DNA from: an uncultured Ruminococcus sp.
GTDB lineage: Bacteria; Bacillota; Clostridia; Oscillospirales; CAG-272
Direction: 5' to 3'
NCBI GenBank assembly: GCA_964622425.1
Contig: CAZUQN010000004.1
Location: 1 to 63,158, forward strand
Length of the DNA: 63,158 nt
Positions 1-63,158 of this stretch are shown here, one piece after another. How positions within the stretch are numbered: the stretch's first letter is position 1; each line of letters begins with the position of its first letter. A program made the translations under genes and the position numbers. The notes below the pieces were generated by a model that ran no database searches, had not been told where the DNA came from, and was given only the letters and a program-made list of their open reading frames with translations.

Positions 1-113
1 TTGAAAACTTTTTGTTTTTTTCAAGTGTCTACTCTAAGGGGATTATATCATACTTAACCGATTTGTTCTCTCTTTTTGCTTGTATGGTTATCCCTTTTGG
101 ATTTGACGGTAGC

Positions 114-150
114 ATAAAAAAAGAAGCCCAAAACGGAGCTTCTTTTTTTA
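114..150. terminator. Bidirectional rho-independent terminator downstream of the small lipoprotein gene
   Basis: Stem AGAAGC (122-127) / GCTTCT (138-143), flanked by an A-run (114-121) and a T-run (143-149). Confidence 0.6.
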
Positions 151-159
151 TTATGTTAA

Positions 160-531
160 TTAGTCAACCTTGGTGAGCTTAAGAACGCCGAGCTTGATGT
201 ACTCAACGCCATCCTCTTCACCGGAAGAGAAGTCGAGGGTCTCGGACTCTTCAGCGCCATCTACTTCCCAAGTAAAGGTGATCTTAAGTTCGCCTTCATC
301 ATTCTCAGCAATCTTGTACTTGCCTTCAACAGTCTCAGTCTTAGAGAAACCAAGAGCGCCAACGGAAGTGGTCTTGGTTACCTTGTTCATAGAGAACTCG
401 TAAGTAGTCTTGTTCTCATCGGTAATTGCAACCTCATAGGTACCGCTGAGGGTCTTGCCGCAAGAAGCAAGAGTCATAACGCATCCAAGAAGGAGTACGC
501 AAACGAGAATTGTGGAAATGATTCTTTTCAT
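160..531 (-). CDS. Small secreted lipoprotein, unknown function (123 aa)
   Basis: N-terminus MKRIISTILVCVLLLGCVMTLASC is a signal peptide plus lipobox. AAGGAG RBS lies 8-9 nt upstream of the ATG at 531. Terminator directly downstream. Confidence 0.75.
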   Translation of the reverse strand: MKRIISTILVCVLLLGCVMTLASCGKTLSGTYEVAITDENKTTYEFSMNKVTKTTSVGALGFSKTETVEGKYKIAENDEGELKITFTWEVDGAEESETLDFSSGEEDGVEYIKLGVLKLTKVD

Positions 532-654
532 AGTCTTTTTCTCCTTTTCAAATTGCCGATTATCGGCTGGTTATAATAGAATTATAGCATAGTTTTTTTG
601 AATTGTCTATACTTTTTTTAATTTTATTTTAATTTTAATTATTTTTAATACTTG

Positions 655-683
655 TTGACAAAGCTATGTTAAAATGGTAAAAT
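655..683 (+). promoter_or_regulatory. SigmaA-type promoter reading toward tRNA-Arg
   Basis: TTGACA (655-660), 17-nt spacer, TAAAAT (678-683) preceded by an extended -10 TG (675-676). Predicted transcription start near 690. Confidence 0.5.
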
Positions 684-684
684 A

Positions 685-832
685 GAATGCGGCAAAGCCG
701 CAAATGCGAAGCGCGAAACTTCGGCGCAATGCGCCAATGCGGAATGCGGAATGCAGAATCGACTCCTCCACCGCTTCGCGGAGCCCCCTCATGGAGGGAG
801 CCTACTACGAAGTGCGAATGCGAGCGGCAAAC
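685..832. repeat. Intergenic mosaic repeat, copy A (AATGCGG-type heptad run plus GC-rich hairpin)
   Basis: Heptads AATGCGG AATGCGG AATGCAG AATCGAC at about 739-766, with further GCGAATGCGA units. The 16-nt core CACCGCTTCGCGGAGC (769-784) is identical to 10545-10560. Confidence 0.6.
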
Positions 833-879
833 TCTGAGACCGTTGTCGAAGAATGAAACTATAATTTAATACTTAATTT

Positions 880-956
880 CTGCTCGTAGCATAGCTGGAT
901 AATGCACAGGACTCCGACTCCTGAGACCGTAGGTTCGAATCCTATCGGGCAGGCCA
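880..956 (+). tRNA. tRNA-Arg, anticodon CCG
   Basis: Hand-folded 77-nt cloverleaf. Acceptor CTGCTCG/CGGGCAG (one G-U pair), U8, D stem GCAT/ATGC with a GG loop. Anticodon stem CAGGA/TCCTG with loop CT-CCG-AC. T arm GTAGG-TTCGAAT-CCTAT, discriminator G, encoded CCA. Confidence 0.85.
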
Positions 957-960
957 AAAG

Positions 961-989
961 AACGACAAGTTTCGGCTTGTCGTTTTTTT
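961..989 (+). terminator. Rho-independent terminator after tRNA-Arg
   Basis: AACGACAAG / CTTGTCGTT 9-bp stem, loop TTTCGG, followed by TTTTTT. Confidence 0.7.
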
Positions 990-991
990 AT

Positions 992-1264
992 CCATTGCGA
1001 AAGCAATGGCATATTTGCTATTCGTCGGTCGGACACGACGAATAACGCAATATACCGCAAGCGGTATGCATCACGCTTTAGCGTGTATATCATCCGTCTA
1101 AACGAGCATATCTCGTTTAGACGAGTATATCATCAACCACAGGTTGTATTGCTTTCGCAATGATGATATACAACACTTCATGTTGATGATATGCAAGGCT
1201 AACACCTTGATGATATACACGGCTATGCCGTGATTAAGGATGCGAGGGTTCAAATCCATCGGCT
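992..1264 (+). other. Array of ten short hairpins with conserved GATGATATAC linkers, ending in a tRNA T-arm-like fragment (candidate structured ncRNA or element remnant)
   Basis: Hairpins at 992-1009, 1020-1043, 1052-1067, 1072-1085, 1095-1123, 1134-1146, 1148-1161, 1171-1185, 1194-1209 and 1218-1232. Linker GATGATAT(A/G)C at 1162, 1185 and 1209; its complement TATATCAT at 1086 and 1126. GAGGG-TTCAAAT-CCATC at 1244-1260. Strand assigned from the + strand terminator that follows. Confidence 0.35.
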
Positions 1265-1281
1265 AAAAAATTAAGCGAAAA

Positions 1282-1303
1282 CTCCACCTTGTGTGGGGTT
1301 TTT
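1282..1303 (+). terminator. Rho-independent terminator closing the hairpin-array region
   Basis: CTCCAC / GTGGGG stem, loop CTTGT, then TTTTT. Confidence 0.5.
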
Positions 1304-1306
1304 ATT

Positions 1307-1346
1307 AAAAAGGCAAAGATGCTGAATTTGCATCTTTGCCTTTTTT
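1307..1346. terminator. Bidirectional terminator (also serves the minus-strand heparinase-like gene)
   Basis: 12-bp stem AGGCAAAGATGC / GCATCTTTGCCT, with an A-run before it and a T-run after it. Confidence 0.75.
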
Positions 1347-1369
1347 CTGTTATTAATACTTAATTTCTA

Positions 1370-3298
1370 TTACACTCTCTTAAGCGAGCAGCTGAACGTC
1401 CAGAGGAAGGAGACGGTCTCGCTACCCTTCTTGTAGGAAATGCGGACTCCGTCCTTTACTCTCTCGATCTTAGGCTCGGTGATATCGTCACGCTTAGTGA
1501 ATACGGTGAGATACCGCCTTGAGGTCGGGGACCTATCGATAAGAATGAGTCTTGCTGAGGGGACGGTAACGTCGGTACGAAGGGACTTCAAGGATGGGGA
1601 GACCTCGGCGCTCACTCCCTCGGGGAGAAGGACGTTGATGCGCTCGGACCTCGCAAATCTACCCTCCACCTTGACTGTCGGGTCATCCATATGGAAATAG
1701 ATACGCACGTCACTCTCGGTGAGGTTAAGCACTTCGTCAGCGACAAGAAATACGTCATCGCCGACAAGAGCGCACAGGCGCTTGTGATAGTCGGGGTCAT
1801 AGCAATGGTGAGATGCGTCAACGGCAAAGACGTCGGGGAGTCTGTACGACTTGCGTATACCTCCCTCACGCTGAGGGCCGTATCTCCATCTGTCGATGTA
1901 CTCGTATGGCGGCTTATCGCCAAGGGTAAGCGTTGAGTGATACTCGGGCGACTTGAATATCTTACGCTCCTCGCACTGTCTGTAGGTGAAGAAGGAGGGA
2001 TCGACGACGACGGGATCGCCCTTGAGATAAAGGACGAAGGACATAGGATCCTGATGGGCGTGGCCGTTGAAAACGGGGGTGTGACAGATGAAGCCGAAGT
2101 GAGAGTCATCCTTCTTCCATCCCGTGCGGGCGAAGTACTGATTTATACCGCGCTGAAGATTATCCTCAGCGGGGGCTGTCAAGGCGTATTCACGCGCCTT
2201 AGCCTGGACGTGGGGAGGAACGGCGTCGGCACTGATATCGTCATGGATAGCGAATATCTTGGCTACCGAACCGAGCTCACCGAAAGCGGAATAGTAATCG
2301 CGTGAAATCTGCTCTCCTACCGGTCTGTACGGAGAGTCGCCTATCGGGGCAATGATGCCGTCGGGACCTATACAGATAAGTGTGTAATCGGTCGCCTTCT
2401 TGCAATAGTCAAGTATCTCGGCGGGAACATCAACGCCAAAGCTCTTAGCTACCTCGAGGAAGGAGAAGAACATATTGAGGCAAATCTGATGATAATGAGG
2501 ACTGCCTTCTATCTGTCCGCCGTCGCAGGTAAACTGCGCTCTAGCGCACCTCGTGAGCTCGTGGATAGCGAACTCTCGCCAGGAGTCGGACATATCGAAA
2601 TCCGGGAAGAGACAGGCAACTATCAGAAGGCCGAGCATCTCGTGAATATAGTGATTATGGTTTGCGTCGGGCCAATATCTCGGCGACATCTCGCGAAGAA
2701 CAAGAGCGTGCTCGTACAAGGAGTATGCGATCTTGGAGTGAAGCTCGGGAGTCATTAAGTCGCTGAAAAGTAAATAATCATAGGCAAAATTCCAAGAATC
2801 AAAGGTTCTGATGCCTACTTCAAGAGAGCGCCACGGAGTAAGTCCTGCGAAGAATCTGCGTATCTGTTGCATTTGCTCGGGTGAGGTGTTCTCATCCGGG
2901 AGAGGTCCTAAGGGGCAGGTGTCGATCCAGTTCTCCATATCCGTGAGAACCTTCCTTGCATACTTATCCTCGCCTGTAAGGTGGTAGAGCCTCGAGAGCG
3001 GCTTAAACCATCCCATACGGTTAAGGTGCCAAAGGTATTCCTCGTCGGAGGTGCGGCACTCGTTCCACGCAGGCGGTGTGCCTACGTCAAAAAGCTTGCC
3101 CTCGGTGCCGGGAAGGATGAATAAATTCTTCATATCGTTTTCCACATACGCCTTACACTTCTCGACGTAACCGGGCTTTGCCTTATCCTTCTCAAGCTCA
3201 CGAATAAGCTTATCAAAGCGCGCCTTATGAAGCTCACGCTGATGCGCGAGGTACTCGGCATCGGTATATTTTCCTATCAAAACATTCTCAAGTTTCAT
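1370..3298 (-). CDS. Heparinase II/III-like polysaccharide lyase family protein (642 aa, no signal peptide)
   Basis: Motifs typical of the heparinase II/III N- and C-terminal domains: WRSLEVGIR, DANHNHYIHEMLGL, GSPHYHQ, FNGHAHQDPMSF. GAGGAAAC RBS before the ATG at 3298. Confidence 0.85.
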   Translation of the reverse strand: MKLENVLIGKYTDAEYLAHQRELHKARFDKLIRELEKDKAKPGYVEKCKAYVENDMKNLFILPGTEGKLFDVGTPPAWNECRTSDEEYLWHLNRMGWFKPLSRLYHLTGEDKYARKVLTDMENWIDTCPLGPLPDENTSPEQMQQIRRFFAGLTPWRSLEVGIRTFDSWNFAYDYLLFSDLMTPELHSKIAYSLYEHALVLREMSPRYWPDANHNHYIHEMLGLLIVACLFPDFDMSDSWREFAIHELTRCARAQFTCDGGQIEGSPHYHQICLNMFFSFLEVAKSFGVDVPAEILDYCKKATDYTLICIGPDGIIAPIGDSPYRPVGEQISRDYYSAFGELGSVAKIFAIHDDISADAVPPHVQAKAREYALTAPAEDNLQRGINQYFARTGWKKDDSHFGFICHTPVFNGHAHQDPMSFVLYLKGDPVVVDPSFFTYRQCEERKIFKSPEYHSTLTLGDKPPYEYIDRWRYGPQREGGIRKSYRLPDVFAVDASHHCYDPDYHKRLCALVGDDVFLVADEVLNLTESDVRIYFHMDDPTVKVEGRFARSERINVLLPEGVSAEVSPSLKSLRTDVTVPSARLILIDRSPTSRRYLTVFTKRDDITEPKIERVKDGVRISYKKGSETVSFLWTFSCSLKRV

Positions 3299-3382
3299 AT
3301 CTGTTTCCTCGGTTTGTTTTATGCGCCGAAGCGTGCTTTGGGGTAGCTTCGGCGCTGTTTTAATGAGTGTTTTCTACGTTTA

Positions 3383-5311
3383 TCAAAGTCTCTTCAGTGA
3401 GCAGGTGAACGACCAGAGGAATGCGACCTCATCGCCGCCCTGCTTATAGGAGATGCGGATACCGTCCTCTACTCTCTCGATCTTAGGCTCTGTGATATCA
3501 TCGCGCTTGGTAAAGACGGTGAGATACTGTCTCGACTTATGCGCGGTATCGGTGAGAATAATGCGCGAGGTGGGAACAAGGCTATCTGAATGAAGCGACT
3601 TGTTCGCGGGTACACATTCCGCGCTCATTCCCTCGGGGAGAAGAACGTTTATGCGGTCGGACTTAGCAACTCTGCCCTCTATCTTGACGGTGGGATCGTC
3701 CATATGGAAGTAGATGCGCACGTCGGTACCTGTAACGTTAGCGACGTCGTCTGCAACAAGGAATACGTCATCACCGACAAGAGCGCAAAGGCGCTTGTGA
3801 TAATCGGGATCGTAGCCGTGGTGCGAAGCGTCTGCCGCAAAGACACCGGGGAGTCTGTATGACCTACGGATCTTGCCTTCCTTTTGAGGAGTGAACGACC
3901 ATCTGCTCGTATATTCATACGGGTGCTTATTGTCAAAGGTGAGACAGGAGTGGTACTCGGGTGACTTAAAGAGCTTACGCTCCTCGCACTCGCGGTAGGT
4001 GTAGTAGGAAGGATCGACAACTATGGGATCACCCTTAAGATAAAGAATGAAGGTCATCGGGTCGATCTGAGAGTGGCCGTTGTTTACCGGGGAGTGGCAC
4101 ATAAAGGCAAACTGCGAGGACTCGCGAGTCCAACCCGTACGCGCAAAGTACTGATCGATCTGACGCTGAAGGTGATCCTCCGCCGGAGCGCCTTTAGCAT
4201 ACTCGCGAGCTTTTGCCTGCTCTTCCTCGGGGATGACGTCGGGATCGTGATTTGGGTGAATGGCGAAGAGCTTTGCACAAGCACCAAGCTCACCGAAGCA
4301 GCCGTAGTAGCGGCGGATAAGCTCAGGACCAATGGTAGAATATCCGGTATCTCCAAAGGGAGCGATAATACCGTCCGGGCCTATCGTAGCGATTGCGTAA
4401 TCGGTCGCCTTACGGCAAACGTCAAGTATATTGTCGGGGAGTGTGAGGTCAAACTTCCTTGCAACCTCGGCAAGAGAGAAGAACATACCAAGACAGCCGT
4501 TATGGTATCCGGGGCTACCCTCAACCTGACCGCCGTCCTCTGTAAACTGAGCCTTGGCGCATCTTGAAAGCTCACGGATAGCGAACTCGCGCCAGGAGTC
4601 GGACATATCGAAATCCGGGAAGATGCAAGAGATCAAAAGCAGGCCGAGCATCTCGTGGATATAATGGTTGTGGTCGGCTTTAGGCCAATATCTCGGTGAC
4701 ATCTCGCGAAGAACAAGGGCGTGCTCGTAGAAGGAGACTGCAACCTTGGAGTGTAGCGCGGGAGTCATAAAGTCGGTGTGGAGTAAACAATCGTAGGCAA
4801 AATTCCAGGAATCGAACATTCTGATGCCTACCTCAAGCGAACGCCAAGGGTTGAGACCTGAGAATACTCTGCGTATAGCGTTGATCTCATCGGGAGTAGA
4901 ATTCTCGGTAGGGAGAGGCGGCAAGGGACAGGTGTCGATCCAGTTATCAAGGTCGGAGACAACCTTCTGTGCGTACTCTTTTTTGCCCGTTAGGTGATAA
5001 AGCTCGGAGAGAAGGCCAAACCAATGGGTTCTGTTAAGTACCCAGAGACCTTCCTCGTCGTCGGTGTGCATCACGCTCCACTGAGGCGGAGTGCCTACAT
5101 ACGTTCTGACACCGCGTGAGCCCGGGATCATAAAGAGATTCTGCATTGCGTATGCAGCCTCTTTCTCTTTTCTGTCTATAAGCTCTACGTTGTTAATATC
5201 CTTCTTGATCCAGGCTATTGCCTTGTCGCAGCGAGTCTTATGAAGCTCGCGCTGATGAGCGAGATATTCCTCGTCGGTGAAATTGTCCTTCAAAATGCTC
5301 TGTAATTGCAT
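3383..5311 (-). CDS. Heparinase II/III-like paralogue (642 aa from the corrected start)
   Basis: Collinear with 1370-3298 along its full length, with the same motifs (ADHNHYIHEMLGL, GSPGYHN, NNGHSQIDPMTF). I chose ATG 5311 (MQLQSILKD...) because GGAGG sits 8 nt upstream and it gives the same length as the paralogue. The track ORF extends to 5437. Confidence 0.85.
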   Translation of the reverse strand: MQLQSILKDNFTDEEYLAHQRELHKTRCDKAIAWIKKDINNVELIDRKEKEAAYAMQNLFMIPGSRGVRTYVGTPPQWSVMHTDDEEGLWVLNRTHWFGLLSELYHLTGKKEYAQKVVSDLDNWIDTCPLPPLPTENSTPDEINAIRRVFSGLNPWRSLEVGIRMFDSWNFAYDCLLHTDFMTPALHSKVAVSFYEHALVLREMSPRYWPKADHNHYIHEMLGLLLISCIFPDFDMSDSWREFAIRELSRCAKAQFTEDGGQVEGSPGYHNGCLGMFFSLAEVARKFDLTLPDNILDVCRKATDYAIATIGPDGIIAPFGDTGYSTIGPELIRRYYGCFGELGACAKLFAIHPNHDPDVIPEEEQAKAREYAKGAPAEDHLQRQIDQYFARTGWTRESSQFAFMCHSPVNNGHSQIDPMTFILYLKGDPIVVDPSYYTYRECEERKLFKSPEYHSCLTFDNKHPYEYTSRWSFTPQKEGKIRRSYRLPGVFAADASHHGYDPDYHKRLCALVGDDVFLVADDVANVTGTDVRIYFHMDDPTVKIEGRVAKSDRINVLLPEGMSAECVPANKSLHSDSLVPTSRIILTDTAHKSRQYLTVFTKRDDITEPKIERVEDGIRISYKQGGDEVAFLWSFTCSLKRL

Positions 5312-5490
5312 ATCATTTTCCTCCGTTTTATGCAACCGTCGTGGCTCTTGCCAATTAAAAAACCTTGCGGGAAACAGGACGAAAAACGTGCTGTTCCCTT
5401 CACCGCTAAGTATATCACACAGGGGTGTTTTTTTCAACCGAGTTTTGTCTTTTTTGGAGGGTTTGACATAAATATTTATGTATTATATAC

Positions 5491-5922
5491 AAATGCGAAA
5501 TGCGAAGCGCGAAGCGCGAAATGAATTTACGGACCGTCGGGGTAGCATAGCGAAACCGAGTGTGTTGAACGTAAGCCTTCTCCAGTGGGAGAAGGGGGGA
5601 CCGCTTGCGGTGGATGAGGTGTACTTCGTACAAAGCCTTACAACTACTCATCCGTCTTTTGCTCCGCAAAATCCACCTTCCCTCACAAGGGAAGGCTTTG
5701 TGTGCCCGAGCCCGCAGGCGAGACAGCGGGGACCAAGGAGTGGTGGATGAGTTTTTTAGTTAGCGCATCGCAACCTCACCCACCGTCTACGACGGTCCCC
5801 CCCTCCCCAAAGGGGAGTGTATTGAAGTACAGTTCCTCATCCTAATTTTGCATTGACGCTTTTCATCGTAACTCTGCATTCTGCATTTGCGGCTCTGATG
5901 CACCGCACTTTGCATTTTGCAC
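5491..5922. repeat. Intergenic mosaic repeat, copy B (inverted heptad arms flanking GC-rich hairpins)
   Basis: Left arm AAATGCG AAATGCG AAGCGCG AAGCGCG AAATGAA (5491-5525). Right arm, complementary sense, TGCATTCTGCATTTGC...TTTGCATTTTGCAC (about 5875-5922). Internal hairpins include CCTTCTCC/GGAGAAGG (5576-5595). Confidence 0.6.
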
Positions 5923-5923
5923 T

Positions 5924-5954
5924 AAAAAAGAGCCCGTGCCGGAGCACGGGCTCT
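5924..5954 (-). terminator. Terminator of the 1448-aa lipoprotein gene
   Basis: GAGCCCGTGC / GCACGGGCTC stem. The A-run 5924-5929 is a T-run on the minus strand. Near-identical hairpin at 11066-11099. Confidence 0.75.
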
Positions 5955-6034
5955 TTCCTACCCTTGCGGGTAAGTATGTTATCTATTCTTTAGTAATAAA
6001 TTACTTAAGAGTAGATTATTGCGTTAGAGTTTAA

Positions 6035-9000
6035 TTACTCAGCTGCGGGAGTAGAAACGTAACCGAAGTTTACGTCGTCGAACTTAACACCGGTGCCAAC
6101 AGCGTGAGACTTGATCTGGAAGTATACGCCGTCGATCTTGCCAAGTGCAAGGTTGAAGGGATTGGATGCGGTAGCAACGTACTTGCCATTAATGTAGTAG
6201 TGGAGAGTAATGATGTTGCTATCACTAAGCTCGATGCCTACGGTAACGTCGAACCACTCGGTGAAGCCGTCTTCGCCGATAGCTACTTCGCCAAGAGCGA
6301 TGCCGCCAAGACCGGTAACTGTAACCTTGCCGCCAGCGGGAGCAGAAACCTTGAAGAAGCAAGGAACTGCGCCGTCAGACCAGAAGCTCTTGCCTGCGGG
6401 AACGTTAGCTGCAATTCTCATATCGGTATCAACAAGCTGCATCTCGAAGAGAGTATCACAGTTGAGGCTGAGTGAGAAGCTATAGAAGCCGATCGCGTTG
6501 CTTGCAGCGGTGAAGCCCTCGAAGTCATCAACGCCACCGTTGGTAGCGGGAATCCAAAGAGTAGCCTTACCCTGGAGATTTTCTCCGGGTGCGCCCATAT
6601 CGTTGAGAAGTACGTACTGACCGTCAGCGTTGATTACGGGGAAGCCGGTATCCCAACCGTTACGGTCGCCATCCTTTTCCTCGGTGGTTGCGTAGATGTC
6701 GTTCTCGTCGTTGAGATCCATATTTGCATAAGGAGTCTCGCCGGAACCGTCGAAGTTATAGTTCTTATCTACTACGTAAGAGGTGTTGCAATCTGTGCAG
6801 GTGTATGTAGCCTTACCGTCAGCGTATGCCCAAGTGAGATTCTGGTGAGTAAGCTTGGGAGCGATCTCTGCGTTACAGAGAGTACATACGGAAGCGGAAG
6901 CGCAGGTAGCAGGAGATGCTACGTGACCAAGATCACCGTACTCCTTTTCACAACGAGTACATACTGCCTTAGCCTCACAGGTAGCCTCGCCACCCTCGTG
7001 ACCGAGAGCCTCGCCGTCAACCTCGTTACAGATTGTACAATGCTTAGCGGAATCACAGGTAGCTTCTACCCACTCGTGATCACAGGTGCCAAGAGTCCAT
7101 TCCTTGCCTACAGAGAAGCCGAATGCAACGTCATCAAGCTTAATACCACTGCCCTGAGATGCAGTTCTGCCGCTCATGTAGATAGCGCCGATCTTATGAG
7201 TTGCGATAGGCATAATGGAGCTTACCTGACCAACGCTCTTGCCGTTCAAGTAGTAGTTGAGCGTCATGGTGTCGTCGGAGTTAAGCTGGATGGAGATAGC
7301 AACCTCAACCCAACCGGTGAAGTTGTCTTCGCCAACCTCGATAGTGCCAAGAGTCTTGCTGCTGTATCCCTTAACGGTTACCACGCCCGAAGCGGGAGAG
7401 GTCATCTGGAAGATAGTAACTGCAGTCTTGCTCCAATCCCAATCGGCAGTGCCTCTAGCATCAACGAGCTTGAGGTCGAAGGGAGAGGATGCGTTGTCTG
7501 AATACATATTAATCTTGAATGCTATGAAGCCGATTGCGTTGTTAGCGCAAGAGAAGTCAGCAAACGCGGTGGTAGTATTACCGTGAGGAACGAATACCTG
7601 ATACTGCTGATCAACGTCGTCAAGCTTAAGAATCTGATAGATGCTGTTGCCGTCCTCGACTACGATCTCAGCGTTACCGGAACCGTCGTGAGTGAAGCCA
7701 CGGTCACCGTTGGTGGTGCTGTTACCCTGAAGGGTTTCGGAACCGTCGTACCAGTAGTTCTTATCGGTAGTGAACGCCTTGGAGCATACGGTACAAGTAT
7801 AAGTTACAGCGCCGCTGTCGTGTGCGTAGCCAAGAGTATGACCTGCGGTATCGCCGTAAGCCTTACCACATACGTCACACTTAGCGCGAGTGTCACAGCC
7901 TGCAGTGCCGCCGGTGTGACCAAGAGGCTTGCCCTGAGTAGCGCCACAGCCCTCTACGGTACAGGTCGCGGGAGCCTCACAGGTAGCTGCGCCGAAGGTA
8001 TGACCGTTGGGCTCGCCTTCAGTTGCTTCACAGCCGTCTCTCTTACAGGTCTTAGGAGCGGTACAAGTAGCGTCAGCATAGTCGTGACCAAGAGCCTCGC
8101 CCTCGGTAGCGCCACAGCCTTCTCTCTTACAAGTCTTGGGCTCGGTACAAGTAGCCTCTGCCCAATCGTGACCAAGAACTTCTTCACCGGAGGTGAATCC
8201 ACAGCCGGGTCTGGAGCAGGATGCGGGCTCGTTACAGGAAGCGCCGCCAAGCTCGTGGCCGAGAGCGGGCTCGCCGATCATGTTACAAATAGGACAGTAC
8301 TGAGCCTCGGTACAGGTTGCGCTGATCCAAGCGTGCTCGCCTGCTTCCTTAGTTGCGCCGCAAACGGTACAGGTTGCGCCAAGAGTACAGTCGGTGATCT
8401 CATACTTACAAGTATGGATATCATAAGGCCATGCGCCTGCCATCTGGTTATTGTAACCGAAGGTGATGTCATCGAGCATAAGACCCTTACCTGCAGCGAT
8501 TGTAGAACCGGTGAGGTATACAGAGGATACACCGAAGGTGAGAGTAGTAAGAGGCTTGGAAATAGACTCGCAGTACTCGCCGTCGATGTAGTAGTGAACG
8601 GTGATTACACCGTAGTTGCCTTCGCTATTGATGGTGTTGGGATCAAGCTGGATACCGAACTTAACGTCTACCCAACCGGTCCAGCCGTTCTCATCTGTCT
8701 GAATGGTCTTAAGAACGATGCCGTCCCAGCCCTCGATCTGAACGTTGCCATCTTCGTCAGCAGCTCTTACGATGAAGAAGTTGCCTGCGATACACCACTT
8801 GGAAGACCAACGAATGGACTCGCCTGTGGTGGGATCCTTATCGCCAAGAGAGTTATCAACGAACTGAAGTCTCAAGGGAAGGTCCTTGTTATCCATACTG
8901 GAGTTGAACTTGAAGGAAAGGAAGCCAACCGCGTTGTTAGCGCCGTTGAAGCCGCCGTTACCACCGGTATTGTTGGGGATCCAGAGCTGGAGCTGTCCAC

Positions 9001-10381
9001 AGATCTTCTGCCAATCGGTACGTGTATCCTCGGGAACTACGTCGTCATCAGGATCGGGATCAACGGGAGCAGACTGGTAATCAAGAGTGGTCTTAACGAT
9101 AAGCTCGTACTGACCGTCCTTATTGATAACGGGGTAGTCGCCGTTAGCTGTGATGTAACCTCTCTCTGCGTTAACAACGGGAGTCATACCGTTGTAGTCA
9201 GTACCGTCAAGGTAATCAACGCTGGTAAGCGGGAACTCAAACTCACAAGAGGTACACCAGAAGGTGATCTGCTCGGTCTTTGTTACCTTCTCGCCCTCGG
9301 TAGTTTCGATGATCTCACACTTCTGCATAAGGGTATGAGAAGCGTAAATCTCAGTCTCAAGTCCGCAGATAGTACAAATAGCGGGATCAACACAAGTTGC
9401 CTCGGTGAGAATATGGTCAGCGGGAATACCCTCGGAGAGATTACATCTCTTACAGGTCTTGGGATTCTGGCAGTTAGCCTTTTCCCAATCGTGACCTACA
9501 GCCTCAACAACCTCGCCACAGGTGTAGCAGACAGCGGTGTCGTTACAGCCGATCTCGCCATCGCCGAAGTTGTGTCCTGCAGCAGGTGCTATAACGTTGG
9601 TGGAGGAATCGCCGCAAACCTTACAGGTGCTTACGATAGCGCCGTCAACGGTACAGGACTGCTCAACAATTGTGATCTCATACTGGTGAGCAACGGGGTT
9701 GCCCTCGGTTGCCTTACATACGGAACAGGTCTTGGGAGCGGTGCAGGTAGCATCGGTCCAAACGTGGCCAAGAGCTACGCCCTCGGTAGCGCCACAGCCG
9801 GAACAGGTCTTGGGAGCGTCACAGGTAGCATCTACCCATACGTGCTCAAGAGCCTCGCCCTCGGTAAGTCCGCAGTTGTTACAAGTCTTAGGAGCTGCGC
9901 AGGATGCATCTGCCCAGTCGTGACCCTTAGCCTTACCGGTGGTCTCGCCACAGCGGTTACAGGTCTTAGGAGCTGTGCAGGTAGCGTCTGCATAGTCGTG
10001 GCCAAGCTTCTTGCCGTCTTCAAGACCGCAAACTTCGCAATGCTTTGCAGCCTCGCAAGTTGCGTCTGCCCATACGTGAGCATCGGCATCAGCCTCGCCT
10101 TCTGTTGCTTTACATACGGAACAGGTCTTGGGGGACTCGCAGTTAGCGTCTACCCAAGTATGGCCAAGAGCTTCGCCCTCGGTCTCGCCGCACTCACAAG
10201 TCTTGGGAGACTCGCAGGTTGCGTCTGTCCATACGTGCTCATGTCCCATTCCAAATACGCCAAGAACCTTGTCTTTAACGTTGTCGAGAGTATCGACAAC
10301 AGACTCGGGAAGCATATCACAGGAAGTGAACGCAAGCAAAAGGATCATTGATACAAGGATCAATAAAGAAACCTTTTTCAT
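6035..10381 (-). CDS. Giant lipoprotein (1448 aa): Cys/His-rich ~28-aa repeat arrays alternating with three beta-sandwich (LamG/ConA-like?) modules
   Basis: MKKVSLLILVSMILLLAFTSC is a signal peptide plus lipobox. Repeats of type HxWxDATCxxPKTCxxCGxTEGEALG. Modules carry ANNA[IV]GF..FK and end in ..DD[VI].FG[YF]. AAAAGGAG RBS. Confidence 0.9.
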   Translation of the reverse strand: MKKVSLLILVSMILLLAFTSCDMLPESVVDTLDNVKDKVLGVFGMGHEHVWTDATCESPKTCECGETEGEALGHTWVDANCESPKTCSVCKATEGEADADAHVWADATCEAAKHCEVCGLEDGKKLGHDYADATCTAPKTCNRCGETTGKAKGHDWADASCAAPKTCNNCGLTEGEALEHVWVDATCDAPKTCSGCGATEGVALGHVWTDATCTAPKTCSVCKATEGNPVAHQYEITIVEQSCTVDGAIVSTCKVCGDSSTNVIAPAAGHNFGDGEIGCNDTAVCYTCGEVVEAVGHDWEKANCQNPKTCKRCNLSEGIPADHILTEATCVDPAICTICGLETEIYASHTLMQKCEIIETTEGEKVTKTEQITFWCTSCEFEFPLTSVDYLDGTDYNGMTPVVNAERGYITANGDYPVINKDGQYELIVKTTLDYQSAPVDPDPDDDVVPEDTRTDWQKICGQLQLWIPNNTGGNGGFNGANNAVGFLSFKFNSSMDNKDLPLRLQFVDNSLGDKDPTTGESIRWSSKWCIAGNFFIVRAADEDGNVQIEGWDGIVLKTIQTDENGWTGWVDVKFGIQLDPNTINSEGNYGVITVHYYIDGEYCESISKPLTTLTFGVSSVYLTGSTIAAGKGLMLDDITFGYNNQMAGAWPYDIHTCKYEITDCTLGATCTVCGATKEAGEHAWISATCTEAQYCPICNMIGEPALGHELGGASCNEPASCSRPGCGFTSGEEVLGHDWAEATCTEPKTCKREGCGATEGEALGHDYADATCTAPKTCKRDGCEATEGEPNGHTFGAATCEAPATCTVEGCGATQGKPLGHTGGTAGCDTRAKCDVCGKAYGDTAGHTLGYAHDSGAVTYTCTVCSKAFTTDKNYWYDGSETLQGNSTTNGDRGFTHDGSGNAEIVVEDGNSIYQILKLDDVDQQYQVFVPHGNTTTAFADFSCANNAIGFIAFKINMYSDNASSPFDLKLVDARGTADWDWSKTAVTIFQMTSPASGVVTVKGYSSKTLGTIEVGEDNFTGWVEVAISIQLNSDDTMTLNYYLNGKSVGQVSSIMPIATHKIGAIYMSGRTASQGSGIKLDDVAFGFSVGKEWTLGTCDHEWVEATCDSAKHCTICNEVDGEALGHEGGEATCEAKAVCTRCEKEYGDLGHVASPATCASASVCTLCNAEIAPKLTHQNLTWAYADGKATYTCTDCNTSYVVDKNYNFDGSGETPYANMDLNDENDIYATTEEKDGDRNGWDTGFPVINADGQYVLLNDMGAPGENLQGKATLWIPATNGGVDDFEGFTAASNAIGFYSFSLSLNCDTLFEMQLVDTDMRIAANVPAGKSFWSDGAVPCFFKVSAPAGGKVTVTGLGGIALGEVAIGEDGFTEWFDVTVGIELSDSNIITLHYYINGKYVATASNPFNLALGKIDGVYFQIKSHAVGTGVKFDDVNFGYVSTPAAE
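9325..10245 (-). repeat. Intragenic tandem array of ~84-90-bp units encoding the Cys3His repeat (N-terminal cluster of the 1448-aa protein)
   Basis: Roughly a dozen consecutive units of pattern C-x5-C-x(1-2)-C-x(9-11)-H. Smaller clusters at about 7775-8415 and 6790-7095. Confidence 0.7.
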
Positions 10382-10439
10382 TTTAGTTTTCTCCTTTTAA
10401 ATTTTTTGTAGGTTCTAACCTAATAAGGTTACCGAACAT

Positions 10440-10468
10440 ATTATATCATAAATATTTTTAAAGGTCTA
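10440..10468 (-). promoter_or_regulatory. Promoter of the 1448-aa lipoprotein gene
   Basis: Minus-strand TAGACC (-35), 17-nt spacer, TGATATAAT (extended -10). Duplicated at 16401-16429. Confidence 0.5.
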
Positions 10469-10528
10469 GATGTTTTTTGCATTAATTTAATTTTCATTAA
10501 TAATTACTAGAAGGAAAGGAAAAATTTG

Positions 10529-11010
10529 TGCAAAATGCCCCTCTCACCGCTTCGCGGAGCTCTCCCAAAGGCGAGCCTTATATGCGGTGCGAAGCACGAA
10601 GTGTAGGCGCGGGTGGAAAATGCGAAATGCAAAATGCAGAATTAGGAGCGAGGCGAGACAGAGTGTCATCCTGAGCGAAGTGCGTAAGCACGGAGTCGAA
10701 CCCGTAGGGTGACACAGGTGTCAGGATCTACTTAGGCTAACACGTCAACTATCTAAAAACAGTAGTTAAGGAAGCTGTCATCAAATTTGTACTAGATCCC
10801 TTCGTCGCTACGCTCCTCGGTTTTGCTCCGCTTTCACTCCACAAAACTTCGACTTCACTCCGTTTCGCTCAGGATGACACTCTAACCAACTACGCATTAT
10901 TCGGCGGGAGCAAGCCCCCGCCCTACGGGTAAAATTCTCGTCATTAATTTTTGCATTTTGCATTCTGCATTTTGCATTTGCGGACCGTCGAGGACGCCGG
11001 TCCCTACGGT
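10529..11010. repeat. Intergenic mosaic repeat, copy C
   Basis: Heptads AAATGCG AAATGCA AAATGCA (10617-10637) and their inverted counterparts TTTGCATTTTGCATTCTGCATTTTGCATTTGC (about 10950-10981). Shares CACCGCTTCGCGGAGC with copy A and CGGACCGTCG with copy B. Confidence 0.6.
10661..10882. repeat. 222-bp palindromic (MITE-like) element nested inside repeat copy C
   Basis: Perfect 19-bp terminal inverted repeats: GAGTGTCATCCTGAGCGAA (10661-10679) and TTCGCTCAGGATGACACTC (10864-10882). Inner inverted repeat GGATCTA/TAGATCC. No ORF inside. Confidence 0.6.
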
Positions 11011-11065
11011 TTATGTCACACTTTACATACTCTTTTTTTTGCTAACTACCGGTTAGCAAAAGGCA

Positions 11066-11099
11066 TAAAAACAGAGCCCGTGCGGAATGCACGGGCTCT
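11066..11099 (-). terminator. Terminator of the 1731-aa lipoprotein gene
   Basis: AGAGCCCGTGC / GCACGGGCTCT stem, with a T-run on the minus strand. Confidence 0.75.
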
Positions 11100-11144
11100 T
11101 CCCTACCCCTTTCGGGTCTGGGTGAATTTTTAGTTAGTTCTCAA

Positions 11145-14100
11145 TTACTCAGCGTAGTTGATTACAAGGTTGGAGATGAGCATCTCACCCTGGAAGTGAT
11201 AGAGGTTAAGAAGTATGTTCTTAAGCTCTTCAGGAGTTGCGAAGGTGTAGCTCATAGTATGCCATTCGCCATCGAGAACAAGATCAGTTCCCTTAAGCTC
11301 AGGATAATCTTCTGTCGAGCCATCATTGTTAACGTGAGTAGCAACAGTCTTAACCTGAACGTACGCATCCGTCTGGAAGGTCTCGCCGAGATAAGGATCG
11401 TAGAATGTGTATCTGGTGTTATCTTCAACAGTTCCTTCAATCTTGTAATCGAAGGAGAAGCTTGTAACCTTCTTGGTGCTATCAAGAGCAAATCTGAACT
11501 CAGTGAACTGCTCTGCCTCAGTGCCTGCCCAAGCGTAGGTTCTGGAAACGTAGAGTGCCTCTACCTCAGCGCCGTCCTTGTCAGCAAGAACGTATACGGG
11601 AGTACCGCCCTGTGCGTTAACGGTGGTGCACTGATCGCACTGCTTGAACTTGGAATCTACGATAGTCTTAAGAGTCTCGGAGGTAACGTTCTCAGCTGCG
11701 ATCTCGGAGTTGTAGAACTTCTCGGGAGCTACGTAGCCGAATGCGAGATCGTCGAACTTGAAGCCAGTGCCCTTAGCATTGGTCTTACCGGTAATGTAAA
11801 CAGAATTAATTCTGTAGGTGTAGATAGGCATGGTTTCGGTTACAGTTGCAACTGCTACGCCATTATAATAATAGGTAAGAGTCATGGTATTGTCATCATG
11901 AAGTTCAATCTTGATAGCAATATCGAGCCAACCGGTCCACTGGTCTGCATCAAGCTCTACAACGGCAACAGTAACGCCCTTGTAACCAGTAACCTTAGCA
12001 GTAGTCTGATTCTCGGAGCTTATTTTCTCAATGTCGAGAACAGCGAAAGAGCAATCAGTCCAGCCATCCTTATTAGGACCACCGCTCCAAGCGCCGGTTT
12101 CTCTTTCAGCATTAAGCTTGAACTGAAGGCCATTATTATTCACGTTTTTCGCATTAACCTTGAAGGAAAGGAAACCAACGGAATTATTAGCGCAAGAGAA
12201 ATCATTAAGGAGCGCGGGGGTACCCTTAAGAGGAACCCAGATCTGCTGCTGACCCTTTGCTGCACCATCCTCATCAGGACTAATCATTTCATACTGTCCC
12301 TGCTCGTTAATGGTAAGAACGTAGTCAACACCGTTGTTAACAACTTCAAGGTTGTTCTTATCGGTACCGTCTGCATAGTAACCGGTAAGGTTGTAGGATT
12401 CGCCACAACCGTTAGCGCAGGAGTAAACGAAGGTGTTCTTAGCTGCGTCCCAAGCGGAACCAGTAAGGTTATGGCCGGTAGCCTTAGCTGCTACTTCGCC
12501 ACAAACGGAGCACTTAGCATCCTCGGTACAGGTTGCGTCCTCAGCGGTGTGACCCTTAGCGGAAGCGTAAACGTAACCGCAGCTGCATTTCTCAGCCTCG
12601 GTACAAGTAGCATCAGACTTTTCATGAGCCTGACCGTCGAGCTGGAAGTGAACCTTTTCAGTGGTGCAAGCAAATACGATGTCATCGATTGCAAAGCCTG
12701 CGCCCTTAGTAGTGTTAGAGCTCTTGATGTAAACGGATCTGAGTATACCGGTATGAATATCCATAGCGCCGGTAGCAGTGCCTGCATACTTACCGTTTAC
12801 AAGGACGTTGATAGTGATTTTCTTCTCAGAGGTGAGCTGGATCATAAGAGCAATGTCGATCCAACCGTCATTCTCAGAAAGGGAAACAGTGCCAAAATTG
12901 GTGTTGTAGTTATCAATGCCGCCCTTGATGGTAACGGAACCGTCTGCTATCTTGTTGATGTTGAGTACGTTAATGTCACTCGGACCCCAGCCTGACCAGT
13001 TGGAGCCATTTCTTCTCTCAGCAAAAATAAACTCGATGTCACCGTCGGTGTTGTTGGGCTTAATCTTGAATGCGAATACGCCGAATGCGTTGTTTTCGCA
13101 GGAGAAGTCCGCAAGAGTGTCGGGATTATTGACATTGCTGGGGACCCAAAGCTGAGCCTGAGCGTTGCTGGGAGCGTCAGATTTATTGAAGTAATCGTAG
13201 TAACCGTTGGAGTTATCGCCGGTGTAAGAGGCAGTATCACCACTTGCGTTAGTGAAGGTCTCGGTACCGTCGAAGTAATGACCTGCAAGGTTGTAAGAAG
13301 CGCCGCAGTTGTTAACGCAAGCGTAAATCATAGTCGTAGCAGTTGCATCGTAACCGGAAACTGCAAGGCTATGACCGAGAGCCTTCTCTGCTACTTCGCC
13401 ACAAACGGAGCACTTAGCATCCTCAGTACAGGTTGCCTTGCCGTTGGTGTGACCAAGAGCGGGAGAAAGAACATAACCACAAGAGCACTGCTCGGGCTCG
13501 GTACAGGTTGCTTCGGAAACATCGTGGTTCTGACCGTCGAAGAAGAAGTGACCTGCTTCAGTGGTGTAACCCATAACGATATCATCCATGATGATACCGG
13601 TGTTAGCAGTATAGGTCCAACCGTTGATATAGAGCGCTCTAATATCGCCGGAATCAATAGTCATGTCACCGGAGAAGGTGCCGACGTACTCAGCGTTGAT
13701 GTAGTAGTGAGCAGTGATGGTGTTGTCATCCTTGAGCTGGATGAAGATCTTAACGTCGAACATCTCAGACCAGCCGTCCTTAGCGGGGATGGTAACAAGC
13801 TCAGTGCCTGCGTTGAAGCCACCCTTAAGAACGATGCCGTCCTCAGAGTAAGCGCCTACGTTGAGAAGCTTAATCTCGCTGGTGCCCCAACCGGTCCAGT
13901 CAGCCGCGCCTCTTTCCTTAGCTGCGGAAACATTGAACGCGGTATCAACGTTAGTCTGCATCTTGAATGCGATAACGCCGGTAGCGTTGTTAGCACAAGA
14001 GAAGCCCTGAAGGCCCTTGCCTGCGCCGTTGGAAGGAATCCAGAACATATGCTGAGAACCGGCCTTACCGGAATCAGTGTACTCATACCAACCGGTCTTG

Positions 14101-16340
14101 TTACCAGATTCATCCTTTTCCTCGGTAGTAGTGCTGTCGCCTGCTACGATAGAGCTGCCGGGAGCAGCGGTAGTAGGAGCGAAGAATGCTTCATACTGAC
14201 CAGCTTCATTGATATTGATAGCGAAACCGCCGTTCTTAGTGAATACAAAATCATTTGCAGCTGCGCCGTTGAAGTACTTGTACTCTTCGATTACGAAGGA
14301 TACGTTACAAGCGGAGCAGGTGTAGCTGAGCTTTTCCTCGTCGGAGGAGATAACAAGGTTGTGACCAAGAGGTTTACCATCGGTATCGCCACAGGTCTTA
14401 CAGGTCTTAGGAAGAACGCAAGTAGCGTCTGCCCAGTCGTGGCCAAGAGCCTCACCCTGAGTAAGACCGCAAGAGCAGGTCTCGGGCTCGGTACAGGTCG
14501 CGGGAGTAACTACGTGAGACTGATTGTCGAATACGTAGTGAGAATTCTTGGTATGGCCGAAGAGAATATCGTCCATGTAGTAACCGGAGCCTGCATTCCA
14601 AGCGTTAAGGTTAATGTATACGCAGGAGAGAGCATCACCGTCTACGGTGTTTTCGTAAGAGCCGGATGCAAGGAATGCACCGTCGATGTAGTAGTAAGTA
14701 GTAACTACGTCGTTCTCGCTATCCATAACGAAGAACATCTGAACCTCGAACCACTCGGTAGCGGAACCGCCATCAACAAGAGTAACGGGAAGCTCAACGG
14801 TGGTACGGCTGTTGTCAACCCATACGTTAGCCTTATAGCCGGTAACAACGCCCTCAGCAACGATGGGCTGAATGTCAAGAACATTGGTTCTGATACCGTT
14901 CTCGGGATTCCAACCGTTAGAGTTGTGAAGAAGAACGGAGAATACGTCCTTAGCGTAGGAGAGGTCAAGCTTAAGCTTGAAGGACATAGCGCCGATGCTC
15001 TTATTGCCGGCGTTGAACTCCTTGAAGCCGGTCTTGATCTGAGGAAGCCAAACCTGCATCTGAGTAGTGCCTGCTGCATCAGTACCGTCAACACGAGCTT
15101 CATCGGTAATTGCCTTCCAAACGCCGTTCTCGGAAACAACCTTGTTAGCGCCGCCGTTGTATGCGGAGCCGGTACCTACGTAGTTACCGATATTGGTGCC
15201 GGTGTAGCTACCAATGGTAGTGCCGGTCATATTGTCGCCATTGAAGTATACGCCCTCAGAAACAACGCTGAAGGAAACGTTACACTTAGAACAAGTGAAG
15301 GTTGCATCGGTGGTTACGATGTTATGACCATCGTACTCGCCGTAGCTTTCAGAACAAACATCACAAACTGCAAGAGTGTTGCAGGTTGCGGTGCCGCCAA
15401 CGTGACCAAGAGCCTCGCCCTCGGTGCCGCCGCAAAGCTTACAAGTCTTAGGAAGAACACAGGTAGCGTCTGCATAGTCGTGGCCGGTAGCGTCAACTTC
15501 GCTTACCTTACCACAAGTGGTACACTCACTGGGAGTTACACAAGTAGCCTCAGTCCACTCGTGACCGAGAGGGCTGCCCTTGGTATGTCCACAACCGGAA
15601 CAAGTCTGAGGAGCCTCACAGGTAGCGTCTGCATAGTTGTGACCAAGAGCCTCACCCTGGATCTCACCACAGTTGAGACAGATCTCGGGAAGTACGCAGG
15701 TTGCCTCGGTCCAGTTGTGGCCGATGCACTCGCCCTCGGTTGCGCCGCAGTTGAGACAAGTCTCGGGATTCTCGCAGTCAGCTGCATCCCAAGTATGGCC
15801 CTTTGCTACGCCTTCGGTAGCTGCGCAAACCTTACAGGTCTTAGGAATAACACAGGTAGCCTCCATCCAGTCGTGACCGGAAGCGGTACCCTCTGTTTTA
15901 TTACACTCTACGCAATACTTAGCATTGGTGCAAGTTGCGTCGATCCAGGTGTGGCCAAGCGCCTCACCGCTGATCTCGCCGCAAAGCTTACAGGTAGCGG
16001 GAGTTTCGCAGCTAGCTGCTTCCCACTCATGCTTGAGAGCATTGCCTTCAGTTTTGCTACATACGGAACAGGTCTTGGGAGCCTGGCAGGTAGCGTCGGT
16101 CCAAGTGTGGCCGAGTGCCTCGCCGTCGGTCTCACCGCACTCACAAGTCTTGGGGGACTCACAAGTAGCGTCTGTCCATACGTGCTCGTGCTCTACGGAC
16201 TGCTCAATGCCAAACCAGCCGAGTACGGTTTCCTTAGCGTCGTTAAGAGGACCGGCTACGGACTCGGGAAGCATATCACAGGACGTGAATGCGAGCAAAA
16301 GGATCATTGATACAAGGATCAATAAAGAAACCTTTTTCAT
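11145..16340 (-). CDS. Giant lipoprotein (1731 aa), paralogue of 6035-10381, with more beta-sandwich modules
   Basis: Signal peptide and lipobox identical to the 1448-aa protein. Cys3His repeat clusters at about 15270-16190, 14290-14520, 13300-13520 and 12400-12620. Repeated modules end in MDDILFGH, MDDIVMGY, IDDIVFAC and FDDLAFGY. Confidence 0.9.
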   Translation of the reverse strand: MKKVSLLILVSMILLLAFTSCDMLPESVAGPLNDAKETVLGWFGIEQSVEHEHVWTDATCESPKTCECGETDGEALGHTWTDATCQAPKTCSVCSKTEGNALKHEWEAASCETPATCKLCGEISGEALGHTWIDATCTNAKYCVECNKTEGTASGHDWMEATCVIPKTCKVCAATEGVAKGHTWDAADCENPETCLNCGATEGECIGHNWTEATCVLPEICLNCGEIQGEALGHNYADATCEAPQTCSGCGHTKGSPLGHEWTEATCVTPSECTTCGKVSEVDATGHDYADATCVLPKTCKLCGGTEGEALGHVGGTATCNTLAVCDVCSESYGEYDGHNIVTTDATFTCSKCNVSFSVVSEGVYFNGDNMTGTTIGSYTGTNIGNYVGTGSAYNGGANKVVSENGVWKAITDEARVDGTDAAGTTQMQVWLPQIKTGFKEFNAGNKSIGAMSFKLKLDLSYAKDVFSVLLHNSNGWNPENGIRTNVLDIQPIVAEGVVTGYKANVWVDNSRTTVELPVTLVDGGSATEWFEVQMFFVMDSENDVVTTYYYIDGAFLASGSYENTVDGDALSCVYINLNAWNAGSGYYMDDILFGHTKNSHYVFDNQSHVVTPATCTEPETCSCGLTQGEALGHDWADATCVLPKTCKTCGDTDGKPLGHNLVISSDEEKLSYTCSACNVSFVIEEYKYFNGAAANDFVFTKNGGFAININEAGQYEAFFAPTTAAPGSSIVAGDSTTTEEKDESGNKTGWYEYTDSGKAGSQHMFWIPSNGAGKGLQGFSCANNATGVIAFKMQTNVDTAFNVSAAKERGAADWTGWGTSEIKLLNVGAYSEDGIVLKGGFNAGTELVTIPAKDGWSEMFDVKIFIQLKDDNTITAHYYINAEYVGTFSGDMTIDSGDIRALYINGWTYTANTGIIMDDIVMGYTTEAGHFFFDGQNHDVSEATCTEPEQCSCGYVLSPALGHTNGKATCTEDAKCSVCGEVAEKALGHSLAVSGYDATATTMIYACVNNCGASYNLAGHYFDGTETFTNASGDTASYTGDNSNGYYDYFNKSDAPSNAQAQLWVPSNVNNPDTLADFSCENNAFGVFAFKIKPNNTDGDIEFIFAERRNGSNWSGWGPSDINVLNINKIADGSVTIKGGIDNYNTNFGTVSLSENDGWIDIALMIQLTSEKKITINVLVNGKYAGTATGAMDIHTGILRSVYIKSSNTTKGAGFAIDDIVFACTTEKVHFQLDGQAHEKSDATCTEAEKCSCGYVYASAKGHTAEDATCTEDAKCSVCGEVAAKATGHNLTGSAWDAAKNTFVYSCANGCGESYNLTGYYADGTDKNNLEVVNNGVDYVLTINEQGQYEMISPDEDGAAKGQQQIWVPLKGTPALLNDFSCANNSVGFLSFKVNAKNVNNNGLQFKLNAERETGAWSGGPNKDGWTDCSFAVLDIEKISSENQTTAKVTGYKGVTVAVVELDADQWTGWLDIAIKIELHDDNTMTLTYYYNGVAVATVTETMPIYTYRINSVYITGKTNAKGTGFKFDDLAFGYVAPEKFYNSEIAAENVTSETLKTIVDSKFKQCDQCTTVNAQGGTPVYVLADKDGAEVEALYVSRTYAWAGTEAEQFTEFRFALDSTKKVTSFSFDYKIEGTVEDNTRYTFYDPYLGETFQTDAYVQVKTVATHVNNDGSTEDYPELKGTDLVLDGEWHTMSYTFATPEELKNILLNLYHFQGEMLISNLVINYAE
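15270..16190 (-). repeat. Intragenic Cys3His repeat array (N-terminal cluster of the 1731-aa protein)
   Basis: Consecutive units such as HVWTDATCESPKTCECGETDGEALG, HTWTDATCQAPKTCSVCSKTEGNAL and HEWEAASCETPATCKLCGEISGEALG. Confidence 0.7.
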
Positions 16341-16400
16341 TTTCGTTTTCTCCTTTTAAATTTTGTTAGGTAATTTTCCCCTATAAAGGTTACCGCAATT

Positions 16401-16429
16401 ATTATAACACAAAGATTTAAAAAGGTCTA
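16401..16429 (-). promoter_or_regulatory. Promoter of the 1731-aa lipoprotein gene
   Basis: Minus-strand TAGACC, 17-nt spacer, TGTTATAAT. Lies inside the block duplicated from 10381-10510. Confidence 0.5.
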
Positions 16430-16746
16430 GATGTTTTTCTCATTAATTTAATTTTCATTAATAATGTCCATTCTGTGAACGTTTTTTTGTGCAATTTACC
16501 CACGCGCGAATTAATAATAGGAAGAAATGAAATTTTATGAAAAATTCAAAGCTTGATAAAAAGCAACTGCTGCCGAGCGAAAACACAGCACTAATTTCCT
16601 GAGGCTTTTCTAACGCAAAAAACACTGAAAAAACATTTTAAGGCGCATTTCGTAACCTATCATTTACATATCCAAGCAACAAAAAGAACAGAGCCCACTC
16701 GGAGCTCTGCTCTTGTCACTTATCGATTTCTTTAGGTTCGCGATGT

Positions 16747-19700
16747 TCAGGTGAAGGAAACGGTAATCGTAACCTCTCCCTTTGTGCTCCAGGTACAAAG
16801 ACCTACTCTGTACGTTTTACCCGCCTCTACCTCAAACGAGAAGGTGGAGGTAAGGTAAGCGCTTGAGGAATTAGCGGTATTGTTGCCGGCCTCGTCAAGC
16901 TCGTAAATGTCAACCCAGGAGTCGGCGGTAGGCCAGGTAAAGGTTACAGTACCAGACTCGGTAGCGGTGAATTTATAGTAAGTCTTTTCGGTAGCGTCGG
17001 AGGTGATCGTTACGGACTCAGTTCCCTCCTCAAGAACGAAGGGATTGGAGTCTGTTCCCTGCTCCGCGTCGCTCGGCTTATTTATCACTATCTCCTCATC
17101 GGTCGGAGTCAGAGTGTAATAAGTGCCGTTATTTTTTATCGCGGTGAGCGTGCCATCGGTTATTGTAAACTCGGGATCGCCTGAGTTGGGAAGCTTATTG
17201 CCGTTGTAGTATACCTCGAACACACCGTCAACGTAGGTGTAGGTAAAGGTTATTACTCTGCCCTCGGGGTCAACGATGTATATCGCAGAGGAATCAACGA
17301 GGACGCGCACGTTGGAGTTATATACGCAGGTCGCTACGAACTTGCCCTCAAGCCCCGTCTCATCCGGCGTAGGCGTGGGAGTAGGATCGGGATCCGGAGT
17401 AGGAGTAGGATCGGGAGTCGAGCCCGAGCCGTCACCGAGAGTAGCGGTAAACTCAATGTCCGCCTCTGTTCCATCCGCGGTAGCAAGAGCGAGGTAATAC
17501 TTCACTCCGTTTGCTACGGTAAGCCCCAGCTCGGTGACGCCGTCCGCAGACGCAAGAGCGGTGAGGTCGGAGCCGTACTTAGCGTTTACACTGAGGTTAA
17601 AGCTAAGAGTGAGCTCACCGTCCATCCAGGAGTCTAATACGAACCAGACGAGCCCGTCCGAGGTCTTTACAGGATAGGATGCGAAATTGCCGCCGTATAT
17701 ACCAAGCTCATAAGGTTTATCGATGCTACCGGATATAATGGGAGCGCCCGTCTTAACGTTCACGGAAATATCCGCTGCACCGGTGTTCATTAAGTTAAGA
17801 ATAACTGTATCACCCGCGCTTACGCCGTAAACGGTGTAATAGAGTGGGTTAAAATCAGCGTCATAGGCTGCCGCCATCTCATAATCAAGAACGGATACAA
17901 AGCCTCCGGTGATGATTATCACGCAATCCTCGGCAGCGGTGAAGGAGTAGTAGCTGTCTGCTCCGCCCACGAGAGTGATATCGGCAGGAAGGCTCTCAAT
18001 AACGATGGGATTATCATGACTGCCCGCGCCTCCAGAAGAGCCCGAGCCTGATCCGGCATTGCCGTTTTCATCTCCGGGAGCGGTATAGGTTATGCTGAAT
18101 AAATATTCACCTGCTGACTCAAGAGCGCCGACGTATACCGAGAAGGTGTAGACGCCACTTTCAAGATAAGAGATGTTTCTGGAAACAAAGTCGCCCTTGG
18201 AATCGTAGATATTAGCGAAGAAACTATCGCTGATGAAGGTATACGTACCTGCGCGGGTAGCTTCAAGTGAAAGCTGAATAACCTCGCCGGCAATGTCATC
18301 CGAGGTTACGGTGAGGGTGTGGTCTCCGACGGTGACGGGCTTCTTGGTAGGAGCCTCGGGGCTGAGAGCGCCCGAGTATTCACCGGTATAATCGGATACC
18401 GAGTAGGTAACGTAGGTTATAACGGGATCGGCAGAGGTCGTGTAGAAGGTGTAGGTCTCACCTGCAAGCAGAGAGACTGTGAAGCTGCCGCCAAGCGAGC
18501 CATCGGGATCGAGGGGATCGATCATAGCGCTGCCGTAGATCTCCTTATCAGCGGCGCTGAACGCTCCGAGACCCGCGGGTACGGTGAAGGTAAAGTCACC
18601 CGATGCGGGTGCGGTGAAGCTGACCTCGGTGTCCCACGTGTAGGTGAGCGCGTCTGTGACCTCAACGCGGATACCGTTCTCGGGCGCGGGAGGCTCAACG
18701 ACGCTTCCTGCAGAGCTCTCCTCCACGTTTACGGTAAAGGAAACCGTTCTGCCACCGATGCTGATTTCTACGGGATAACTTCCCACGGTACGGCAGTAAA
18801 TGCTGATAGTACCGTCAAATATCCACGTGTAAAGATCTGACGTGCAGGAGAAGGTGTCGAGTATGTAATCCGCGCTCGTACCCGCGGGAGAGAAGTTGCC
18901 AAGATAGATCTTAAGAGTGGTTGCTTCGGTCACCGTGACGGTGGAGCCAAGCTCTGTCGTGCAGCCGAGGTCTGTGTAGAAATCAAAGCTCTCGGGAACA
19001 AAGTCGGACTTCTTTTTCTCGCTGACGTAGGTCCTCTCGCCCTCGATCTGAGATACTACGAAGGTGTAGGTGTCGGGGACAGCGGTATCCTTCATAGTGA
19101 TCGAGTTGGTAGGCTGATTATACACAAAATCATTGTCCGCCTCATTCTCAAGCGAATTGGAATAGCAATCGCAGACTACGGTAAGGTCGGTGAGAGCTCC
19201 CGTCTCGGAAACGCTGAAGGAAACGGAAACCTCGTAGTAATCCACGTGATTCTCCTCGCCTGCGCCCGTCTCGGTGTTAACGTAAAGATAACCGTATGAG
19301 AAGGAGTAAACGCCGTCATCGTAGTTATAAACGTAGTTGGATGCGCCGGAGCTGTAAGAGAGGTTGTAAAGGGCCTCAAGAGTCTTCTCTGCTCCGTATG
19401 CGTCGGCAAGTGTGGAAACCGAGTAATAGTATCCAGTCAGATTATTGAGGGTGGCAGAGGGGTCAAGCATATAGCCTGTGCTCGTGCCGTTGTAGTATTC
19501 GTTATAAATACCGAAGGCTGTCTCGGGGTCGATGAGCTCAAACCACTTCTCCGTGATATCCGAGGAGGCGGTGCCCATATTGTGAGATTCGGTCTCGGTG
19601 CGGTAATATGCATATCCCTTGCCGAGCAGATATATCACGCTCTTATCCGTCTTGACGTATCCGTCAAGAGAAGGCGAGGTGCTATAATAATTATAATTAA

Positions 19701-20244
19701 TAGAGCCGCCAGATATCTTGTCCGCACTCGCAACGATGAGGGGGATTATTTCATCAAGATTCTCAGCATTGGTATCCGAGAGCTGCTCGCCGCATACCGT
19801 ACAGTAGCCGAAGATGCCCTCTACGTGGACGTGATGCGCACAAGCGTCGCAGGCTCCGTCAAAGTTTTCATCAGCATGGCTGCCGAGCTCGGTCTTTTCA
19901 TCCTTGTGAGTGCAGATAGCTGACTTCCAGTGATGAGTAGAGTCCGAGGACCAAGCGGTGGAATAGTTGTGTGTATGGCCGAGAGCATAATCGCAGACGT
20001 CGCATACTCCGTCCTCGTCCGTGTCCACGTGGGTTGCAACGTTAAACTTCAAATCGGTATGCTCACACGTAGCGGCGCGCCAGTGCTGAGTCGAGCTCGC
20101 AGACCATGTATCGCTTTTAGTATGCTCGCAGGTCTCGCCGCTTCCCTGCTCCGGTCCATCGACGGGCGGCAGGAATTCGCAGGATGCGAGCGCAAGAGCA
20201 GCGATCGCAATAAGACAAAGGAGCGTAAAGATCTTTCTTTTCAT
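16747..20244 (-). CDS. Large lipoprotein (1165 aa) with an N-terminal His/Cys/Asp motif pair, a Pro-Thr linker and several PPC-like beta-sandwich domains
   Basis: MKRKIFTLLCLIAIAALALASC contains a lipobox. Motifs CEHT..W....HW..ATCEH......H.D.DEDGVCDVC (two copies). PDPTPTPDPDPTPTPTP linker. Pre-peptidase-C-terminal-like segments, for example GSHDNPIVIESLP...YYSFTA. Confidence 0.85.
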   Translation of the reverse strand: MKRKIFTLLCLIAIAALALASCEFLPPVDGPEQGSGETCEHTKSDTWSASSTQHWRAATCEHTDLKFNVATHVDTDEDGVCDVCDYALGHTHNYSTAWSSDSTHHWKSAICTHKDEKTELGSHADENFDGACDACAHHVHVEGIFGYCTVCGEQLSDTNAENLDEIIPLIVASADKISGGSINYNYYSTSPSLDGYVKTDKSVIYLLGKGYAYYRTETESHNMGTASSDITEKWFELIDPETAFGIYNEYYNGTSTGYMLDPSATLNNLTGYYYSVSTLADAYGAEKTLEALYNLSYSSGASNYVYNYDDGVYSFSYGYLYVNTETGAGEENHVDYYEVSVSFSVSETGALTDLTVVCDCYSNSLENEADNDFVYNQPTNSITMKDTAVPDTYTFVVSQIEGERTYVSEKKKSDFVPESFDFYTDLGCTTELGSTVTVTEATTLKIYLGNFSPAGTSADYILDTFSCTSDLYTWIFDGTISIYCRTVGSYPVEISIGGRTVSFTVNVEESSAGSVVEPPAPENGIRVEVTDALTYTWDTEVSFTAPASGDFTFTVPAGLGAFSAADKEIYGSAMIDPLDPDGSLGGSFTVSLLAGETYTFYTTSADPVITYVTYSVSDYTGEYSGALSPEAPTKKPVTVGDHTLTVTSDDIAGEVIQLSLEATRAGTYTFISDSFFANIYDSKGDFVSRNISYLESGVYTFSVYVGALESAGEYLFSITYTAPGDENGNAGSGSGSSGGAGSHDNPIVIESLPADITLVGGADSYYSFTAAEDCVIIITGGFVSVLDYEMAAAYDADFNPLYYTVYGVSAGDTVILNLMNTGAADISVNVKTGAPIISGSIDKPYELGIYGGNFASYPVKTSDGLVWFVLDSWMDGELTLSFNLSVNAKYGSDLTALASADGVTELGLTVANGVKYYLALATADGTEADIEFTATLGDGSGSTPDPTPTPDPDPTPTPTPDETGLEGKFVATCVYNSNVRVLVDSSAIYIVDPEGRVITFTYTYVDGVFEVYYNGNKLPNSGDPEFTITDGTLTAIKNNGTYYTLTPTDEEIVINKPSDAEQGTDSNPFVLEEGTESVTITSDATEKTYYKFTATESGTVTFTWPTADSWVDIYELDEAGNNTANSSSAYLTSTFSFEVEAGKTYRVGLCTWSTKGEVTITVSFT

Positions 20245-20454
20245 TTCGAAAGTCCTCCTCGATATATTTCATAGCTTTTTCAACTTTTTTATGGCCGCAG
20301 AAAATGCTACGGCTATTATATTATACTATAAAATAAGTCTAATTTCAAGCCTAAATCCGAAATATGACTATTTTCTACGTTTTGTGAATATTTTTCCGCT
20401 TTGAATGAATATTTTACCGTTTTTGTTTGTGCAGTTTCTATAACTTCCGGAAGA

Positions 20455-20494
20455 AAAAATAAAAAGCACACCACCCCGTGAAGGAGTGGTGTGC
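20455..20494 (-). terminator. Terminator of the 784-aa lipoprotein gene
   Basis: GCACACCAC / GTGGTGTGC stem, with a T-run on the minus strand. Confidence 0.7.
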
Positions 20495-20512
20495 GAATGG
20501 GTTATTGCAAAA

Positions 20513-22867
20513 TCAGTTTGCGGAATAGGAAAGGTTTACAGAAACGTCACCAGGCTCCCAATCCTCGGTAAAGATAAGGATAGATACCACATCGCCCTCT
20601 GTAAGAACAAGAGTAAGAGCCTCACCCGCATAGTAGTTGGTATAATCGTAACCCACAACCGCATTTGTACCGGGAGTAACAGTGTAAACACCTGTAGCGT
20701 CAGCAACAATCACCACCTCGGTTCCATTCCAGGAATTGACTACGGTTATAGTGCTATCGCCAAGAGCAAGCTCGTTATCTATTGCGCCAAACTCTATATC
20801 GAGGGAAACCACAACATCGCCGGGCTCATAATCCTCAGTAACGACAACGAGAGTAACAGTTTCATCTGTGATAAGAGTAAGCTCGAGAGTATCACCTGCA
20901 TAATAACAGGTATAATCATAAATTACCACCGCGTTAGTGCCGGGAGTGATAGTATAGGTTCCCGAATAAGGAGCTGTAATGGCAACCTCAGTTCCGTTCC
21001 AAGCATCTTCAACGGTAATTGTATTATCGCCGGATTTAAGCTCTACAGATGCGCTGGATTTAGAAGAAAGTGTAACTGTTACTGTTGCAGCCGAATCTCC
21101 AACGAGTGTCAAGGTCAAGCTGCCATACCATTGATTGGTCACGCCGGATTCGATGCCCGAGCCCCAAGAACTGATATATACAAGGTCACTATTAAATGTA
21201 AGAGCGTATTCGGTATAATAGCTAAGGTCATAAGCATATACAGTATACTCTGCGCCCGGAACGAGTTCAAGAGTGTTGTCACCGATTTCAAGATAAACCT
21301 CGTAAACAACAAGCTCAACGGAAACGGTAACGTCAGCGTCAGTGCCGTCAACGGTAGCAACAACGAAGCTTACGGATGCTCCATCAAGCACGAAAACTTC
21401 CTTGGAATCTACGTAAACGATCTCGCCGTTCTCGCCGATGAAGCCAAGCTTAGCGTTTTCACCCGCGGTAATGAGATAGGTACGATCCTCCCAGTTGCCG
21501 GAGTTAATGACGGATGCGGCAACGCCTGTGCCGTTAGCGCTTACGGTGTTGGCACCGGTATCAAGAACGAAGCCTGCGTATGTAACATTAACTACTTCAT
21601 CAATATCTGTTTCTGCATAGGAATTGTTAATGTAATAGGTAACGGCTTCGCCGGCTGCAAGAGCCTTTGTTACGACGGAGCTACCATGATAGCCCATATA
21701 CTCATATTCATCATCCCAGGTGTAAAGGGTGGAATAATTCTGTGTACAAGCGATCACGTAAGAGCCTGCCTCGGTTGCGGTGAAGGTAACCTTGGTGTAG
21801 TTACCAAGAAGAACGTCGATAGTGTTATCGCCGCTTACGATGATAACGTCAGCGGGAATAACAACGCTGTAGTCAAGCTCATAAACAGCATCCTCAGCCT
21901 CATTGATCTTAACGGTCAGCTCGATGTACTCATCGCCTTCCTTAACATTGACGAAGCAACCGGTTCCCCATACACCGTTCCAAACCATATTCTCAAGGTC
22001 GGAGCCTACCCAGTAGAGACCGGGAGTGGTGGGAGCAACGATTTTAACAGTGGTTTCGAAAGCCGGAATAACGTATCCCTCACCTTCGCCCGCGGGAAGA
22101 ACAACCTCGTCAACGGATACGATGCTGTACTCGTACGCAAACTCATCCATTGCACTCCAAGAGAAGTACTTGGCAACAAGGTTGACCTCACCTGCTTCCT
22201 CTACGGTAAACTCATATACCCACATAGCATCATCGGAGCCCTCAAGACCAAAAACAAGTCCTTCGGTGCCCATAATAGTGTAAGTACCCGCAGTGAGAGC
22301 ATTAAAGGTTATGGACGAGGATGCATAGTTGAAAGCCTCGAGAGACTCAAACTTACCGGTACCCTCTGCAGCAACGGAAGCGAATACCTTCTTCTCTGCA
22401 GAAACGGTAACACTTGTATCAGCGGAAACTGCCGATACCTTGAAGGTATAAACCTTATTTCCGTTTTCAACAGTAGGTTCGCCAACTACCTCTGCGCCGG
22501 TAGCGGTAAGAACGTACTTGTCGCTAACGGTAGCGGTAAAGGTAGCGTCTGTGCCTTCCTTTACAGTAACGGCGGTGCTGCTGAGAGTAACAAGCTCGTC
22601 AGCGGTAACGCTTACGGTGTAAAGATTGTAAATTACGTAGTTACATACGTCACATACACCGTCTTCGCCAGCGTCGCTGTGAGAAGCAACGTCGGACTTC
22701 TGATCTGCATGCTCGCAGGATGCTGCATGCCAATGCTCTGTCTCACTTGTAGACCATTCAGAGCTGAAGGTGTGCTCATGCTCATCTTCAGTAGAGAAAA
22801 GACCACAAGAGGTCAAGCAAAGTAAAAAGATCATAGAAACTAAAACCAAGAGAGAAATCTTTTTCAT
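20513..22867 (-). CDS. Lipoprotein (784 aa) with the same N-terminal His/Cys/Asp motif and a tandemly duplicated C-terminal ~95-aa domain
   Basis: MKKISLLVLVSMIFLLCLTSC is very similar to the signal peptides of the two giant lipoproteins. Motif HEHTFSSEWSTSETEHWHAASCEHADQKSDVASHSDAGEDGVCDVCNY. C-terminal repeats TYTITPGTNAVVIYDYTCYYAGD... and VYTVTPGTNAVVGYDYTNYYAGE... Confidence 0.85.
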   Translation of the reverse strand: MKKISLLVLVSMIFLLCLTSCGLFSTEDEHEHTFSSEWSTSETEHWHAASCEHADQKSDVASHSDAGEDGVCDVCNYVIYNLYTVSVTADELVTLSSTAVTVKEGTDATFTATVSDKYVLTATGAEVVGEPTVENGNKVYTFKVSAVSADTSVTVSAEKKVFASVAAEGTGKFESLEAFNYASSSITFNALTAGTYTIMGTEGLVFGLEGSDDAMWVYEFTVEEAGEVNLVAKYFSWSAMDEFAYEYSIVSVDEVVLPAGEGEGYVIPAFETTVKIVAPTTPGLYWVGSDLENMVWNGVWGTGCFVNVKEGDEYIELTVKINEAEDAVYELDYSVVIPADVIIVSGDNTIDVLLGNYTKVTFTATEAGSYVIACTQNYSTLYTWDDEYEYMGYHGSSVVTKALAAGEAVTYYINNSYAETDIDEVVNVTYAGFVLDTGANTVSANGTGVAASVINSGNWEDRTYLITAGENAKLGFIGENGEIVYVDSKEVFVLDGASVSFVVATVDGTDADVTVSVELVVYEVYLEIGDNTLELVPGAEYTVYAYDLSYYTEYALTFNSDLVYISSWGSGIESGVTNQWYGSLTLTLVGDSAATVTVTLSSKSSASVELKSGDNTITVEDAWNGTEVAITAPYSGTYTITPGTNAVVIYDYTCYYAGDTLELTLITDETVTLVVVTEDYEPGDVVVSLDIEFGAIDNELALGDSTITVVNSWNGTEVVIVADATGVYTVTPGTNAVVGYDYTNYYAGEALTLVLTEGDVVSILIFTEDWEPGDVSVNLSYSAN

Positions 22868-22973
22868 TTTTTAATCCTCCTATATATATTTTTGGTTTTA
22901 AACAAATTAAGTGGTTTTGCGGTTTTTACCGCGTTTTGGGTGTAAAATGCAAATTTACGTTTGCATATTCACC

Positions 22974-24545
22974 TTATTTGTAATATCCGCAGGCAAAGAG
23001 CCATTGCGAATCCTCGTACGCATCGTATCTCGGAACATACTGTTCTGCCCAGCCGTTGCCGTCGCTGAAGAGCTTCTGATTGACGGAATATTTCTGCAAG
23101 AATTCCTTGAGCTCCTCGGTCACGGGGCATCTGCCCGCTATCGCAATATCGGCGTATCCGCGCTGTCCCTTATACTTAGCGGGAAGGATGCGGCAGCCAT
23201 TCTCGGCGCAGGTCTTGCAGTTATCCTCGACTGTACACGCGCCGCCGTTGGTAGCGAAGCACTCGCAGTCAGCACTGCAGAAGTACGGACCAACGTCACC
23301 GTGCCAGATGATCAGCTCGTCGTAGCCCTCGATAAAGAGCTTATAATTCTCTGTTCCCGAGGAGACGGTGAGAGCCTTATTTCCGGCATACTCAACCGTA
23401 TTGAACGCGGAGTCGATAAAGATCGTGGGATTGGTGATCTCGGCGTAGAGTATCGGTCCCCAACCGCCGTATGCGGCATACCTCTCAAGGTCAAAGACGT
23501 GATAGTAGCCATCGTCGGGATTGAGCTTATAGTTGTTCTGATCGAATACGCGCTTGCCGTCGATGATCACAGACGCATCGGAGTAATCCGACGAGCCGTA
23601 TTTCGCTTTATCAGCCTCAAGGTAAGAATAATAATCGGAATACCAAGAGGAATATGACGAGTCGTTGGGAATAAAGTCGGGGAATACGAAATTCGAAACT
23701 ATCCAATCGTAGGTATATCCGCCCTCATAGGTAATGGCAAAATCAACGTTCACGGGATAGGTCGCATCCTTACCGTTGACAAATACCGCGAAGGTGTAGC
23801 AGTTTCCGATAAAGGCCTCGTCAACCTCAACGATATGCTTGAAATTGGTGGTATATCCCAGCGATGCTCCGCCGCCGTCAAGTTGGTAAGCGTAGTACTT
23901 GAATTGCGAGCTGCCGTAATAAACGTCTGCAACAGGATCGTACATGCCCGCGCTGACGTCAACCCAAGACTCTATTGCGTACGTGCCTGCCTTGGAGGGG
24001 GAAAACTCGAAGTATACTACCCTGCCCTCCTTGGCTATCTCGGCGCGGTACACACCGGGCTTGCTCATGCCTATCGCGCTGTAAAGGCCGTTGCCGCTTC
24101 CACGAGTCTTGGTGAGAGTCTGAAGCTCTATAACAACGCTCTTTTTGTCATTCGACGCGGTGTAGATATTGGGATTATAGGTGTAATCGTCGGACAAATT
24201 AATAAGTGTGACGGTGTAATCTCCGTCAAGTCCGTAGCACTCTGCCCTACCGTCCTCGTCAACGGTGACCGTATGGTAGGTCTTGCCGTCGGTCCATCTC
24301 ACCTTCAGAGCGAGTGAATCGTCGGAGACGGTGGGTGGAGTATAGGGCTTACCGTTAATCATAACGGTTGCTACAAACGGCTCCTCCTCTTCCTCGCCGC
24401 CAACATCGGGCGGATTATCATCGGGAGGCGTGGTGTCACCCTCATTTTCCTCCTCGCCCGTATCGGGCGGATTGTACACGCCGCACGCGGAGAATGAGAA
24501 TAAAAGGATGAAAATCAAAAGGAGGGATATTATTCTGTTTTTCAT
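22974..24545 (-). CDS. Lipoprotein (523 aa), unknown function, last gene of the MoxR/VWA operon
   Basis: Start chosen at ATG 24545 (MKNRIISLLLIFILLFSFSAC, lipobox) with an AAAGGAGG RBS. This start overlaps the upstream stop as ATGA (24542-24545). Cys-rich C-terminal region CSADCECFATNGGACTVEDNCKTCAENGC. Confidence 0.85.
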   Translation of the reverse strand: MKNRIISLLLIFILLFSFSACGVYNPPDTGEEENEGDTTPPDDNPPDVGGEEEEEPFVATVMINGKPYTPPTVSDDSLALKVRWTDGKTYHTVTVDEDGRAECYGLDGDYTVTLINLSDDYTYNPNIYTASNDKKSVVIELQTLTKTRGSGNGLYSAIGMSKPGVYRAEIAKEGRVVYFEFSPSKAGTYAIESWVDVSAGMYDPVADVYYGSSQFKYYAYQLDGGGASLGYTTNFKHIVEVDEAFIGNCYTFAVFVNGKDATYPVNVDFAITYEGGYTYDWIVSNFVFPDFIPNDSSYSSWYSDYYSYLEADKAKYGSSDYSDASVIIDGKRVFDQNNYKLNPDDGYYHVFDLERYAAYGGWGPILYAEITNPTIFIDSAFNTVEYAGNKALTVSSGTENYKLFIEGYDELIIWHGDVGPYFCSADCECFATNGGACTVEDNCKTCAENGCRILPAKYKGQRGYADIAIAGRCPVTEELKEFLQKYSVNQKLFSDGNGWAEQYVPRYDAYEDSQWLFACGYYK

Positions 24546-27238
24546 TTCTTCGCCTCCTTTGATCTTCTCTTGAAAAGGCTGACTATGTCCGCCCACTTGA
24601 GCTTTCTTAAAACGGTGTCTATAACGTATATAGCCGCCGCAATGGCAAGGAACGGAACTGTAAAGTAAAGAACGTAGGTCGCGATCTTATTTTCATCCAC
24701 CTCGAGAGTGATATTTCCGTCCGTGAATACGTTTCCGTGATTTCTCATAAACGCATAGATGGGAGCGGGAGAATAGGTCACGAATTCATCATACTCGGGT
24801 GAGTAAGAGATCGTATGCACGCTCTCGGAGGTATAGGACTTGGTGGTCCAATCGTACGAGACCTTGACAAGATACTTGCCTATCACATCGGTACGGAATC
24901 TGTAGAAGTAACGGTAGGAGTCAAACGTGAGCTTCTCGGTTACCTCGCTTCCGTCGGGGAATACGATGGTAACGTTCATCGTCGCATCGGGGTTAAGCAC
25001 TGCGGGGATTATTTCCACGCCCGAGTACTTACCGTCGTAGCTGACGCTGACGGTATAGGGATAATCGATCTTGGTCTTGGGAGTATTAGTGGAAAGAATG
25101 TTTCCAAGGAAGAGAGCTCCGCTCTCATCCGCCCAATTTCTTACCCAATCTCCGCCAAGATTGGTGGTAAGAGTCGCTACCCTGCCGTTACCGTATGACC
25201 AATAGGTGTACAGGGGCGCCTCGACCTTGCCTCCGCCGGATTTTACGTACTCAACACTGAGGACGGTCTCTGCGCTCGCCTTTGTCTTGGCGTACACGTA
25301 GCCGCCGACGTTGCCGAGCTTTTCAACGCCCTCAAGGACGGGGTCGTTCTCCTTTGAGACGATTACCGGAATATCTCCGATGATCTCGGTGTCGGTAACC
25401 TCATCAGCCACGTCGCCGAGTATAAGCGACTCAAGATCGCTTGAGCGCTGGCAGAAGTAGTAGATGCCGCCGCCCGCGGCAGCGATAGATCTCATAGTAT
25501 CGACACCTAAGGTGTCGGTGTTACCCGTATTAAGGGTAGAAACGGTTATATTGTTGGCGCGAAGCACCTCTGTCTCGGTAATTGGATCGTCGGAGAGCGT
25601 CTCGCCGCCCTCGAAGGACATACCGTCCGAGATGAGAATTACCTGCTTCTCGCTAAAGCTCATCGGGATCATAAGCTCGCCTGCGGCACGCAAAGCCGCA
25701 CCGATCATAGTGCCCTGAGTAACGTCGAGATTTGCCACCGCCTTTAGCGCGCTCTCAACGTTTTCCTTGCTGGCTATCTGAGGCTGAGCAAGGTGATAAA
25801 CCTCACCTGAGAAGGTGACGATGGAGAAATAGTCGTTCTCGTTAAGCAGACCGAGCAGGTAGGTAGCGGAAAGCTTTGCCATTACAAAGTAGTCCGCATT
25901 CTTGAACTCCATACTGCGCGAGCTATCGATAACGAGGGTATAAAGCTTGGGATCAGCGTCGTCGTTGCCGAACTTGGCGGGGAGCATATTGCCGATCTTG
26001 GCGGCAAGCTCGCTCTCGTTATTCTGCAATCCGTTGTTGCCGACCGTAATCAAGCTCTTACCGAACTCGGAAACTACCGTATCGAGTGACTCGATGAACG
26101 TATCGGCGTTGGTTATTTTTTCGACGTCAACGTTTGAGAGAATGATCTCGTCATACTTGCAGAGATCCTCTACCGCAAACGGAACGTTGAAGGCAACGGG
26201 CTTGGGATTCGGGTTCGACATCGTGGGCTTGCTATCCTTCGGCTTGACGTAGGTGTCGATCACGGCATCCTCGCCGTAAAGTCCTTTGACGATCTGCTCG
26301 TCATCTGCTGACGAAGTGATAAGAAGCACGTTAAGCTTTCCGTTAACACGCTGAGTAAAGGAAAGGGTGTTGTTGTGCTCCGAAGCGTCGGAGGTTGCGA
26401 CGAAGGAAACGGAGTAATCGTTCTCGCCCTCCTCCTCGGTATCGAGCTCAAGGTTCACAACGTTGAAGCCCTTGGTAAGCTCGACTGTCCTGCTTATGAA
26501 AGATTCGCCATTCTTAGTGAGGTTGAGAATCACGTTTCCGTCATAAGAGGATTCTATGAGAAGATCCGCTGTGGTTTTGCTTCCGCGGTAAACCGAGGGG
26601 TTAAAATCAACCGAGGTAAGCTGGATCTCCTTTTCATCTTCGGAAAGATTGTTATCAACGTAGACAACGTCGATATAAACGTCTTTTGCCTTCAGGTCCT
26701 CGACAATGCGGACAAGCTCAGAGCCCGCCTCGCTGTCGGTGGACATACCGTCGGTGATAAGAACAATACGCTTGATCGAGCTCTCGCCGAAGAGAGAGTC
26801 GGCATAGCGAAGCGCAGATACGATGTCTGTGCCGCTGTCGTTTACGTTGTTGTCCTTAACCGAGGTTATGCGCTCACCTAGGGGTGTGTGAAGTCTGTAA
26901 TTTTTGCCGAAGGTTATAACTCCCATCTCGGAGTTTCTCGGCAGCTCGTCCTCAACCTTGGCGATATACTCGTCTACGAGGTCGAGCTTACCGTCCATCG
27001 AATAGGAGACGTCCGCAACTACGTAGAGCTCGGTCTCGGTGATGACGGTTACGTTGGACATACCTGCCGCGGCAAGCACACACAGAAGCACGATAACAAT
27101 ATGCAGGATAAGCGCAACTGATGCCGCGCGGGATTTATTCTCCTTGCGTATCGCTATAAAATACGGCACTAAGACAAGCGCGAGCATCGGGATAAGCAAA
27201 AGGAGTAAGAATGGATTATCGAAGCTGATATTTATCAT
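24542..27238 (-). CDS. Membrane protein with two von Willebrand factor A domains (BatB/BatC-like position)
   Basis: MIDAS motifs VADVSYSM and VIDSSRSM, each followed by ...T...ITDG / ISDG. Two N-terminal and one C-terminal hydrophobic helices. The track ORF starts at TTG 27265; I prefer ATG 27238 (MINISFDNPF...). The start is uncertain. Confidence 0.85.
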   Translation of the reverse strand: MINISFDNPFLLLLLIPMLALVLVPYFIAIRKENKSRAASVALILHIVIVLLCVLAAAGMSNVTVITETELYVVADVSYSMDGKLDLVDEYIAKVEDELPRNSEMGVITFGKNYRLHTPLGERITSVKDNNVNDSGTDIVSALRYADSLFGESSIKRIVLITDGMSTDSEAGSELVRIVEDLKAKDVYIDVVYVDNNLSEDEKEIQLTSVDFNPSVYRGSKTTADLLIESSYDGNVILNLTKNGESFISRTVELTKGFNVVNLELDTEEEGENDYSVSFVATSDASEHNNTLSFTQRVNGKLNVLLITSSADDEQIVKGLYGEDAVIDTYVKPKDSKPTMSNPNPKPVAFNVPFAVEDLCKYDEIILSNVDVEKITNADTFIESLDTVVSEFGKSLITVGNNGLQNNESELAAKIGNMLPAKFGNDDADPKLYTLVIDSSRSMEFKNADYFVMAKLSATYLLGLLNENDYFSIVTFSGEVYHLAQPQIASKENVESALKAVANLDVTQGTMIGAALRAAGELMIPMSFSEKQVILISDGMSFEGGETLSDDPITETEVLRANNITVSTLNTGNTDTLGVDTMRSIAAAGGGIYYFCQRSSDLESLILGDVADEVTDTEIIGDIPVIVSKENDPVLEGVEKLGNVGGYVYAKTKASAETVLSVEYVKSGGGKVEAPLYTYWSYGNGRVATLTTNLGGDWVRNWADESGALFLGNILSTNTPKTKIDYPYTVSVSYDGKYSGVEIIPAVLNPDATMNVTIVFPDGSEVTEKLTFDSYRYFYRFRTDVIGKYLVKVSYDWTTKSYTSESVHTISYSPEYDEFVTYSPAPIYAFMRNHGNVFTDGNITLEVDENKIATYVLYFTVPFLAIAAAIYVIDTVLRKLKWADIVSLFKRRSKEAKK

Positions 27239-29099
27239 AGCAATACACCATCCATTCTGCCGCAAATAGTAACGCCGCGAGGATAAACAGAAGCGTCATA
27301 GGATCATACCTACCGTCGCTTCCCTCCTCTGTCGCCTCGCCGTGTATGCTGATCGACTCAGCCACGGTCTCGGTCGGTCGCTCCTCCTTCGGCACGGAGG
27401 AATAAACGTAATATGCAGGTCTCTCTGTGCCGGAGATATCAACCGTTATCTTGTATTCTCCGACCTTTGTAAGCTCAAACTCACTGACCGCTCCGGTCGT
27501 ATCTGTGTATATCTCTTCCCCGTCGGGAGTTTCAACACGAATACTGTTGCAACCGGATATTACGTTGATCTCTGCGGTGTCACCGCAGAAGTAATCGGTT
27601 TTCTCAATAACCTCGGGGAAGGAATAATCAAGAAGATTTCCAAGCATCGCAAGGTAATCAAGAGATAGGGTTATATCGGAATCGTGAAGGTTGAATGCAA
27701 AGACCACCTCACGGTTGCCGTAGCTGTTAACGCCCGTGAATATCACGGGATTGCCCTTGTAGGAATAAAGAGTGGTAAAGTCGGCGTAAAGACCGCACTT
27801 TACGTATCCCGATACGTAGATATCGTCGCCTACCATATTCGCGGTAAGCTTACGCACAATGCTCGCCGTGGAGCTCGAGAGCGTAATGGTATCCGCAGTC
27901 TCGAGAGTTACCTCTCCCTGCACGCTGAAGCCGCTGCCCTCAACGCTCGCGCCGGGGCCTATAAACCAGACCGAGCCGTCTGACGGAAGGGTTGCGGGAT
28001 CATAGCAATCAAAGATATAAAGCGAATATCCGTTGACGGTCTTATCAAGCTTAGCAAGGCGTTCTTCCTCTTTTTTGTAAGCTTCTGTTGTCATAACGGT
28101 AATATCCGCAGTGCTGACCGCATCGATCGCTGCCTCAATGAGGAAGGGAGCGTCGCTGACCAGAAGCGCGTTATAGGAGTTCTCGCTCTCGATGTCATAG
28201 ACCGTTACGGAATTATCCTTCCCGTAAGAATCCTCTATGGGAGCCTTTACGGTAACCGAATAAAACTCCGACGCCTCCACGGTAAAGGTAAAGGGTGTGG
28301 GTACGTCCTTAAATGCCTGCACCTTGGTAGCGCTGAGAGGCTCATCCGCGCCGTCGACGTAGATCTCCACGTCAACGAGTCTGTCCGCGCCGTAGGAAAT
28401 GATATTTCCGCTGACCGTAAGGTTGGTCTTGCCCGACTTGAAGTAGATAACGTCCTCAACCGAGACGTTATTCTCGCCTCTTGAAACGTTGACAAGAGTC
28501 AGGTTTTCAACCGTGTTGTAATCTGTATCGGTAACAAGATAAACGCGTGTGGAGGGGTTATCGTCAAAGTAGCCCTGAGCCACACCGATGGCATCGGTAT
28601 AATCGATAGCTCCGTCGGTAGACTGAAGCGATGCGAGTCTGTCGGAAACGCGGGACTTATCGTCCGCCTTCTCAAGAAGCACCTCGGTGGTGCCGCCAAC
28701 GTAAACTACGGTATAGGTGCTGCCCTCCTTAGCCTCGTCGACCACCTTGAGTATTTCCTCCTTTGCGAGGTCAAAGCGGGTCTTGCCGTCCATCTGCATA
28801 TTCATACTCGCCGAGCCGTCAAGAATAAAGCAATATTCGTGAGCCGCTCCGGGGAGCACGATGATAGGATGCGCGACCGCAAGAGAGAGAGCCGCGACAA
28901 GAAGAAGCTGAAGGATAAGGCTGATAATACCGGTTATCCTCGAGAGCGGATTTCTCCTCTTTAAGAATCTCTCGCTAAGACGCCAGAGGAAGGTGGAGGC
29001 TATGGTCTGCTCCGCATATCTGTTTTTGATAAGGTATACGATGATAAGAATCGGAATACCTATGAGGCCGAGAAGACCTATGGGATAAAGAAACGTCAT
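27216..29099 (-). CDS. BatA-like membrane protein: aerotolerance-regulator N-terminal domain plus a VWA domain
   Basis: MTFLYPIGLLGLIGIPILIIVYLIKNRYAEQTIASTFLWRL matches the BatA_N pattern. MIDAS motif ILDGSASM. C-terminal TM helix. Its start overlaps the DUF58 stop as ATGA (29096-29099). Confidence 0.85.
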   Translation of the reverse strand: MTFLYPIGLLGLIGIPILIIVYLIKNRYAEQTIASTFLWRLSERFLKRRNPLSRITGIISLILQLLLVAALSLAVAHPIIVLPGAAHEYCFILDGSASMNMQMDGKTRFDLAKEEILKVVDEAKEGSTYTVVYVGGTTEVLLEKADDKSRVSDRLASLQSTDGAIDYTDAIGVAQGYFDDNPSTRVYLVTDTDYNTVENLTLVNVSRGENNVSVEDVIYFKSGKTNLTVSGNIISYGADRLVDVEIYVDGADEPLSATKVQAFKDVPTPFTFTVEASEFYSVTVKAPIEDSYGKDNSVTVYDIESENSYNALLVSDAPFLIEAAIDAVSTADITVMTTEAYKKEEERLAKLDKTVNGYSLYIFDCYDPATLPSDGSVWFIGPGASVEGSGFSVQGEVTLETADTITLSSSTASIVRKLTANMVGDDIYVSGYVKCGLYADFTTLYSYKGNPVIFTGVNSYGNREVVFAFNLHDSDITLSLDYLAMLGNLLDYSFPEVIEKTDYFCGDTAEINVISGCNSIRVETPDGEEIYTDTTGAVSEFELTKVGEYKITVDISGTERPAYYVYSSVPKEERPTETVAESISIHGEATEEGSDGRYDPMTLLFILAALLFAAEWMVYCYDKYQLR

Positions 29100-29986
29100 T
29101 TCACTACCCCCTCTTCCTCGAGCCTGCCGAAGATGATCTCACCGATATCGTCCTCTGCGGATGCGAGAATGTAATTCGCGCCGCGGGAGAAGCAATAGTC
29201 ACGGATCCTGTCCGTAGCGTATCCGAGCGCCGCTCTGTACGCCTTGAGAATATCTCGGTCGATGTTCTTTTTATAGGTTTTGTCATAATTCTCCGAGTCA
29301 TAGAGATGCATCTTGCCCGTAAGCTGAGGCGCAAGCTCCCCTCGGGATAATATCTGTATGCAAAATACGTCGCGCTTCTTGCCGATTAGGTGGTCTATCG
29401 CGGTCTCGTAGTCATTATCGGTGAGGAAATCGGAGATAATAACCGACATACCGTCACCCATTCCGACAACGGAGGGGAGGATAGCCTCGCTTATGTAGCT
29501 GTCGCCGTCAAACTCAATTTCGTTAAATTTGCCTACTCTGTTGAAGAAGGACTCCTTGCCCACCGTAGGAGGAATAAGCTCGGTGACCGTCCTGTCCTTG
29601 ATGACGTAGACGGATACTCTGTCCATCTCGTTCACCGACATATACGCAAGGGCGGCGGCGAGGCGGACTGCCTGCTCTGCCTTCTCTCCCCTGCCGTAGT
29701 CCATAGAACGGCTGGCATCGATATAAATTCTCGTGTGCATCTGTCTCTCGTCAAGGAAAAGCTTGAGATAAAGCTTATCAAAGCGAGCGTAGGAATTCCA
29801 GTCGATCTTGGTTATATCGTCGCCGGGCATATAGTCGCGGTAATCAGCAAATTCGCAAGAAGAACCAAACGAGCCGTATTTGCTCTGTTTATTGCCGCCG
29901 AACATTCCGGCGACGTTGTTCTTGAGGAGTGTCTCGAGGATATCAAGCCTTGAGAGGAACTCTTCGTTGATTACATACTTTTTCAT
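29096..29986 (-). CDS. DUF58 family protein
   Basis: Signature FADYRDYMPGDDITKIDWNSYARFDKLYLKLF. The MoxR stop and this gene's start abut as TAAATG (29984-29989). Confidence 0.9.
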   Translation of the reverse strand: MKKYVINEEFLSRLDILETLLKNNVAGMFGGNKQSKYGSFGSSCEFADYRDYMPGDDITKIDWNSYARFDKLYLKLFLDERQMHTRIYIDASRSMDYGRGEKAEQAVRLAAALAYMSVNEMDRVSVYVIKDRTVTELIPPTVGKESFFNRVGKFNEIEFDGDSYISEAILPSVVGMGDGMSVIISDFLTDNDYETAIDHLIGKKRDVFCIQILSRGELAPQLTGKMHLYDSENYDKTYKKNIDRDILKAYRAALGYATDRIRDYCFSRGANYILASAEDDIGEIIFGRLEEEGVVK

Positions 29987-30970
29987 TTAGGGCTTTTTGG
30001 TTTCCTTTACAAGCATTTCGATCACGTCGTCAACGGTGAGCTTATCGTTGATAGCCGCGTAGTTGACCTTTACTCTGTGACGGAGAACGGGTCCTGCAAG
30101 AGCGTCGATATCCGCGTAGGATACGTTGTAGTTGCCGTGCATAAGAGCGCGCACCTTAGCGGCGGTAATAAGCGCCTGAGCGGCACGGGGAGACGCGCCG
30201 TACTTGATGTACTTAGATGCGGTTGCGGACGCGCCGTCGAGCTCGGGGTGAGTCGCGGAAACGAGATTTACGGCATACTCAAGCACGTCATCGATAACGG
30301 GAACACCTGATGCGAGCTGACGCATACCGAGTATGGTCTCACCGTCCATAACCGTCTCTGCGGTCTCAAGCATGGTAGCCTGAGTCATGGTAACTATATT
30401 CTTGAGCTCCTCGGTGCCGGGGAACTTCATAATAAGCTTGAACATAAATCTGTCCATCTGAGCCTCGGGAAGCGGATAGGTACCGTCCTGCTCGATGGGG
30501 TTCTCGGTCGCCATTACAAAGAAAGGCTCGGAGATCGCGTGAGTAGCTCTGCCGATGGTAACCTTGTGCTCCTGCATCACCTCAAGCATCGCGGACTGAG
30601 TCTTGGGTGTAGCTCTGTTGATCTCGTCTGCAAGAACGAGGTTTGCAAAGATAGGACCTCTGCGGAATACGGTACGCATATTGCCGTCCTTATCCTTCTG
30701 AATGATGTTGGTACCCGTAACGTCGGAGGGCATAAGGTCGGGGGTGAACTGAATTCTCGAGAAAGGAAGGCCGAGGGTACGGCTGAGAGAACGGACAAGT
30801 CTGGTCTTACCTACACCGGGTACACCCTCAAGAAGCACGTTTCCGCCCGAGATAATGGCGATGATAATATTTTCGATAACCTCCTCGTTACCGACGACGT
30901 CCTTTGCGAGCTCTGCCTTTATGCTCGCAATTCTGGCACTAAAGCTTTTTGCATTTTCCATGTTTTCCAT
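29987..30970 (-). CDS. MoxR-family AAA+ ATPase
   Basis: Walker A LLEGVPGVGKT, Walker B/sensor LVLADEINRATPKTQSAMLEVMQE, and a C-terminal AAA lid (GASPRAAQALI). Confidence 0.92.
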   Translation of the reverse strand: MENMENAKSFSARIASIKAELAKDVVGNEEVIENIIIAIISGGNVLLEGVPGVGKTRLVRSLSRTLGLPFSRIQFTPDLMPSDVTGTNIIQKDKDGNMRTVFRRGPIFANLVLADEINRATPKTQSAMLEVMQEHKVTIGRATHAISEPFFVMATENPIEQDGTYPLPEAQMDRFMFKLIMKFPGTEELKNIVTMTQATMLETAETVMDGETILGMRQLASGVPVIDDVLEYAVNLVSATHPELDGASATASKYIKYGASPRAAQALITAAKVRALMHGNYNVSYADIDALAGPVLRHRVKVNYAAINDKLTVDDVIEMLVKETKKP

Positions 30971-30989
30971 TTATATATCCTCACTTAAA

Positions 30990-32393
30990 TTAATCGTTTT
31001 TGGGCGCGCCGTCGAAGAGGGAGCCAAAATACTCCTCTGCCGCGTCGGAGAGCTCATCCGAGGCCTTGCCGTCGGTTATCTTTTCATTTGCCTTGGCAAA
31101 ATAATCGCCGAGAATCTCGCCAAGAGGTCTGTGTGTATTCGTATCGGGGTCAAAGACAAGGTCGTTGCTGCCGTAGATGACGTCGCCCGTGCCAAGACCG
31201 CCCGAGCCTATGTTTTTATCGGGCTCTTCGCCTTCGCCGTCCTCAGTCGGAGGCACAGTTTCGGGATCGCGAATATCGATATCGGTGTCGGGATCGACCA
31301 CGGTAAGGTCGTCCTCGGTGATGCCGAAGAGATTGCAAAGCTTGTTAATGACTATCCTCATCGTGGATCGGTTAACGTTCTGGACGATGACCTCTGCGTT
31401 AAGAGCGGTTGCCGCAGTGGAAAACTCGTCCTCAATATCCGAGCCTTCTCTGATAGCCGCAGTCAGACCCTTAAAGAGAAGATAAAGAGTGTCGCCAGAG
31501 TGAACTCCCGAGGCAGCGAGATAGGAATCAAGCTCATCAGCAGTGAAGTCACGGTCATCCGAGCCCGAAGCCGCAACAGACTCACCAAGAGCGACAAGAG
31601 CGTTCTTGGAGCCCGAGCCCGCAAGCTCGCCAAGAGCCTTCGCAAGTTCCTTTACGGCATCGTTCGAGCTCTCAAGGAACACGACCGACAGGGACTCTGC
31701 GGAGTTTGCCTCGACGAGAGCGGCGTTGATGCCGAGCACCGTGGATATGGCCTTTGTCTTCATCTCGGAGAGATAATCCGACGACTCGACAAATTCGAGT
31801 AAGGAATTAAGCTCGGTGAGGACCTTTTCTCTCAAGGTATCGTTTATGTATGCGTTCTCGACGGTAGTGATCAGCTCGCCGATGGCGGTGATTATCCACT
31901 GCTTGTCAAACTCGTCGATCACCGACTCGCCTCCGTCTGCTTTGGCAGGGACGATGAGTGCGCCGGCGATGCATCCGACGGAAATACAGAACACAAGAAG
32001 TCCTGCGACAAGCTGACGAGCCTTGAGGGATTTTATCGGCTTTTCGCCAAGACGCAGGTCGGCATCCTCGCGCTGAAGACGGGCAAATCCGCTCTCGTCG
32101 TCGCGGAGCTCGACCATTGTGCTGACCTTCTCGTCAAGACCGTAGAGCGAGTCAAGACGCTTGGCAAGCCGCTTGTCCGACGGCATGAATATGAAATAGA
32201 GAATCGTGGAAAGCGCCGCCGCCAATACTGCCCCAAGCACGTAAAAGACCGGCTTTACCGCATTGCCGCCAAGCTTACCCGCAAGTATGACTGCGGCAAG
32301 GCCGACGACCGATACGCCGACGCCTAGAAGCGCGGATACGGTGATTGCCTGCACTCTGACTCTCCTTTTGAATTTGTTAAAGCTTTTGCTCAT
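30990..32393 (-). CDS. Membrane protein of unknown function (467 aa), first gene of the MoxR/VWA operon
   Basis: Three hydrophobic helices in the first ~150 aa, then a helical, acidic soluble region. 19-nt gap to MoxR containing an RBS. Promoter directly upstream. Confidence 0.75.
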   Translation of the reverse strand: MSKSFNKFKRRVRVQAITVSALLGVGVSVVGLAAVILAGKLGGNAVKPVFYVLGAVLAAALSTILYFIFMPSDKRLAKRLDSLYGLDEKVSTMVELRDDESGFARLQREDADLRLGEKPIKSLKARQLVAGLLVFCISVGCIAGALIVPAKADGGESVIDEFDKQWIITAIGELITTVENAYINDTLREKVLTELNSLLEFVESSDYLSEMKTKAISTVLGINAALVEANSAESLSVVFLESSNDAVKELAKALGELAGSGSKNALVALGESVAASGSDDRDFTADELDSYLAASGVHSGDTLYLLFKGLTAAIREGSDIEDEFSTAATALNAEVIVQNVNRSTMRIVINKLCNLFGITEDDLTVVDPDTDIDIRDPETVPPTEDGEGEEPDKNIGSGGLGTGDVIYGSNDLVFDPDTNTHRPLGEILGDYFAKANEKITDGKASDELSDAAEEYFGSLFDGAPKND

Positions 32394-32428
32394 TTATACC
32401 TCGCGAAAAAATATATATTATAAAAAAT

Positions 32429-32505
32429 AATTCACACCCAATTTTATCACACGGTCTTTCCTTTGTCAAGTAAAATAAAGCCGTTTCCGATGGTGGGTGT
32501 GAATT
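32429..32505. promoter_or_regulatory. Perfect 12-bp inverted repeat bracketing the operon promoter (candidate operator pair)
   Basis: AATTCACACCCA (32429-32440) and TGGGTGTGAATT (32494-32505). One arm abuts the -10; the other lies 24 nt upstream of the -35. Confidence 0.4.
32441..32469 (-). promoter_or_regulatory. Promoter of the MoxR/VWA operon
   Basis: Minus strand: TTGACA, 17-nt spacer, TAAAAT with an extended -10 TG. Confidence 0.55.
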
Positions 32506-32579
32506 TTTAGACATTCTGTATTATTTTGTCAATTTGAATATTTAGTTTTTGTTTATGATGACAAGCCGTTTTGGGAGAT

Positions 32580-33137
32580 TTAAAGCTCGGCGGACAACAC
32601 GCTCTTAAGATTCTCTGCCGCTATATCCGCGCTCTCATATCCGCCGTCAACAAGAATGACCGCGCCATAGATGACCGAAAGGAGCTTGAAGGACAGCTTT
32701 GCCTTATCAGAGATACCGTTCTTTTCGGCATATCGCTCAACAGCGGAGATTATCGGTCTGTCGAATTCCTCAAGGGGTCCCATCTTACCCTTAGCGAGTG
32801 TTGCGGAGGCGGAAATAACCGTGCGGAAATTGCCGTTGGCTATCCAGAAGCGGAGTCCCGCTACGGCAAGCTCGGTAAGGAGCGCCTTGGGGTCTGATGC
32901 GAATATCTCGGTGATCTGTCGGGACAAAAGCGTCCATCCCTCAATCACAAATTGCATAACAGAGGTTATAAGCTCGTCCTTATCCTTGAAGTGGCGGTAG
33001 GGGGCGGCGCAGGAAACTCCTGCGTCCTGAGCAACGCGGCGGAGTGAAAAATCGCTGACTCCGTGTGTCTCGAGCTCCTTGAGTCCGGAAAAGAGCAATC
33101 TTGATCTTACGTTATCGGGGGTGAAGTTTTCTTCCAT
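32580..33137 (-). CDS. TetR/AcrR-family transcriptional regulator
   Basis: N-terminal HTH FSLRRVAQDAGVSCAAPYRHFKDKDELI; 185 aa, all-helical C-terminal part. Confidence 0.9.
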   Translation of the reverse strand: MEENFTPDNVRSRLLFSGLKELETHGVSDFSLRRVAQDAGVSCAAPYRHFKDKDELITSVMQFVIEGWTLLSRQITEIFASDPKALLTELAVAGLRFWIANGNFRTVISASATLAKGKMGPLEEFDRPIISAVERYAEKNGISDKAKLSFKLLSVIYGAVILVDGGYESADIAAENLKSVLSAEL

Positions 33138-33154
33138 AATATATAATCCCTTTA

Positions 33155-33169
33155 GTTAACAGTATTAAC
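33155..33169. promoter_or_regulatory. Candidate TetR operator 1 (GTTAACAGTATTAAC)
   Basis: Half-site repeat GTTAAC-N3-ATTAAC, just downstream of the predicted tetR promoter -10. Confidence 0.4.
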
Positions 33170-33175
33170 ATCTAC

Positions 33176-33204
33176 ATTTTAGCACGTTTTTTCTCATATT
33201 TCAA
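33176..33204 (-). promoter_or_regulatory. Predicted promoter of the TetR gene
   Basis: Minus strand: TTGAAA, 17-nt spacer, TAAAAT. Confidence 0.45.
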
Positions 33205-33223
33205 GTGCTTTTTACAAAAAGAC

Positions 33224-33251
33224 TTGACTTTTTCTCTGTTTTGTGTATAAT
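33224..33251 (+). promoter_or_regulatory. Predicted promoter of the aromatic amino-acid operon
   Basis: TTGACT (33224-33229), 16-nt spacer, TATAAT (33246-33251). A second TATAAT lies at 33256-33261. Confidence 0.5.
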
Positions 33252-33266
33252 AGGTGTATAATCCAA

Positions 33267-33281
33267 GTTAACAATGTTAAC
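33267..33281. promoter_or_regulatory. Candidate TetR operator 2 (GTTAACAATGTTAAC)
   Basis: Near-palindrome of the same type as operator 1, located between the -10 and the RBS of the aminotransferase gene. Confidence 0.4.
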
Positions 33282-33295
33282 ATTGTGGAGGAATT

Positions 33296-34492
33296 ATGAT
33301 CAACGATAAGATGTATGCGCTCGGATCTCAGCGCTCCGAGATACGCGAGCTTTTTGAATACGGAAAGAAGAGGAAGGCCGAGATAGGCGAGGATAACGTC
33401 TTTGACTTCTCGCTCGGAAACCCTAGTGTTCCCTGCCCGGATAAGGTTAATGAGGCTATTGTCGCACTCGTCAAGAGCGGCGACTCGGTAAGCCTTCACG
33501 GCTACACGTCAGCGCAGGGCGATAAGGGTGTACGTGATGCTATCGCTTCGCATATATCAACGGCTCACGGCTTCGAGGTATCCGGTGACGATCTGTATCT
33601 CACAGTTGGCGCGGCGGCAGCTCTAACCTGCTCCCTGACTGCAACGGTGTGCTCCGGCGAGGAGGTTATTCTCCTGGCTCCTTATTTTCCCGAATACAAG
33701 GTTTTCACCCAGAGGACGGGAGCGAGCGTCAAGGTAGTCAAATGCAAGGAAGGAAGCTTCGAGCCTGATGCTGACGCGATCAAGTCGGCTATTACCGAAA
33801 GGACTGCGGCGATCATAGTTAACTCGCCCAACAACCCAACCGGAGCGGTATACTCCGAGAGTAGCATCAAGGCTATCGCAGAGGTCTTAAATGAGAAATC
33901 GAGCGAGTATGGAAGAGACATATATCTCATAGCGGACGAGCCTTACAGGGAGCTTGTCTTTGACGGTGTGAACGTGCCGTTTATTCCTAAGTATTACGAT
34001 AATACGATCGTATGCTATTCGTACAGTAAATCGCTCTCGCTCCCCGGTGAAAGAATAGGCTACTGCCTTGTCAGCCCGAGAGCAAACGAGCACCTGAGAG
34101 TGTATCTTGCGATATGCGGAGCGGGACGCGCGCTCGGTTACGTTTGCGCACCGTCACTCCTGCAAAAAGCAGTACCGTACTGCATCGGACTTTGCTCAGA
34201 TTTGAGCGTTTATGATAAAAATAGACAACTTTTGTTGACAAAACTTACCGAATACGGCTTTGAAGTAGTAAAGCCGCAAGGAGCATTCTATTTATTCATC
34301 AAGGCTCCGGGCGGTGATTCTAAGGCTTTTTCCAATGAGGCTAAGAAGCACGAGATCCTCATAGTCGCGAGCGACAGCTTCGGCTACAACGGATACGCGA
34401 GAATTTCCTACTGCGTAAAAACCGAACAGATAGAAAAGGCCCTCCCCGCCTTCCGCGCTTTAGCGAAGGACTTAGGGCTTAGCGGAGAATGA
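33296..34492 (+). CDS. PLP-dependent class I/II aminotransferase (aspartate/aromatic type)
   Basis: Motifs NSPNNPTGAVY and YSYSKSLSLPGERIGY (PLP lysine). GGAGGAA RBS. Confidence 0.9.
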   Translation: MINDKMYALGSQRSEIRELFEYGKKRKAEIGEDNVFDFSLGNPSVPCPDKVNEAIVALVKSGDSVSLHGYTSAQGDKGVRDAIASHISTAHGFEVSGDDLYLTVGAAAALTCSLTATVCSGEEVILLAPYFPEYKVFTQRTGASVKVVKCKEGSFEPDADAIKSAITERTAAIIVNSPNNPTGAVYSESSIKAIAEVLNEKSSEYGRDIYLIADEPYRELVFDGVNVPFIPKYYDNTIVCYSYSKSLSLPGERIGYCLVSPRANEHLRVYLAICGAGRALGYVCAPSLLQKAVPYCIGLCSDLSVYDKNRQLLLTKLTEYGFEVVKPQGAFYLFIKAPGGDSKAFSNEAKKHEILIVASDSFGYNGYARISYCVKTEQIEKALPAFRALAKDLGLSGE

Positions 34493-34495
34493 ATA

Positions 34496-35584
34496 ATGAA
34501 GAACAAGCTGACAGTTGCAAGAGAAAAAATCAATGAGATAGACCGCGAGATGGCAAGGCTCTTTGTTGAGAGACTTAAGGCCTCAGAGCTCGTTGCTGAA
34601 TACAAGCAGGAGCACGGTCTTGAAATACTCGATCCGATAAGAGAAGCGGAGGTAATAAGGCGTAATTCCGAGGCGGTCGAAAACGACGTTTACAGAGAAT
34701 ATTACGTCAACTTCCAGAAGAATACGATGTCGCTCTCAAGAGCGTATCAGGCAAGACTCCTCAAGGGAATGAAGGTAGCTTACTCGGGCACTGAGGGAGC
34801 GTATGCTCACCTTGCCGCGAAGAAGCTCTTCCCTACCGCCAAGACGATAGGCTACGGAAGCTTTGACGAGGCATACGCCGCGGTGGAAAAGGGCGAATGT
34901 GACGTTACTGTCCTCCCCATTGAAAACAGCTATAACGGAGACGTAGGACAGGTGAGCGACCTGATGTTCTCGGGTCCTCTGTACGTCAATACTGTGACAG
35001 AGCTGGCAATATCTCACGACCTGCTCGCGCCCAAGGGTACAAAGATCGAGGATATAAAAACGGTCATCAGCCATCCTCAGGCTCTCGGACAGTGTCACGG
35101 CTACATCGTCGAGCACGGATACTCGGAGATGGAGTTTGCGAATACTGCTCTCGCGGCAAAATACGTTTCGGAATCTACGGACGGTAAAACTGCGGCGATA
35201 GCGAGCGCTGAGGCTGCAGAGATATTCGGCCTTGAGGTGCTTGCGACAAATATAAACGAGTCGAGAAGCAATACTACGAGATTTGCAGTATTCTCGCGCT
35301 CGGAAAACAAGAATTCCATCACCGATAAGAGAGTGCATACGATACTTCTCTTCACCGTGCGTCACGAGGCGGGAGCGCTTGCTAAGGCGCTTGAAGTTAT
35401 CGCAAAATACGGCTTCAATATGGGAGCGCTTCGCTCACGTCCGATGAAGGAGCTGCTCTGGCAGTATTACTTCTACGTTGAAGCGGAGGGTAACCTCGAC
35501 AGCGAGGACGGAAGAAAAATGATGGAGGAGCTTAAGGCCTACTGTGACAGACTCAAGACCGTGGGCTCGTATACTGTAATCTGA
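34496..35584 (+). CDS. pheA: Bifunctional chorismate mutase / prephenate dehydratase
   Basis: N-terminal chorismate mutase helix bundle (REKINEIDREMARLFVERL...). PDT domain (VAYSGTEGAYAHLAA, NTTRFAVFS). C-terminal ACT domain. Confidence 0.9.
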   Translation: MKNKLTVAREKINEIDREMARLFVERLKASELVAEYKQEHGLEILDPIREAEVIRRNSEAVENDVYREYYVNFQKNTMSLSRAYQARLLKGMKVAYSGTEGAYAHLAAKKLFPTAKTIGYGSFDEAYAAVEKGECDVTVLPIENSYNGDVGQVSDLMFSGPLYVNTVTELAISHDLLAPKGTKIEDIKTVISHPQALGQCHGYIVEHGYSEMEFANTALAAKYVSESTDGKTAAIASAEAAEIFGLEVLATNINESRSNTTRFAVFSRSENKNSITDKRVHTILLFTVRHEAGALAKALEVIAKYGFNMGALRSRPMKELLWQYYFYVEAEGNLDSEDGRKMMEELKAYCDRLKTVGSYTVI

Positions 35585-35599
35585 TAAACGGAGTTAAAA

Positions 35600-36622
35600 A
35601 TGGCAGTTTTGAATATGAATCTCGGGGAGAACTCCTACCCTATCACGGTAGGCCAAGGACTCCTTGGAAGATGTAACGAATACTTCGATCTTAACCGAAA
35701 GGTATTTATAATAACCGATGAAGGTGTTCCGAATAAATATGCAAGCACTGTTGCGAATTTATGCAAGGAAGCTACCGTCTACACCGTAAAGCAGGGTGAA
35801 GGCTCAAAAAGCATCGGCACACTCGAGGACGTGCTTGTAGCTATGGCAAACGCCGAGCTCGGACGCTCAGACTGTGTGGTTGCGGTTGGCGGCGGTGTTG
35901 TCGGTGACCTCTCCGGATTTGCGGCATCGGTATATATGCGAGGCATAGATTTCTATAACGTACCAACCACCCTACTCTCCCAGGTCGACTCGTCGATAGG
36001 AGGTAAGACCGCGGTAAATCTTGGCGGTATAAAAAATATCGTAGGCGCTTTCAAGCAGCCGAAGGCGGTGCTAATAGACACAGACGTGCTTGACACTCTG
36101 CCGAAAAGACATATGGCGAGTGGTCTAAGTGAGGCAATCAAAATGGCGGCGACAAGTAACGCCGCACTCTTTGAAAGACTTGAGTCCATGAATGAGAGCG
36201 ATATATATAATAACATAGAAGAAATCATCGTCGAAGCACTCAAAATCAAGAAGGCAGTAGTGGAAGAGGATGAGAAGGAAACGGGCCTTAGAAAAATACT
36301 CAACTTTGGTCACACACTCGGCCACGGAATAGAAGCAAACGAGGACCTCGGCAAGCTATATCACGGAGAGTGCGTAGCTCTCGGAATGTTGCCTGTGACC
36401 TTCGGTGAGGCAAAGAAAAGGCTCTCGTCACTCCTTGAAAAAGTGTCCTTACCGACCGAATACTCGGGAGATATAGGCGCCGCGCTCAGCTTTGTTTCGC
36501 ACGATAAAAAGTGCGCATCCGGTAAGGTTTCGGTTATACGCTGCGAGAAGATCGGCGAGTGTAAGATCGAGTCTATGAGCATTGATGAATTCTCTAAATT
36601 AGTTCTTGATCACTATAATTGA
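35600..36622 (+). CDS. aroB: 3-dehydroquinate synthase
   Basis: GGGVVGDLSGFAASVYMRGIDFYNVPTTLLSQVDSSIGGKTAVN; metal-binding region NFGHTLGHGIE. Confidence 0.92.
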   Translation: MAVLNMNLGENSYPITVGQGLLGRCNEYFDLNRKVFIITDEGVPNKYASTVANLCKEATVYTVKQGEGSKSIGTLEDVLVAMANAELGRSDCVVAVGGGVVGDLSGFAASVYMRGIDFYNVPTTLLSQVDSSIGGKTAVNLGGIKNIVGAFKQPKAVLIDTDVLDTLPKRHMASGLSEAIKMAATSNAALFERLESMNESDIYNNIEEIIVEALKIKKAVVEEDEKETGLRKILNFGHTLGHGIEANEDLGKLYHGECVALGMLPVTFGEAKKRLSSLLEKVSLPTEYSGDIGAALSFVSHDKKCASGKVSVIRCEKIGECKIESMSIDEFSKLVLDHYN

Positions 36623-36659
36623 CAATAATTATTTGCAAATACCCCTTATAGGAGTAGAT

Positions 36660-37751
36660 ATGAAAAATACATTCGGAAACAATATATCCGTAACATTATT
36701 TGGCGAGAGCCACGGTGAGATGATCGGCGCAGTGCTCGACGGCCTTGGTGCAGGTGTTAAGATCGACTATGATCTTATAAAGAAGGAAATGGATAAAAGA
36801 CGCCCTTCGGGTAAAATATCCACATCAAGATGCGAGGCAGACGAGGTAAGGATAGTCAGCGGTGTAATGAACGGTTATTCAACAGGCACACCCATCACCG
36901 TCCTTATAGAAAATACAAACACCAAGAGCAAGGATTACTCAGCGCTCAAGGATACCCCAAGACCCTCACACGCAGACTATACCGCCGAGGTTAAATATCA
37001 CGGCTTCCAGGACTACCGAGGCGGAGGACACTTCTCGGGAAGGCTTACTGCACCCTTGGTCGCGGTCGGTGCTATCCTTATGTCTGCCCTTGCAGATAAG
37101 GGAATATATATCGGCACGCATATAAAGACTCTGCACGGAATTTGTGACAGAGATTTTTCCTCTATGAAGGAGGATATCGCGCTTCTTTCGGACAAGCACT
37201 TCCCCGCTCTCGATACCGAGTGTGAGAAGGCTATGAGAGAGGAGATACTCAAGGCGAAGGAGATGGGCGACAGTGTTGGCGGTATTCTTGAATCAGCTGT
37301 TATAGGTCTTGGCGCAGGCATAGGTGAGCCGTGGTTTGACTCGCTCGAGAGCACACTCTCACACGCGCTCTTCTCTATCCCCGGTATAAAGGGCGTGGAG
37401 TTTGGTCTCGGCTTCGGCTTTGCAGACAAATACGGCAGTGAAGCCAACGATCCCTTTGTGGTCGCAGACGAAAAAATATGCACAAAAACAAATAATAACG
37501 GCGGTATCAACGGAGGTATCTCCAACGGTATGCCGATCATTTTCAGAGTGGCGGTAAGACCTACTCCGTCTATATTCAAGGAGCAACAGACCGTCAGCCT
37601 CTCAAAAATGGAAAATACAACGCTAATGATAGAAGGCAGACACGATCCCGCTATCATTCACAGAGCAAGAGCCGTAGTAGATGCTGTAACGGCGATAGCT
37701 ATTGCCGACGCGCTGGCAACTGCATTCGGCACCTCATACCTCGGAGGATAA
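36660..37751 (+). CDS. aroC: Chorismate synthase
   Basis: MKNTFGNNISVTLFGESHG..., RPSHADYT and GGGHFSGR. Start moved to ATG 36660 (RBS TAGGAG); the track ORF begins at TTG 36606. Confidence 0.92.
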   Translation: MKNTFGNNISVTLFGESHGEMIGAVLDGLGAGVKIDYDLIKKEMDKRRPSGKISTSRCEADEVRIVSGVMNGYSTGTPITVLIENTNTKSKDYSALKDTPRPSHADYTAEVKYHGFQDYRGGGHFSGRLTAPLVAVGAILMSALADKGIYIGTHIKTLHGICDRDFSSMKEDIALLSDKHFPALDTECEKAMREEILKAKEMGDSVGGILESAVIGLGAGIGEPWFDSLESTLSHALFSIPGIKGVEFGLGFGFADKYGSEANDPFVVADEKICTKTNNNGGINGGISNGMPIIFRVAVRPTPSIFKEQQTVSLSKMENTTLMIEGRHDPAIIHRARAVVDAVTAIAIADALATAFGTSYLGG

Positions 37752-37752
37752 G

Positions 37753-38991
37753 ATGAAATACGGTCTGATAGGAGAAAAGCTCGGACACAGCTTCTCTAAG
37801 GAAGTTCACTCGATGCTCTCCGACTATGAATACGAAATACGCGAGATACCGAGAGATGAGCTCGACAGCTTTATGAAGAAGGCCGACTTTAAGGCTATTA
37901 ACGTCACAATTCCCTACAAGGAAAGCGTTATTCCCTACCTTAGCTATATCAGCGAGGAGGCAAAGAAAATCGGTGCGGTAAACACGATAGTCAACCGCGG
38001 CGGCAAGCTCTACGGCTACAACACAGACTTCCTTGGAATGACGGCAATGATCAAAAAAATGAGACTTTCTCTTGCCGGAAAGAAAACTGTGATACTCGGC
38101 ACAGGCGGCACGTCAAAGACCGCCTTTGCTGTTGCGCAAAGCCTTGGTGCAAGCCCGATCATTACCGTCAGCAGAACAAAAAGGGACGGTGTTATCGACT
38201 ACGGCGAGTTTATAAAGGATCACCTCGATGCCGAGATAATTATAAACACCACACCGGTTGGTATGTATCCAAACAATTACTCATCTGTGCTCGATATAAC
38301 GCCGTTCAAAAATCTTGAGGGTGTGATCGATGCGATATATAATCCGATCAGGACAAGACTTGTTATCGATGCGCTCGAGCGAGGTATCAAGGCAGAGGGC
38401 GGACTCTATATGCTTGTTGCTCAGGCAGTATACGCATCAGAGATCTTCCTCGACGTCAAGTACCCAATAGAGAGGCTTGACAAGATCTATAAGAAGATCA
38501 AAAGAAAAAAGGAAAATATCGTACTTATCGGAATGCCAGCCTCGGGAAAATCTACCGTTTCGGCCCTGCTTGCAAAGGACCTCTCAAGAAGGGTGCTTGA
38601 TACCGATCAGATGATAATCGACGCAAGAGGGATAAGCATACCCGAGATATTCGCGTCGGAGGGCGAGGTAGCCTTTAGAGATTACGAAAGTACGGAAATT
38701 GCAAATGCTAGTTTACAAAATAATCTAATTATCGCAACGGGCGGCGGCGCGATACTAAGAAAAGAAAATGTCAGAATGCTAAAGCAGAACGGAGTTCTTT
38801 TCTTTATCGACAGACCTTACGAAAAGCTCGTGCCTACCTCGGACCGCCCCTTAGCAAGTGATCTTGAGGCAATAAAAAGGAGATACGAGGAAAGATACGA
38901 TATTTACGTAAGAGAGGCTGATTTAGTGATCGACGCAGACGATCAGCCCGTAAACGTAGCAAAGAAAATTACCGGAGTGTTCTACAAATGA
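37753..38991 (+). CDS. aroE: Fused shikimate 5-dehydrogenase / shikimate kinase
   Basis: N-terminal AroE motifs (SFSKEVH, GAVNTIV, GYNTDFLG, GTGGTSK). C-terminal AroK P-loop IVLIGMPASGKST. ATG 37753 follows a GGAGGA RBS and the aroC stop. Confidence 0.9.
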   Translation: MKYGLIGEKLGHSFSKEVHSMLSDYEYEIREIPRDELDSFMKKADFKAINVTIPYKESVIPYLSYISEEAKKIGAVNTIVNRGGKLYGYNTDFLGMTAMIKKMRLSLAGKKTVILGTGGTSKTAFAVAQSLGASPIITVSRTKRDGVIDYGEFIKDHLDAEIIINTTPVGMYPNNYSSVLDITPFKNLEGVIDAIYNPIRTRLVIDALERGIKAEGGLYMLVAQAVYASEIFLDVKYPIERLDKIYKKIKRKKENIVLIGMPASGKSTVSALLAKDLSRRVLDTDQMIIDARGISIPEIFASEGEVAFRDYESTEIANASLQNNLIIATGGGAILRKENVRMLKQNGVLFFIDRPYEKLVPTSDRPLASDLEAIKRRYEERYDIYVREADLVIDADDQPVNVAKKITGVFYK

Positions 38992-39422
38992 AAAAGCTAT
39001 ATTACATAATCAACGGACCTAACATCAATATGCTCGGCATAAGAGAGCCTGAGCACTACGGCCAGGACAGCTACAAAGCACTCGTCAAGAGCGTAAAGGA
39101 TACAGCAAAGGAGCTTGGTGTGTCTGTTAAGCTCTACCAGTCAAATCACGAGGGAGACCTCGTTGACAAGATACAGGAGGCATACTTCAAGGGTGCATCG
39201 GGAATAGTTATAAATCCCGGCGCTTACACCCATACAAGCATTGCTCTGCTTGATGCAGTAAAGTCGACCAAGATCCCTACTGTCGAGGTGCATATCTCAA
39301 AGGTCGAGGAGCGCGAGGATTTTAGGCAGATAAGCTATATCAGTCTTGCCGCTGAGAAAAGAATTACCGGACACGGAATCGCCGGCTACTCGGAAGCGCT
39401 CAAATATCTCGCTTCTAAATAA
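38988..39422 (+). CDS. aroQ: Type II 3-dehydroquinate dehydratase
   Basis: INGPNINMLGIREPEHYG, SNHEGDLVDKIQ and INPGAYTHTSIAL. 4-nt overlap with the upstream gene. Confidence 0.92.
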   Translation: MKKLYYIINGPNINMLGIREPEHYGQDSYKALVKSVKDTAKELGVSVKLYQSNHEGDLVDKIQEAYFKGASGIVINPGAYTHTSIALLDAVKSTKIPTVEVHISKVEEREDFRQISYISLAAEKRITGHGIAGYSEALKYLASK

Positions 39423-39494
39423 GCTTTTTTGACTACTATTGTTTTCAAATATAAGCTTTATTTATCTTGTCAAGGATACTAAAAGGAAAATATA

Positions 39495-40709
39495 ATGAAC
39501 GTAAAAATAAATAAAGGAGTGCCTGAAGGAAGAGTCAACGCCCCGCCCTCAAAATCCATGGCGCACAGAATGCTGATCTCGGCGGCTATGGCATCGGGTA
39601 CAAGCAGAATACGTGGAATCTCCGACTGCGAGGACGTCAGAGCAACCATTGACTGCCTCGTTGCTCTGGGAGTACAAATCGAGCAAAGCGGAAACGACGT
39701 AACCGTCACGGGCGTTGATATGACCGCTTCGGCTCCGCGCTCTACACTGAACTGTAACGAGAGCGGAAGCACACTGAGATTCCTATTGCCAATCGCGCTC
39801 CTATCCGGCAAAAACACTCTGTTTATGGGCGCTGAGGGGCTTATGAAAAGGCCAATGAACGTCTATGAGGAGCTCTGCAAGAAAAAAAGGCTCAGCTACA
39901 ACGCGGACGGTGAAAGTATAGCCGTGCGCGGGCCTCTCTCGGCAGGCGAATTTGAGGTGGTCGGTAACGTGAGCAGTCAGTTTATCAGCGGTCTGCTCTT
40001 TGCCCTTCCCTGCCTTCAGTCCGACAGTAAAATCAAGATTATTCCTCCCATAGAAAGCAGGTCGTACATCGATCTAACCATTGAAGCACTCGCCCTCTTT
40101 GGCGTTGAGGTCAAATGGTCTGATGACACTACCCTTTACGTCAAGGGAGGACAGAAATACCGTCCCGCTGATCTTACCGTAGAAGGAGATTACTCGGGCG
40201 CGGCATTCATAGACTCCTTCTCACTCTTCGGCAGAGACGTCAGCGTTGACGGTCTTAACCCCGACAGCACGCAGGGTGACAAGGTCTACAAGCTCCTCTT
40301 TGATATGATAAAGCGAGGAGTACCCACGATACACATTGGAAATTGTCCCGATCTTGGGCCTATTCTCTTTGCGGCGGCAGCGGCAAAGCACGGCGCGGTC
40401 TTTACCGGAACGAAAAGACTTAAGATAAAGGAAAGCGACAGAGCGGCCGCAATGGCCAAGGAGCTGTCAAAATTCGGAGTATCCGTAACGGTATATGACG
40501 ATAAGGTGGTGGTCTACCCCGTGAGCTTTCACGCGCCGAGCGAGCCCTTATGCGGACACAACGACCACAGAATAGTAATGGCTTTGGCTGTCCTCTTGAC
40601 GCTTACGGGCGGAGAGATAACGGGCGCTGAGGCAATAAATAAGAGCTATCCCTCATTCTTCGAGGATCTTAGAGCGCTCGGAATTGAGGTTACAGAATAT
40701 GAAGCTTGA
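39495..40709 (+). CDS. aroA: 3-phosphoshikimate 1-carboxyvinyltransferase (EPSP synthase)
   Basis: PPSKSMAHRMLI, NESGSTLRFLLP, KESDR and DHRIVMALAV. Confidence 0.92.
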   Translation: MNVKINKGVPEGRVNAPPSKSMAHRMLISAAMASGTSRIRGISDCEDVRATIDCLVALGVQIEQSGNDVTVTGVDMTASAPRSTLNCNESGSTLRFLLPIALLSGKNTLFMGAEGLMKRPMNVYEELCKKKRLSYNADGESIAVRGPLSAGEFEVVGNVSSQFISGLLFALPCLQSDSKIKIIPPIESRSYIDLTIEALALFGVEVKWSDDTTLYVKGGQKYRPADLTVEGDYSGAAFIDSFSLFGRDVSVDGLNPDSTQGDKVYKLLFDMIKRGVPTIHIGNCPDLGPILFAAAAAKHGAVFTGTKRLKIKESDRAAAMAKELSKFGVSVTVYDDKVVVYPVSFHAPSEPLCGHNDHRIVMALAVLLTLTGGEITGAEAINKSYPSFFEDLRALGIEVTEYEA

Positions 40710-41562
40710 CAAGAATACAAAAATACTGATAATTGGTCTTGGCGTTATAGGCGGCGGATACGCCTCGGCGCTTACCGAAAAGGGATATAACGTCTCTTGC
40801 ATCACTAAGGAACAAAAGGACATTGATTACGCTCTTGAAAGAGGTATGATAAAATACGGCACGACAAAGGTCGATCCTGAGCTTATCAGCGAAGCTGAGC
40901 TTGTAATTTTCGCCCTCTATCCTACCGTCTTTATCGAGTGGATCGAAAAATACCAAAGGTATTTTAAACCGGGCACACTTATCACCGACGTAACCGGTGT
41001 CAAGGAAAGCGTTGTCGGCACTGTGCAGTCGATGTTAAGAGATGACGTTGAGTTCATCTCGGCGCACCCGATGGCGGGACGTGAAAGAAGCGGCGTTGAA
41101 TACTCAGACCCGCAGGTTTTCAAGGGCGCAAACTACATAGTCACCCCCACCGAGAAGAATACGGACGAGGCTATCGAGCTCTGCAAGAGCCTTGGCGAAA
41201 TACTCGGCTTTGCGAGAATAAGCGTGCTATCCCCCGAGGAGCACGACGAAATGATCGCCTTTCTCTCCCAGCTCACGCACTGCATAGCGGTGGCGCTGAT
41301 GACCTGCAACGAGGCGGAGGGACTTGAAAAATATACGGGTGACTCCTTCCGTGACCTCACGAGAATCGCAAAGATAAACGATGCGATGTGGAGCGAGCTT
41401 TTCCTTATGAACAAGGACGCGCTCATAAAGGAAATGGACGCTTTTGTCGGCGAGGTAGAGAAAATGAAGGAGATGCTCATCTTGGGTGACCGCGAGGGAC
41501 TCAGAGCCCTGATGCGCAAGTCGACCGAAAGGCGCTCGCTCTTCGATAAACCGACTGTGTAA
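40699..41562 (+). CDS. tyrA: Prephenate dehydrogenase
   Basis: Rossmann motif ILIIGLGVIGGGYA; ISAHPMAGRERSG. ATG 40699 is preferred over the track's TTG 40684. Confidence 0.88.
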   Translation: MKLDKNTKILIIGLGVIGGGYASALTEKGYNVSCITKEQKDIDYALERGMIKYGTTKVDPELISEAELVIFALYPTVFIEWIEKYQRYFKPGTLITDVTGVKESVVGTVQSMLRDDVEFISAHPMAGRERSGVEYSDPQVFKGANYIVTPTEKNTDEAIELCKSLGEILGFARISVLSPEEHDEMIAFLSQLTHCIAVALMTCNEAEGLEKYTGDSFRDLTRIAKINDAMWSELFLMNKDALIKEMDAFVGEVEKMKEMLILGDREGLRALMRKSTERRSLFDKPTV

Positions 41563-41623
41563 TGTCGGAAAATGTAATAAAACAAAGAATTTGTATTATA
41601 ATTGTACCGAAAGGACGGTAAAA

Positions 41624-42661
41624 ATGGAAAAGAATTTAACCTTCTACAGAAAGCTGCCTATACCGAAGGAAATTAAGGCAGAATTCCCTATATCAAAGGA
41701 GCTCGCCGAATTAAGACAAAAGCAGATACAAGAGATGAGCGACATCTTTGAGGGCAAGTCGCAAAGACTCCTGCTCATCATAGGCCCCTGCTCCGCAGAT
41801 GCCGAGAAGCCGGTTCTCGACTACATCTCGCGTCTGAGACGTGTGCAAGAGAAGGTGGCGGAAAAGATAATGATCGTGCCGAGAGTATACACCAACAAGC
41901 CCAGAACCACAGGTGAAGGCTACAAGGGTATGCTCCATCAGCCCAATCCAAATGAAGCGCCCGACCTGCTCAAGGGCATAGTTGCGATAAGACAGCTTCA
42001 CCTCAAGACTCTCTCGGAGACCGGCTTCTGCCCCGCTGACGAGATGCTCTATCCCGAAAATTACAGATACCTCTCGGATATACTCGGCTACGTTGCCATC
42101 GGCGCGCGCTCATCGGAAAACCAGCAGCACAGACTCGTCTCCAGCGGTATTGACGTGCCCGTAGGTATGAAGAATCCTACCGGCGGAGATATATCGGTAA
42201 TGATGAATTCAATAAAGGCGGCTCAGTCCGGCCACACCTTCCTTTACAGAGGCTGGGAGGTCGAGAGCAAGGGTAATCCTCTCTGCCATGCCATACTCCG
42301 CGGCTACGTGGACAAGCGCGGCCAGTCGCACCCCAACTATCACTTCGAGGACCTGTATTCTCTTTGGGAGACGTATCAGGCATCGGGACTCAAGAATCCC
42401 GCGGTAATAGTTGACACCAACCACTCAAACTCCGGCAAGAAATACCTCGAGCAGCCGAGAATCGCGAAGGAGATACTCCACAGCGCAAGATATTCTCCCG
42501 AGGTGCGCTCGCTCGTCAAAGGACTTATGATCGAGAGCTATATCGAGGACGGCTCGCAGAAGATATCCGACTGTGAGATATACGGAAAGTCCATAACAGA
42601 CCCCTGCCTCGGCTGGGATAAGACGGAAAAGCTCATCTACGACCTCGCGGACGTGCTCTGA
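41624..42661 (+). CDS. aroF: 3-deoxy-7-phosphoheptulonate (DAHP) synthase, class I
   Basis: Collinear with E. coli AroG-type enzymes: LLIIGPCS, RVYTNKPRTT, AIGARSSENQQHR, PVGMKNPTGG. ATG 41624 is preferred. Confidence 0.9.
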   Translation: MEKNLTFYRKLPIPKEIKAEFPISKELAELRQKQIQEMSDIFEGKSQRLLLIIGPCSADAEKPVLDYISRLRRVQEKVAEKIMIVPRVYTNKPRTTGEGYKGMLHQPNPNEAPDLLKGIVAIRQLHLKTLSETGFCPADEMLYPENYRYLSDILGYVAIGARSSENQQHRLVSSGIDVPVGMKNPTGGDISVMMNSIKAAQSGHTFLYRGWEVESKGNPLCHAILRGYVDKRGQSHPNYHFEDLYSLWETYQASGLKNPAVIVDTNHSNSGKKYLEQPRIAKEILHSARYSPEVRSLVKGLMIESYIEDGSQKISDCEIYGKSITDPCLGWDKTEKLIYDLADVL

Positions 42662-42670
42662 TAACAACAA

Positions 42671-42712
42671 GGAACAGATAAGAGACAAAAGCTCTCTGTC
42701 TGTTCCTTTTTT
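42671..42712 (+). terminator. Terminator of the aromatic amino-acid operon
   Basis: GGAACAGA / TCTGTTCC stem followed by TTTTTT. Confidence 0.65.
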
Positions 42713-42815
42713 CTTGCTTTAAATATAAAAAACTCGCTTATATAAGACACGTGTCAACTAATGATGTATATTAAATGAATAAGATGTAAATTCCTGTTTT
42801 TAGTCAAACTCGGTC

Positions 42816-42844
42816 TTGACTTTTACTTTGCGAAGTGGTAAGAT
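42816..42844 (+). promoter_or_regulatory. Promoter of the 1190-aa lipoprotein gene
   Basis: TTGACT, 17-nt spacer, TAAGAT with an extended -10 TG. Confidence 0.5.
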
Positions 42845-42901
42845 ATAGAATGGCTTTATATATTTTTACACGCGTTTATTATTTTTAAAAGGAGCAGATA
42901 T

Positions 42902-45900
42902 ATGAACTTCAAAAAACTGATATCGCTTCTCCTTTGTCTTATTCTCACTCTCAGCTGTGTGCTTCCGCTCGTCAGCTGTGGAGGTAAGGATAACGGCGGG
43001 GATGATGACGATGGCAAGACACCCGGCGGCAGTGTCGTCGGAGGCGGTAACGGAGGCACCACGGAAAACGGTGAAACCGAATATACCGTCAAGGTAGTAA
43101 CCGTAGGAGGAATGCCTCTCGAGGGCGTTATGGTGTATATCCATAACGGAGAAGCATACAGCGTATGCACCGCACCTCAGGAGACCGACAAGGACGGTAT
43201 CGCAAAATTCAAGCTTAAGACGTCGAACGACTACTCCGTACAGATCGACGGCGCACCCAAGGGCTACAACGTAAAGGAAGGCCTTACCAAGGATGACAGA
43301 TATCCTCTCGTAGCGCCCGATACGCTCATCACCCTTTCCTCCGCACCTATCACGAGCGGCGGCTTCAAGAGCTCTTATGAGCTTGGTGACGTTATGTACG
43401 ACTTCACCCTCACTGACATCAACGGTGACACGTACAAGCTCTCCGAGATGCTCAAGAAGAAGGATATGGTAATGCTCAACTTCTGGTACGTAGGTTGCTC
43501 GAACTGCTACTATGAGTTCCCCTATATCAACAACGTATACAAGAATTACAAGGACGATATTGAGATCCTTGCGATCAACGACTATACGACCGATACCAAG
43601 CAGGACGTAATCGACTACCCCGAATATCTCGGCGAGGAGCTCGCAATGCCCCTCTTCAAGGTCGGCAACACCGAGAACGATCTCACACTCTCCAAGTTCC
43701 CGAGTGAGGGTTATCCCACCACCGTTATCATCGACAGATACGGCGTTATCTGTATGATCGAGGTCGGCGCGGTGCTCGGCGACTCCAAGTGGAAGAACGT
43801 ATTCGACCACTTCGTAGGCGATGACTACGAGCAGACTCTCATCACAGACAACTCTATCCTTAATCCTCAGCTCGAGCCCACCGTTAAGTGGGATGACGAT
43901 TCCGCTGAGGAAATCGCAAACGCGTTTAACAGCGGTGATATCACCGTAAGCTATCATCCCGAGACTAACGAGAAGGATGCTAAGTACGCTTGGCCCTTCA
44001 TCGTAGACACCTTTAACGGCGAGACGGTTGTACGTCCCTCCAACAACGGCGTTGATAACTCCTTCTCAATTCTTTACGCTGACGTTCAGCTCAAGCCCGG
44101 TCAGGCAATTATGTTCGACTGGTTTGCTTCGACTCAGAATAACGAGATGGGTACGGACGTGCTTTACATTCTCGTTGACGGTAAGGATATCTACTCCATA
44201 TCCGGTATCAGCGAGGACGGCTACGAGATCTGCTGTACCTACGTTGACCCCCGTCCCGTAACCGAGACCAACAAGGACGACGTCGCTACCTATGAGGTTG
44301 CTTTCGCGTACTATAAGGACACGGTTGAATCCGAGGGCGATGACACCGTATACCTCAAGAATCTCAGAGTCGTAGGCGTTGAGGACATTCCCGTTGAGAC
44401 CTACATCTTCCGCTATGCGGCAACAGATCTTAACGAGACAGGTGACGGCTACAATACCTACGTTACCGTATATCTCGGTACTGACGGCTACTATCACGTA
44501 GGCTCTGTGGACGGTCCTCTCCTTCTTGCAAATCACTTAAGCTACACTCAGTTTGACTCCGAAAAGACCGTATCCGAGAGAGTTTACGCTAACTACGAGC
44601 TCCTTGTATACGACGAGACCACAGGCGAGTACGTAAATAAGTTCCAGAACTGGGTAACCTACGGCAATGCCGCATCCAACTCCCAGATGTACTACTACAC
44701 CCCCATAACCGAGGAGCTTCGCGAGATGCTTATGGCATACTGCGAGGAGTACAGACGTGAGGTTGGTAAGTCTGCAAGCGAGAATCTCTGGCTCCAGCTC
44801 TGCGTTTACTATGACGCATACGGCGTGGACGAGGACGGAAATCCCGCAGAGCACCTTCCCGACCCGATCCAGGGTCTTACCTCCTTCTCCGCATTCGACG
44901 TGGAGATCACAAACGATAATCCTGTGTCTCAGGGCGACGTTGTCGCAAGCGCTGAGGTCACTTACAACAGAGTAATTATGCCCCGTGGCTACCTCTACAA
45001 GTTCGTTCCCACCAAGTCCGGCGTATACCGCATCACCTCTAAGAGTGAGCAGGAGGTAAACGGCTGGATCTTCACGGGTGACAACGATGAGTGGGTAAAG
45101 AACGAGGGTGACAGAACCATTCTTACAAGCGATGCTGTCGCAGAGCGTATAACCGACGATCTCCTTATTGAGAACGAGGACGGCACTATGGCCTTCGACC
45201 GTACCAACGTATCTCTCGTTGCGTACATGGAAGCAGGCGAGGCATACTACATCGACATCGCGTACTATGACGTATACGCAGTAGGTACCTTTACCTTTGA
45301 CGTTAAGTGGATCGGCGAAAGCTTTGGACACTTCATCCAGGCATCTCCCGGACCTATCACCTACATTGAGTCTATAAACGGCGGTATAGGTCAGCTTATC
45401 GCAGGCGGTATTGACGTCGACTTCAAGACTGTGGACGGCGTTGAATACGCATATCAGGTTCTCGAAAGAGACGAAAACGGAAACGTTACCAAGTGGGGCG
45501 AGAAGATCTACGCAGACTTCTACTATCCCACCACACTCTTCCCCTCGCAGTCCATCGAGGCACTCCTCAAGGCTAACGCCTTCAACTACACCATCACCGA
45601 GCTTGACAGAGAGGCTCTCATACTTCTCGACGGCATAAGAGTTAACGGTAAGGCAGCTCTCATCGATAAGTGGATCGAGGACAAGACCGTAGCCGACAAG
45701 GATGCGGCAGAAGCTAAGTGGGCAGAGCTCGGACTTGACGATATCGTTAAGGACGGACTTGACGGCACATATGACGGCACCTATACCGACGAGGCACTCG
45801 CACTCGCTGATTACGTAATCGCAGAGGGCACGTACGAGCTCAAGGCCGAGTGGGGCAAGGAGCTCCTCAGCAGCTACGTATGGGATCAGTACGAGATGGA

Positions 45901-46474
45901 TAGCGTTATCCGCGGAATCTTCAGCACTGACGAGATAAAGGCTGCAAAGCAGGCGGAACACCTCGAAAATGTAAACAATAACTTTACAGAAGCATGGAAT
46001 TACTATCAGATGGATGATGTCAAGCGCGGCATCTTCCACAACCACGATAACAGAACCGATAAGGATATGAAGGCTCTCGAGTACCTCGAGATCTACAACG
46101 CAGACGGCAAGGAAACTCTTAAGGCTTACTGGGATTCCGAGTTCAGCTCTATCCTTCCCGGTGAGGAAGATAACGGGGACGATATTTCCGAGTGGAGATA
46201 CAATTACTTCTGGAATTATTATAAGATGGATGACGTTATCGCAGGTATCTATCACGGCAAGGTCGCTGACTACACCGATGAGATGCTCGCGTACGCCACG
46301 AAAATGGAAAATGACGTTACTAATAATCCCGAGCGTCAGGGCTGTGTTGCAGTAACAAGAGAGCTCGCTGAGATTCTCGATACCCTCATCGCAAGAGAGG
46401 TGTTCGAGGACGTACAGAACGGTTGGCTCAAGTTCTGCTTCTACTACGACCTTCTCGGCCAGAGTGCTGAGTAA
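42902..46474 (+). CDS. Large lipoprotein (1190 aa): CarboxypepD_reg-like domain, TlpA/redoxin-like thioredoxin domain (CSNC), PPC-like domain and novel C-terminal repeats
   Basis: Lipobox LVSC. YTVKVVTVGGMPLEGVMVYIH...TDKDGIAKFKL. Redoxin region FTLTDINGDTYKLSEMLKKKDMVMLNFWYVGCSNCYYEFPYI. Three WxYYxMDDVxxGI[FY]H repeats near the C-terminus. Confidence 0.88.
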   Translation: MNFKKLISLLLCLILTLSCVLPLVSCGGKDNGGDDDDGKTPGGSVVGGGNGGTTENGETEYTVKVVTVGGMPLEGVMVYIHNGEAYSVCTAPQETDKDGIAKFKLKTSNDYSVQIDGAPKGYNVKEGLTKDDRYPLVAPDTLITLSSAPITSGGFKSSYELGDVMYDFTLTDINGDTYKLSEMLKKKDMVMLNFWYVGCSNCYYEFPYINNVYKNYKDDIEILAINDYTTDTKQDVIDYPEYLGEELAMPLFKVGNTENDLTLSKFPSEGYPTTVIIDRYGVICMIEVGAVLGDSKWKNVFDHFVGDDYEQTLITDNSILNPQLEPTVKWDDDSAEEIANAFNSGDITVSYHPETNEKDAKYAWPFIVDTFNGETVVRPSNNGVDNSFSILYADVQLKPGQAIMFDWFASTQNNEMGTDVLYILVDGKDIYSISGISEDGYEICCTYVDPRPVTETNKDDVATYEVAFAYYKDTVESEGDDTVYLKNLRVVGVEDIPVETYIFRYAATDLNETGDGYNTYVTVYLGTDGYYHVGSVDGPLLLANHLSYTQFDSEKTVSERVYANYELLVYDETTGEYVNKFQNWVTYGNAASNSQMYYYTPITEELREMLMAYCEEYRREVGKSASENLWLQLCVYYDAYGVDEDGNPAEHLPDPIQGLTSFSAFDVEITNDNPVSQGDVVASAEVTYNRVIMPRGYLYKFVPTKSGVYRITSKSEQEVNGWIFTGDNDEWVKNEGDRTILTSDAVAERITDDLLIENEDGTMAFDRTNVSLVAYMEAGEAYYIDIAYYDVYAVGTFTFDVKWIGESFGHFIQASPGPITYIESINGGIGQLIAGGIDVDFKTVDGVEYAYQVLERDENGNVTKWGEKIYADFYYPTTLFPSQSIEALLKANAFNYTITELDREALILLDGIRVNGKAALIDKWIEDKTVADKDAAEAKWAELGLDDIVKDGLDGTYDGTYTDEALALADYVIAEGTYELKAEWGKELLSSYVWDQYEMDSVIRGIFSTDEIKAAKQAEHLENVNNNFTEAWNYYQMDDVKRGIFHNHDNRTDKDMKALEYLEIYNADGKETLKAYWDSEFSSILPGEEDNGDDISEWRYNYFWNYYKMDDVIAGIYHGKVADYTDEMLAYATKMENDVTNNPERQGCVAVTRELAEILDTLIAREVFEDVQNGWLKFCFYYDLLGQSAE

Positions 46475-46487
46475 TAAGGAGGACTAT

Positions 46488-47168
46488 ATGACCTTTAAGA
46501 AATTTCTTTCACTCATTCTCGTATGCTTTATGCTTATGTCGGTGCTTTCACTCACCGCTTGCGGCGGCAACGATGACAACAACGACGAAAACAGCAATGA
46601 AGGTGGCGAGAACAACACCACCACCGACAAGACCTATTCTGTTACCGTTCTTGACGGGGATAACAACCCCGTCGAGGGCGTAAAGCTGGTTATCACAGAC
46701 GGTACGAACTTCCCCACCGCAACAACCGATGCAAGCGGTAAGGCGAGCGCTCAGCTTCCCGAGGGAACGATCAGCGTGATGATCACCACCGTTCCTGACG
46801 GCTATCTCAAGCCTGAGAAGGTGTCCGGCGTATACCACGGCGTATTTGCAAGCGGCTCGACCGAGCTTACCATCACACTTGAGAAGGAAGCGAGCAATAC
46901 CGTAGCCTACACCGTAAAGGTTATCGACCAGAACGGTGATGCTGTTGTTGGCATCGAGGTTCAGCTCTGCTATGACGGAATTTGTCTTGCGGCAATCGCA
47001 ACAGATGAAAACGGTGAGATGAGCAAGGATCTTGCTCCCGGCAAGACCGTTGACGTAAAGCTCTACGACCTTACCGGTTATACCCTTCCCGAAGCAAATG
47101 ATAGCGGATATCACGCTGTTATCGCTGAAGGCGAGACCGAAATAACCGTTACTATCACCAAAAACTAA
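46488..47168 (+). CDS. Lipoprotein (226 aa) with two CarboxypepD_reg-like (prealbumin-fold) domains
   Basis: Start at ATG 46488 (MTFKKFLSLILVCFMLMSVLSLTAC) with an AAGGAGG RBS. YSVTVLDGDNNPVEGVKLVITDG...TDASGKA and YTVKVIDQNGDAVVGIEVQL...TDENGEM. Confidence 0.85.
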   Translation: MTFKKFLSLILVCFMLMSVLSLTACGGNDDNNDENSNEGGENNTTTDKTYSVTVLDGDNNPVEGVKLVITDGTNFPTATTDASGKASAQLPEGTISVMITTVPDGYLKPEKVSGVYHGVFASGSTELTITLEKEASNTVAYTVKVIDQNGDAVVGIEVQLCYDGICLAAIATDENGEMSKDLAPGKTVDVKLYDLTGYTLPEANDSGYHAVIAEGETEITVTITKN

Positions 47169-47179
47169 AAAAAAATTTA

Positions 47180-47215
47180 GCGCCCCGAGGACGATGCCTC
47201 CGGGCGCTTTTTTTA
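47180..47215. terminator. Bidirectional terminator between convergent genes
   Basis: GCGCCCCGAGG / CCTCCGGGCGC stem (one mismatch), with an A-run before it and a T-run after it. Confidence 0.75.
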
Positions 47216-47267
47216 TTATGATAAGATGAATTTTAAGAAATATGATCCGATAGGTTTGTATCGGTTT

Positions 47268-48818
47268 TTACTGTGCGTTTGACATAGCCGCCATAACGAG
47301 AACGAGCAGAGTGTCGTAGTCAAGCTCTGTCTGCTGAAGCGAGAATATCTCGCCGTTTGGATCAACTATAATCGTAATAGGATATGTTCCCGTACCGCCG
47401 AGAGTGGTATAAAGATATTCGCCCGAGGTGGTATCTCCGTCCTTTATAAGACGGTCAACGCCAAAGAGAATCTTGCTCTCCTCGAAGTTCTGCTCGATAT
47501 ACTCGTCGGACTCCTCCATCTGATCGAAGGTATGTATCGCGATAACGTCAACCTCACCGTCGAAGTCGGTTGCTATCTGATCAAAATAAGGAAGCTCCTT
47601 GATACAACCGGGGCACCAAACACCCCAGAAATTGATGATGGTAACCTTGCCCTTGTTATCCGTGGGATTAAAGCTCTCGGTGTATTCTCCCTCGCCGTTG
47701 TAGATGGGAATATCGAGGCTCGGACACACGTCGCCCTCACCGTAGATCTTGAGCGCGTCATCAATAGGTTTATCGATGAAATTGTAGTAAACAAGTGCAC
47801 TTACAAGAAGCGACACCATAAGAACTGCGGCAACAATTTTTGTAATTAAGCGGCGTTTTGCTAACTTTTGATTACTTTTTGCAGTGTTTTCAAGACACGT
47901 CTCGCGTTCCTCATCGGACATATCCGAGGTCACGGGTGCGATCTCGTCGGGAGGAAGAATAACCTTTCCGCCGCGCCAGGAAATAGCCTTTGTGGGGCAT
48001 ACGCCGACACACTCACCGCAGTTGATACACTCGTGGTCACCGACCTCGCGTATATCCATTTTACACTTTGAAATACAGAGTCCGCAATCGATGCACTTCG
48101 GCTTCTCAAGCTTGATGCCGAGAATGGCAAACTTATTGAAAAGGCCGTAAAGAGCGCCGAGGGGACAGATGAATCTACAGAACACTCTGAAGATAAATAC
48201 AGAGCCAACGATTACGCTGACTGCGAGCGCAAACTTCCAGGTAAAGAGCGGACCGAGTCTTGCAAGCTCGCCCTCATTTACCTTGTTTGAGAGCAGACCA
48301 AAGGCTCCTTCAATGGTACCCGCGGGACAAACGTATTTGCAGAAGCCGGGGAGCGGCACGTTGCGCAGACCGTAAAGCACGGGGACAATAACAACTAAGA
48401 ATACGAGAAGCACATACTTGAAGTAGGAGAGTATTCTCGTGAAGCGGTTTTTCTTGAGCTTCGGAGTCTTTATCTTGTAAAGAAGCTCCTGAATAAGTCC
48501 GAAGGGACAAAGGAAGCCGCAGATAAGTCTGCCAAGAAGGATACTGTAAAGAAGGATAATACCGACAACGTAGTACGGTGTCCTTTTCTCGGACGCGCCG
48601 AGCGCATTCTGAAGCGAGCCGAGAGGACAAGCTCCCGACGCTCCCGGACAGGAATAACAGTTAAGTCCGGGGGTGCATATGTTTTTAAGCGGGCCCTGAT
48701 ATATCTTTCCGTTAGCGAAGCCCTTCAGATTGGCGTTAAACAGCAACGCCGAATAGAGCTGAATGAGCTTACGCTTAGTGGGCACAAGGCTCTTAAGTTT
48801 AGTTACAAATTTACTCAT
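47268..48818 (-). CDS. NapH-like membrane polyferredoxin (2x 4Fe-4S) fused to an extracytoplasmic TlpA-like thioredoxin domain
   Basis: Membrane Cys motifs CYSCPGASGACPLG, CGFLCPFG, CKYVCPAG and CRFICPLG. Ferredoxin motifs CIDCGLCISKC and CINCGECVGVCP. A further TM helix, then INFWGVWCPGCIKELPYF. Confidence 0.88.
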   Translation of the reverse strand: MSKFVTKLKSLVPTKRKLIQLYSALLFNANLKGFANGKIYQGPLKNICTPGLNCYSCPGASGACPLGSLQNALGASEKRTPYYVVGIILLYSILLGRLICGFLCPFGLIQELLYKIKTPKLKKNRFTRILSYFKYVLLVFLVVIVPVLYGLRNVPLPGFCKYVCPAGTIEGAFGLLSNKVNEGELARLGPLFTWKFALAVSVIVGSVFIFRVFCRFICPLGALYGLFNKFAILGIKLEKPKCIDCGLCISKCKMDIREVGDHECINCGECVGVCPTKAISWRGGKVILPPDEIAPVTSDMSDEERETCLENTAKSNQKLAKRRLITKIVAAVLMVSLLVSALVYYNFIDKPIDDALKIYGEGDVCPSLDIPIYNGEGEYTESFNPTDNKGKVTIINFWGVWCPGCIKELPYFDQIATDFDGEVDVIAIHTFDQMEESDEYIEQNFEESKILFGVDRLIKDGDTTSGEYLYTTLGGTGTYPITIIVDPNGEIFSLQQTELDYDTLLVLVMAAMSNAQ

Positions 48819-48822
48819 ATCT

Positions 48823-49650
48823 TTATCCTAAGCCTATACATTCGGTGCAAATTTTGATCGCCTTGTTAAGCACGTCTACCATACCGCCGTTGACAATTCC
48901 CATAACAATGAAAACAACCGCGCATCCAACGAGAGCAATTCTGACTCCGAGGATTATCGGCTTCTCGTTTTTCTTAAGGTAATCCGCCGCTTTGCATATC
49001 ACACAGCTATGCGAGCTCTCCTGAGTCTCACAGATTCCCGAGGACGCGAGAGCCTCCTTCAAGAGCGTGTGCTCTCTTTTAAGCGAGAGGTCGCGAAGGA
49101 TAACGTAAACCACCTCAAAAACGAACAAAGGAGCCAAAAATGCGAGGTATACCAGCATACCGTGTAAAATTTCGGCGTTATATTCGCCGCTCACCGCGGG
49201 GAAGTTGGCGGGGTTGAGAAGGAAGATAAGAGGAAGGGTCGCGCTGAGAGCGATAAGGGGGAGTCTGACGTATCCGAGGATACGGCGCAGCTTTCTTTCC
49301 TTCCCTATTTTTTCTGCGAGCTCTGCGTTTGCGCTTGCGAGGTCTACCCTTTCGGAAAGCTTCTTAACAAGTGTGGAGAGTGAGCGCGAGCCCTTAAGCT
49401 TCTCCCCTTCGATAGGCAAGGCAATCGATATACCGACGCCGACGATAACAAGAGAGACTGTGATATACACCCACACCGCAATTTTCGAAAACGCCAGAGC
49501 TATGCTCTCTCTTGTAAACGGGCTCTGCCCGCTCTTGTAAATCGAATAGCAGGAGGTTATAAACAGGATACCCACGAGCACGAGCATAGCCGACAGGAGT
49601 ATGCCAAAGCCGAGGTGTATCCGCTTTTTGCTTTTTTCGGTCAGTTTCAC
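48823..49650 (-). CDS. Polytopic membrane protein ending in a CD1871A-like CXXC module
   Basis: Several hydrophobic helices. The C-terminus ...MGIVNGGMVDVLNKAIKICTECIGLG resembles, from memory, the small CD1871A-family CXXC proteins usually found next to such polyferredoxins. 4-nt gap to the downstream gene. Confidence 0.75.
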   Translation of the reverse strand: MKLTEKSKKRIHLGFGILLSAMLVLVGILFITSCYSIYKSGQSPFTRESIALAFSKIAVWVYITVSLVIVGVGISIALPIEGEKLKGSRSLSTLVKKLSERVDLASANAELAEKIGKERKLRRILGYVRLPLIALSATLPLIFLLNPANFPAVSGEYNAEILHGMLVYLAFLAPLFVFEVVYVILRDLSLKREHTLLKEALASSGICETQESSHSCVICKAADYLKKNEKPIILGVRIALVGCAVVFIVMGIVNGGMVDVLNKAIKICTECIGLG

Positions 49651-49856
49651 TTTTGATTTCCTTTCAAGTGAATTTAATTGTCAAACATTAGTATATCACA
49701 ACGAAAATTGAAAGTCAATAGACTGCATTGCGTTACGGTGATGTATAGAATGTTATTATAATTGTATACAATCAACAAATAACGACATTGGAATTTTATC
49801 TTTTTCTACATATTAACATTTATTTAGATTTATATTTTAAATTAATGTGAACTATA

Positions 49857-49885
49857 TTGAAATTTTGTTTGCGATGTGATAAAAT
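49857..49885 (+). promoter_or_regulatory. Promoter of the giant protease / peptide-transporter operon
   Basis: TTGAAA, 17-nt spacer, TAAAAT with an extended -10 TG. Confidence 0.5.
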
Positions 49886-49954
49886 AGTTAAGCGCGTTTT
49901 TACGTACGCGTGTATACATATGCAGATTAATAAAAGAAAGGCAAAACCGAAAAA

Positions 49955-52900
49955 ATGAAGAAGAAAACGCTCACAAGGGTTTCATCAAGAATCCTGATGG
50001 CTCTTCTTGCGGTGGCTATGGTATTCACCTTTGCCGCTTCTACCCTCGGGACTACGGTCGCGGCGGACAGTAGCGTGTTTAAGAAGAATGATTCCATATA
50101 CACCGATTACAAGAGCTATCTTGACGGCTCGGTGGTCCAGGCTTTACCTGCCACGGTCGACAAGAATGAAACCATCTCGGTGATAGTCAAGCTTGACACA
50201 CCGACTCTTATGGATGCGTACAACAAGACGGACAAGGCAATGTCCTTCGGTGAGTACGTAATGACAGAAGAGGCACAGAAGATCAAAGCCGATATTCAGG
50301 CCGAAAAGGAGGAATACCTCATCGCTCTTACAAGAAGCGGTATTCCCTACGAGGTAGGCTGTGATTACGCGAATATCCTCGCGGGCTTTGAGGTGCTCTA
50401 CACTGCAAAGAATTTTGAAAACGCCTGCAAGTATCTCCCCACCGACGCGACAGCGATCGTAGGTGAGGTGTACAACGTGGCAGAAACCCAGCTCGTCGAG
50501 AATAAGATCGACGTATACGAGGAGACCGGAATCTTCGATAGCTCGGATTTCACCATTAACGGCGAAAAGTATTCGGGTAGCGGTATGGTAGTTGCGGTCC
50601 TTGACACGGGACTTGACTACACCCACCCCGCATTTGACCCCGCAAGACTCAACTCGAACAGACTCGGTCTTACCAAGAGCGAGGTTGAGAGCCACGTAGC
50701 TAACACCGTGGCGGCATCGAGAGTCCCCGGTCTTACCGCTGACGACGTCTACATAAACGAGAAGGTTCCCTTCGCGTTCGACTACGCGGACAACGACTCC
50801 GACGTGTACTCGCTCCACAATAACCACGGTACTCACGTATCCGGCGTTATCGTAGGTCACGACGACACCATCATCGGCGTTGCACCCGACGCTCAGCTCG
50901 TATCGATGAAGATATTCTCCGACGTTCAGGATTCCGCAAGAGCCTCCTGGATTCTCGCGGCTCTGGAGGACTGCGTTGAGCTCGGCGTTGACGTAATCAA
51001 CATGTCGCTCGGTACCGCCTGCGGCTTCAGCCGTGAGACGGACGAGGAGCAGATGTCCGGCGTATACGACGATATAAGAGCTCTCGGTATCAGCCTTGTA
51101 GTTGCAGCTTCCAACAGCTTCAACTCGGCATACGGCTCGGAGAAGAACGGTAACCTCGGTCTTACCTCAAATCCCGATACCTCGACGGTAGGCTCTCCCT
51201 CCACCTATGACGGTGCGCTTTCCGTTGCATCCATCAACGGTGTAAAGACTCCCTACATCCTTGACTCCAAGGGTACTATCATCTATTTTGTTGAATCCTC
51301 GGACAGCGCAGGCGAGGAGAAGCACTTCTTCGACGAGCTGCTCGGAACCGAGCTTAGCGAGACAGAGCTCGAATACGTGCTCATCCCCGGTGTAGGTAAC
51401 CCCTCCGACTACGACGGCATCGACGTTAATGGCAAAATAGCCCTCGTGCGCAGAGGCTCCAACACCTTCGAGGAAAAGGCAAAGGCCGCAGAGGCCGCAG
51501 GCGCGAAGGCGCTTATCGTATATAACAACACCTCGGGTGACATCAGAATGAACGTGGGAATCGTGTCTATCCCCGTCTGCTCTGTCAGCCAGGACGACGG
51601 TGAGATGCTCGCCGCCGCAAAGAACGGTACACTCAAGATCAGCAAGTCGCAGACCTCCGGTCCCTTCATGTCCGACTTCTCCTCCTGGGGTCCCTCTCCC
51701 TCCCTCCAGATCAAGCCCGAGATCACCGCACACGGCGGTAACATTCTCTCAGCTGTAACCGGTCACGGCTACGACAGACTTTCCGGTACGTCGATGGCTT
51801 GTCCCAATATGGCGGGCGCGATCGCGCTTATGCGTCAGTACGTTATCACCAATTTCGAGTCGAAGATCAAGAACGAGAGCGGTGTTATCGACTACGTGGA
51901 GGTAAACTCCATTGTAAACAGACTTCTTATGTCCACTGCGGACATAGTCAATAATAAAAACGGTCTGCCCTACGCGGTAAGAAAGCAGGGCGCGGGTCTT
52001 GCCAACCTCGGCGATGCTATCACTACCGGCGCATACGTGCTCACGTATGACAGGCTCGATGGCTCGGTAATGGATAAATCCAAGATCGAGCTCGGCGACG
52101 ACCCGAACAAAACGGGTGTATATACTCTTAAGTTCACGATAGACAATTTCGGTAAATCTGCACTTTCATACGATATATCAGCAAACGTTATGACCGAGGG
52201 TGTCAGCGAGACACCCACCTATCAGGGCGAAACCGTTGTTTCCGAGGAGGGCTATCTTCTCTCGGGCGCGCGTGTCGAGATCACCTCCACCAAGGGCGGA
52301 GCGATCAGTGGCAACACCGTGACCGTAGAGGCAGGAGCAAAGTGCGACGTCGTTATCACCATTACTCTCGGTGAGGACGATAAGGCGTACCTCGATTCTT
52401 CCTTCGAAAACGGTATGTACATAGAGGGCTTTGTAACCCTCACAGCCAAGGACGAGGGCTCTACCGACCTGAACGTACCTTACCTTGCCTTCTATGGCAA
52501 CTGGTATCAGGCGCCCCTCTTTGACCTTGACTACTTCGAGACCAACGCGGACGAGCTTGACGACTCTCTCGCAACTCTCGATAAGACTCTTCCCGACGCT
52601 TACGCTACACGTCCCATCGGCGGTATCTCCGGTGACTACGTAAGCTATCTCGGCTCCTACTACTTCTTACAGAATCCCAAGAACAAGATAATCTCCGCAT
52701 CTAGAGACTATATCGCGCTTTCCAACAATGACGGAACGATCCGCTCGCTCCGCTTCGTATGGGGAGGTATGCTCCGTAACTCGGAGAGAATAGTCATCAC
52801 GATAACCGACGATGCGACGGGCGAGGTTATTTTTGAGAAGGTGGAAACGTCCATCCGTAAGTCCTACGGTGACGGCGGCTCCTACATCTACCCCGCAAAT

Positions 52901-55900
52901 ATCGAGATCGAGTTCGATACGGCGGATTATAACCTCAAAAACAACGCGACCTATACCGTCAAGCTTCAGGGCTATCTTGACTATGACGACGGCTCGGGCG
53001 AAAACAAAACTCCGGAGCAAAATCTCAACAGTACATTTGAGTTTCCTCTCACAATTGACTTTGAGGCGCCTTCTCTTACCGACTGCGAATTCTACACAGA
53101 GTACGATAAGGACGCCAAGAAGACTCGCCTCTATGCTAAGATGGCGATTTACGACAACCACTACGCGATGGGCATGCAGATCGGCTATGTCGGCATTGGC
53201 AACTACGTTGACGAGAGCACGGGCGAAACTGTAACCGGTAATATGCTATACCCGTTTGAGACCTACATGACGCCCATATACTCCGAGCGCAACGGCACGA
53301 CCTACGTGACCTACGAGCTCACCGATTACATATACGACATCAAACAAAACTCCTACAACAAGAATACCTTCGCGATATCTGTTTACGATTACGCGATCAA
53401 CGAAGCTACCTACGAGATCGAGCTCCCCGACGACTTCACAGAGCTCTACCTTGAGGAAAGCGAGATAACCCTCAATCCCAACGAGGTATACACTATCACC
53501 GCAAACGTATATCCCGAGAGTGAGTGGGATGAACTGCTCGAGTTCTCCGCATCCGGCAACGCTGTACGTATCGTAAACAACAAGATCGTAGCGGTCAAGC
53601 CCGGCAAGAGCTCGGTATTCATCTACGATCCCAAGACCAACAAGGAAGTGACGATGACGGTCACCGTCAGAGCTCCCGGAGACGAGGGCTATAAGGAGGT
53701 CACAAAGCCGGTTGCGGACGTATTCAAGCTCACGGGCTACGATACCCTCAACGCGTTCTACTTCCTCTCCAACGATGACAGAGATATAGGTGAGACGGGC
53801 GACGTAGTGCTCTTTAATGGCGAGAACTATTCCCTCTCCTTCTATCCGTCCGAATCCGTGAAGATCAACTACAAGCTCGATGCTTACTTCCCCGATGCTA
53901 CAACCGTTGAGTTCATCTCGAGCAACGAGAGCATCGTAACCGTTGATCAAAGCGGAACTATCGTTGCTCTTGACGAGGGATATACCTCCATTACGGTAAG
54001 AGTACTCCTGGACGGCAAGGCCACCTATACCACCAAGACCATCTCGATAGAGGTCAAGGATCCCTACGTGAGAACGGGTCCCACGCTTAACAATTACTTC
54101 GGCGCAGGTCATATGAACTCGGGTAACGTTGAGATACCCGCGGATATGCTCTTCACCCAGATCGGTCAGTACGCATTCTCCAACTCTACTTATATCGATA
54201 AGACGGAGGAGCAGATCCTCGAGGATCCCGAATCCAAGGATGCGACAATAATTACCTATATCGGTAACGACGACATCAAGAGAGTCGTTATTCCCGAGGG
54301 TGTCGAGACCATCGGCGCCTACGCCTTCGCGAACCTCACAGCGCTTGAGGAGGTTGTCCTCCCCTCGACTCTCGAGGCCATCGAGTACGGCGCGTTCTTC
54401 AACTGCATCAGCCTCAAGACCGTCAAGGGCCTTGAGCACGTAAAGCTTATTAACCAGAACGCTTTCGCTAACTGTAACATCTCGAACGATCTCTCACTCG
54501 ACAGCATCCACGCTATCGGTGACTACGCGTTCGCAAACAACAGAAGCCTTAAGTCCGTAACCTTCCCCTCAACACTTTCCTCCATAGGCGCGTACGCGTT
54601 TATGAGCAATACCTCTCTTGAGAACTTTGACGTTTCGGAGTGCGGCACCGTCAAGTACGGTCCTTACGTATTTATGAACTGCCGCTCGCTTGAAACGATC
54701 ACAATGAACACGAGCGTTATTCCCTCCGGAGCGTTCTACAACTGTGAGGACCTTACCACCGTGAATATCGGCTCGACCGTATCCTACATAGGCGAATACG
54801 CCTTCACCGGCACTGCGATCACGGAATTCACCGTAGCAGACGGAAATACCGCTTATAAGCCCTCGTCCAACAAGAATTACCTTCTCTCCCCCGACGGCAC
54901 GACCCTGCTGCTCGTTGCTCCGGGTGTCAAGGGAGAGTTCAGCCTCGAGGGTGTCAGCGAGATCGGCATCGGCGCCTTCGCAGGTAACAACGATATTACC
55001 TCGGTAAATATGCCCGACGTAACCGTTGTTAACGATTACGCGTTTGCTGAGTGCAAGAGCCTCACAGACATTACTCTCGGCAGCCTTGCGGCAGTCGGAA
55101 AGTATTCCTTCTTCCTCACCTCCATAACAGAGCTTCCCTCTCTTGACGGCGTAGACGTTATCGGAGATTACGCCTTCAGCTTCACCCTCATCACCGAGGT
55201 CACAATCGGTGACGGTAAGGTTATCGGCGAGGGCGCATTCTGTGAATGTACAGAGCTTAAGAAGGTCACTATCGGCAACGACGTACTTATCGGAAAGAGC
55301 GCATTCTTAAGAGGCACTACCACCGATGACCCGAGAAATCCCGGCAGCTATCTCAACCTCGGCCAGAAGGCGGTTGAGGATATCGAGAGCGGATTCTACC
55401 GTTACGATTATCTCTCCAAGCTCACAAGCCTTACCATCGGTAAGAACGCAGATATCGGCGAGGCAGCCTTTATGGGTGCTTCCTACCTCACCAAGGTTAA
55501 TCTCGGCGAGGGCGCGCTTATCGGCAAGATGGCATTCTACAACTGCCGCGCGCTCTATGAGATCGATCTCTCCGGCGCTAAGAGAATCGGCAATATGGCG
55601 TTCTCGGGTGACAACACCTACGCCTTCATTGACGCTCTCGGCTCCGACTATGCTGTACGCGACAACGCATACGTGCTCGTGTACTTCAACCCCATCATCA
55701 CGAGCGTTGACCTCTCCTCCTGCGAGGTGATCGAGGATCAGGCGTTCATTTACTGCAAAAAGCTCACAACAGTCAAGCTCGGTGAAAAGCTCACCGATAT
55801 TCCCTACATGGCGTTCGCAAACTGCGATTCTCTCACCACGGTAAACCTTGAAAACGTTGTTACCCTCGGCTACGCTGCATTCGGCGAGACCAATCTTGTA

Positions 55901-58234
55901 ACTGCAAATCTTTACAAGGCTGAGAAGATCGGCGACTACGCCTTCACCTATTGCGAAAACCTTGACAACGTAATCTTCAACCCCATCGGTACAGAGATCG
56001 GCGAGGGAGCATTCTCCTACTGCTCGGCTCTTAACGCTACCGAACACTTTAACAAGATTTACAGCATCGGCGATTACGCCTTTGCATACACCGACGTAAG
56101 AGCGGCCGACCTTGAATGCGCGACTCTCGTAGGCGACTTCGCCTTCATCAAGGAGGAGATGACTCCCTTCGAGGTAACGCTCGGCAAGAATCTTGTGACT
56201 CTCGGTGACAACCCCTTCGCAAACTGTCAGATAGGTCCGTTCTACTCCATCGTAGAGGAGACCTGGAACGGCGCGGTTGTTAAGACCGAATACGTTTACA
56301 CCTACGATATTAACGATTATATCAAAATAATCAACGGCTCTATCTACTGCGTAGTGCCCGACGGACTTGAGCTCACCACCTACGTGGGACTCGACAAGAA
56401 CGGCAAGAGCCTTGATAAGGATAATGTCAAGCTCGACGAGAGCACCGTGAGAATCACCGCTATGGCGTTTATGGGCGCGGATATAACGAGAGTTACCCTT
56501 CCTCACTCGCTCCGTTCTATCGGTCACAAGGCCTTCTATCAGTGCGGAAATCTCGCACTCGTTGTATTCGAGAGCTATGAGGCTCCCGTGCTCGAGGAGG
56601 AGTTTGACCAGGCGCTTTACGACGCATTCCTCAACATCCCCTGCAAGGGTGAATACGACTTCACCTATTGGGAGGATCAGGACGGCGACGGCAAGCTCGA
56701 CTCTCAGACCCCCGTTACCTATAAGGGTCTTGAGATAATTCCCTACTATATGTGGAATATTTCCTCCACTAAGTACAACAACATCTTCTACGGCGCAAGC
56801 TTCGTTGACCATATCGGTTACGTAAACGATGCAAACCGTAACTACGCCAATATGGGTAACCTTATCATGGTAGCTCCCTCCAACGGCGTATACTACGATA
56901 CCTTCATTCTTGATCAGTACTTCAGCTCCATTATCTCGGGCGCGGTTGCGGCAGACGACGTAACTCTCGCGGCTATCGCGGCTATTAACGCCCTGCCCGA
57001 CAGAGTAACTCTTGATGACGAGCCTCTCGTTATTGCGGCAAGAGCGGCGTACAACAAGATCAGCAGCGTCGAGCAGCAGGCACTCGTAACCGAGCAGCTT
57101 CAGAAGCTCGTTACCGCAGAGAACCTTATCAAGGCGTACAAGAACTCCGGCACGACAGACGAGCCTAACGTTGAAGAGCCTATCGTAGATAAGAAGGATC
57201 CCACCAAGACCGCGCTTATCGTTCTTTCCGTAATCGAGGCGGTTGAAATCATAGGCATCGCGGCTGCTGTGGCAGTATGGTTCTACATCAAGCGCAGAAG
57301 AAAGATGCGCGAAAATCTCGCGCTCCGCGGCGGACTCACCACGGTGACTGTAAAGAAGCCCGTGGCTGAAGAGACCGTAAAGGAAGAAACCGCCGAGGAA
57401 ATGGCAGAAAGACTCAAGGAGCACGAAAGACGCGCTGAGGAGGCTAACGCCAAGCACGAGAGAAACAGAAAGATAAAGAATATCGTTATCTACGTTCTTC
57501 TCTTTGCTATCTGCATCGCTGGTGTTGCGTTTGTAATGACGAAGTGCAGTAAGGATACCTCTCCTTACGCCGGCTACGGCGACGAGGGATACAGCGTCAG
57601 CATCAAGTATGACGCAAACGGCGGTATCTTCACCACCAACACCTCCGTGCTCGTGGACACTTACAGCTTAAGCGATCTTCCCTCCTCCGAGGACGGAAAG
57701 AGACTCATTACTCTCCTCGACCCCAACAGCTCCGCAAGAGGCAATCAGGCATATCTGGCGGCTAAGGTCGGCTACCACCTCGCAGGCTGGTACACCGAAA
57801 GAACTGAGGTTACCGACGAGTCGGGAGAGGTGATCGGCTACACTTATTCGGGCAAATGGGACTTTGATTATTCGAAGTACGCTATCAGTCCCGACGCAAA
57901 TTATAACCCCGCAAGACCCATACTCACCCTTTATGCGGCGTGGGTGCCCTCATTCAGCTGTGAGTTCTACTCGGTTGATGAAAGCGGCGCGCTCACTCTG
58001 ATCGACACTACGGAAATAAATCCCGTGGAGGGCGCAAAGATCACCCTTCCTACGTACGACGGGGAGGCAGGAGCCTTTGAGATCGACGGAATACTCTACG
58101 ATCTCTACTACACCGAATCCTGCACCGGCGAAAAAATCAGCGGCGAATCTGTATCTCATAACGGCTTCTTCAATTCGGCAAACGCGACGGTTGAAAACCC
58201 CGTTATGAAGATATACTGCAAGCCCATAGGCTAA
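49955..58234 (+). CDS. Giant surface protein (2759 aa): S8 subtilisin-like protease with PA insert, Ig-like domains, long BspA-type LRR region, two TM helices and a C-terminal Listeria-Bacteroides repeat domain
   Basis: Signal peptide. Catalytic Asp VAVLDTGLD (codon 50603), His HGTHVSG (50825), Ser SGTSMACP (51791). LRR_5-like repeats at about 54150-56580 (IGAYAFANLTALEEVVLPSTLEAIEYGAFFNC...). TM helices at about 57195-57290 and 57475-57545. GYHLAGWYTE...LYAAW near the C-terminus. Confidence 0.9.
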   Translation: MKKKTLTRVSSRILMALLAVAMVFTFAASTLGTTVAADSSVFKKNDSIYTDYKSYLDGSVVQALPATVDKNETISVIVKLDTPTLMDAYNKTDKAMSFGEYVMTEEAQKIKADIQAEKEEYLIALTRSGIPYEVGCDYANILAGFEVLYTAKNFENACKYLPTDATAIVGEVYNVAETQLVENKIDVYEETGIFDSSDFTINGEKYSGSGMVVAVLDTGLDYTHPAFDPARLNSNRLGLTKSEVESHVANTVAASRVPGLTADDVYINEKVPFAFDYADNDSDVYSLHNNHGTHVSGVIVGHDDTIIGVAPDAQLVSMKIFSDVQDSARASWILAALEDCVELGVDVINMSLGTACGFSRETDEEQMSGVYDDIRALGISLVVAASNSFNSAYGSEKNGNLGLTSNPDTSTVGSPSTYDGALSVASINGVKTPYILDSKGTIIYFVESSDSAGEEKHFFDELLGTELSETELEYVLIPGVGNPSDYDGIDVNGKIALVRRGSNTFEEKAKAAEAAGAKALIVYNNTSGDIRMNVGIVSIPVCSVSQDDGEMLAAAKNGTLKISKSQTSGPFMSDFSSWGPSPSLQIKPEITAHGGNILSAVTGHGYDRLSGTSMACPNMAGAIALMRQYVITNFESKIKNESGVIDYVEVNSIVNRLLMSTADIVNNKNGLPYAVRKQGAGLANLGDAITTGAYVLTYDRLDGSVMDKSKIELGDDPNKTGVYTLKFTIDNFGKSALSYDISANVMTEGVSETPTYQGETVVSEEGYLLSGARVEITSTKGGAISGNTVTVEAGAKCDVVITITLGEDDKAYLDSSFENGMYIEGFVTLTAKDEGSTDLNVPYLAFYGNWYQAPLFDLDYFETNADELDDSLATLDKTLPDAYATRPIGGISGDYVSYLGSYYFLQNPKNKIISASRDYIALSNNDGTIRSLRFVWGGMLRNSERIVITITDDATGEVIFEKVETSIRKSYGDGGSYIYPANIEIEFDTADYNLKNNATYTVKLQGYLDYDDGSGENKTPEQNLNSTFEFPLTIDFEAPSLTDCEFYTEYDKDAKKTRLYAKMAIYDNHYAMGMQIGYVGIGNYVDESTGETVTGNMLYPFETYMTPIYSERNGTTYVTYELTDYIYDIKQNSYNKNTFAISVYDYAINEATYEIELPDDFTELYLEESEITLNPNEVYTITANVYPESEWDELLEFSASGNAVRIVNNKIVAVKPGKSSVFIYDPKTNKEVTMTVTVRAPGDEGYKEVTKPVADVFKLTGYDTLNAFYFLSNDDRDIGETGDVVLFNGENYSLSFYPSESVKINYKLDAYFPDATTVEFISSNESIVTVDQSGTIVALDEGYTSITVRVLLDGKATYTTKTISIEVKDPYVRTGPTLNNYFGAGHMNSGNVEIPADMLFTQIGQYAFSNSTYIDKTEEQILEDPESKDATIITYIGNDDIKRVVIPEGVETIGAYAFANLTALEEVVLPSTLEAIEYGAFFNCISLKTVKGLEHVKLINQNAFANCNISNDLSLDSIHAIGDYAFANNRSLKSVTFPSTLSSIGAYAFMSNTSLENFDVSECGTVKYGPYVFMNCRSLETITMNTSVIPSGAFYNCEDLTTVNIGSTVSYIGEYAFTGTAITEFTVADGNTAYKPSSNKNYLLSPDGTTLLLVAPGVKGEFSLEGVSEIGIGAFAGNNDITSVNMPDVTVVNDYAFAECKSLTDITLGSLAAVGKYSFFLTSITELPSLDGVDVIGDYAFSFTLITEVTIGDGKVIGEGAFCECTELKKVTIGNDVLIGKSAFLRGTTTDDPRNPGSYLNLGQKAVEDIESGFYRYDYLSKLTSLTIGKNADIGEAAFMGASYLTKVNLGEGALIGKMAFYNCRALYEIDLSGAKRIGNMAFSGDNTYAFIDALGSDYAVRDNAYVLVYFNPIITSVDLSSCEVIEDQAFIYCKKLTTVKLGEKLTDIPYMAFANCDSLTTVNLENVVTLGYAAFGETNLVTANLYKAEKIGDYAFTYCENLDNVIFNPIGTEIGEGAFSYCSALNATEHFNKIYSIGDYAFAYTDVRAADLECATLVGDFAFIKEEMTPFEVTLGKNLVTLGDNPFANCQIGPFYSIVEETWNGAVVKTEYVYTYDINDYIKIINGSIYCVVPDGLELTTYVGLDKNGKSLDKDNVKLDESTVRITAMAFMGADITRVTLPHSLRSIGHKAFYQCGNLALVVFESYEAPVLEEEFDQALYDAFLNIPCKGEYDFTYWEDQDGDGKLDSQTPVTYKGLEIIPYYMWNISSTKYNNIFYGASFVDHIGYVNDANRNYANMGNLIMVAPSNGVYYDTFILDQYFSSIISGAVAADDVTLAAIAAINALPDRVTLDDEPLVIAARAAYNKISSVEQQALVTEQLQKLVTAENLIKAYKNSGTTDEPNVEEPIVDKKDPTKTALIVLSVIEAVEIIGIAAAVAVWFYIKRRRKMRENLALRGGLTTVTVKKPVAEETVKEETAEEMAERLKEHERRAEEANAKHERNRKIKNIVIYVLLFAICIAGVAFVMTKCSKDTSPYAGYGDEGYSVSIKYDANGGIFTTNTSVLVDTYSLSDLPSSEDGKRLITLLDPNSSARGNQAYLAAKVGYHLAGWYTERTEVTDESGEVIGYTYSGKWDFDYSKYAISPDANYNPARPILTLYAAWVPSFSCEFYSVDESGALTLIDTTEINPVEGAKITLPTYDGEAGAFEIDGILYDLYYTESCTGEKISGESVSHNGFFNSANATVENPVMKIYCKPIG

Positions 58235-58247
58235 GAAAGGAGAAAGC

Positions 58248-61187
58248 ATGAAAAAAAGAATAATCTCTATGCTCTTGTGCGTAGTTATGTGCTTCTCCGC
58301 ATCGGTAACGCTCACGGGCTGCGCGGCAGGTAACTCCGGCACAGACGCTTTCGTTATAATGACGGAAAGCCTTGAAGGACTCTTCAATCCGTTCTTCTCC
58401 ACGTCGGCAAACGACGGTACTATCGTATCAATGACTCAGATCGGTATGCTCTCCTCTAAGCTTAACGAGGCGGGAGAGGTTGACGTGGCCTTCGGCGAAA
58501 ACGAGGCCACGGTAACCCTCGACTTCGAGCAGAGCGAGCTTAACGAGGCGGGCGAAACCGTCTACACCTTCGTTCTTAAGAACGGCATCAAGTATTCGGA
58601 CGGACATCCTCTGACTATGGAGGACGTACTCTTCAACCTCTACGTTTACCTCGACCCCGTATATACCGGCTCGGCTACCATCTATTCGACCGATATCAAG
58701 GGTCTGGCGGCGTACAGAAACCAGTCTCTCGGAGCTGACAGCGACAACAATAGCGAGGACACCATCAACCAGACTGCGGCGAGCAGAGCCTCGCAGAGAG
58801 TGATGACACTCGTACAGCTCTATTGGGACACCAACAAGAAGATCAACGGCTCGAGCGCGTCGACCAACAACGTAACCTACGCACAGATGGTCGAGGCTAT
58901 CAAGGCCTACAACATCCAGGCAGACCTCGGTTATCTCTCGGCTGTGGCAACCTCCGACAAGCACTCTGAGGTAACCTACCAGAATATCCTTAACGACTAT
59001 GAACTCGCTCTTACGTACTTCCGCGAGGAGCTCGAGAGCGACTACAAGAACGCTAAGGACGCCTACACCGAGTCTCCCTACAAGGAGCACGAGGAGTTCA
59101 AGGATGAGGTCTTCTGCTTCATGTTCACCGAGGGCTTCATTACTCCCGAGTATGAGAAGATCCCCGGCACAAACAAGGACGATAAGTCCAAAATTAAAGG
59201 TTTTGTTTACAATTACAACAATGAAACGATAACAACGAAGGAAGCGGCTATCGAGAAGGTATACAACGATACCGTAACTCAGAGCCTCGACGCGATCCTC
59301 CTTTACTGGGCGACCGCATCCAAGCTCAACACCGAATTCACCGCTAAGGCGAAGGAGGTTATCCTCCGTGAGAGCGCGATCGGAGGTCTTATCGTTCCCA
59401 ACATTGAGGGCATCGTTTCCCTCGGTCACACCACCGGCATTGAGACCGTCACAGTCAACGGCACCGACTACAAGGTTGCTCACGACCACGACGAGAACGG
59501 CGCTCCTGTGAACGGGGATGAGTACGACGTGCTCAGAATCACCATCAACGGCGTCGACCCCAAGGCGATATGGAACTTCGCCTTCTCGGTTGCTCCCCAG
59601 CACTACTACGGCAAGGGCAGCTCGGTCGGCGTGGATATCGCAAACAACCAGTTCGGCGTGGAGTTCTCCTCCTTCGACTACATGAGAGACGTGCTCCAGA
59701 CTCCCGACAACAACAAGCTGCCTATGGGCGCGGGCGCGTACAAGGTTACCGACCGTTCCGGCAGTGATAACCCCGACAGAAACGATTTCTTCAGCAACAA
59801 CATCGTTTACTTCAAGGCGAACAACTACTTCGAGACCGTTGGCGAGGGCATCAGCAATCCCAAGATCGAGAAGGTACGTTATCAGGTAATCAGCGCATCC
59901 AACGCTCTCGCAGCGCTCGAGGAAGGAAGCGTACACTACATCACACCTCAGTATTCCAAGGATAATTACAGCAAGATCGCAGAGCTTGAGAAGAAGAACT
60001 TCGAGAGCCTCCTGACCGATCAGCTCGGTTACGGTTACATCGGTATCAACGCATCTAAGGTAACCGACATCAATATCCGTAAGGCAATTATGGCGGCGAT
60101 GAACACCACCCTCGCTCTTGACTACTACGCGAGCGGTACGGCATCGCAGATCTACTGGCCGATGTCCAAGGTCTCCTGGGCTTATCCTAAGGGATCGGGT
60201 GACAACATCACCAACGATAAGGGCTATCCTCAGCCCGGCGGAACCTTCAGCGAGGCTGATGCTGAGGCGGCAATACAGAGCTATATGCAGGCGGCGGGCG
60301 TGAGCGCGGGACATCCCAGTCTCTCGGTCACCTTCACCATTGCGGGCTCTAACCTCAACGATCACCCCACCTATAAGACCTTCAGAGACGCGGCAGACCT
60401 GCTCAACAGACTCGGCTGGGACGTAACCGTCGAGCCCGATACTCAGGCTCTCACCAAGCTCGCGACAGGCTCTCTTGAGGTATGGGCGGCGGCTTGGGGC
60501 TCAACCATCGACCCCGACCTTTATCAGGTATACCACAAGAACTCTACCGCGACCTCCACTCTCGCGTGGGGCTACCCCCACATAAAGGCGGCAGGCAGCG
60601 AGGAGGAGAAAAACATTCTCAACGACCTCTCCGATAAGATCGAGGCGGCACGTGAGACGACCGACAGGGGTACCCGTTCCGCTCTCTACAAGGAGGCTAT
60701 GGGTCTTATCCTCGACCTCGCGATCGAGCTCCCCGTATACCAGCGTTCAACCGTATACGTATACAACACAGACGTTATCAACCCCGACTCCGTACCTGAC
60801 GTTGTCAACCCCTACTCCTCTCCCCTTGACAGAATCTGGGAGCTCGAGTTCAACGAGGGTGCATTCGCAGGTAAGAGCACGGTAGACGTAGGCCTTATCT
60901 TCGCTATCGTGGCGTCCGTTATGGCGATTGCGGCTCTTGCGCTCACAATTGTTTACATAACAAAGAAGAAAAACGAAAAATCACCTATGCTTGCTTACGC
61001 TGTTACTCTCTCCGATATAGAGTCAGGCAACGTCAGACTCCCCGGTCAGCCTAAGCAAAAGAAGCACAAGGCGGCTACACCTACCATATGCGCACAGGAC
61101 GCGCAGGCACAGGAGACGTTAGCCGAGCAAACAGAACAAATCAATGAAAACGAAAGTGACACCGAGAAAGGAGAAGAAGAATGTTAA
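58248..61187 (+). CDS. Oversized family-5 (OppA/DppA-like) ABC substrate-binding lipoprotein with a C-terminal TM anchor (979 aa)
   Basis: Lipobox LTGC. SBP_bac_5-like segments (KYSDGHPLTMEDVLFN, GAGAYKV, LGYGYIGIN). C-terminal helix VGLIFAIVASVMAIAALALTIVYI followed by a charged tail. 13-nt gap after the protease gene with an AGGAGA RBS. Confidence 0.8.
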   Translation: MKKRIISMLLCVVMCFSASVTLTGCAAGNSGTDAFVIMTESLEGLFNPFFSTSANDGTIVSMTQIGMLSSKLNEAGEVDVAFGENEATVTLDFEQSELNEAGETVYTFVLKNGIKYSDGHPLTMEDVLFNLYVYLDPVYTGSATIYSTDIKGLAAYRNQSLGADSDNNSEDTINQTAASRASQRVMTLVQLYWDTNKKINGSSASTNNVTYAQMVEAIKAYNIQADLGYLSAVATSDKHSEVTYQNILNDYELALTYFREELESDYKNAKDAYTESPYKEHEEFKDEVFCFMFTEGFITPEYEKIPGTNKDDKSKIKGFVYNYNNETITTKEAAIEKVYNDTVTQSLDAILLYWATASKLNTEFTAKAKEVILRESAIGGLIVPNIEGIVSLGHTTGIETVTVNGTDYKVAHDHDENGAPVNGDEYDVLRITINGVDPKAIWNFAFSVAPQHYYGKGSSVGVDIANNQFGVEFSSFDYMRDVLQTPDNNKLPMGAGAYKVTDRSGSDNPDRNDFFSNNIVYFKANNYFETVGEGISNPKIEKVRYQVISASNALAALEEGSVHYITPQYSKDNYSKIAELEKKNFESLLTDQLGYGYIGINASKVTDINIRKAIMAAMNTTLALDYYASGTASQIYWPMSKVSWAYPKGSGDNITNDKGYPQPGGTFSEADAEAAIQSYMQAAGVSAGHPSLSVTFTIAGSNLNDHPTYKTFRDAADLLNRLGWDVTVEPDTQALTKLATGSLEVWAAAWGSTIDPDLYQVYHKNSTATSTLAWGYPHIKAAGSEEEKNILNDLSDKIEAARETTDRGTRSALYKEAMGLILDLAIELPVYQRSTVYVYNTDVINPDSVPDVVNPYSSPLDRIWELEFNEGAFAGKSTVDVGLIFAIVASVMAIAALALTIVYITKKKNEKSPMLAYAVTLSDIESGNVRLPGQPKQKKHKAATPTICAQDAQAQETLAEQTEQINENESDTEKGEEEC

Positions 61188-62170
61188 AGTACATACTTAA
61201 AAGAATCGGACTTGCCATACTTATTCTCATCGGCGTGTCCCTCATCATCTACTTCCTTATCAGACTTATGCCCGTTGACTTCATTCAGAATAAGGTCAAC
61301 GCGATGAACCAGTCCAACACAGTACCCGCCGACGCGGTTGAGAAGCTGTATGAAATGTACGGACTTGACAACAGCGGATTTAAGGGTATCGTAAAGGGCT
61401 ACTTCAACTGGCTGGGCGCACTCGCCAAGCTGGATCTCGGTAAGAGCTTTGTTGACTACGCTCCCGTAGCAGAGGTCATCGCAAAGAATATGGGTATATC
61501 CTTCGCGGTTGCTCTTATCGCTACCATCTTTGAGTTCATGATCGCGATCCCTCTCGGTATCACGGCGGCGACTCACCAGTATTCCTTCCGCGACTATCTG
61601 GTAACCGTACTTGCAATGATCGGTATTTCCCTGCCCTCATTCTTCTTCGGCCAGATGTTAAAGAACGTATTCGCCCTCCAGCTCGGATGGTTCCCGAGCC
61701 AGGGTACGCTTTCGGGTGCGGGCTCGGCAACGGGTCTTGCGCTCATTCCCGACTACTTGGCTCATATGTTCCTTCCCATTCTCACCGTCGTAATACTCAG
61801 TATCGGTCCGAGAATGAGAATGACGAGAACGAACATGCTCGAGGTTATGAACTCCGACTATATCCGTACCGCAAGAGCAAAGGGTCTTACCGAAACCAAG
61901 GTTATCTACAAGCACGCATTCCGTAACACGCTCATTCCTCTCGTTACTACCCTCGCAGGTCTTCTTCCCTCGCTCTTCTCGGGTGCTATCATCACAGAGC
62001 AGGTATTCGGCCTCGACGGTATCGGTAACATAGCGCTTAACAGAATGATGCAGGGTGATATCCCCTTCATCATGGGCTACAATATGTTCCTCGCTATGCT
62101 TTCCGTGCTCGGCGTGCTTCTCTCCGACCTTATGTACGTTATAGTTGACCCGAGAGTCAAGCTTGATTAA
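61181..62170 (+). CDS. ABC transporter permease, OppB/DppB-like
   Basis: MLKYILKRIGLAILILIGVSLIIYFLIRLMP and IRTARAKGL (EAA-like loop). 7-nt overlap with the substrate-binding-protein gene. Confidence 0.9.
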   Translation: MLKYILKRIGLAILILIGVSLIIYFLIRLMPVDFIQNKVNAMNQSNTVPADAVEKLYEMYGLDNSGFKGIVKGYFNWLGALAKLDLGKSFVDYAPVAEVIAKNMGISFAVALIATIFEFMIAIPLGITAATHQYSFRDYLVTVLAMIGISLPSFFFGQMLKNVFALQLGWFPSQGTLSGAGSATGLALIPDYLAHMFLPILTVVILSIGPRMRMTRTNMLEVMNSDYIRTARAKGLTETKVIYKHAFRNTLIPLVTTLAGLLPSLFSGAIITEQVFGLDGIGNIALNRMMQGDIPFIMGYNMFLAMLSVLGVLLSDLMYVIVDPRVKLD

Positions 62171-62179
62171 GGAGGACTT

Positions 62180-63158
62180 ATGGAAGAAAAGAATATTCTT
62201 ACAAACGAAAACGAAGTTCTCCTTGAAAATGCTCCCGAGGTAGAAAACACCGAGGTAGCTATTGATACTGCTGAGACTGCCGCAGTTGCAGAAATTGCAG
62301 ACGAGACTTGCGAAATGGTCGAAACAGAGACCGTAGAGTCGGCAGAGGCTGTGTATGAAGCAGTAGAGAGTGAGATCGTAACAGCAGAGTCGGAAGTCAC
62401 TGAGGCTGAGACCGAGGACACCGAGGTGCCCCTTGACAGAAACGTCAAGCTCATGTCTCCCATGCAGATGGTTATCCGCCGCTTCTTCCGCTCCAAGCTC
62501 TCTATCGTAGGTCTTGTTATGATAGTATCCCTCTTCCTCTTCAGCTTTGTCGGTCCTCTCGTTTACACGAGATGGGGCGAGATCGAGCTTGACGAGTCGG
62601 GTACAGTATCATACACCACTCAGGAGATAGAGGTCGTCGGCGAGGACGGCACCGTAACCATAATCAAGCAGACTGTCGAAAGACAGGAGAAGGATAACTA
62701 CCTCGCTCCTCCCTCAAAGGATCACCTCCTCGGCACCGACGAGCAGGGCTACGACGTATTCACAAGACTTATGTACGGCGGAAGGATCTCTCTGTCCGTA
62801 AGCTTTATCGCGGTGCTTGTTATCACCGTGCTCGGCGTTATACTCGGCGGTATCGCGGGATACTTCCGCGGCTTTGTCGACAATCTCATAATGAGAATAT
62901 GCGACGTGCTTATGTGTCTGCCCGGTATTCCTATCCTTCTTATCATCAGTACGCTTCTTGAGGCGGCAGAGGTTGACGCTAAGTACAGAATATACTGGCT
63001 TATGGTCTACCTTACCCTCTTCTCCTGGCCCGGCACCGCGCGTCTGGTACGCGGACAGATACTCTCTCTGCGTGAGCAGGAGTATATGGTGGCTGCGGAG
63101 GCGGTGGGTTACTCCACAGGAAGAAAGATCTTCAAGCATCTTGTTCCCAACGTTATGC
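62180..63158 (+). CDS. ABC transporter permease, OppC/DppC-like, 3' end truncated by the window; ~95-aa acidic N-terminal extension
   Basis: Not in the ORF track because there is no stop before the window end. My translation from ATG 62180 (RBS AAGGAGG) gives MEEKNILTNENEV... then ...HLLGTDEQGYDVFTRLMYGGR...EAVGYSTGRKIFKHLVPNVM, which are typical OppC signatures. Confidence 0.85.
   Translation, partial: MEEKNILTNENEVLLENAPEVENTEVAIDTAETAAVAEIADETCEMVETETVESAEAVYEAVESEIVTAESEVTEAETEDTEVPLDRNVKLMSPMQMVIRRFFRSKLSIVGLVMIVSLFLFSFVGPLVYTRWGEIELDESGTVSYTTQEIEVVGEDGTVTIIKQTVERQEKDNYLAPPSKDHLLGTDEQGYDVFTRLMYGGRISLSVSFIAVLVITVLGVILGGIAGYFRGFVDNLIMRICDVLMCLPGIPILLIISTLLEAAEVDAKYRIYWLMVYLTLFSWPGTARLVRGQILSLREQEYMVAAEAVGYSTGRKIFKHLVPNVM

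Follow-up and report, generated by a model that had tools for sequence, protein, structure and literature searches.

The DNA analysed here is a stretch of 63,158 nt from an uncultured Ruminococcus sp. (GenBank assembly GCA_964622425.1, contig CAZUQN010000004.1, positions 1 to 63,158), which is referred to as the window. It contains a tRNA-Arg(CCG) gene with an encoded CCA (954-956), detected by ARAGORN and by the Rfam tRNA model (62.8 bits). Ten hairpins follow this gene, and each of their stems is perfectly Watson-Crick. The array is bracketed by a two-way terminator in front and a second terminator behind (Table 1). The initial annotation had described the run at 992-1264 as a possible novel structured RNA of no recognised class; the ten hairpins are real, and every statement that it made about the sequence holds.

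Five words of the form GATGATATRC, two inverted and three direct, are interleaved with the perfect mini-hairpins. These are the only five copies in the 63 kb, all inside the array; 0.22 would be expected, and five were reached by none of 100 shuffles. On the + strand the word starts at 1162, 1185, and 1209; the inverted copies, which read GTATATCATC on this strand, start at 1085 and 1125. The count confirmed the three direct and two inverted words that had been noted at first. Segments 993-1007 (hairpin 1) and 1148-1162 are perfect reverse complements over 15 nt, in agreement with the complementarity reported earlier for hairpins 1 and 7. There are also two degenerate words, GCATATTTGC at 1009 and GTATGCATC at 1064.

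The predicted fold of 957-1310 has an energy of -141.9 kcal/mol, with z = -12.5 for the + strand and z = -10.9 for the - strand. Since z is strongly negative on both strands, the structure is palindromic at the DNA level. No ORF of at least 80 aa lies within 532-1369, in line with the earlier remark that the array has none, and no promoter was predicted within 690-1420. The T-arm-like end of the array is present as well, as GGGTTCAAATCC at 1246-1257 in the tail. This end, GGGTTCAAATCCATCGG in its longer form, is possibly a remnant of a tRNA 3' end. No second cloverleaf was detected by ARAGORN or the Rfam tRNA model, the tRNA at 880-956 being the sole detection.

Table 1. Features of the tRNA-Arg locus, in window coordinates.
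Feature	Position	Strand	Basis or remark
tRNA-Arg(CCG)	880..956	+	ARAGORN, Rfam; inserted element starts one base after the encoded CCA
Complete insertion of about 321 nt, made up of terminator, array of hairpins and words, and tail	957..1277	.	Global alignment with L201
Element-borne two-way intrinsic terminator: A-run, stem AAGAACGACAAG / CTTGTCGTT, T-run, ATCC	957..990	.	Sequence
Hairpin H1, CCATTGC-GAAA-GCAATGG; 5' arm and loop complementary to the central box	992..1009	.	Co-variation
Extra module: degenerate words GCATATTTGC and GTATGCATC with hairpins 1019-1044 and 1051-1067	1010..1071	.	Sequence; recurrence in L072
Hairpin CACGC-TTTA-GCGTG; position-specific homologue of ACGCnnnnGCGT hairpins in other copies	1072..1085	.	
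Word GTATATCATC (GATGATATAC on the - strand)	1085..1094	-	Word count
12-bp hairpin CGTCTAAACGAG-CATATC-CTCGTTTAGACG; the L018 homologue differs by compensated changes	1094..1125	.	
Word GTATATCATC	1125..1134	-	Word count
Hairpin CAACC-ACA-GGTTG	1134..1146	.	
Central box ATTGCTTTCGCAATG, reverse complement of H1; full 15-nt copy here	1147..1162	.	
Three + units GATGATATAC, GATGATATGC, GATGATATAC, each followed by a C-G-closed hairpin (1171-1185, 1194-1209, 1218-1232)	1162..1232	+	
Insertion tail, holding T-arm-like GGGTTCAAATCCATCGG (1246-1262)	1233..1277	.	Inside the segment missing from L201
Original tRNA terminator AAAACTCCACC-TTGTGT-GGGGTTTTTAT; outside the element	1278..1305	+	In L201 aligns with the sequence directly after CCA

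Distribution and placement of the family

The array belongs to a repeat family. When 185,579 species genomes were scanned for pairs of words separated by 9-18 nt, at least 120 loci with similar arrays were found. Among the matches listed, almost all hosts are gut or rumen Clostridia MAGs, from the Acutalibacteraceae, Oscillospiraceae, Christensenellaceae, and Ruminococcus. The canonical form among these matches, here informally termed the A-type cassette, is '---+++': three GTATATCATC words are followed by three GATGATATAC words. The start-to-start spacings of its words are about 23-25, 23-25, 38-45, 23-26, and 22-27 nt.

The window array reads '--+++' plus the degenerate words, and it has the mirrored half-arrays of the A-type cassette, their palindromic spacers closed by C-G. 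It shares the complementarity between H1 and the box, and carries its own two-way terminator right after the CCA. It lacks the outward promoter and the PF05635 gene that accompany complete copies. No promoter was predicted in 690-1420 and the window holds no PF05635 homologue, so this is a gene-less copy. Given the degenerate words, it is a slightly rearranged canonical 3+3 array with one extra two-hairpin module (1010-1070). This module is found twice, as the reverse complement, in locus L072 with 85-86% identity. The best match of the window copy among those listed is the array behind the tmRNA gene of L018 (78% identity over 180 nt).

Placement was judged on the 70 listed arrays with enough upstream sequence. 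Nearly half (34 of 70) begin downstream of a tRNA gene, of 14 isotypes in all, or of tmRNA, at 50-64 nt from the encoded CCA and in every case on the 3' side. One more array follows a tmRNA missed by ARAGORN; most of the remaining ones lie behind a tRNA or tmRNA 3' fragment that ends in ..CCA and runs directly into AAAAA. The linkage to tRNA that had been noted in the window is thus a property of the family. The T-arm-like end is not: the T-loop motif was found in 0 of 72 other family tails (background 0.005 per 140 nt), and this tail was rejected as clear proof of an att-type duplication. The gap of 50-64 nt consists of the two-way terminator and ATCC, and the same terminator types occur behind at least 5 tRNA isotypes and tmRNA. 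Because identical terminator sequences stand behind different isotypes, the terminator belongs to the repeat.

Several loci have a composite structure. In L037, L043, and L105, an intact tRNA is followed by another small element of about 190-240 nt, and then by a duplicate tRNA 3' end (..CCA) with an A-type cassette. This order suggests that serial insertions at tRNA 3' ends may push older cassettes downstream. One-directional A-type arrays of identical tandem units were found in L081 (828-1031, nine units), L062 (7-91), and L075 (7667-7795), so arrays also grow by unit duplication. In L042, L045, and L068, where no tRNA was found, the cassettes share a motif, tcNggttttcNcccagNtctttttcg...gac, that directly precedes them, about 40-100 nt before their terminator. 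This motif has no Rfam match at gathering score and may mark the 3' terminus of a further small RNA.

Viral sequences were also considered. Only 4 mirror arrays were identified in 2.9 million viral contigs, none of them with a PF05635 gene, and phages were rejected as cassette carriers on these counts. GenBank phages gave two distant PF05635 matches.

Hairpins, loops, and co-variation

A set of 170 distinct spacers between same-orientation neighbouring words was collected from the listed arrays. The spacer stems extend to the words on either side, closing with the final C of the one and the initial G of the other. Among 1197 stem positions, 1105 (92%) are Watson-Crick, 31 are G-T, 21 are A-C, and 40 are other combinations; dozens of different stem sequences occur. 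Such many distinct and yet paired stems indicate that pairing is kept through compensated change, with neither wobble pairs nor strand bias. Homologues with compensatory changes, on which the initial proposal of a structured element depended, are therefore available in number. The choice of an RNA strand from G-U versus A-C positions was rejected, as there is no bias (31 versus 21 of 1197).

Word-to-word spacing ranges from 19 to 31 nt or more. A constant arrangement of the 8-nt linkers (ATGATATA / TATATCAT) would be reached only in the folded state. The loop-closing pair is C-G in 134 of 159 hairpins. The loops are polar: G..A prevails in the '-' half (36 versus 4) and T..C in the '+' half (44 versus 0; Fisher's exact p = 1e-19). 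Loop polarity and C-G closure together define each unit as TATATCAT plus a C(G..A)G hairpin, placed on opposite strands in the two halves.

The cassette also has a long-range helix. In 60 of 75 copies, the box that precedes the first + word is complementary to the 5' arm and loop of H1; eight co-varying sequence types were counted. This H1/central-box helix is 91% paired, and 7 of 11 pairs have changes on both sides. Its co-variation score is 0.448, versus 0.157 in shuffles; none of 500 shuffles scored as high. The alternative long-range pairing between '-' and '+' words, raised in the initial annotation, did not gain such support. Across the family no co-variation was found between these words, the nested register is no better than others, and word variants are position-specific rather than mirrored. 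The word-word helices dominate the predicted MFE fold despite this absence of comparative support.

An empty site in a close relative

Orthologous loci were found by homology search with the flanking Hepar_II_III gene; an exact look-up of the flanking protein gave no match. A 92% identical Hepar_II_III orthologue is present in GCA_017453245.1 (locus L201). L201 shares the lipoprotein gene, the promoter, the heptad leader, tRNA-Arg(CCG), and the downstream terminators, and the flanks agree at about 97% identity. When the window and L201 were aligned globally, exactly 957-1277 (321 nt) proved to be missing from L201, the gap extending from just after CCA to just before AAACTCC. The L201 sequence continues straight from the CCA into TAACTCCCC..., which corresponds to window 1278-1305. 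From this exact absence, terminator, array, and tail form one insertion/deletion unit at the tRNA 3' end. The segment was probably inserted exactly behind the tRNA-Arg CCA, a reading of one empty-site comparison that by itself fits a precise deletion equally well.

More distant relatives were compared. In the relative at 80% identity (L202), a plain terminator follows the tRNA and the array is absent; in the relatives at 73%, the site lacks a tRNA altogether. The tRNA 3' end of the window differs from that of L201, and these differences fit ordinary drift because L202 shares the state of the window. Upstream of its tRNA-Arg(CCG), L202 (4421-5040, reverse complement) carries two incomplete tandem duplicates of the 5' part of this gene. 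These duplicates reach the anticodon arm, and each is fused to a hairpin module of about 190 nt; an A-type array is absent.

Other repeats surround the same gene. Between the promoter (655-683) and the tRNA, the window has a leader of about 190 nt (685-860) with AATGCGG-type heptads and GC-rich hairpins. The promoter and the leader are kept in L201, the differences being indels of about 7-20 nt that gain or lose heptads and a small hairpin module. The AATGCGG leader is a second fast-changing word-repeat family at this tRNA-Arg. A perfect 16-nt direct repeat, TTAATACTTAATTTCT, flanks the tRNA and the array at 866-881 and 1353-1368. It was ruled out as a target duplication of the 321-nt unit. 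L201 lacks it, with 7 nt missing where the first copy would be and 9 additional bases at the position of the second, and the edges of the indel are CCA and AAACTCC.

The partner gene

A conserved gene stands directly after 13-18 of the listed arrays (about one in seven). It is a 114-aa ORF, preceded by a conserved promoter of the form TTGATT-16/17-TATAAT, in which the -35 hexamer TTGATT is made up of the last hairpin arm and GATT. The ORF matches PF05635 (E = 1.7e-18), TIGR02436 (E = 4.6e-21), and the five-chain PDB entry 2RLD (E = 1.6e-35). PF05635 is the family of the 23S rRNA intervening-sequence protein, an Avd-like four-helix bundle. Distant homologues in the listed loci have other upstream words: GATTACATA at 59% protein identity, AATGAAT at 45%, and GTGAAG at 41%. 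In L010 (6800-7700, - strand), cassettes are arranged in series: a B-type array (GATTACATA), a promoter, a PF05635 gene (59%), a terminator, an A-type array, a promoter, and the next gene. No reverse transcriptase or template repeat was seen beside the PF05635 gene in the loci that were read, a non-systematic sample.

An independent set of 80 metagenome loci was picked by protein similarity alone, because selection by word was to be avoided. Upstream of nearly every gene of this set stand two half-arrays in opposed orientation, with 3-5 words; downstream arrays are almost entirely lacking. The protein tree and the words are congruent: the 8 word classes need 8 changes on the tree (minimum 7), versus 30-34 in shuffles (ten of 300). 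As judged from this tree, each PF05635 clade in the metagenome set has its own word. Such congruence could come from physical linkage alone, and does not prove recognition. For some of the other word classes, 13-34 nt separate the array from the start codon and the array abuts the ribosome-binding site, which suggests that it is transcribed there.

Truncated or frameshifted clade-A PF05635 genes were found in L013 (74 aa), L022 (about 50 aa), and L070 (85 aa). They fit frequent decay of the gene while the array persists. Solo copies such as that of the window have intact words, and their stems are perfect though diverged. That words are kept while stems diverge argues for a trans-acting reader of the words. 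PF05635 proteins have no known sequence specificity or catalytic activity, which weighs against this family as word reader and as the enzyme that would move the unit. Full-text searches found no literature that links these proteins with word arrays.

Proposed explanation and alternatives

Segment 992-1264 is the core of a gene-less copy, about 321 nt long, of a word-and-hairpin cassette lodged behind the tRNA-Arg CCA. Membership of the family, the layout of the cassette, its presence or absence at the tRNA end, its linkage to the PF05635 gene, and the congruence of words with PF05635 clades are shown by the results above. We consider it probable that the cassette behaves as a selfish or mobile element of small size, lodging where stable-RNA genes end (3'); its words would be read in the folded single-stranded state, with a PF05635 oligomer as the best reader candidate. 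In the cassette, a two-way terminator is followed by H1, three TATATCAT units with C-G-closed mini-hairpins, the H1-complementary box, and three mirror-image units. Complete copies add the promoter, whose -35 TTGATT comes from the last unit, and the 114-aa PF05635 gene. The array may work in the form of folded single-stranded DNA, or else perhaps of RNA made by read-through. Its hairpins, which vary in length, would fold away, and the 8-nt words would then be displayed at constant geometry to a word-specific reader acting in trans. Owing to the mirror design, each strand would receive one half of 'native' units. The terminator and, in other copies, the outward promoter would be by-products. 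The reading step itself, with a PF05635 oligomer as its best candidate, is put forward more tentatively; we give it somewhat less than an even chance. Against a folded-DNA reading, stems as short as 5-7 bp do not readily extrude from a duplex. The absence of a PF05635 gene from the 63 kb also counts against the proposal.

The arrays might instead be host-domesticated intergenic repeats of the REP/BIME kind. They would be independent of PF05635, their conserved words would be bound by a host protein, and as stacks of stable hairpins behind strongly transcribed stable-RNA genes they would serve as back-up two-way terminators, as insulators of transcription or supercoiling, or as blocks to 3' exonucleases. 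This would suit the position of the array, always between a two-way terminator and the next promoter or terminator, the mirror design with stems lacking strand bias, and the outward promoter (TTGATT-17-TATAAT) that many copies supply. About 85% of the listed copies also have no adjacent PF05635 gene. However, the original tRNA terminator still stands behind the window array, so the array is not needed for termination. Neither the presence or absence of the array between close relatives nor the upstream word array that every PF05635 clade has of its own would be explained, and we regard such a host function as unlikely. Rather less probable is a structured non-coding RNA, produced by read-through from the tRNA operon or, in copies that carry the gene, as its 5' UTR, which might act as a protein sponge or scaffold, or as a processing substrate like the 23S intervening sequences. 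The initial proposal was of this kind. A conserved, structured, non-coding element is indeed present, with a strong fold (z = -12.5), compensated stem changes, and C-G-closed G..A loops that are favourable in RNA too. The word classes that end 13-34 nt before a start codon leave no room for a promoter, and Rfam classes the sister family Gut-1 as an sRNA (PMC2864571). The idea of a free-standing RNA gene was not supported: the element is a multi-copy repeat, is absent from L201, stands between a two-way terminator and a further one, and has no predicted promoter in 690-1420. G-U and A-C pairs are similarly rare, the favourable loops switch strand from one half to the other, and no co-variation was found for the word-word helices that prevail in the predicted RNA fold. 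In the A-type class, the strong terminator in front, the conserved promoter behind, and the loop polarity flipped between the halves argue against a simple sRNA.

Two further models concern DNA alone. If the words were a duplex operator or iteron array, 10-bp sites would bind a regulator (PF05635 or other) of the adjacent promoter, and solo copies would be decayed remnants. The words do stand immediately before a conserved promoter, the -35 of which overlaps the last unit, and they are congruent with the protein clades. But a spacing of 19 to 31 nt or more gives no helical phasing, solo copies retain intact words and perfect stems, and a duplex model leaves unexplained both the polar loops and the palindromic spacers that close at the word borders. 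This makes an operator array quite improbable. Least credible of all, and very improbable, is a leftover attachment-site arm of a larger integrative element at the tRNA-Arg 3' end, with the words as arm-type sites for an integrase or excisionase. It would account for the location at a tRNA 3' end, the T-arm-like fragment at the distal end of the insertion, and the serial insertions that duplicate tRNA 3' ends at other loci. Yet the whole difference from the empty site is 321 nt without an integrase gene, and complete 3+3 arrays stand behind 14 isotypes among the listed arrays without island genes. T-arm-like tails are not a family feature, and drift suffices for the differences of the tRNA 3' end from L201.

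Compared with these alternatives, the mobile cassette with a word reader is the preferred explanation. The locus and its empty-site relative present hairpin arrays as discrete units that come and go at tRNA ends. One architecture is found across many word classes, and each class travels with its own PF05635 clade; an unexplained motif thereby becomes a testable pair of protein and nucleic-acid word. The cassette is also a source of terminators and promoters beside stable-RNA genes in gut Clostridia. If the PF05635 protein reads the words, it might represent a new, compact, and apparently reprogrammable type of sequence recognition.

A broader reading may be considered, although we hold it to be doubtful. 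In general, stand-alone PF05635 (Avd-like) oligomers might recognise, in a sequence-specific manner, words of 7-10 nt that folded single strands display between mini-hairpins. With their arrays they would form an unrecognised class of minimal selfish cassettes targeting the 3' ends of stable RNAs (tRNA and tmRNA here; 23S rRNA in other phyla). If this were true, Gut-1, the ORFs of the 23S rRNA intervening sequences, and the heptamer-repeat arrays of bacteria would be one phenomenon. On this reading, the choice of a generic tRNA or tmRNA end as target hints at an insertion step guided by RNA or by structure. To our knowledge, Gut-1-type orphan repeats and PF05635 intervening-sequence proteins have been without a function for 15-30 years.

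Comparison with known RNAs and repeats

The Rfam scan gave nothing in 992-1264, either at gathering score or at E <= 10, and the first impression that no known RNA class is present was therefore right. Membership of Gut-1 (RF01706) was rejected: there is no match in 560-1400 at E <= 10, nor in the whole window (gathering score 50 bits). True Gut-1 matches of 74 and 68.8 bits were found in L045 and L070, on separate arrays with another word. In these loci (L045, 1650-1950; L070, 190-480), the Gut-1 match spans the first half only of an element in which about four copies of TGAAATA are followed by about four copies of ATTTCAT. The Rfam model of Gut-1 (77 nt) seems to describe one half of a mirrored element.

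In Gut-1 and the A-type cassette alike, a short conserved word alternates with variable mini-hairpins and a mirrored half follows, an architecture that the window array shares. Both occur in the same organisms and the same places; the Gut-1 copy of L070 lies between a tRNA-Arg terminator and an A-type array. Moreover, the Gut-1 word (G)TGAAAT is the upstream word of one PF05635 clade. The difference lies in the word, which is TGAAATAT in Gut-1 and GATGATATAC in the window type. Weinberg et al. (2010, PMC2864571) list Gut-1 among orphan candidates for non-coding RNAs, known solely from human gut sequences, and mention neither a function nor a protein partner nor a link to tRNA genes. Gut-1 is the only described relative of the word-hairpin cassette, which is otherwise almost undescribed.

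Short fixed intergenic words are also known from the TAACTGA heptamer direct repeats of Beggiatoaceae and cyanobacteria, which are described as intergenic, without an assigned function, and spread between distant lineages (PMC4679880). The AATGCGG heptads of the window (about 690-760) are of the same kind. The TAACTGA repeats are mostly direct and lack hairpin spacers, and the abstract of that paper mentions no link to PF05635 (PMC4679880). A CRISPR array, with direct repeats of about 24-48 nt separated by unique, non-palindromic spacers of comparable length, was ruled out: the repeats here are 10 nt long and switch orientation, and the spacers are palindromic and 9-20 nt long. The features of a free-standing sRNA gene are likewise missing, given the lack of a predicted promoter, the G-T and A-C counts (31 versus 21), and the loop polarity that flips between the halves.

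Intervening sequences of 23S rRNA with an S23p/IVP ORF occur in Leptospira and Coxiella, and the DGR accessory protein Avd is related. These proteins belong to the same family as the cassette gene (PF05635/TIGR02436). The intervening sequences are also small cassettes in or at a stable-RNA gene, bounded by foldable inverted repeats. However, the cassette lies behind tRNA or tmRNA, not inside rRNA, and its inverted arrays are upstream of the gene instead of around it. The window copy, unlike the S23p/IVP cassettes, carries no gene.

The REP/BIME/REPIN elements of proteobacteria are short intergenic units, in which a single-stranded conserved word stands beside a hairpin with compensated stem variation. 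The units are arranged in inverted orientation and often lie after terminators; many copies are gene-less, and few stand beside a dedicated small gene. Their hallmarks are the RAYT gene (TnpA-REP, a Y1 HUH transposase) and a GTAG-type word 5' of the palindrome. Together with RAYT they are the nearest functional analogy, as word plus hairpin, inversion, gene-less copies, and the other general traits are all common to the cassette. The gene of the cassette, by contrast, encodes a PF05635 four-helix bundle and not a Y1 HUH transposase. The cassette is further distinguished by its 3+3 arrays, its enclosing long-range helix, its strict placement at the CCA of tRNA and tmRNA, and its occurrence in another phylum.

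Follow-up and report, generated by a model that had tools for sequence, protein, structure and literature searches.

The window, that is, the whole stretch of 63,158 nucleotides that we analysed, is MAG-derived and comes from an uncultured gut Clostridium; the organisms whose loci were compared with it are likewise represented by MAGs and uncultured. Between positions 6035 and 32393, every large open reading frame (ORF) in the ORF list lies on the minus strand, so that the run is free of opposite-strand genes as a preliminary description had stated; we counted ten genes in it, and not eleven. The features are collected in Table 1. Pfam bore out the identities first given to the MoxR, DUF58, BatA_N-VWA and double-VWA genes, and three predicted transmembrane (TM) segments agree with gene 1 encoding a 3-TM protein. 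The six upstream genes indeed abut or overlap: a 19-nt gap separates genes 1 and 2, genes 2 and 3 are 0 nt apart, and overlaps of 4 nt, 23-50 nt and 4 nt (ATGA) join genes 3 and 4, 4 and 5, and 5 and 6, respectively. The lipobox reported for p523, p784, p1165, p1731 and p1448 was found in all five proteins. A TetR gene lies just outside the region.

Table 1. Genes and predicted signals of the locus (positions in the window).
Feature	Position	Strand	Basis or details
TetR gene	32580-33137	minus	
Promoter-like site upstream of gene 1	32441..32469	minus	TTGACA-17-TAAAAT with TG, 11/12 matches; consensus scan only
Gene 1, p467, 3-TM protein	30990..32393	minus	Hydropathy, positive-inside rule
Gene 2, MoxR-type AAA+ ATPase	29987..30970	minus	Pfam AAA_3, AAA_lid_2
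Gene 3, DUF58 protein	29096..29986	minus	Pfam DUF58, 3.1e-32
Gene 4, BatA_N-VWA protein	27216..29099	minus	Pfam BatA_N, VWA_2
Gene 5, double-VWA membrane protein	24542..27265	minus	Pfam, two VWA domains
Gene 6, p523, conserved 523-aa lipoprotein	22974..24545	minus	AF2, Foldseek
Gene 7, p784, acidic lipoprotein	20513..22867	minus	AF2 (pLDDT 79), Foldseek; single His/Cys module (DNA 22622-22789)
Intrinsic-terminator-like hairpin	20466..20494	minus	12-bp stem, 8 GC pairs, T run
Promoter-like site of p1165	20348-20320	minus	
p1165, second His/Cys-module lipoprotein	16747..20244	minus	Two modules (DNA 19819-20136)
Strong terminator of p1165	16714-16684	minus	
Promoter-like site of p1731	16429-16401	minus	
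p1731, Cys3His-repeat lipoprotein	11145..16340	minus	13 strict 26-aa repeats
Strong terminator of p1731	11099-11073	minus	
Promoter-like site of p1448	10468-10440	minus	
p1448, Cys3His-repeat lipoprotein	6035..10381	minus	19 repeats (15 strict, 4 variant)

A strong promoter-like site is present about 48 nt upstream of gene 1, and no strong internal terminator was found within genes 1 to 7 of the window. In the 106-nt gap before gene 7 (p784), neither a terminator-like nor a promoter-like site was found on the minus strand; the gap holds a weak, AT-rich hairpin with TTTT behind it. The intrinsic-terminator-like hairpin located 19 nt past the p784 stop codon is predicted to end a seven-gene unit. 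A single transcription unit for the five lipoprotein genes was ruled out by internal terminators and promoter-like sites, as strong terminators follow p784, p1165 and p1731, and promoter-like sites precede p1165, p1731 and p1448.

Concerning genes 1 to 5, p467 carries an acidic C-terminal domain of 320 aa that is predicted to lie outside the membrane. The protein gave no above-threshold match in Pfam, NCBIfam or PDB and belongs to no known family. The gene 2 product matched AAA_3 with 3.4e-61 and has the Walker A sequence GVPGVGKT. The gene 3 product is a cytoplasmic, VWA-like protein with the MIDAS motif DxSxS, which is kept in 68 of 68 DUF58 homologues. The gene 4 product (627 aa) consists of a BatA_N double-TM anchor, a VWA domain, an ectodomain of ~525 aa and a C-terminal TM segment. 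Gene 5 likely starts with the ATG at 27238, giving a protein of 898 aa as called in homologues. Both of its VWA domains bear a MIDAS and lie in an ectodomain of ~795 aa with a TM anchor at each end; at least two DxSxS motifs were present in 74 of 75 double-VWA homologues. The VWA ectodomains of genes 4 and 5 are predicted to face outward, based on the positive-inside rule and on the precedent of BB0173, whose VWA domain was located by experiment on the extracytoplasmic side (PMC5700661).

The five lipoproteins turned out to be of different kinds. The N-terminus of p523 comprises two beta-sandwich domains resembling PPC or collagen-binding domains (AF2 mean pLDDT 87; Foldseek), and its C-terminal domain, for which no solved structure was matched, displays a patch of eight conserved Cys residues. 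In p784, a series of beta-sandwich domains comes after the His/Cys module. Judging from these models, p523 and p784 appear to be made of beta-sandwich domains of a binding type. In BLASTP comparisons, p523 did not resemble any of the other four, p784 and p1165 had only the His/Cys module in common, and p1448 and p1731 were the only paralogues. The latter two are identical over their first 27 residues, and ~130 bp of their upstream DNA is nearly identical. The near-identical signal peptides once attributed to all five are confined to this pair; that of p784 is only similar, and those of p1165 and p523 are not alike. The His/Cys-rich motifs, which had been regarded as shared, are of three unrelated kinds: a 26-aa repeat (GHxWxxATCxxPKTCxxCGxxxGxAL), found among the five only in p1448 and p1731, the module of ~50 aa, and the eight-Cys patch of p523. 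In addition to the repeats, p1731 has four copies of an uncharacterised domain of ~240 aa and an extra C-terminal domain, and in p1448 the repeats form three arrays that alternate with the ~240-aa domain, which is present three times.

Conservation was assessed in loci anchored on p523, with one genome per species, and the counts hold only for p523-containing operons. Wherever the upstream flank was long enough (63 species-level loci), the six-gene order was intact and a p467-type gene came first; the median identity was 27% for this protein and 75% for MoxR. Of the ~75 loci whose downstream flank sufficed, 71 (~95%) had a gene for a His/Cys-module lipoprotein as the next one on the same strand, and module-bearing ORFs were found nowhere else in those loci; the module was missing in L063 and L074-L076. 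The gap before this seventh gene had a median of 72 nt; it did not exceed 30 nt in 21 of the 71 loci and was longer than 300 nt in six. A terminator-like hairpin was present before the module gene in 10 of 71 loci, versus after it in 42 of 59. The seventh gene encodes ~640-1,800 aa when complete, and its C-terminal family also varies, the commonest type in other species being p1165-like. The p784-family homologues sampled on long contigs were all at position 7 (5/5), with differing flanks. The genes flanking the operon are not conserved: the upstream neighbours of 60 loci formed 39 clusters of at most 6 members, and TetR was upstream of the operon in only 4 loci. The conserved unit is one of seven genes, encoding the 3-TM protein, MoxR, DUF58, the BatA_N-VWA protein, the double-VWA protein, the 523-aa lipoprotein and a large lipoprotein. 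In the window, p1165 is a second lipoprotein of the p784 kind that is separately transcribed.

The operon has its core and order in common with the Bat operons of Bacteroides fragilis, Leptospira and Borrelia (MoxR, DUF58, BatA-BatE), namely a MoxR-proper ATPase, DUF58, a BatA_N double-TM VWA protein and then another VWA protein of the membrane. In both, the VWA domains are probably extracytoplasmic. On the other hand, TPR, SH3 and BatD proteins are not encoded here, the operon begins with an additional gene for a 3-TM protein, the VWA proteins, at 627 and ~900 aa, far exceed those of Bat operons in size and the second of them has two VWA domains, BatC-E are replaced by two lipoproteins, and the Clostridium that hosts the operon is probably monoderm. 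The NCBIfam BatA equivalog scored 28 bits, far below its cutoff of 380 bits. The MoxR-VWA pairs CbbQ/CbbO, NorQ/NorD, RavA/ViaA and CoxD/CoxE are maturation or metal-site chaperones, in which an AAA+ MoxR and a MIDAS-bearing VWA adaptor, a position that DUF58 would take here, are thought to remodel a specific target. Their target enzymes are in the cytoplasm or membrane, the ATPase's own compartment, whereas the candidate partners here lie outside, and coupling would have to cross the membrane. A conserved linkage of MoxR-proper, DUF58 and membrane VWA genes to the gene of an exported envelope protein is likewise seen in mycobacteria, where moxR1-DUF58-VWA is next to ripAB. Within the account that PMC12067865 gives, MoxR1 interacts with exported RipA (Bhuwan 2016, via PMC12067865), and this is the sole client-like relation with experimental support. 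RipA is a Tat-exported NlpC/P60 peptidase, whereas the partners here are Sec-type beta-sandwich lipoproteins with zinc-type modules and their interaction is predicted. In the Bifidobacterium PFNA cluster (pkb2, fn3, aaa-atp (MoxR), duf58, tgm), MoxR has been proposed to help surface-protein folding (PMC8430577). As here, MoxR and DUF58 of a Gram-positive from the gut are conserved beside a surface protein that is large, secreted and made of several domains (FN3), but with a kinase and a transglutaminase-like membrane protein, not a BatA-type VWA protein, and without lipoproteins or His/Cys modules.

We lean, with modest confidence, towards the seven genes being the functional unit, a Bat-like envelope operon of the MoxR-proper type whose lipoproteins are bound or held by the VWA ectodomains. 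MoxR and the cytoplasmic VWA-like adaptor DUF58 would work on the loops that the three membrane proteins expose to the cytoplasm, and the outward MIDAS-bearing VWA ectodomains would bind, assemble or hold the two lipoproteins present in the same compartment. The outcome would be a binding structure displayed on the surface, with the His/Cys modules serving as zinc stalk units. If true, the mechanism that we infer would provide a Bat-like operon with a dedicated lipoprotein partner set.

Alternatively, the six-gene operon may be a self-contained envelope or stress module of the aerotolerance type, with the lipoprotein kept by shared descent or transcription only. A lipoprotein of this kind is absent from the Bat operons of Bacteroides and spirochaetes (PMC3557215, PMC5700661), and the variation of the seventh gene in length, module number and C-terminal family, as well as the loci without the module, are consistent with this. 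However, the position is maintained in ~95% of the loci despite the low identity of gene 1 and the turnover of the flanks, terminators tend to follow the lipoprotein gene and not to precede it, and all sampled p784-family members are operon-linked. Moreover, in three relatives whose flanks are colinear with the window, the whole Bat block and the His/Cys-module genes are jointly absent at that locus. An absence of coupling thus seems rather unlikely.

The preliminary description had proposed that the complex matures, metal-loads or anchors all of the Cys/His lipoproteins, p1731 and p1448 included, which would give a Bat-type module a defined client set. The genes lie next to each other on one strand, and a maturation or metal-site role is known for MoxR-VWA pairs. 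Where p523 is ~60% identical or more (the closest clade), the eighth gene, behind the operon, often encodes Cys3His repeats, and at the distant loci L053 and L055 the position-7 gene carries Cys3His repeats in place of His/Cys modules. Nevertheless, just 8 of 80 loci encode a Cys3His-repeat protein at a distance of 10 kb or less from the operon, and the claimed linkage of operon and lipoproteins holds for the His/Cys-module type but not for this one. The repeat is promiscuous: over 1,600 proteins carry it, in many different architectures that include combinations with LRR, SLH, dockerin, CAP and transglutaminase domains. Both p1731 and p1448 have their own promoter-like sites, and p1731 its own terminator. 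The three relatives above keep a 1448-type gene between the TetR and heparinase genes without the operon, which largely refutes the proposal for p1448 and p1731. Furthermore, MoxR and DUF58 are cytoplasmic whereas these two proteins are exported via Sec-type lipoprotein signals, and most His/Cys-module proteins are not linked to Bat genes either. The proposal in this form is quite improbable. We regard p1731 and p1448 as surface proteins in their own right, each transcribed independently, that adjoin the unit but lie outside it, and their adjacency probably reflects the history of the locus and no functional link. Since operon linkage follows the p784 type and not the Cys3His proteins, the client idea is partly supported, for another protein, the linked His/Cys-module lipoprotein.

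The His/Cys module (~50 aa) is located at the start of the seventh protein, directly after the lipid anchor, with one copy in p784, two in p1165 and a range of 1-8 among seventh genes. It has six invariant His/Cys positions and two at which His and Cys swap, a pattern that fits metal ligands; AF2 models the module of p784 poorly (pLDDT 37-62). The module profile gave a borderline match (E = 3.6e-4, two regions) to the ZBD/CTD of the Thomasclavelia ramosa IgA protease (PDB 9qa6), for which 2His+2Cys structural zinc sites were predicted and a role as periscope domains proposed (PMC12237041, PMC12415215). With ZBD1 and ZBD2 of this protease (CTD2 and CTD4), it has in common the motif HxxxxxWxxDxxxHWHxC...CxxCGY, all-Cys/His ligand sets, the setting in an extracellular protein from an anaerobic Firmicute of the gut, and a position between anchor and functional domains; zinc is predicted in both. 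The protease is sortase-anchored with the domains C-terminal, whereas the modules here are N-terminal, directly adjoin a lipid anchor and come as 1-8 copies in tandem. The His/Cys modules are probably structural zinc 'periscope' stalk units rather than metal-insertion substrates. About 3,100 protein clusters contain the module, most of them with no linkage to Bat genes, and in a metagenome sample of 80 module-bearing loci, 73 had no Bat genes nearby and 7 did. Taking into account that the module is widespread and mostly Bat-unlinked, and that its IgA-protease relatives read as structural zinc stalks, metal loading of the lipoproteins by the Bat-like complex is unlikely.

It is also conceivable that the His/Cys lipoprotein, with up to eight modules and perhaps two sites in each, is a surface protein that binds or buffers zinc and that the Bat-like complex functions in metal homeostasis. 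The eight conserved or semi-conserved ligand positions, the repetition of the module and the metal-binding nature of MIDAS domains would agree with this, but sites coordinated by Cys and His throughout typically hold structural zinc, an argument made for the domains of the IgA protease (PMC12415215). With no transporter or metal regulator in the conserved block, and a module number as variable as expected of a spacer, zinc handling is very improbable. Finally, a biological-conflict (defence) system based on MoxR-vWA, such as Kaur et al. reportedly described in 2020, is extremely improbable: gene 2 has a secondary Pfam match to bpMoxR (2.4e-16) and a single distant gene-1 homologue a weak match to VMAP-M1 (E = 0.009), but AAA_3 is by far the best match of gene 2, the effector, beta-propeller and NTPase-sensor domains looked for were not found, the DUF58 and BatA_N context is that of the classical MoxR-proper type, and the gene order is stably conserved rather than variable.

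Every large open reading frame between 6035 and 32393 lies on the minus strand, as the preliminary description had stated, and the number of genes is ten rather than the eleven counted there (see the table). The long ORFs on the plus strand that face the lipoprotein genes (922, 1010 and 779 aa) were rejected as genes, as homologues, signal peptides and confident folds favour the minus strand. An Rfam search over the window gave a single match, a tRNA gene.

Features of the window discussed in the text
Feature	Coordinates	Strand	Basis or position
TetR gene	32580-33137	-	just upstream of 6035-32393
Promoter-like site, strong	32469-32441		upstream of gene 1
Gene 1, three predicted TM segments	30990-32393	-	no known domain
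MoxR	29987-30970	-	AAA_3, 3.4e-61
DUF58	29096-29986	-	Pfam, 3.1e-32
BatA_N plus VWA protein	27216-29099	-	PF07584, VWA_2
Protein with two VWA domains	24542-27265	-	VWA_2, VWA
p523	22974-24545	-	predicted lipobox SFSAC/G
p784	20513-22867	-	predicted lipobox LTSC/G
Terminator-like hairpin, strong	20494-20466		after p784
p1165	16747-20244	-	predicted lipobox LASC/E
Terminator-like hairpin, strong	16714-16684		after p1165
p1731	11145-16340	-	predicted lipobox FTSC/D
Terminator-like hairpin, strong	11099-11073		after p1731
Inverted-repeat element	10614-10979		between p1731 terminator and p1448 promoter
p1448	6035-10381	-	predicted lipobox FTSC/D
Heparinase II/III-like gene	3383-5437	-	downstream of 6035-32393; tandem pair with 1370-3298
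Heparinase II/III-like gene	1370-3298	-	downstream of 6035-32393; tandem pair with 3383-5437
Antisense 'shadow' ORF, 922 aa	7583-10351	+	
Antisense 'shadow' ORF, 1010 aa	13278-16310	+	
Antisense 'shadow' ORF, 779 aa	20486-22825	+	
tRNA gene	880-953	+	Rfam
1190-aa ORF	42902-46474	+	
2759-aa protein	49955-58234	+	
979-aa protein	58248-61187	+	

The first six genes abut or overlap, as had been noticed, and Pfam confirmed all four identities proposed for MoxR, DUF58, the BatA_N-VWA protein and the double-VWA protein. MoxR has the domain composition of the MoxR-proper (MRP) group, scoring 205 bits against AAA_3 (cutoff 27) and 57 bits against AAA_lid_2, with a Walker A motif, GVPGVGKT, at residue 49. 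DUF58 and VWA genes adjoin MoxR in one operon both in the window and in 63 of 63 related loci with enough flanking sequence. The BatA-type protein matched PF07584 with 45.5 bits (cutoff 25.9) in addition to VWA_2, and its score against TIGR02226 of NCBIfam fell just under the cutoff. Bat operons of Bacteroides and spirochaetes also encode TPR/SH3 proteins (BatC, BatE) and BatD, whereas no TPR, SH3 or BatD family match was found among the ten proteins here with Pfam and NCBIfam. The lipobox claimed for the five downstream proteins, each named by its length in residues, is present in all of them, and its Cys is invariant across the p523 family. Gene 1 and the five lipoproteins gave nothing above threshold in Pfam or NCBIfam; p523, p784 and p1448 had no significant match among PDB sequences, nor did a profile of gene 1.

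No strong terminator was found within the six-gene operon. The 106-nt gap between p523 and p784 contains neither a terminator-like nor a promoter-like site on the minus strand, and promoter-like sites precede p1165, p1731 and p1448. Since hairpins and promoter-like sites flank the later genes and none lies in the p523-p784 gap, the predicted transcription unit comprises seven genes ending with p784, followed by three monocistronic lipoprotein genes. The reading of all ten or eleven genes as one long operon was rejected in view of the three strong internal terminators and the promoter-like sites.

The conservation of this arrangement was examined from the operon side, using p523, which is conserved well and over its full length, as the anchor; the locus statistics thus cover p523-containing Bat-like operons. 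A scan with one genome per species gave 188 relatives, and 80 loci with 10-kb flanks, all from metagenome-assembled genomes of gut Clostridia, were analysed. The six genes are colinear in all 63 loci whose upstream flank reaches 8.2 kb or more. Contig JAFTKM010000008 encodes proteins 97-99% identical to those of the window. Median identities across loci were 75% for MoxR, 64% for DUF58, 45-46% for the VWA proteins, 39% for p523 and 27% for gene 1, whose homologues, poorly conserved elsewhere, retain a C-terminal motif, SGGxGxGxxxYGSNDxVYDPD...YGE. Conservation does not extend to the flanks (39 clusters of upstream neighbours for 60 loci), and the TetR gene of the window precedes the operon in only four loci.

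Downstream of p523, an ORF with one to eight copies of the ~50-aa His/Cys module found in p784 and p1165 follows directly on the same strand in 71 of about 75 loci with enough flank, and no further module-bearing ORFs were detected elsewhere in those 71 loci. Copies were counted with an iterated HMM, as a strict regular expression under-counts them badly. The median gap 5' of the module gene is 72 nt, and 21 of 71 loci have a gap of 30 nt or less. A terminator-like hairpin lies in this gap in 10 of 71 loci, compared to 42 of 59 with one within 200 nt after the gene. No module was found in nine of the 80 loci, four of which have too little downstream flank. Of the others, L053 and similarly L055 carry a lipoprotein with the 26-aa Cys3His repeat of p1448 and p1731 at the seventh position instead, L074-L076 have another lipoprotein there, and L063 has nothing. 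The Cys3His genes in question (about 11810-15318 in L053 and about 11937-18100 in L055) come from two distant species, so the two stalk-type modules seem interchangeable at this position. In three loci, a gene of ~350 aa with weak CarboxypepD_reg, Big_1 or SpaA-like matches lies 14-50 nt after the p784-family gene (L170, 13205-14263; L172, 12574-13614; L173, 13474-14520), and may be an eighth operon member in several species.

Approached from the lipoprotein side, the p784 family gave the same picture. All five full-length homologues sampled on long contigs (28-55% identity, differing flanking contexts) follow the same six-gene operon as its seventh gene. The preliminary description had linked the operon to all of the Cys/His lipoproteins, and gene neighbourhoods bear this out from both sides for the p784/p1165 type, but not for the Cys3His proteins, which lie within 10 kb of the operon in only 8 of the 80 loci. 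Seven full-length homologues of the p1448 family were sampled, including P0080, present on two contigs. Three sampled homologues are the eighth gene after the operon. Three others occupy loci (L164/L165, L167 and L168) colinear with the flanks of the window, with identities of 72-78% for aromatic-amino-acid genes, 74-77% for the aminotransferase, 62-64% for TetR and 64-71% for the heparinase. Here the 1448-type gene stands directly between TetR and the heparinase gene, and the whole Bat block, His/Cys-module genes included, is absent at the locus, although it may lie elsewhere in these genomes. The operon and the His/Cys-module lipoproteins thus come and go together at this locus while the 1448-type gene stays, and by this comparison of loci p1731 and p1448 are independent of the operon. 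The heparinase II/III-like neighbour conserved in these Bat-less relatives hints at a glycan-related role for the 1448-type proteins, and at their place among glycan-degradation genes. The ~370-nt element that separates the terminator of p1731 from the promoter of p1448 contains nested perfect inverted repeats (20 nt, 10660-10679/10864-10883; 18 nt, 10625-10642/10962-10979). Its folding is far better than that of shuffled sequence (z = -4.9), and the window has a single copy of it. It may be MITE-like or a structured element, placed where the Bat block meets the ancestral 1448-type gene.

The lipoproteins had been regarded as one family with near-identical signal peptides. BLASTP among the five ruled this out and, together with motif comparison, divided them into three unrelated kinds. 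The only paralogue pair is p1448/p1731 (about 30-34% identity); p784 and p1165 have only an N-terminal stretch in common, and p523, whose C-terminal domain has eight conserved Cys, matched none of the other four. The signal peptides are identical in p1448 and p1731, and the claim does not extend to the others. In this pair, the ~130 bp of promoter and 5'UTR are nearly identical; an almost identical cassette of promoter, 5'UTR, RBS and signal peptide (10382-10510 and 16341-16470) includes the first 27 codons. As overall identity is only ~33%, this points to a recent event confined to the 5' end, either duplication or gene conversion. Among the window lipoproteins, the Cys3His repeat (C-x5-C-x2-C; 26-aa period, consensus GHxWxxATCxxPKTCxxCGxxxGxAL) is confined to p1448 and p1731, where its arrays alternate with an uncharacterised domain of ~240 aa, a profile of which had no significant match in the PDB. 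The His/Cys module, present once in p784 and twice in p1165, has the consensus x[HC]xHT[YF]xxxWxxDxxxHW[HY]AATCx[HC]x(8-9)HxDx[ND]xDGxCDVCx[YW]. Two abundant Cys/His modules from surface proteins of gut Firmicutes, both uncurated and neither matching any Pfam or NCBIfam model, are told apart here.

Across 297 copies of the His/Cys module, H4, H17, C23, H35, C44 and C47 are at least 95% conserved, and His and Cys replace each other at positions 2 and 25, which gives each predicted site a conserved group of four Cys/His ligands. Such interchange is typical of metal ligands, not of disulfides. A profile of 18 modules searched against the PDB found one solved entry, the IgA protease of T. ramosa (9qa6), with a borderline E value of 3.6e-4 (23.8 bits). 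The match covers two regions, with HW..C and CxxCGY motifs in common, which correspond to ZBD1 and ZBD2 (CTD2/CTD4). Two studies from 2025 describe these domains as a new metal-binding fold with predicted tetrahedral structural zinc sites of two His and two Cys, or in one case three Cys and one His (PMC12237041; PMC12415215), the zinc being predicted only (PMC12237041). One of these two studies describes them as 'periscope' stalk domains, and the other reports no disulfide bonds in experimental structures or predicted models. The His/Cys module probably serves as a zinc stalk, in keeping with its one to eight copies and its place immediately behind the lipid anchor. A similar role, as zinc-knuckle stalks, is probable by analogy for the 26-aa Cys3His arrays; their profile gave only insignificant CxxCG 'knuckle' matches in the PDB, to rubredoxins (E at least 0.011).

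Metal loading of these proteins by the operon, as had been proposed, is unlikely because both modules occur mostly without Bat genes. The His/Cys module is found in about 3,139 representative clusters, and Bat genes were present at only 7 of 80 metagenome loci carrying it, a rough figure since the sample, the best 80 matches to a 7-sequence alignment, is biased and includes many redundant human-gut contigs. Over 1,600 proteins carry the Cys3His repeat, alongside LRR, SLH, dockerin, CAP and transglutaminase domains. Caution is called for before such Cys/His motifs are taken to indicate a dedicated metal chaperone. In one locus (L161, 14584-23067), 14 His/Cys modules are spread along an ORF that exceeds 2,800 aa and lies downstream of the Cys3His gene.

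With the positive-inside rule, each VWA protein is predicted to begin with two TM segments joined by a loop on the cytoplasmic side and to end with a third, with a large acidic ectodomain in between. For gene 1, a basic cytoplasmic loop of 58 aa and an acidic outside domain of 320 aa are predicted. MoxR and DUF58 are predicted to be cytoplasmic. In the BatA-type protein BB0173, the VWA domain was shown experimentally to face the periplasm (PMC5700661). DUF58, the BatA-type protein and each VWA domain of the double-VWA protein retain an intact DxSxS (MIDAS) motif, which is conserved across loci. In the AF2 model of p523 (mean pLDDT 87), a pair of beta-sandwich domains similar to PPC, collagen-binding and C-CPE domains makes up the N-terminal part and is followed by an alpha/beta Cys-rich domain with no structural match. 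In that of p784 (mean pLDDT 79), beta-sandwich domains similar to CUB, HA70 and ColG-CBD follow one another in a chain, and the His/Cys module is modelled at low confidence.

To our knowledge, the function of the widespread Bat-type MoxR/DUF58/VWA operons has been open since 1999, partly for lack of a defined partner or substrate. The best-supported reading of our comparative and predictive evidence is a Clostridial variant of the Bat/MoxR-proper system in which two extracytoplasmic lipoproteins are dedicated partners. From the cytoplasmic side, MoxR and DUF58 would work on the membrane VWA proteins, whose outward MIDAS domains may hold the acidic lipoproteins or assemble them into a surface binding structure. 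We did not find a description of this cluster in the literature. There are related precedents for MoxR and DUF58 beside exported or surface proteins: in mycobacteria a moxR1-DUF58-VWA operon adjoins ripAB, and MoxR1 is reported to interact with exported RipA (PMC12067865), and in the PFNA cluster of bifidobacteria MoxR and DUF58 are encoded beside a secreted FN3 protein (PMC8430577). A more specific version, which we consider rather unlikely, is that the seven-gene cluster is an 'inside-out' surface-assembly machine, in which ATP-driven remodelling of BatA-type cytoplasmic loops by MoxR/DUF58 would switch the outward MIDAS/VWA domains, and these would then capture a dedicated lipoprotein adhesin with a zinc stalk, release it or activate it. 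If true, a Bat/MoxR-proper system would have its first defined extracytoplasmic client, and VWA regulation of the integrin-like kind would have a counterpart in bacteria. For the Clostridial variant itself, the two conserved lipoproteins, predicted to be co-transcribed with the operon, are concrete partner candidates. Their ectodomains should be soluble and tractable, which makes the question of Bat-type function testable.

Elsewhere in the window, the plus strand encodes three further large proteins. The 1190-aa ORF has an unusual large architecture of AhpC/TSA-redoxin (thioredoxin-like) and Ig-like (Big_1) domains. The 2759-aa protein combines subtilase S8, PA and Fn3-like domains with eight BspA-type LRR stretches, and the gene next to it encodes the 979-aa SBP_bac_5 protein.

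Follow-up and report, generated by a model that had tools for sequence, protein, structure and literature searches.

An uncultured gut Clostridia bacterium encodes two tandem predicted surface lipoproteins that combine ConA-like modules, as modelled, with an uncatalogued His-Cys3 repeat

Among Gram-positive bacteria, the surface protein YwfG of Lactococcus (PDB 7yl4/7yl5; L-type-lectin-domain proteins) presents one lectin domain, of the concanavalin A (ConA)-like type, on stalk repeats that do not contain Cys. In Bacteroidota, SusE and SusF are lipid-anchored chains of beta-sandwich modules of the carbohydrate-binding type, encoded beside polysaccharide-degrading genes. Small tandem Cys-rich units serve as rigid spacers between binding modules in EGF-like and TNFR-type stalks. 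Exported proteins of aerobic Firmicutes contain a mean of about 0.5 Cys, and one third of those of anaerobic Firmicutes are Cys-free (PMC2823432). Here we describe two genes, A and B, whose products contain 79 and 69 Cys, respectively.

The genes lie in a window of 63,158 nucleotides (the whole stretch of DNA that was analyzed) from an uncultured Ruminococcus sp. A sequence-only reading of this DNA had proposed two tandem giant lipoproteins, and both open reading frames are found exactly where it placed them, on the minus strand. Their features are as follows.

6035..10381, minus strand: gene A, predicted lipoprotein of 1448 amino acids with 3 stalks and 3 predicted ConA-like modules (ORF)
10319..10381, minus strand: signal peptide and lipobox of A (MKKVSLLILVSMILLLAFTSC); G+LPPv2 lipoprotein pattern, twin-arginine absent
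9266..10243, minus strand: A stalk 1 (residues 47-372); 10 short His-Cys3 units, one long-type unit (H231...C244...C253-x2-C256) and a capping hairpin (repeat HMM, regex)
8414..9265, minus strand: A module 1 (residues 373-656; BLASTP/HMM match to other modules)
7766..8413, minus strand: A stalk 2 (residues 657-872); 7 units, four of them 28-residue C-x5-C-x4-C, with a VTYTCTVC hairpin last (repeat HMM, regex, TRF)
7088..7765, minus strand: A module 2 (residues 873-1098), the modelled one (AlphaFold2 pLDDT above 90; Foldseek, ConA-like fold)
6776..7087, minus strand: A stalk 3 (residues 1099-1202); 3 units and an ATYTCTDC hairpin (repeat HMM, regex)
6038..6775, minus strand: A module 3 (residues 1203-1448; BLASTP/HMM)
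11145..16340, minus strand: gene B, predicted lipoprotein of 1731 amino acids with 4 stalks, 4 predicted ConA-like modules and a distinct C-terminal domain (ORF)
16278..16340, minus strand: signal peptide and lipobox of B, identical to those of A; G+LPPv2 pattern
15270..16190, minus strand: B stalk 1 (residues 51-357); 11 units and an ATFTCSKC hairpin; residues 104-236 modelled (repeat HMM, regex, AlphaFold2)
14517..15269, minus strand: B module 1 (residues 358-608; BLASTP/HMM)
14295..14516, minus strand: B stalk 2 (residues 609-682); 2 units and a hairpin (repeat HMM, regex)
13533..14294, minus strand: B module 2 (residues 683-936; BLASTP/HMM)
13290..13532, minus strand: B stalk 3 (residues 937-1017); 2 units and a C-x3-C hairpin (repeat HMM, regex)
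12633..13289, minus strand: B module 3 (residues 1018-1236; BLASTP/HMM)
12390..12632, minus strand: B stalk 4 (residues 1237-1317); 2 units and a C-x3-C hairpin (repeat HMM, regex)
11730..12389, minus strand: B module 4 (residues 1318-1537; BLASTP/HMM)
11148..11729, minus strand: B C-terminal domain (residues 1538-1731); no BLASTP/HMM match to the modules, sub-threshold CBM_4_9 match (E=0.039)

Both proteins begin with MKKVSLLILVSMILLLAFTSC and match the Gram-positive lipobox pattern G+LPPv2, in agreement with the earlier assignment as lipoproteins; the pattern is also present in 78 of the 84 module-bearing homologues. The export signal is of the Sec type, with no RR in the n-region of either signal peptide. 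We infer that A and B are Sec/Lgt-type lipoproteins, predicted to be lipid-anchored and located at the cell surface. Orthologues of A (81-43% identity) keep its architecture. The 5' regions of A and B are 82% identical, and each gene has its own promoter-like site.

10440..10468, minus strand: promoter-like site of A (TAGACC-17-TATAAT with TG); an identical sequence lies upstream of B
16401..16429, minus strand: promoter-like site of B (sequence search)
11073..11099, minus strand: terminator-like hairpin after B, with an 11-bp stem containing 8 GC (sequence search)

The two genes appear to encode paralogous, separately transcribed surface lipoproteins, which is part of an overall reading (given below) that we regard as probable and well short of certain.

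Each unit cluster is followed by a module of approximately 230 amino acids. By both BLASTP and the module HMM there are three in A, as had been claimed, and four in B (P0011 in the homologue listing, with 4 module HMM matches), where at least five had been claimed. The landmarks pointed out earlier are real in the module comparison (QxW[IV]P, F[SN]xxNNAxGFxSFK, Wx[DE][VI], YY[IL][ND]G, DD[IV]xFG). The seven modules share 26-35% identity, so they probably bind different ligands; their invariant residues are mostly Gly, Pro and aromatic, the polar ones being only D-D, T and Y. Searches of Pfam and NCBIfam with whole proteins and single modules, to E<=10, gave no Laminin_G_3, Lectin_legB or other family for them.

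What fold might such modules adopt? The AlphaFold2 model of A module 2 has a pLDDT above 90 across the module, and Foldseek finds 265 PDB matches for it at E<=1e-3 (probability 1.0, E down to 5e-7). Leading matches are legume lectins, ERGIC-53, YwfG, sialidase lectin domains and a phage Dit CBM, and the target-normalized TM-score (TMt) is 0.45-0.58 to legume lectins, ERGIC-53, CBM40, PL7 and PL20. As modelled, the module is a curved two-sheet beta-sandwich with the ConA-like lectin/glucanase fold. The beta-sandwich guessed from the letters is therefore of the ConA-like lectin type, and the comparison with LamG/ConA-like and CBM folds that had been proposed does find ConA-like neighbors, CBMs among them. 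The last domain of B (residues 1538-1731) appears unrelated to the module and is possibly CBM-like, by a weak, sub-threshold Pfam match to CBM_4_9.

The A/B pair is flanked by the following genes.

1370..5437, minus strand: two heparinase II/III-like genes of 642 amino acids each, downstream of A (Pfam; distant HepC similarity)
16747..30970, minus strand: three more lipoproteins (1165, 784 and 540 amino acids) and a MoxR-DUF58-BatA-VWA operon, upstream

Heparinase-like genes also adjoin A-type lipoproteins in L001-L005, L087 and L088, and the order of the upstream lipoproteins and MoxR-DUF58-BatA-VWA genes is kept in L006, L087, L088 and L089. Because EPSP synthase is 67-97% identical across the syntenic genomes, this synteny may partly reflect their close kinship. 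The heparinase II/III-like proteins have no signal peptide by their N-termini and no transporter adjoins the A/B cluster in the window, so the link to glycan capture is a weak one.

We favor the reading that A and B are multivalent glycan-binding surface lipoproteins, which would carry lectin modules on rigid stalks stapled by metal (likely Zn); judged from sequences and models, this has a better than even chance of being right. The modules might instead be catalytic, a lyase or hydrolase on a ConA-like scaffold (PL7, PL20, GH16), so that A and B would be multi-catalytic enzymes acting with the heparinase-like gene products. The PL20 glucuronan lyase 2zzj has the third-highest target-normalized TM-score for the module (TMt 0.56; a sialidase lectin domain reaches 0.58) and the lowest rmsd in the best 50 of the 265 matches, the PL7 lyase 8bzk is also matched, and lyase-family genes adjoin A. 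However, lectins or CBMs make up the majority of the top matches, no catalytic motif is recognizable among the mainly Gly, Pro and aromatic invariant residues, and three to seven tandem copies are typical of binding modules, all of which makes catalysis improbable.

We also think it unlikely that A and B lack a glycan ligand and serve as adhesins that bind proteins or as a coat protecting the surface. ConA-like/LamG domains do bind proteins as well, and the lipoproteins appear to diverge much faster than housekeeping genes, as is typical of exposed, selected surfaces; on the shared contig L089, for example, identity is 35% between A and P0019 (possibly a paralogue) and 80% for EPSP synthase. 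Against this, the closest structural neighbors are overwhelmingly carbohydrate binders, and both the weak CBM_4_9 signal at the B C-terminus and the lyase-like neighbors point to glycans.

We now turn to the stalks of these putative glycan-binding proteins. The unit signature is His-x6-Cys-x5-Cys-x2-Cys. A regular expression, [HC]-x6-8-C-x5-C-x1-4-C, finds 20 units in A and 17 in B, and the stricter H-x6-C-x5-C-x1-4-C finds 18 and 17, compared with 0.013 and 0.008 in 2000 shuffles; the dozens of Cys3His units claimed earlier thus stand against approximately 0.01 in shuffled sequences. The period had been put at approximately 28 residues, but it is 26: this spacing accounts for 747 of approximately 900 first-Cys-to-first-Cys distances in homologues, and TRF gives a 78-nt period in the DNA. 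A 28-residue variant (C-x5-C-x4-C; 84-nt period by TRF) is limited to A stalk 2. The His had been located 9-11 residues after the third Cys, which holds for a distance of 9 in 75% of 1622 units, but it is equally well described as lying 6 residues ahead of the first Cys (91%). Positions H1, C8, C14 and C17 are 100% conserved over 1071 units, with G18 at 69%. Cys replaces His in the opening unit of A stalk 2 (C658-x6-C665-x5-C671-x2-C674), and orthologues keep this exchange. A capping hairpin, [TY]-x-C-x2-3-C, closes every unit cluster (ITFWCTSC, VTYTCTVC, ATYTCTDC, ATFTCSKC, LSYTCSAC, MIYACVNNC and FVYSCANGC in A and B), so that the TYTC-x2-C-type segment predicted to follow each cluster is indeed seen at all seven ends. 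Recent slippage repeats were rejected, the units being just 70-73% identical in DNA (TRF).

A five-unit array (B residues 104-236) is modelled by AlphaFold2 as helix-free, three-stranded knuckles with a pLDDT of 96.8, a value that may be inflated since the multiple alignment was built in register from tandem windows. Strands occupy unit positions 3-4, 12-14 and 20-21; in the model C14 ends a strand and C17-G18 forms a turn, which is knuckle geometry. Foldseek returned no significant PDB neighbor for this model (best E=1.3, at low power on 26-residue units), and the weak neighbors are mostly Zn modules. As queries against PDB sequences, the protein and the repeat and module profiles found nothing beyond knuckle-like or periodicity matches, the sole resemblances of the repeat being weak ones to the CxxCG knuckles of rubredoxin, rubrerythrin and L32. 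The suspicion of an unrecognized family is borne out in that Pfam, NCBIfam and PDB sequence searches identify neither repeat nor module, and the profile and structure-prediction check on the repeat matched no described domain family and produced a confident model. Neither element is in any searched domain or structure library as a catalogued family. The full-text literature, searched with literal sequence strings included, yielded no description of the repeat or family, and a cluster look-up gave no names. Pfam labels Cbm74, C1_1 and GDH_HM2 on some of the repeat-bearing homologues were rejected, as they mark another domain or are sub-threshold matches to the Cys/His pattern. The earlier suggestion of rigid stalks presenting lectin-like modules is consistent with the high-confidence repeat model; the rigidity itself, like the stalk length, is a prediction.

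We favor the view that each 26-residue unit binds a metal, most likely Zn, as a zinc knuckle. A single unit contains one invariant His and three Cys, an odd number, together with a metal-knuckle-like P-x-x-C-x-x-C-G motif. The Sec-type export signal, the one unit with Cys at the His position, the mostly Zn-containing weak Foldseek neighbors and the gut or rumen anaerobes as carriers among the matches listed also favor metal. The four Cys/His ligands and the C-x2-C(G) turn at a beta-hairpin that define a zinc knuckle are found in the sequence and the repeat model. Several other Cys/His proteins were considered and rejected: multihaem c-type cytochromes, by the lack of any CxxCH motif in A, B or protein C; Tat-exported Fe-S proteins, by the lack of a twin-arginine signal; and C2H2 zinc fingers, by the single His per unit and the lack of a helix in the model, the HMMER matches to them reflecting periodicity.

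Alternatively, the Cys residues could bind no metal, and the units would be stabilized by disulfides (inter-unit ones too), or by nothing more than hydrogen bonds and packing while the thiols stay free. A and B are predicted to be extracellular, DsbA/VKOR-type enzymes occur in some Clostridia (PMC12453122), and the window encodes a ResA/TlpA-like redoxin protein (42902-46474), although ResA is of the reducing type. Disulfide use leaves an even-number Cys bias as its signature (PMC2823432), and the odd number per unit is the opposite of that. Intra-unit pairing cannot use all three Cys, the His, like the Cys, is conserved without exception (n=1071 units), the swap at position 1 of A stalk 2 unit 1 is from His to Cys, and the carriers are strict gut anaerobes; a metal-free role is therefore quite unlikely.

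Least probable of these readings are metal-handling arrays, either a zinc reservoir or scavenger or redox-active iron centers forming an extracellular electron path: despite the density of about 45 predicted sites over A and B and a knuckle resembling rubredoxin, Cys3His sites are usually structural and slow to exchange, proteins whose functional domains are unrelated also use the repeat as a spacer, Pfam annotation of the window found no zinc transporter or regulator nearby, pre-loaded Fe-S clusters are incompatible with Sec export, and one center per 26 residues is probably too far apart for electron hopping. In favor of metal handling, the repeated Zn sites of streptococcal Pht surface proteins can serve zinc homeostasis (PMC3842936).

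Rather than being special to A and B, the repeat is a common stalk element of surface proteins of gut Clostridia and is widespread in their extracellular proteins. In a survey of genome contigs with the consensus of four units as query, all 80 of the 80 repeat-bearing genomes among the matches listed are gut or rumen anaerobes. A lipoprotein of 255 amino acids from Roseburia inulinivorans DSM 16841 (L013 5959-6726) has four units. In other proteins, 9-22 units are joined to domains of the types LRR_5, Flg_new, CAP, SLH, dockerin and transglutaminase. Proteins with the module form a very small family, with 89 representatives among 1.84 billion proteins in an exhaustive search, from which the family size is taken; the module profile added a single new protein from a word-indexed database. 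No close relative of protein A was found in genome contigs, and no viral contig matched the four-unit consensus. One "Podoviridae" SLH-domain fragment in BFVD bears the repeat.

The reading that we favor combines these findings into one picture. The host, an uncultured gut Clostridia bacterium, would be strictly anaerobic, and its Sec system would export A and B unfolded, with a lipid anchor then attached at Cys21. Each protein would be a chain of ConA-like (L-type lectin/LamG-like) beta-sandwich modules, with tandem 26-residue mini-domains forming the stalks that space the modules and hold them off the membrane. Each mini-domain is presumably a three-stranded knuckle in which a single metal ion, most likely Zn2+ and acquired after export, would be clamped by three Cys and one His; the ligand register would be H1, C8, C14 and C17, or alternatively C8, C14, C17 and the next His. 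Such a stalk would be the metal-stapled equivalent of disulfide-stapled stalks (EGF repeats), fitting an anoxic habitat. Passing through the cell wall, the whole protein might bind glycans multivalently or act in adhesion, and the neighboring heparinase II/III-like enzymes may further process any acidic polysaccharides that it captures.

Should the units prove to be Zn-stapled, they would represent a general, uncatalogued means of building stiff extracellular spacers in gut anaerobes. With a model of the repeat, thousands of regions labelled "hypothetical" in surface proteins of Lachnospiraceae, Oscillospiraceae and Ruminococcus would gain an annotation, and the compact modular rod could serve protein engineering. 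The lipoproteins with lectin modules are a candidate glycan-capture device in a Gram-positive lineage without a cultured representative. A bolder proposal, to which we give little credence, is that the His-Cys3 unit is a new extracellular metal-stapled fold and, instead of disulfide-rich repeats, the general rigid spacer of strictly anaerobic gut bacteria, with the loading of its dozens of metal sites outside the cell assisted by the MoxR-DUF58-VWA (Bat-like) operon conserved directly upstream of these lipoprotein clusters; if so, this would be the first concrete client for that enigmatic operon type.

How do A and B compare with known systems? YwfG is likewise a Gram-positive surface ConA-like lectin on a repetitive stalk, whereas A and B are predicted to be lipid-anchored, with 3-4 lectin-like modules each and His-Cys3 stalks; no sequence similarity to YwfG-type proteins was detected with Pfam or NCBIfam. 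SusE and SusF share the lipid anchor, the chain of beta-sandwich modules and gene neighbors of polysaccharide-degrading type. However, they are parts of the SusC/D outer-membrane systems of diderms, genes for which are not present in the window, and they have another module fold family and no metal-knuckle stalks. The rubredoxin-type CPxCG knuckle, ribosomal L32 and Rpb9 have in common with our unit the C-x2-C-G turn and four Cys/His ligands in fewer than 30 residues, but known zinc knuckles and ribbons are cytoplasmic and single or paired, while here up to 22 tandem copies are predicted to be extracellular. C2H2 zinc-finger arrays have a similar C..C..H period of 26-28 residues, and the match of our profile to ZNF568 (E=2e-9) arises from this shared periodicity and not from homology. 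The pneumococcal Pht proteins, which lie on the streptococcal surface, likewise carry several Zn-binding motifs as repeats (PMC3842936); they differ in their His-triad ligands, their fold and their genetic link to AdcAII zinc uptake, A and B having no zinc-uptake genes nearby. EGF-like and TNFR-type stalks use even numbers of Cys, disulfides and oxidizing surroundings, in contrast to the units of A and B, with their odd number of Cys, invariant His and anaerobic hosts.

The two giant ORFs that the sequence-only reading had placed here are confirmed exactly at its coordinates, and very long antisense ORFs lie opposite them:

6035-10381, minus strand: ORF of gene A (1448 amino acids)
11145-16340, minus strand: ORF of gene B (1731 amino acids)
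7583-10351, 11196-12995 and 13278-16310, plus strand: antisense ORFs (922, 599 and 1010 amino acids)

The three antisense ORFs were rejected as genes. They are long because the codons TTA, CTA and TCA are nearly absent from the sense strand (4 in approximately 1450 codons and 3 in approximately 1730). The N-termini of A and B are both MKKVSLLILVSMILLLAFTSC and match the Gram-positive lipoprotein pattern; a twin-arginine motif was looked for in them and not found. An identical promoter-like site, TAGACC-17-TATAAT, precedes each gene, and a strong terminator-like hairpin lies 3' of B. Over approximately 125 nt upstream (10381-10506 versus 16340-16465) and the first approximately 270 coding nt, a block that contains the promoter, 5'UTR, signal peptide and first repeats, the two genes are 82% identical in DNA, while the remainder has diverged (approximately 33% protein identity). 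A and B are paralogues whose 5' end is conserved, and the disparity suggests gene conversion or selection on that end.

The dozens of Cys3His units that had been noticed are borne out: searching by ligand pattern gives 20 units in A and 17 in B, versus 0.01 per shuffled sequence, and a profile trained on 18 seed units (domain E ≤ 1e-3) finds 17 and 16. Besides these there are one long-type unit (H-x12-C-x8-C-x2-C) and seven capping hairpins ([TY]-x-C-x2-3-C), which close the unit clusters, or stalks. The consensus of 1071 units is H-[DTNS]-W-x-[DE]-A-T-C-T-x-P-K-T-C-x-x-C-G-x-T-E-G-x-A-L-G; H1, C8, C14 and C17 are invariant because the search pattern demanded all four, and A6 (93%) and G22 (92%) are conserved independently of it. 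Among 1622 units in 120 homologues, C-x5-C occurs in 1601 and C-x2-C in 1369. The general period is 26 (747 of approximately 900 cases in these homologues); the period of about 28 proposed earlier holds only for the C-x5-C-x4-C variant in stalk 2 of A (84 nt). DNA identity between units is just 70-73%, which points to an old array maintained at the protein level.

We modeled five canonical units (B 104-236) from an alignment with 52 in-register five-unit windows of homologues. The model reaches a pLDDT of 96.8, a confidence that the custom in-register alignment may inflate, and gives each unit three short strands (positions 3-4, 12-14 and 20-21). These positions would put C14 at a strand end and C17-G18 in the next turn, the classic metal-knuckle arrangement. 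Foldseek returns no significant PDB neighbor (best E = 1.3), and zinc modules predominate among the weak matches (Parkin RBR, PKC C1, ribosomal and polymerase zinc ribbons, ZifS). Against PDB sequences the repeat profile hits just rubredoxin, rubrerythrin and L32 CxxCG knuckles, all at E > 0.1. The sole significant structural match is BFVD A0A8S5QLF9 (E = 4e-7, 26% identity), a metagenomic fragment assigned to "Podoviridae sp." that carries the annotation S-layer homology domain. Searching IMG/VR with the repeat gave no match, so this fragment is probably bacterial or prophage-borne.

Do the units bind metal or form disulfides? We favor metal, most likely zinc. Each unit has an odd number of Cys and an invariant His (an invariance required by the search pattern), and it contains the knuckle motif. 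In the first unit of stalk 2 of A, a Cys replaces the His (C658-x6-C665-x5-C671-x2-C674), a swap conserved in orthologues that would leave a metal site unaffected but fit disulfides poorly. All 80 repeat-bearing genomes listed are gut or rumen anaerobes (Lachnospiraceae, Oscillospiraceae, Ruminococcus, Christensenellales, Roseburia inulinivorans, Faecalibacterium and a few Coriobacteriia), which also argues for metal. In bacteria that use disulfides, exported proteins tend toward even numbers of Cys, and aerobic Firmicutes mostly avoid Cys (PMC2823432). The Sec-type export signal rules out pre-assembled Fe-S clusters and, with the absence of CxxCH motifs, favors metal as well. A longer repeat profile matches eukaryotic C2H2 arrays at E = 2e-9, but C2H2 kinship was rejected: the model has no helix and each unit a single His, so the score probably reflects a common 26-28-residue Cys/His period.

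For each putative metal site we favor the ligand set {H1, C8, C14, C17}. The H-x6-C spacing (1471 of 1622 units, 91%) is tighter than the x9 between the third Cys and the next His (1217 of 1622, 75%), the His-to-Cys swap falls at position 1, and the array ends agree, n units having n+1 His and one extra CxxC hairpin. In this register the final His would pair with the capping hairpin.

The module landmarks named earlier are real. The count of three modules in A stands, whereas B has four by both BLASTP and HMM, not "at least five"; B 1538-1731 is a separate domain, for which a weak CBM_4_9 match is all that was found. An AlphaFold2 model of A 738-1100 (62-row alignment) has pLDDT > 90 from the last two stalk units across the entire module. 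Foldseek gives 265 PDB matches at E ≤ 1e-3, led by legume lectins, ERGIC-53/LMAN1, Lactococcus surface protein YwfG, sialidase lectin domains, a phage Dit carbohydrate-binding module, and PL7 and PL20 lyases (probability 1.0, target-normalized TM 0.45-0.58, identity approximately 10%). The predicted fold is thus concanavalin-A-like, in agreement with the lectin-like beta-sandwich proposed from sequence. No Pfam or NCBIfam model detects the module at E ≤ 10, even when modules are queried singly; with the repeat lacking a significant PDB neighbor, the family is indeed unrecognized.

At least 1674 relatives of A were found at E ≤ 1e-5 among 8000 candidates scored. Of the best 120, 84 share the lipoprotein-plus-modules design (2-5 modules each) and 36 have the repeat only (9-22 units), attached to such extracellular domains as BspA-type LRRs, Flg_new, CAP, SLH, dockerin and transglutaminase. 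From such varied fusions the repeat is taken as a general spacer; it is a common building block, not peculiar to A and B. Few proteins carry the module: searching 1.84 billion representatives exhaustively with a profile gave 89 matches, of which 60 reach E ≤ 1e-30, and a single protein can contain as many as seven modules. No Pfam domains were found in distant module-family members, just one homologue is named ("leucine-rich repeat protein"), and full-text literature searches, literal sequence strings included, found neither repeat nor family described. The EPSP synthase of the host matches a protein recorded under "MAG: Clostridia bacterium" at 97% identity, which places the host in an uncultured lineage of Clostridia. 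In the cultured human gut bacterium R. inulinivorans DSM 16841 (NZ_ACFY01000152.1, 5959-6726), a 255-amino-acid lipoprotein has four His-Cys3 units directly after the lipobox, a capping hairpin and a C-terminal domain of approximately 110 amino acids; its first unit has Gly for the third Cys and an extra His three residues upstream.

The minus-strand neighborhood reads MoxR, DUF58, BatA-like VWA, a 907-amino-acid VWA protein, three lipoproteins, B, A and two heparinase II/III-like genes:

16747-30970, minus strand: MoxR-DUF58-BatA-VWA operon and lipoproteins; five consecutive lipoprotein genes (540, 784, 1165, 1731 and 1448 amino acids) lie immediately downstream of the operon
16747-20244, minus strand: protein C (motif region 19840-20085)
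20513-22867, minus strand: 784-amino-acid lipoprotein (motif at N-terminus)
1370-3298 and 3383-5437, minus strand: heparinase II/III-like paralogues

Four further metagenomic contigs (L006, L087, L088, L089) keep the Bat-like operon and lipoproteins in the same order, and a heparinase II/III-like gene follows the A-type lipoprotein in contigs L001-L005, L087 and L088, but not in L089. Because the genomes are related, this synteny carries moderate functional weight. MoxR/VWA pairs are often maturation factors for metal centers or complexes, so a functional link between operon and lipoproteins is possible. The heparinase-like proteins have no signal peptide and are distant kin of HepC (95 and 87 bits versus cut-offs of 600-700); the second likely starts at an internal Met, giving 642 amino acids.

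C has two copies of a different motif, H-W-x-A-x-C-x-H ... H-x-D-x-[DN]-x-D-G-x-C-D-x-C, and the 784-amino-acid lipoprotein has one (41-45% mutual identity); neither protein has Pfam or NCBIfam matches. The motif resembles a C-x-H plus C-x2-C metal site joined to a DxDxDG calcium-type loop. The window also encodes a 1190-amino-acid protein with a ResA/TlpA-like thiol-disulfide oxidoreductase domain (42902-46474, plus strand) and a 516-amino-acid protein with 4Fe-4S (Fer4_5) and redoxin domains (47268-48818, minus strand), possibly a thiol-reducing system outside the cytoplasm, which could hold exported Cys in the reduced state. A 2759-amino-acid subtilase (Peptidase_S8, PA and Fn3-like; 49955-58234, plus strand) is fused to seven BspA-type LRR_5 stretches; this giant surface protein lacks the His-Cys3 repeat.

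The best-supported reading is the one first proposed, an unrecognized family whose lectin-like modules sit on stalks that are probably stapled by zinc, for which metal binding and ligand specificity are predicted. Stalked surface lectins or adhesins of Gram-positive bacteria are already known, as is the zinc-knuckle mini-domain; new are the extracellular tandem His-Cys3 arrays and the orphan concanavalin-A-like module family.
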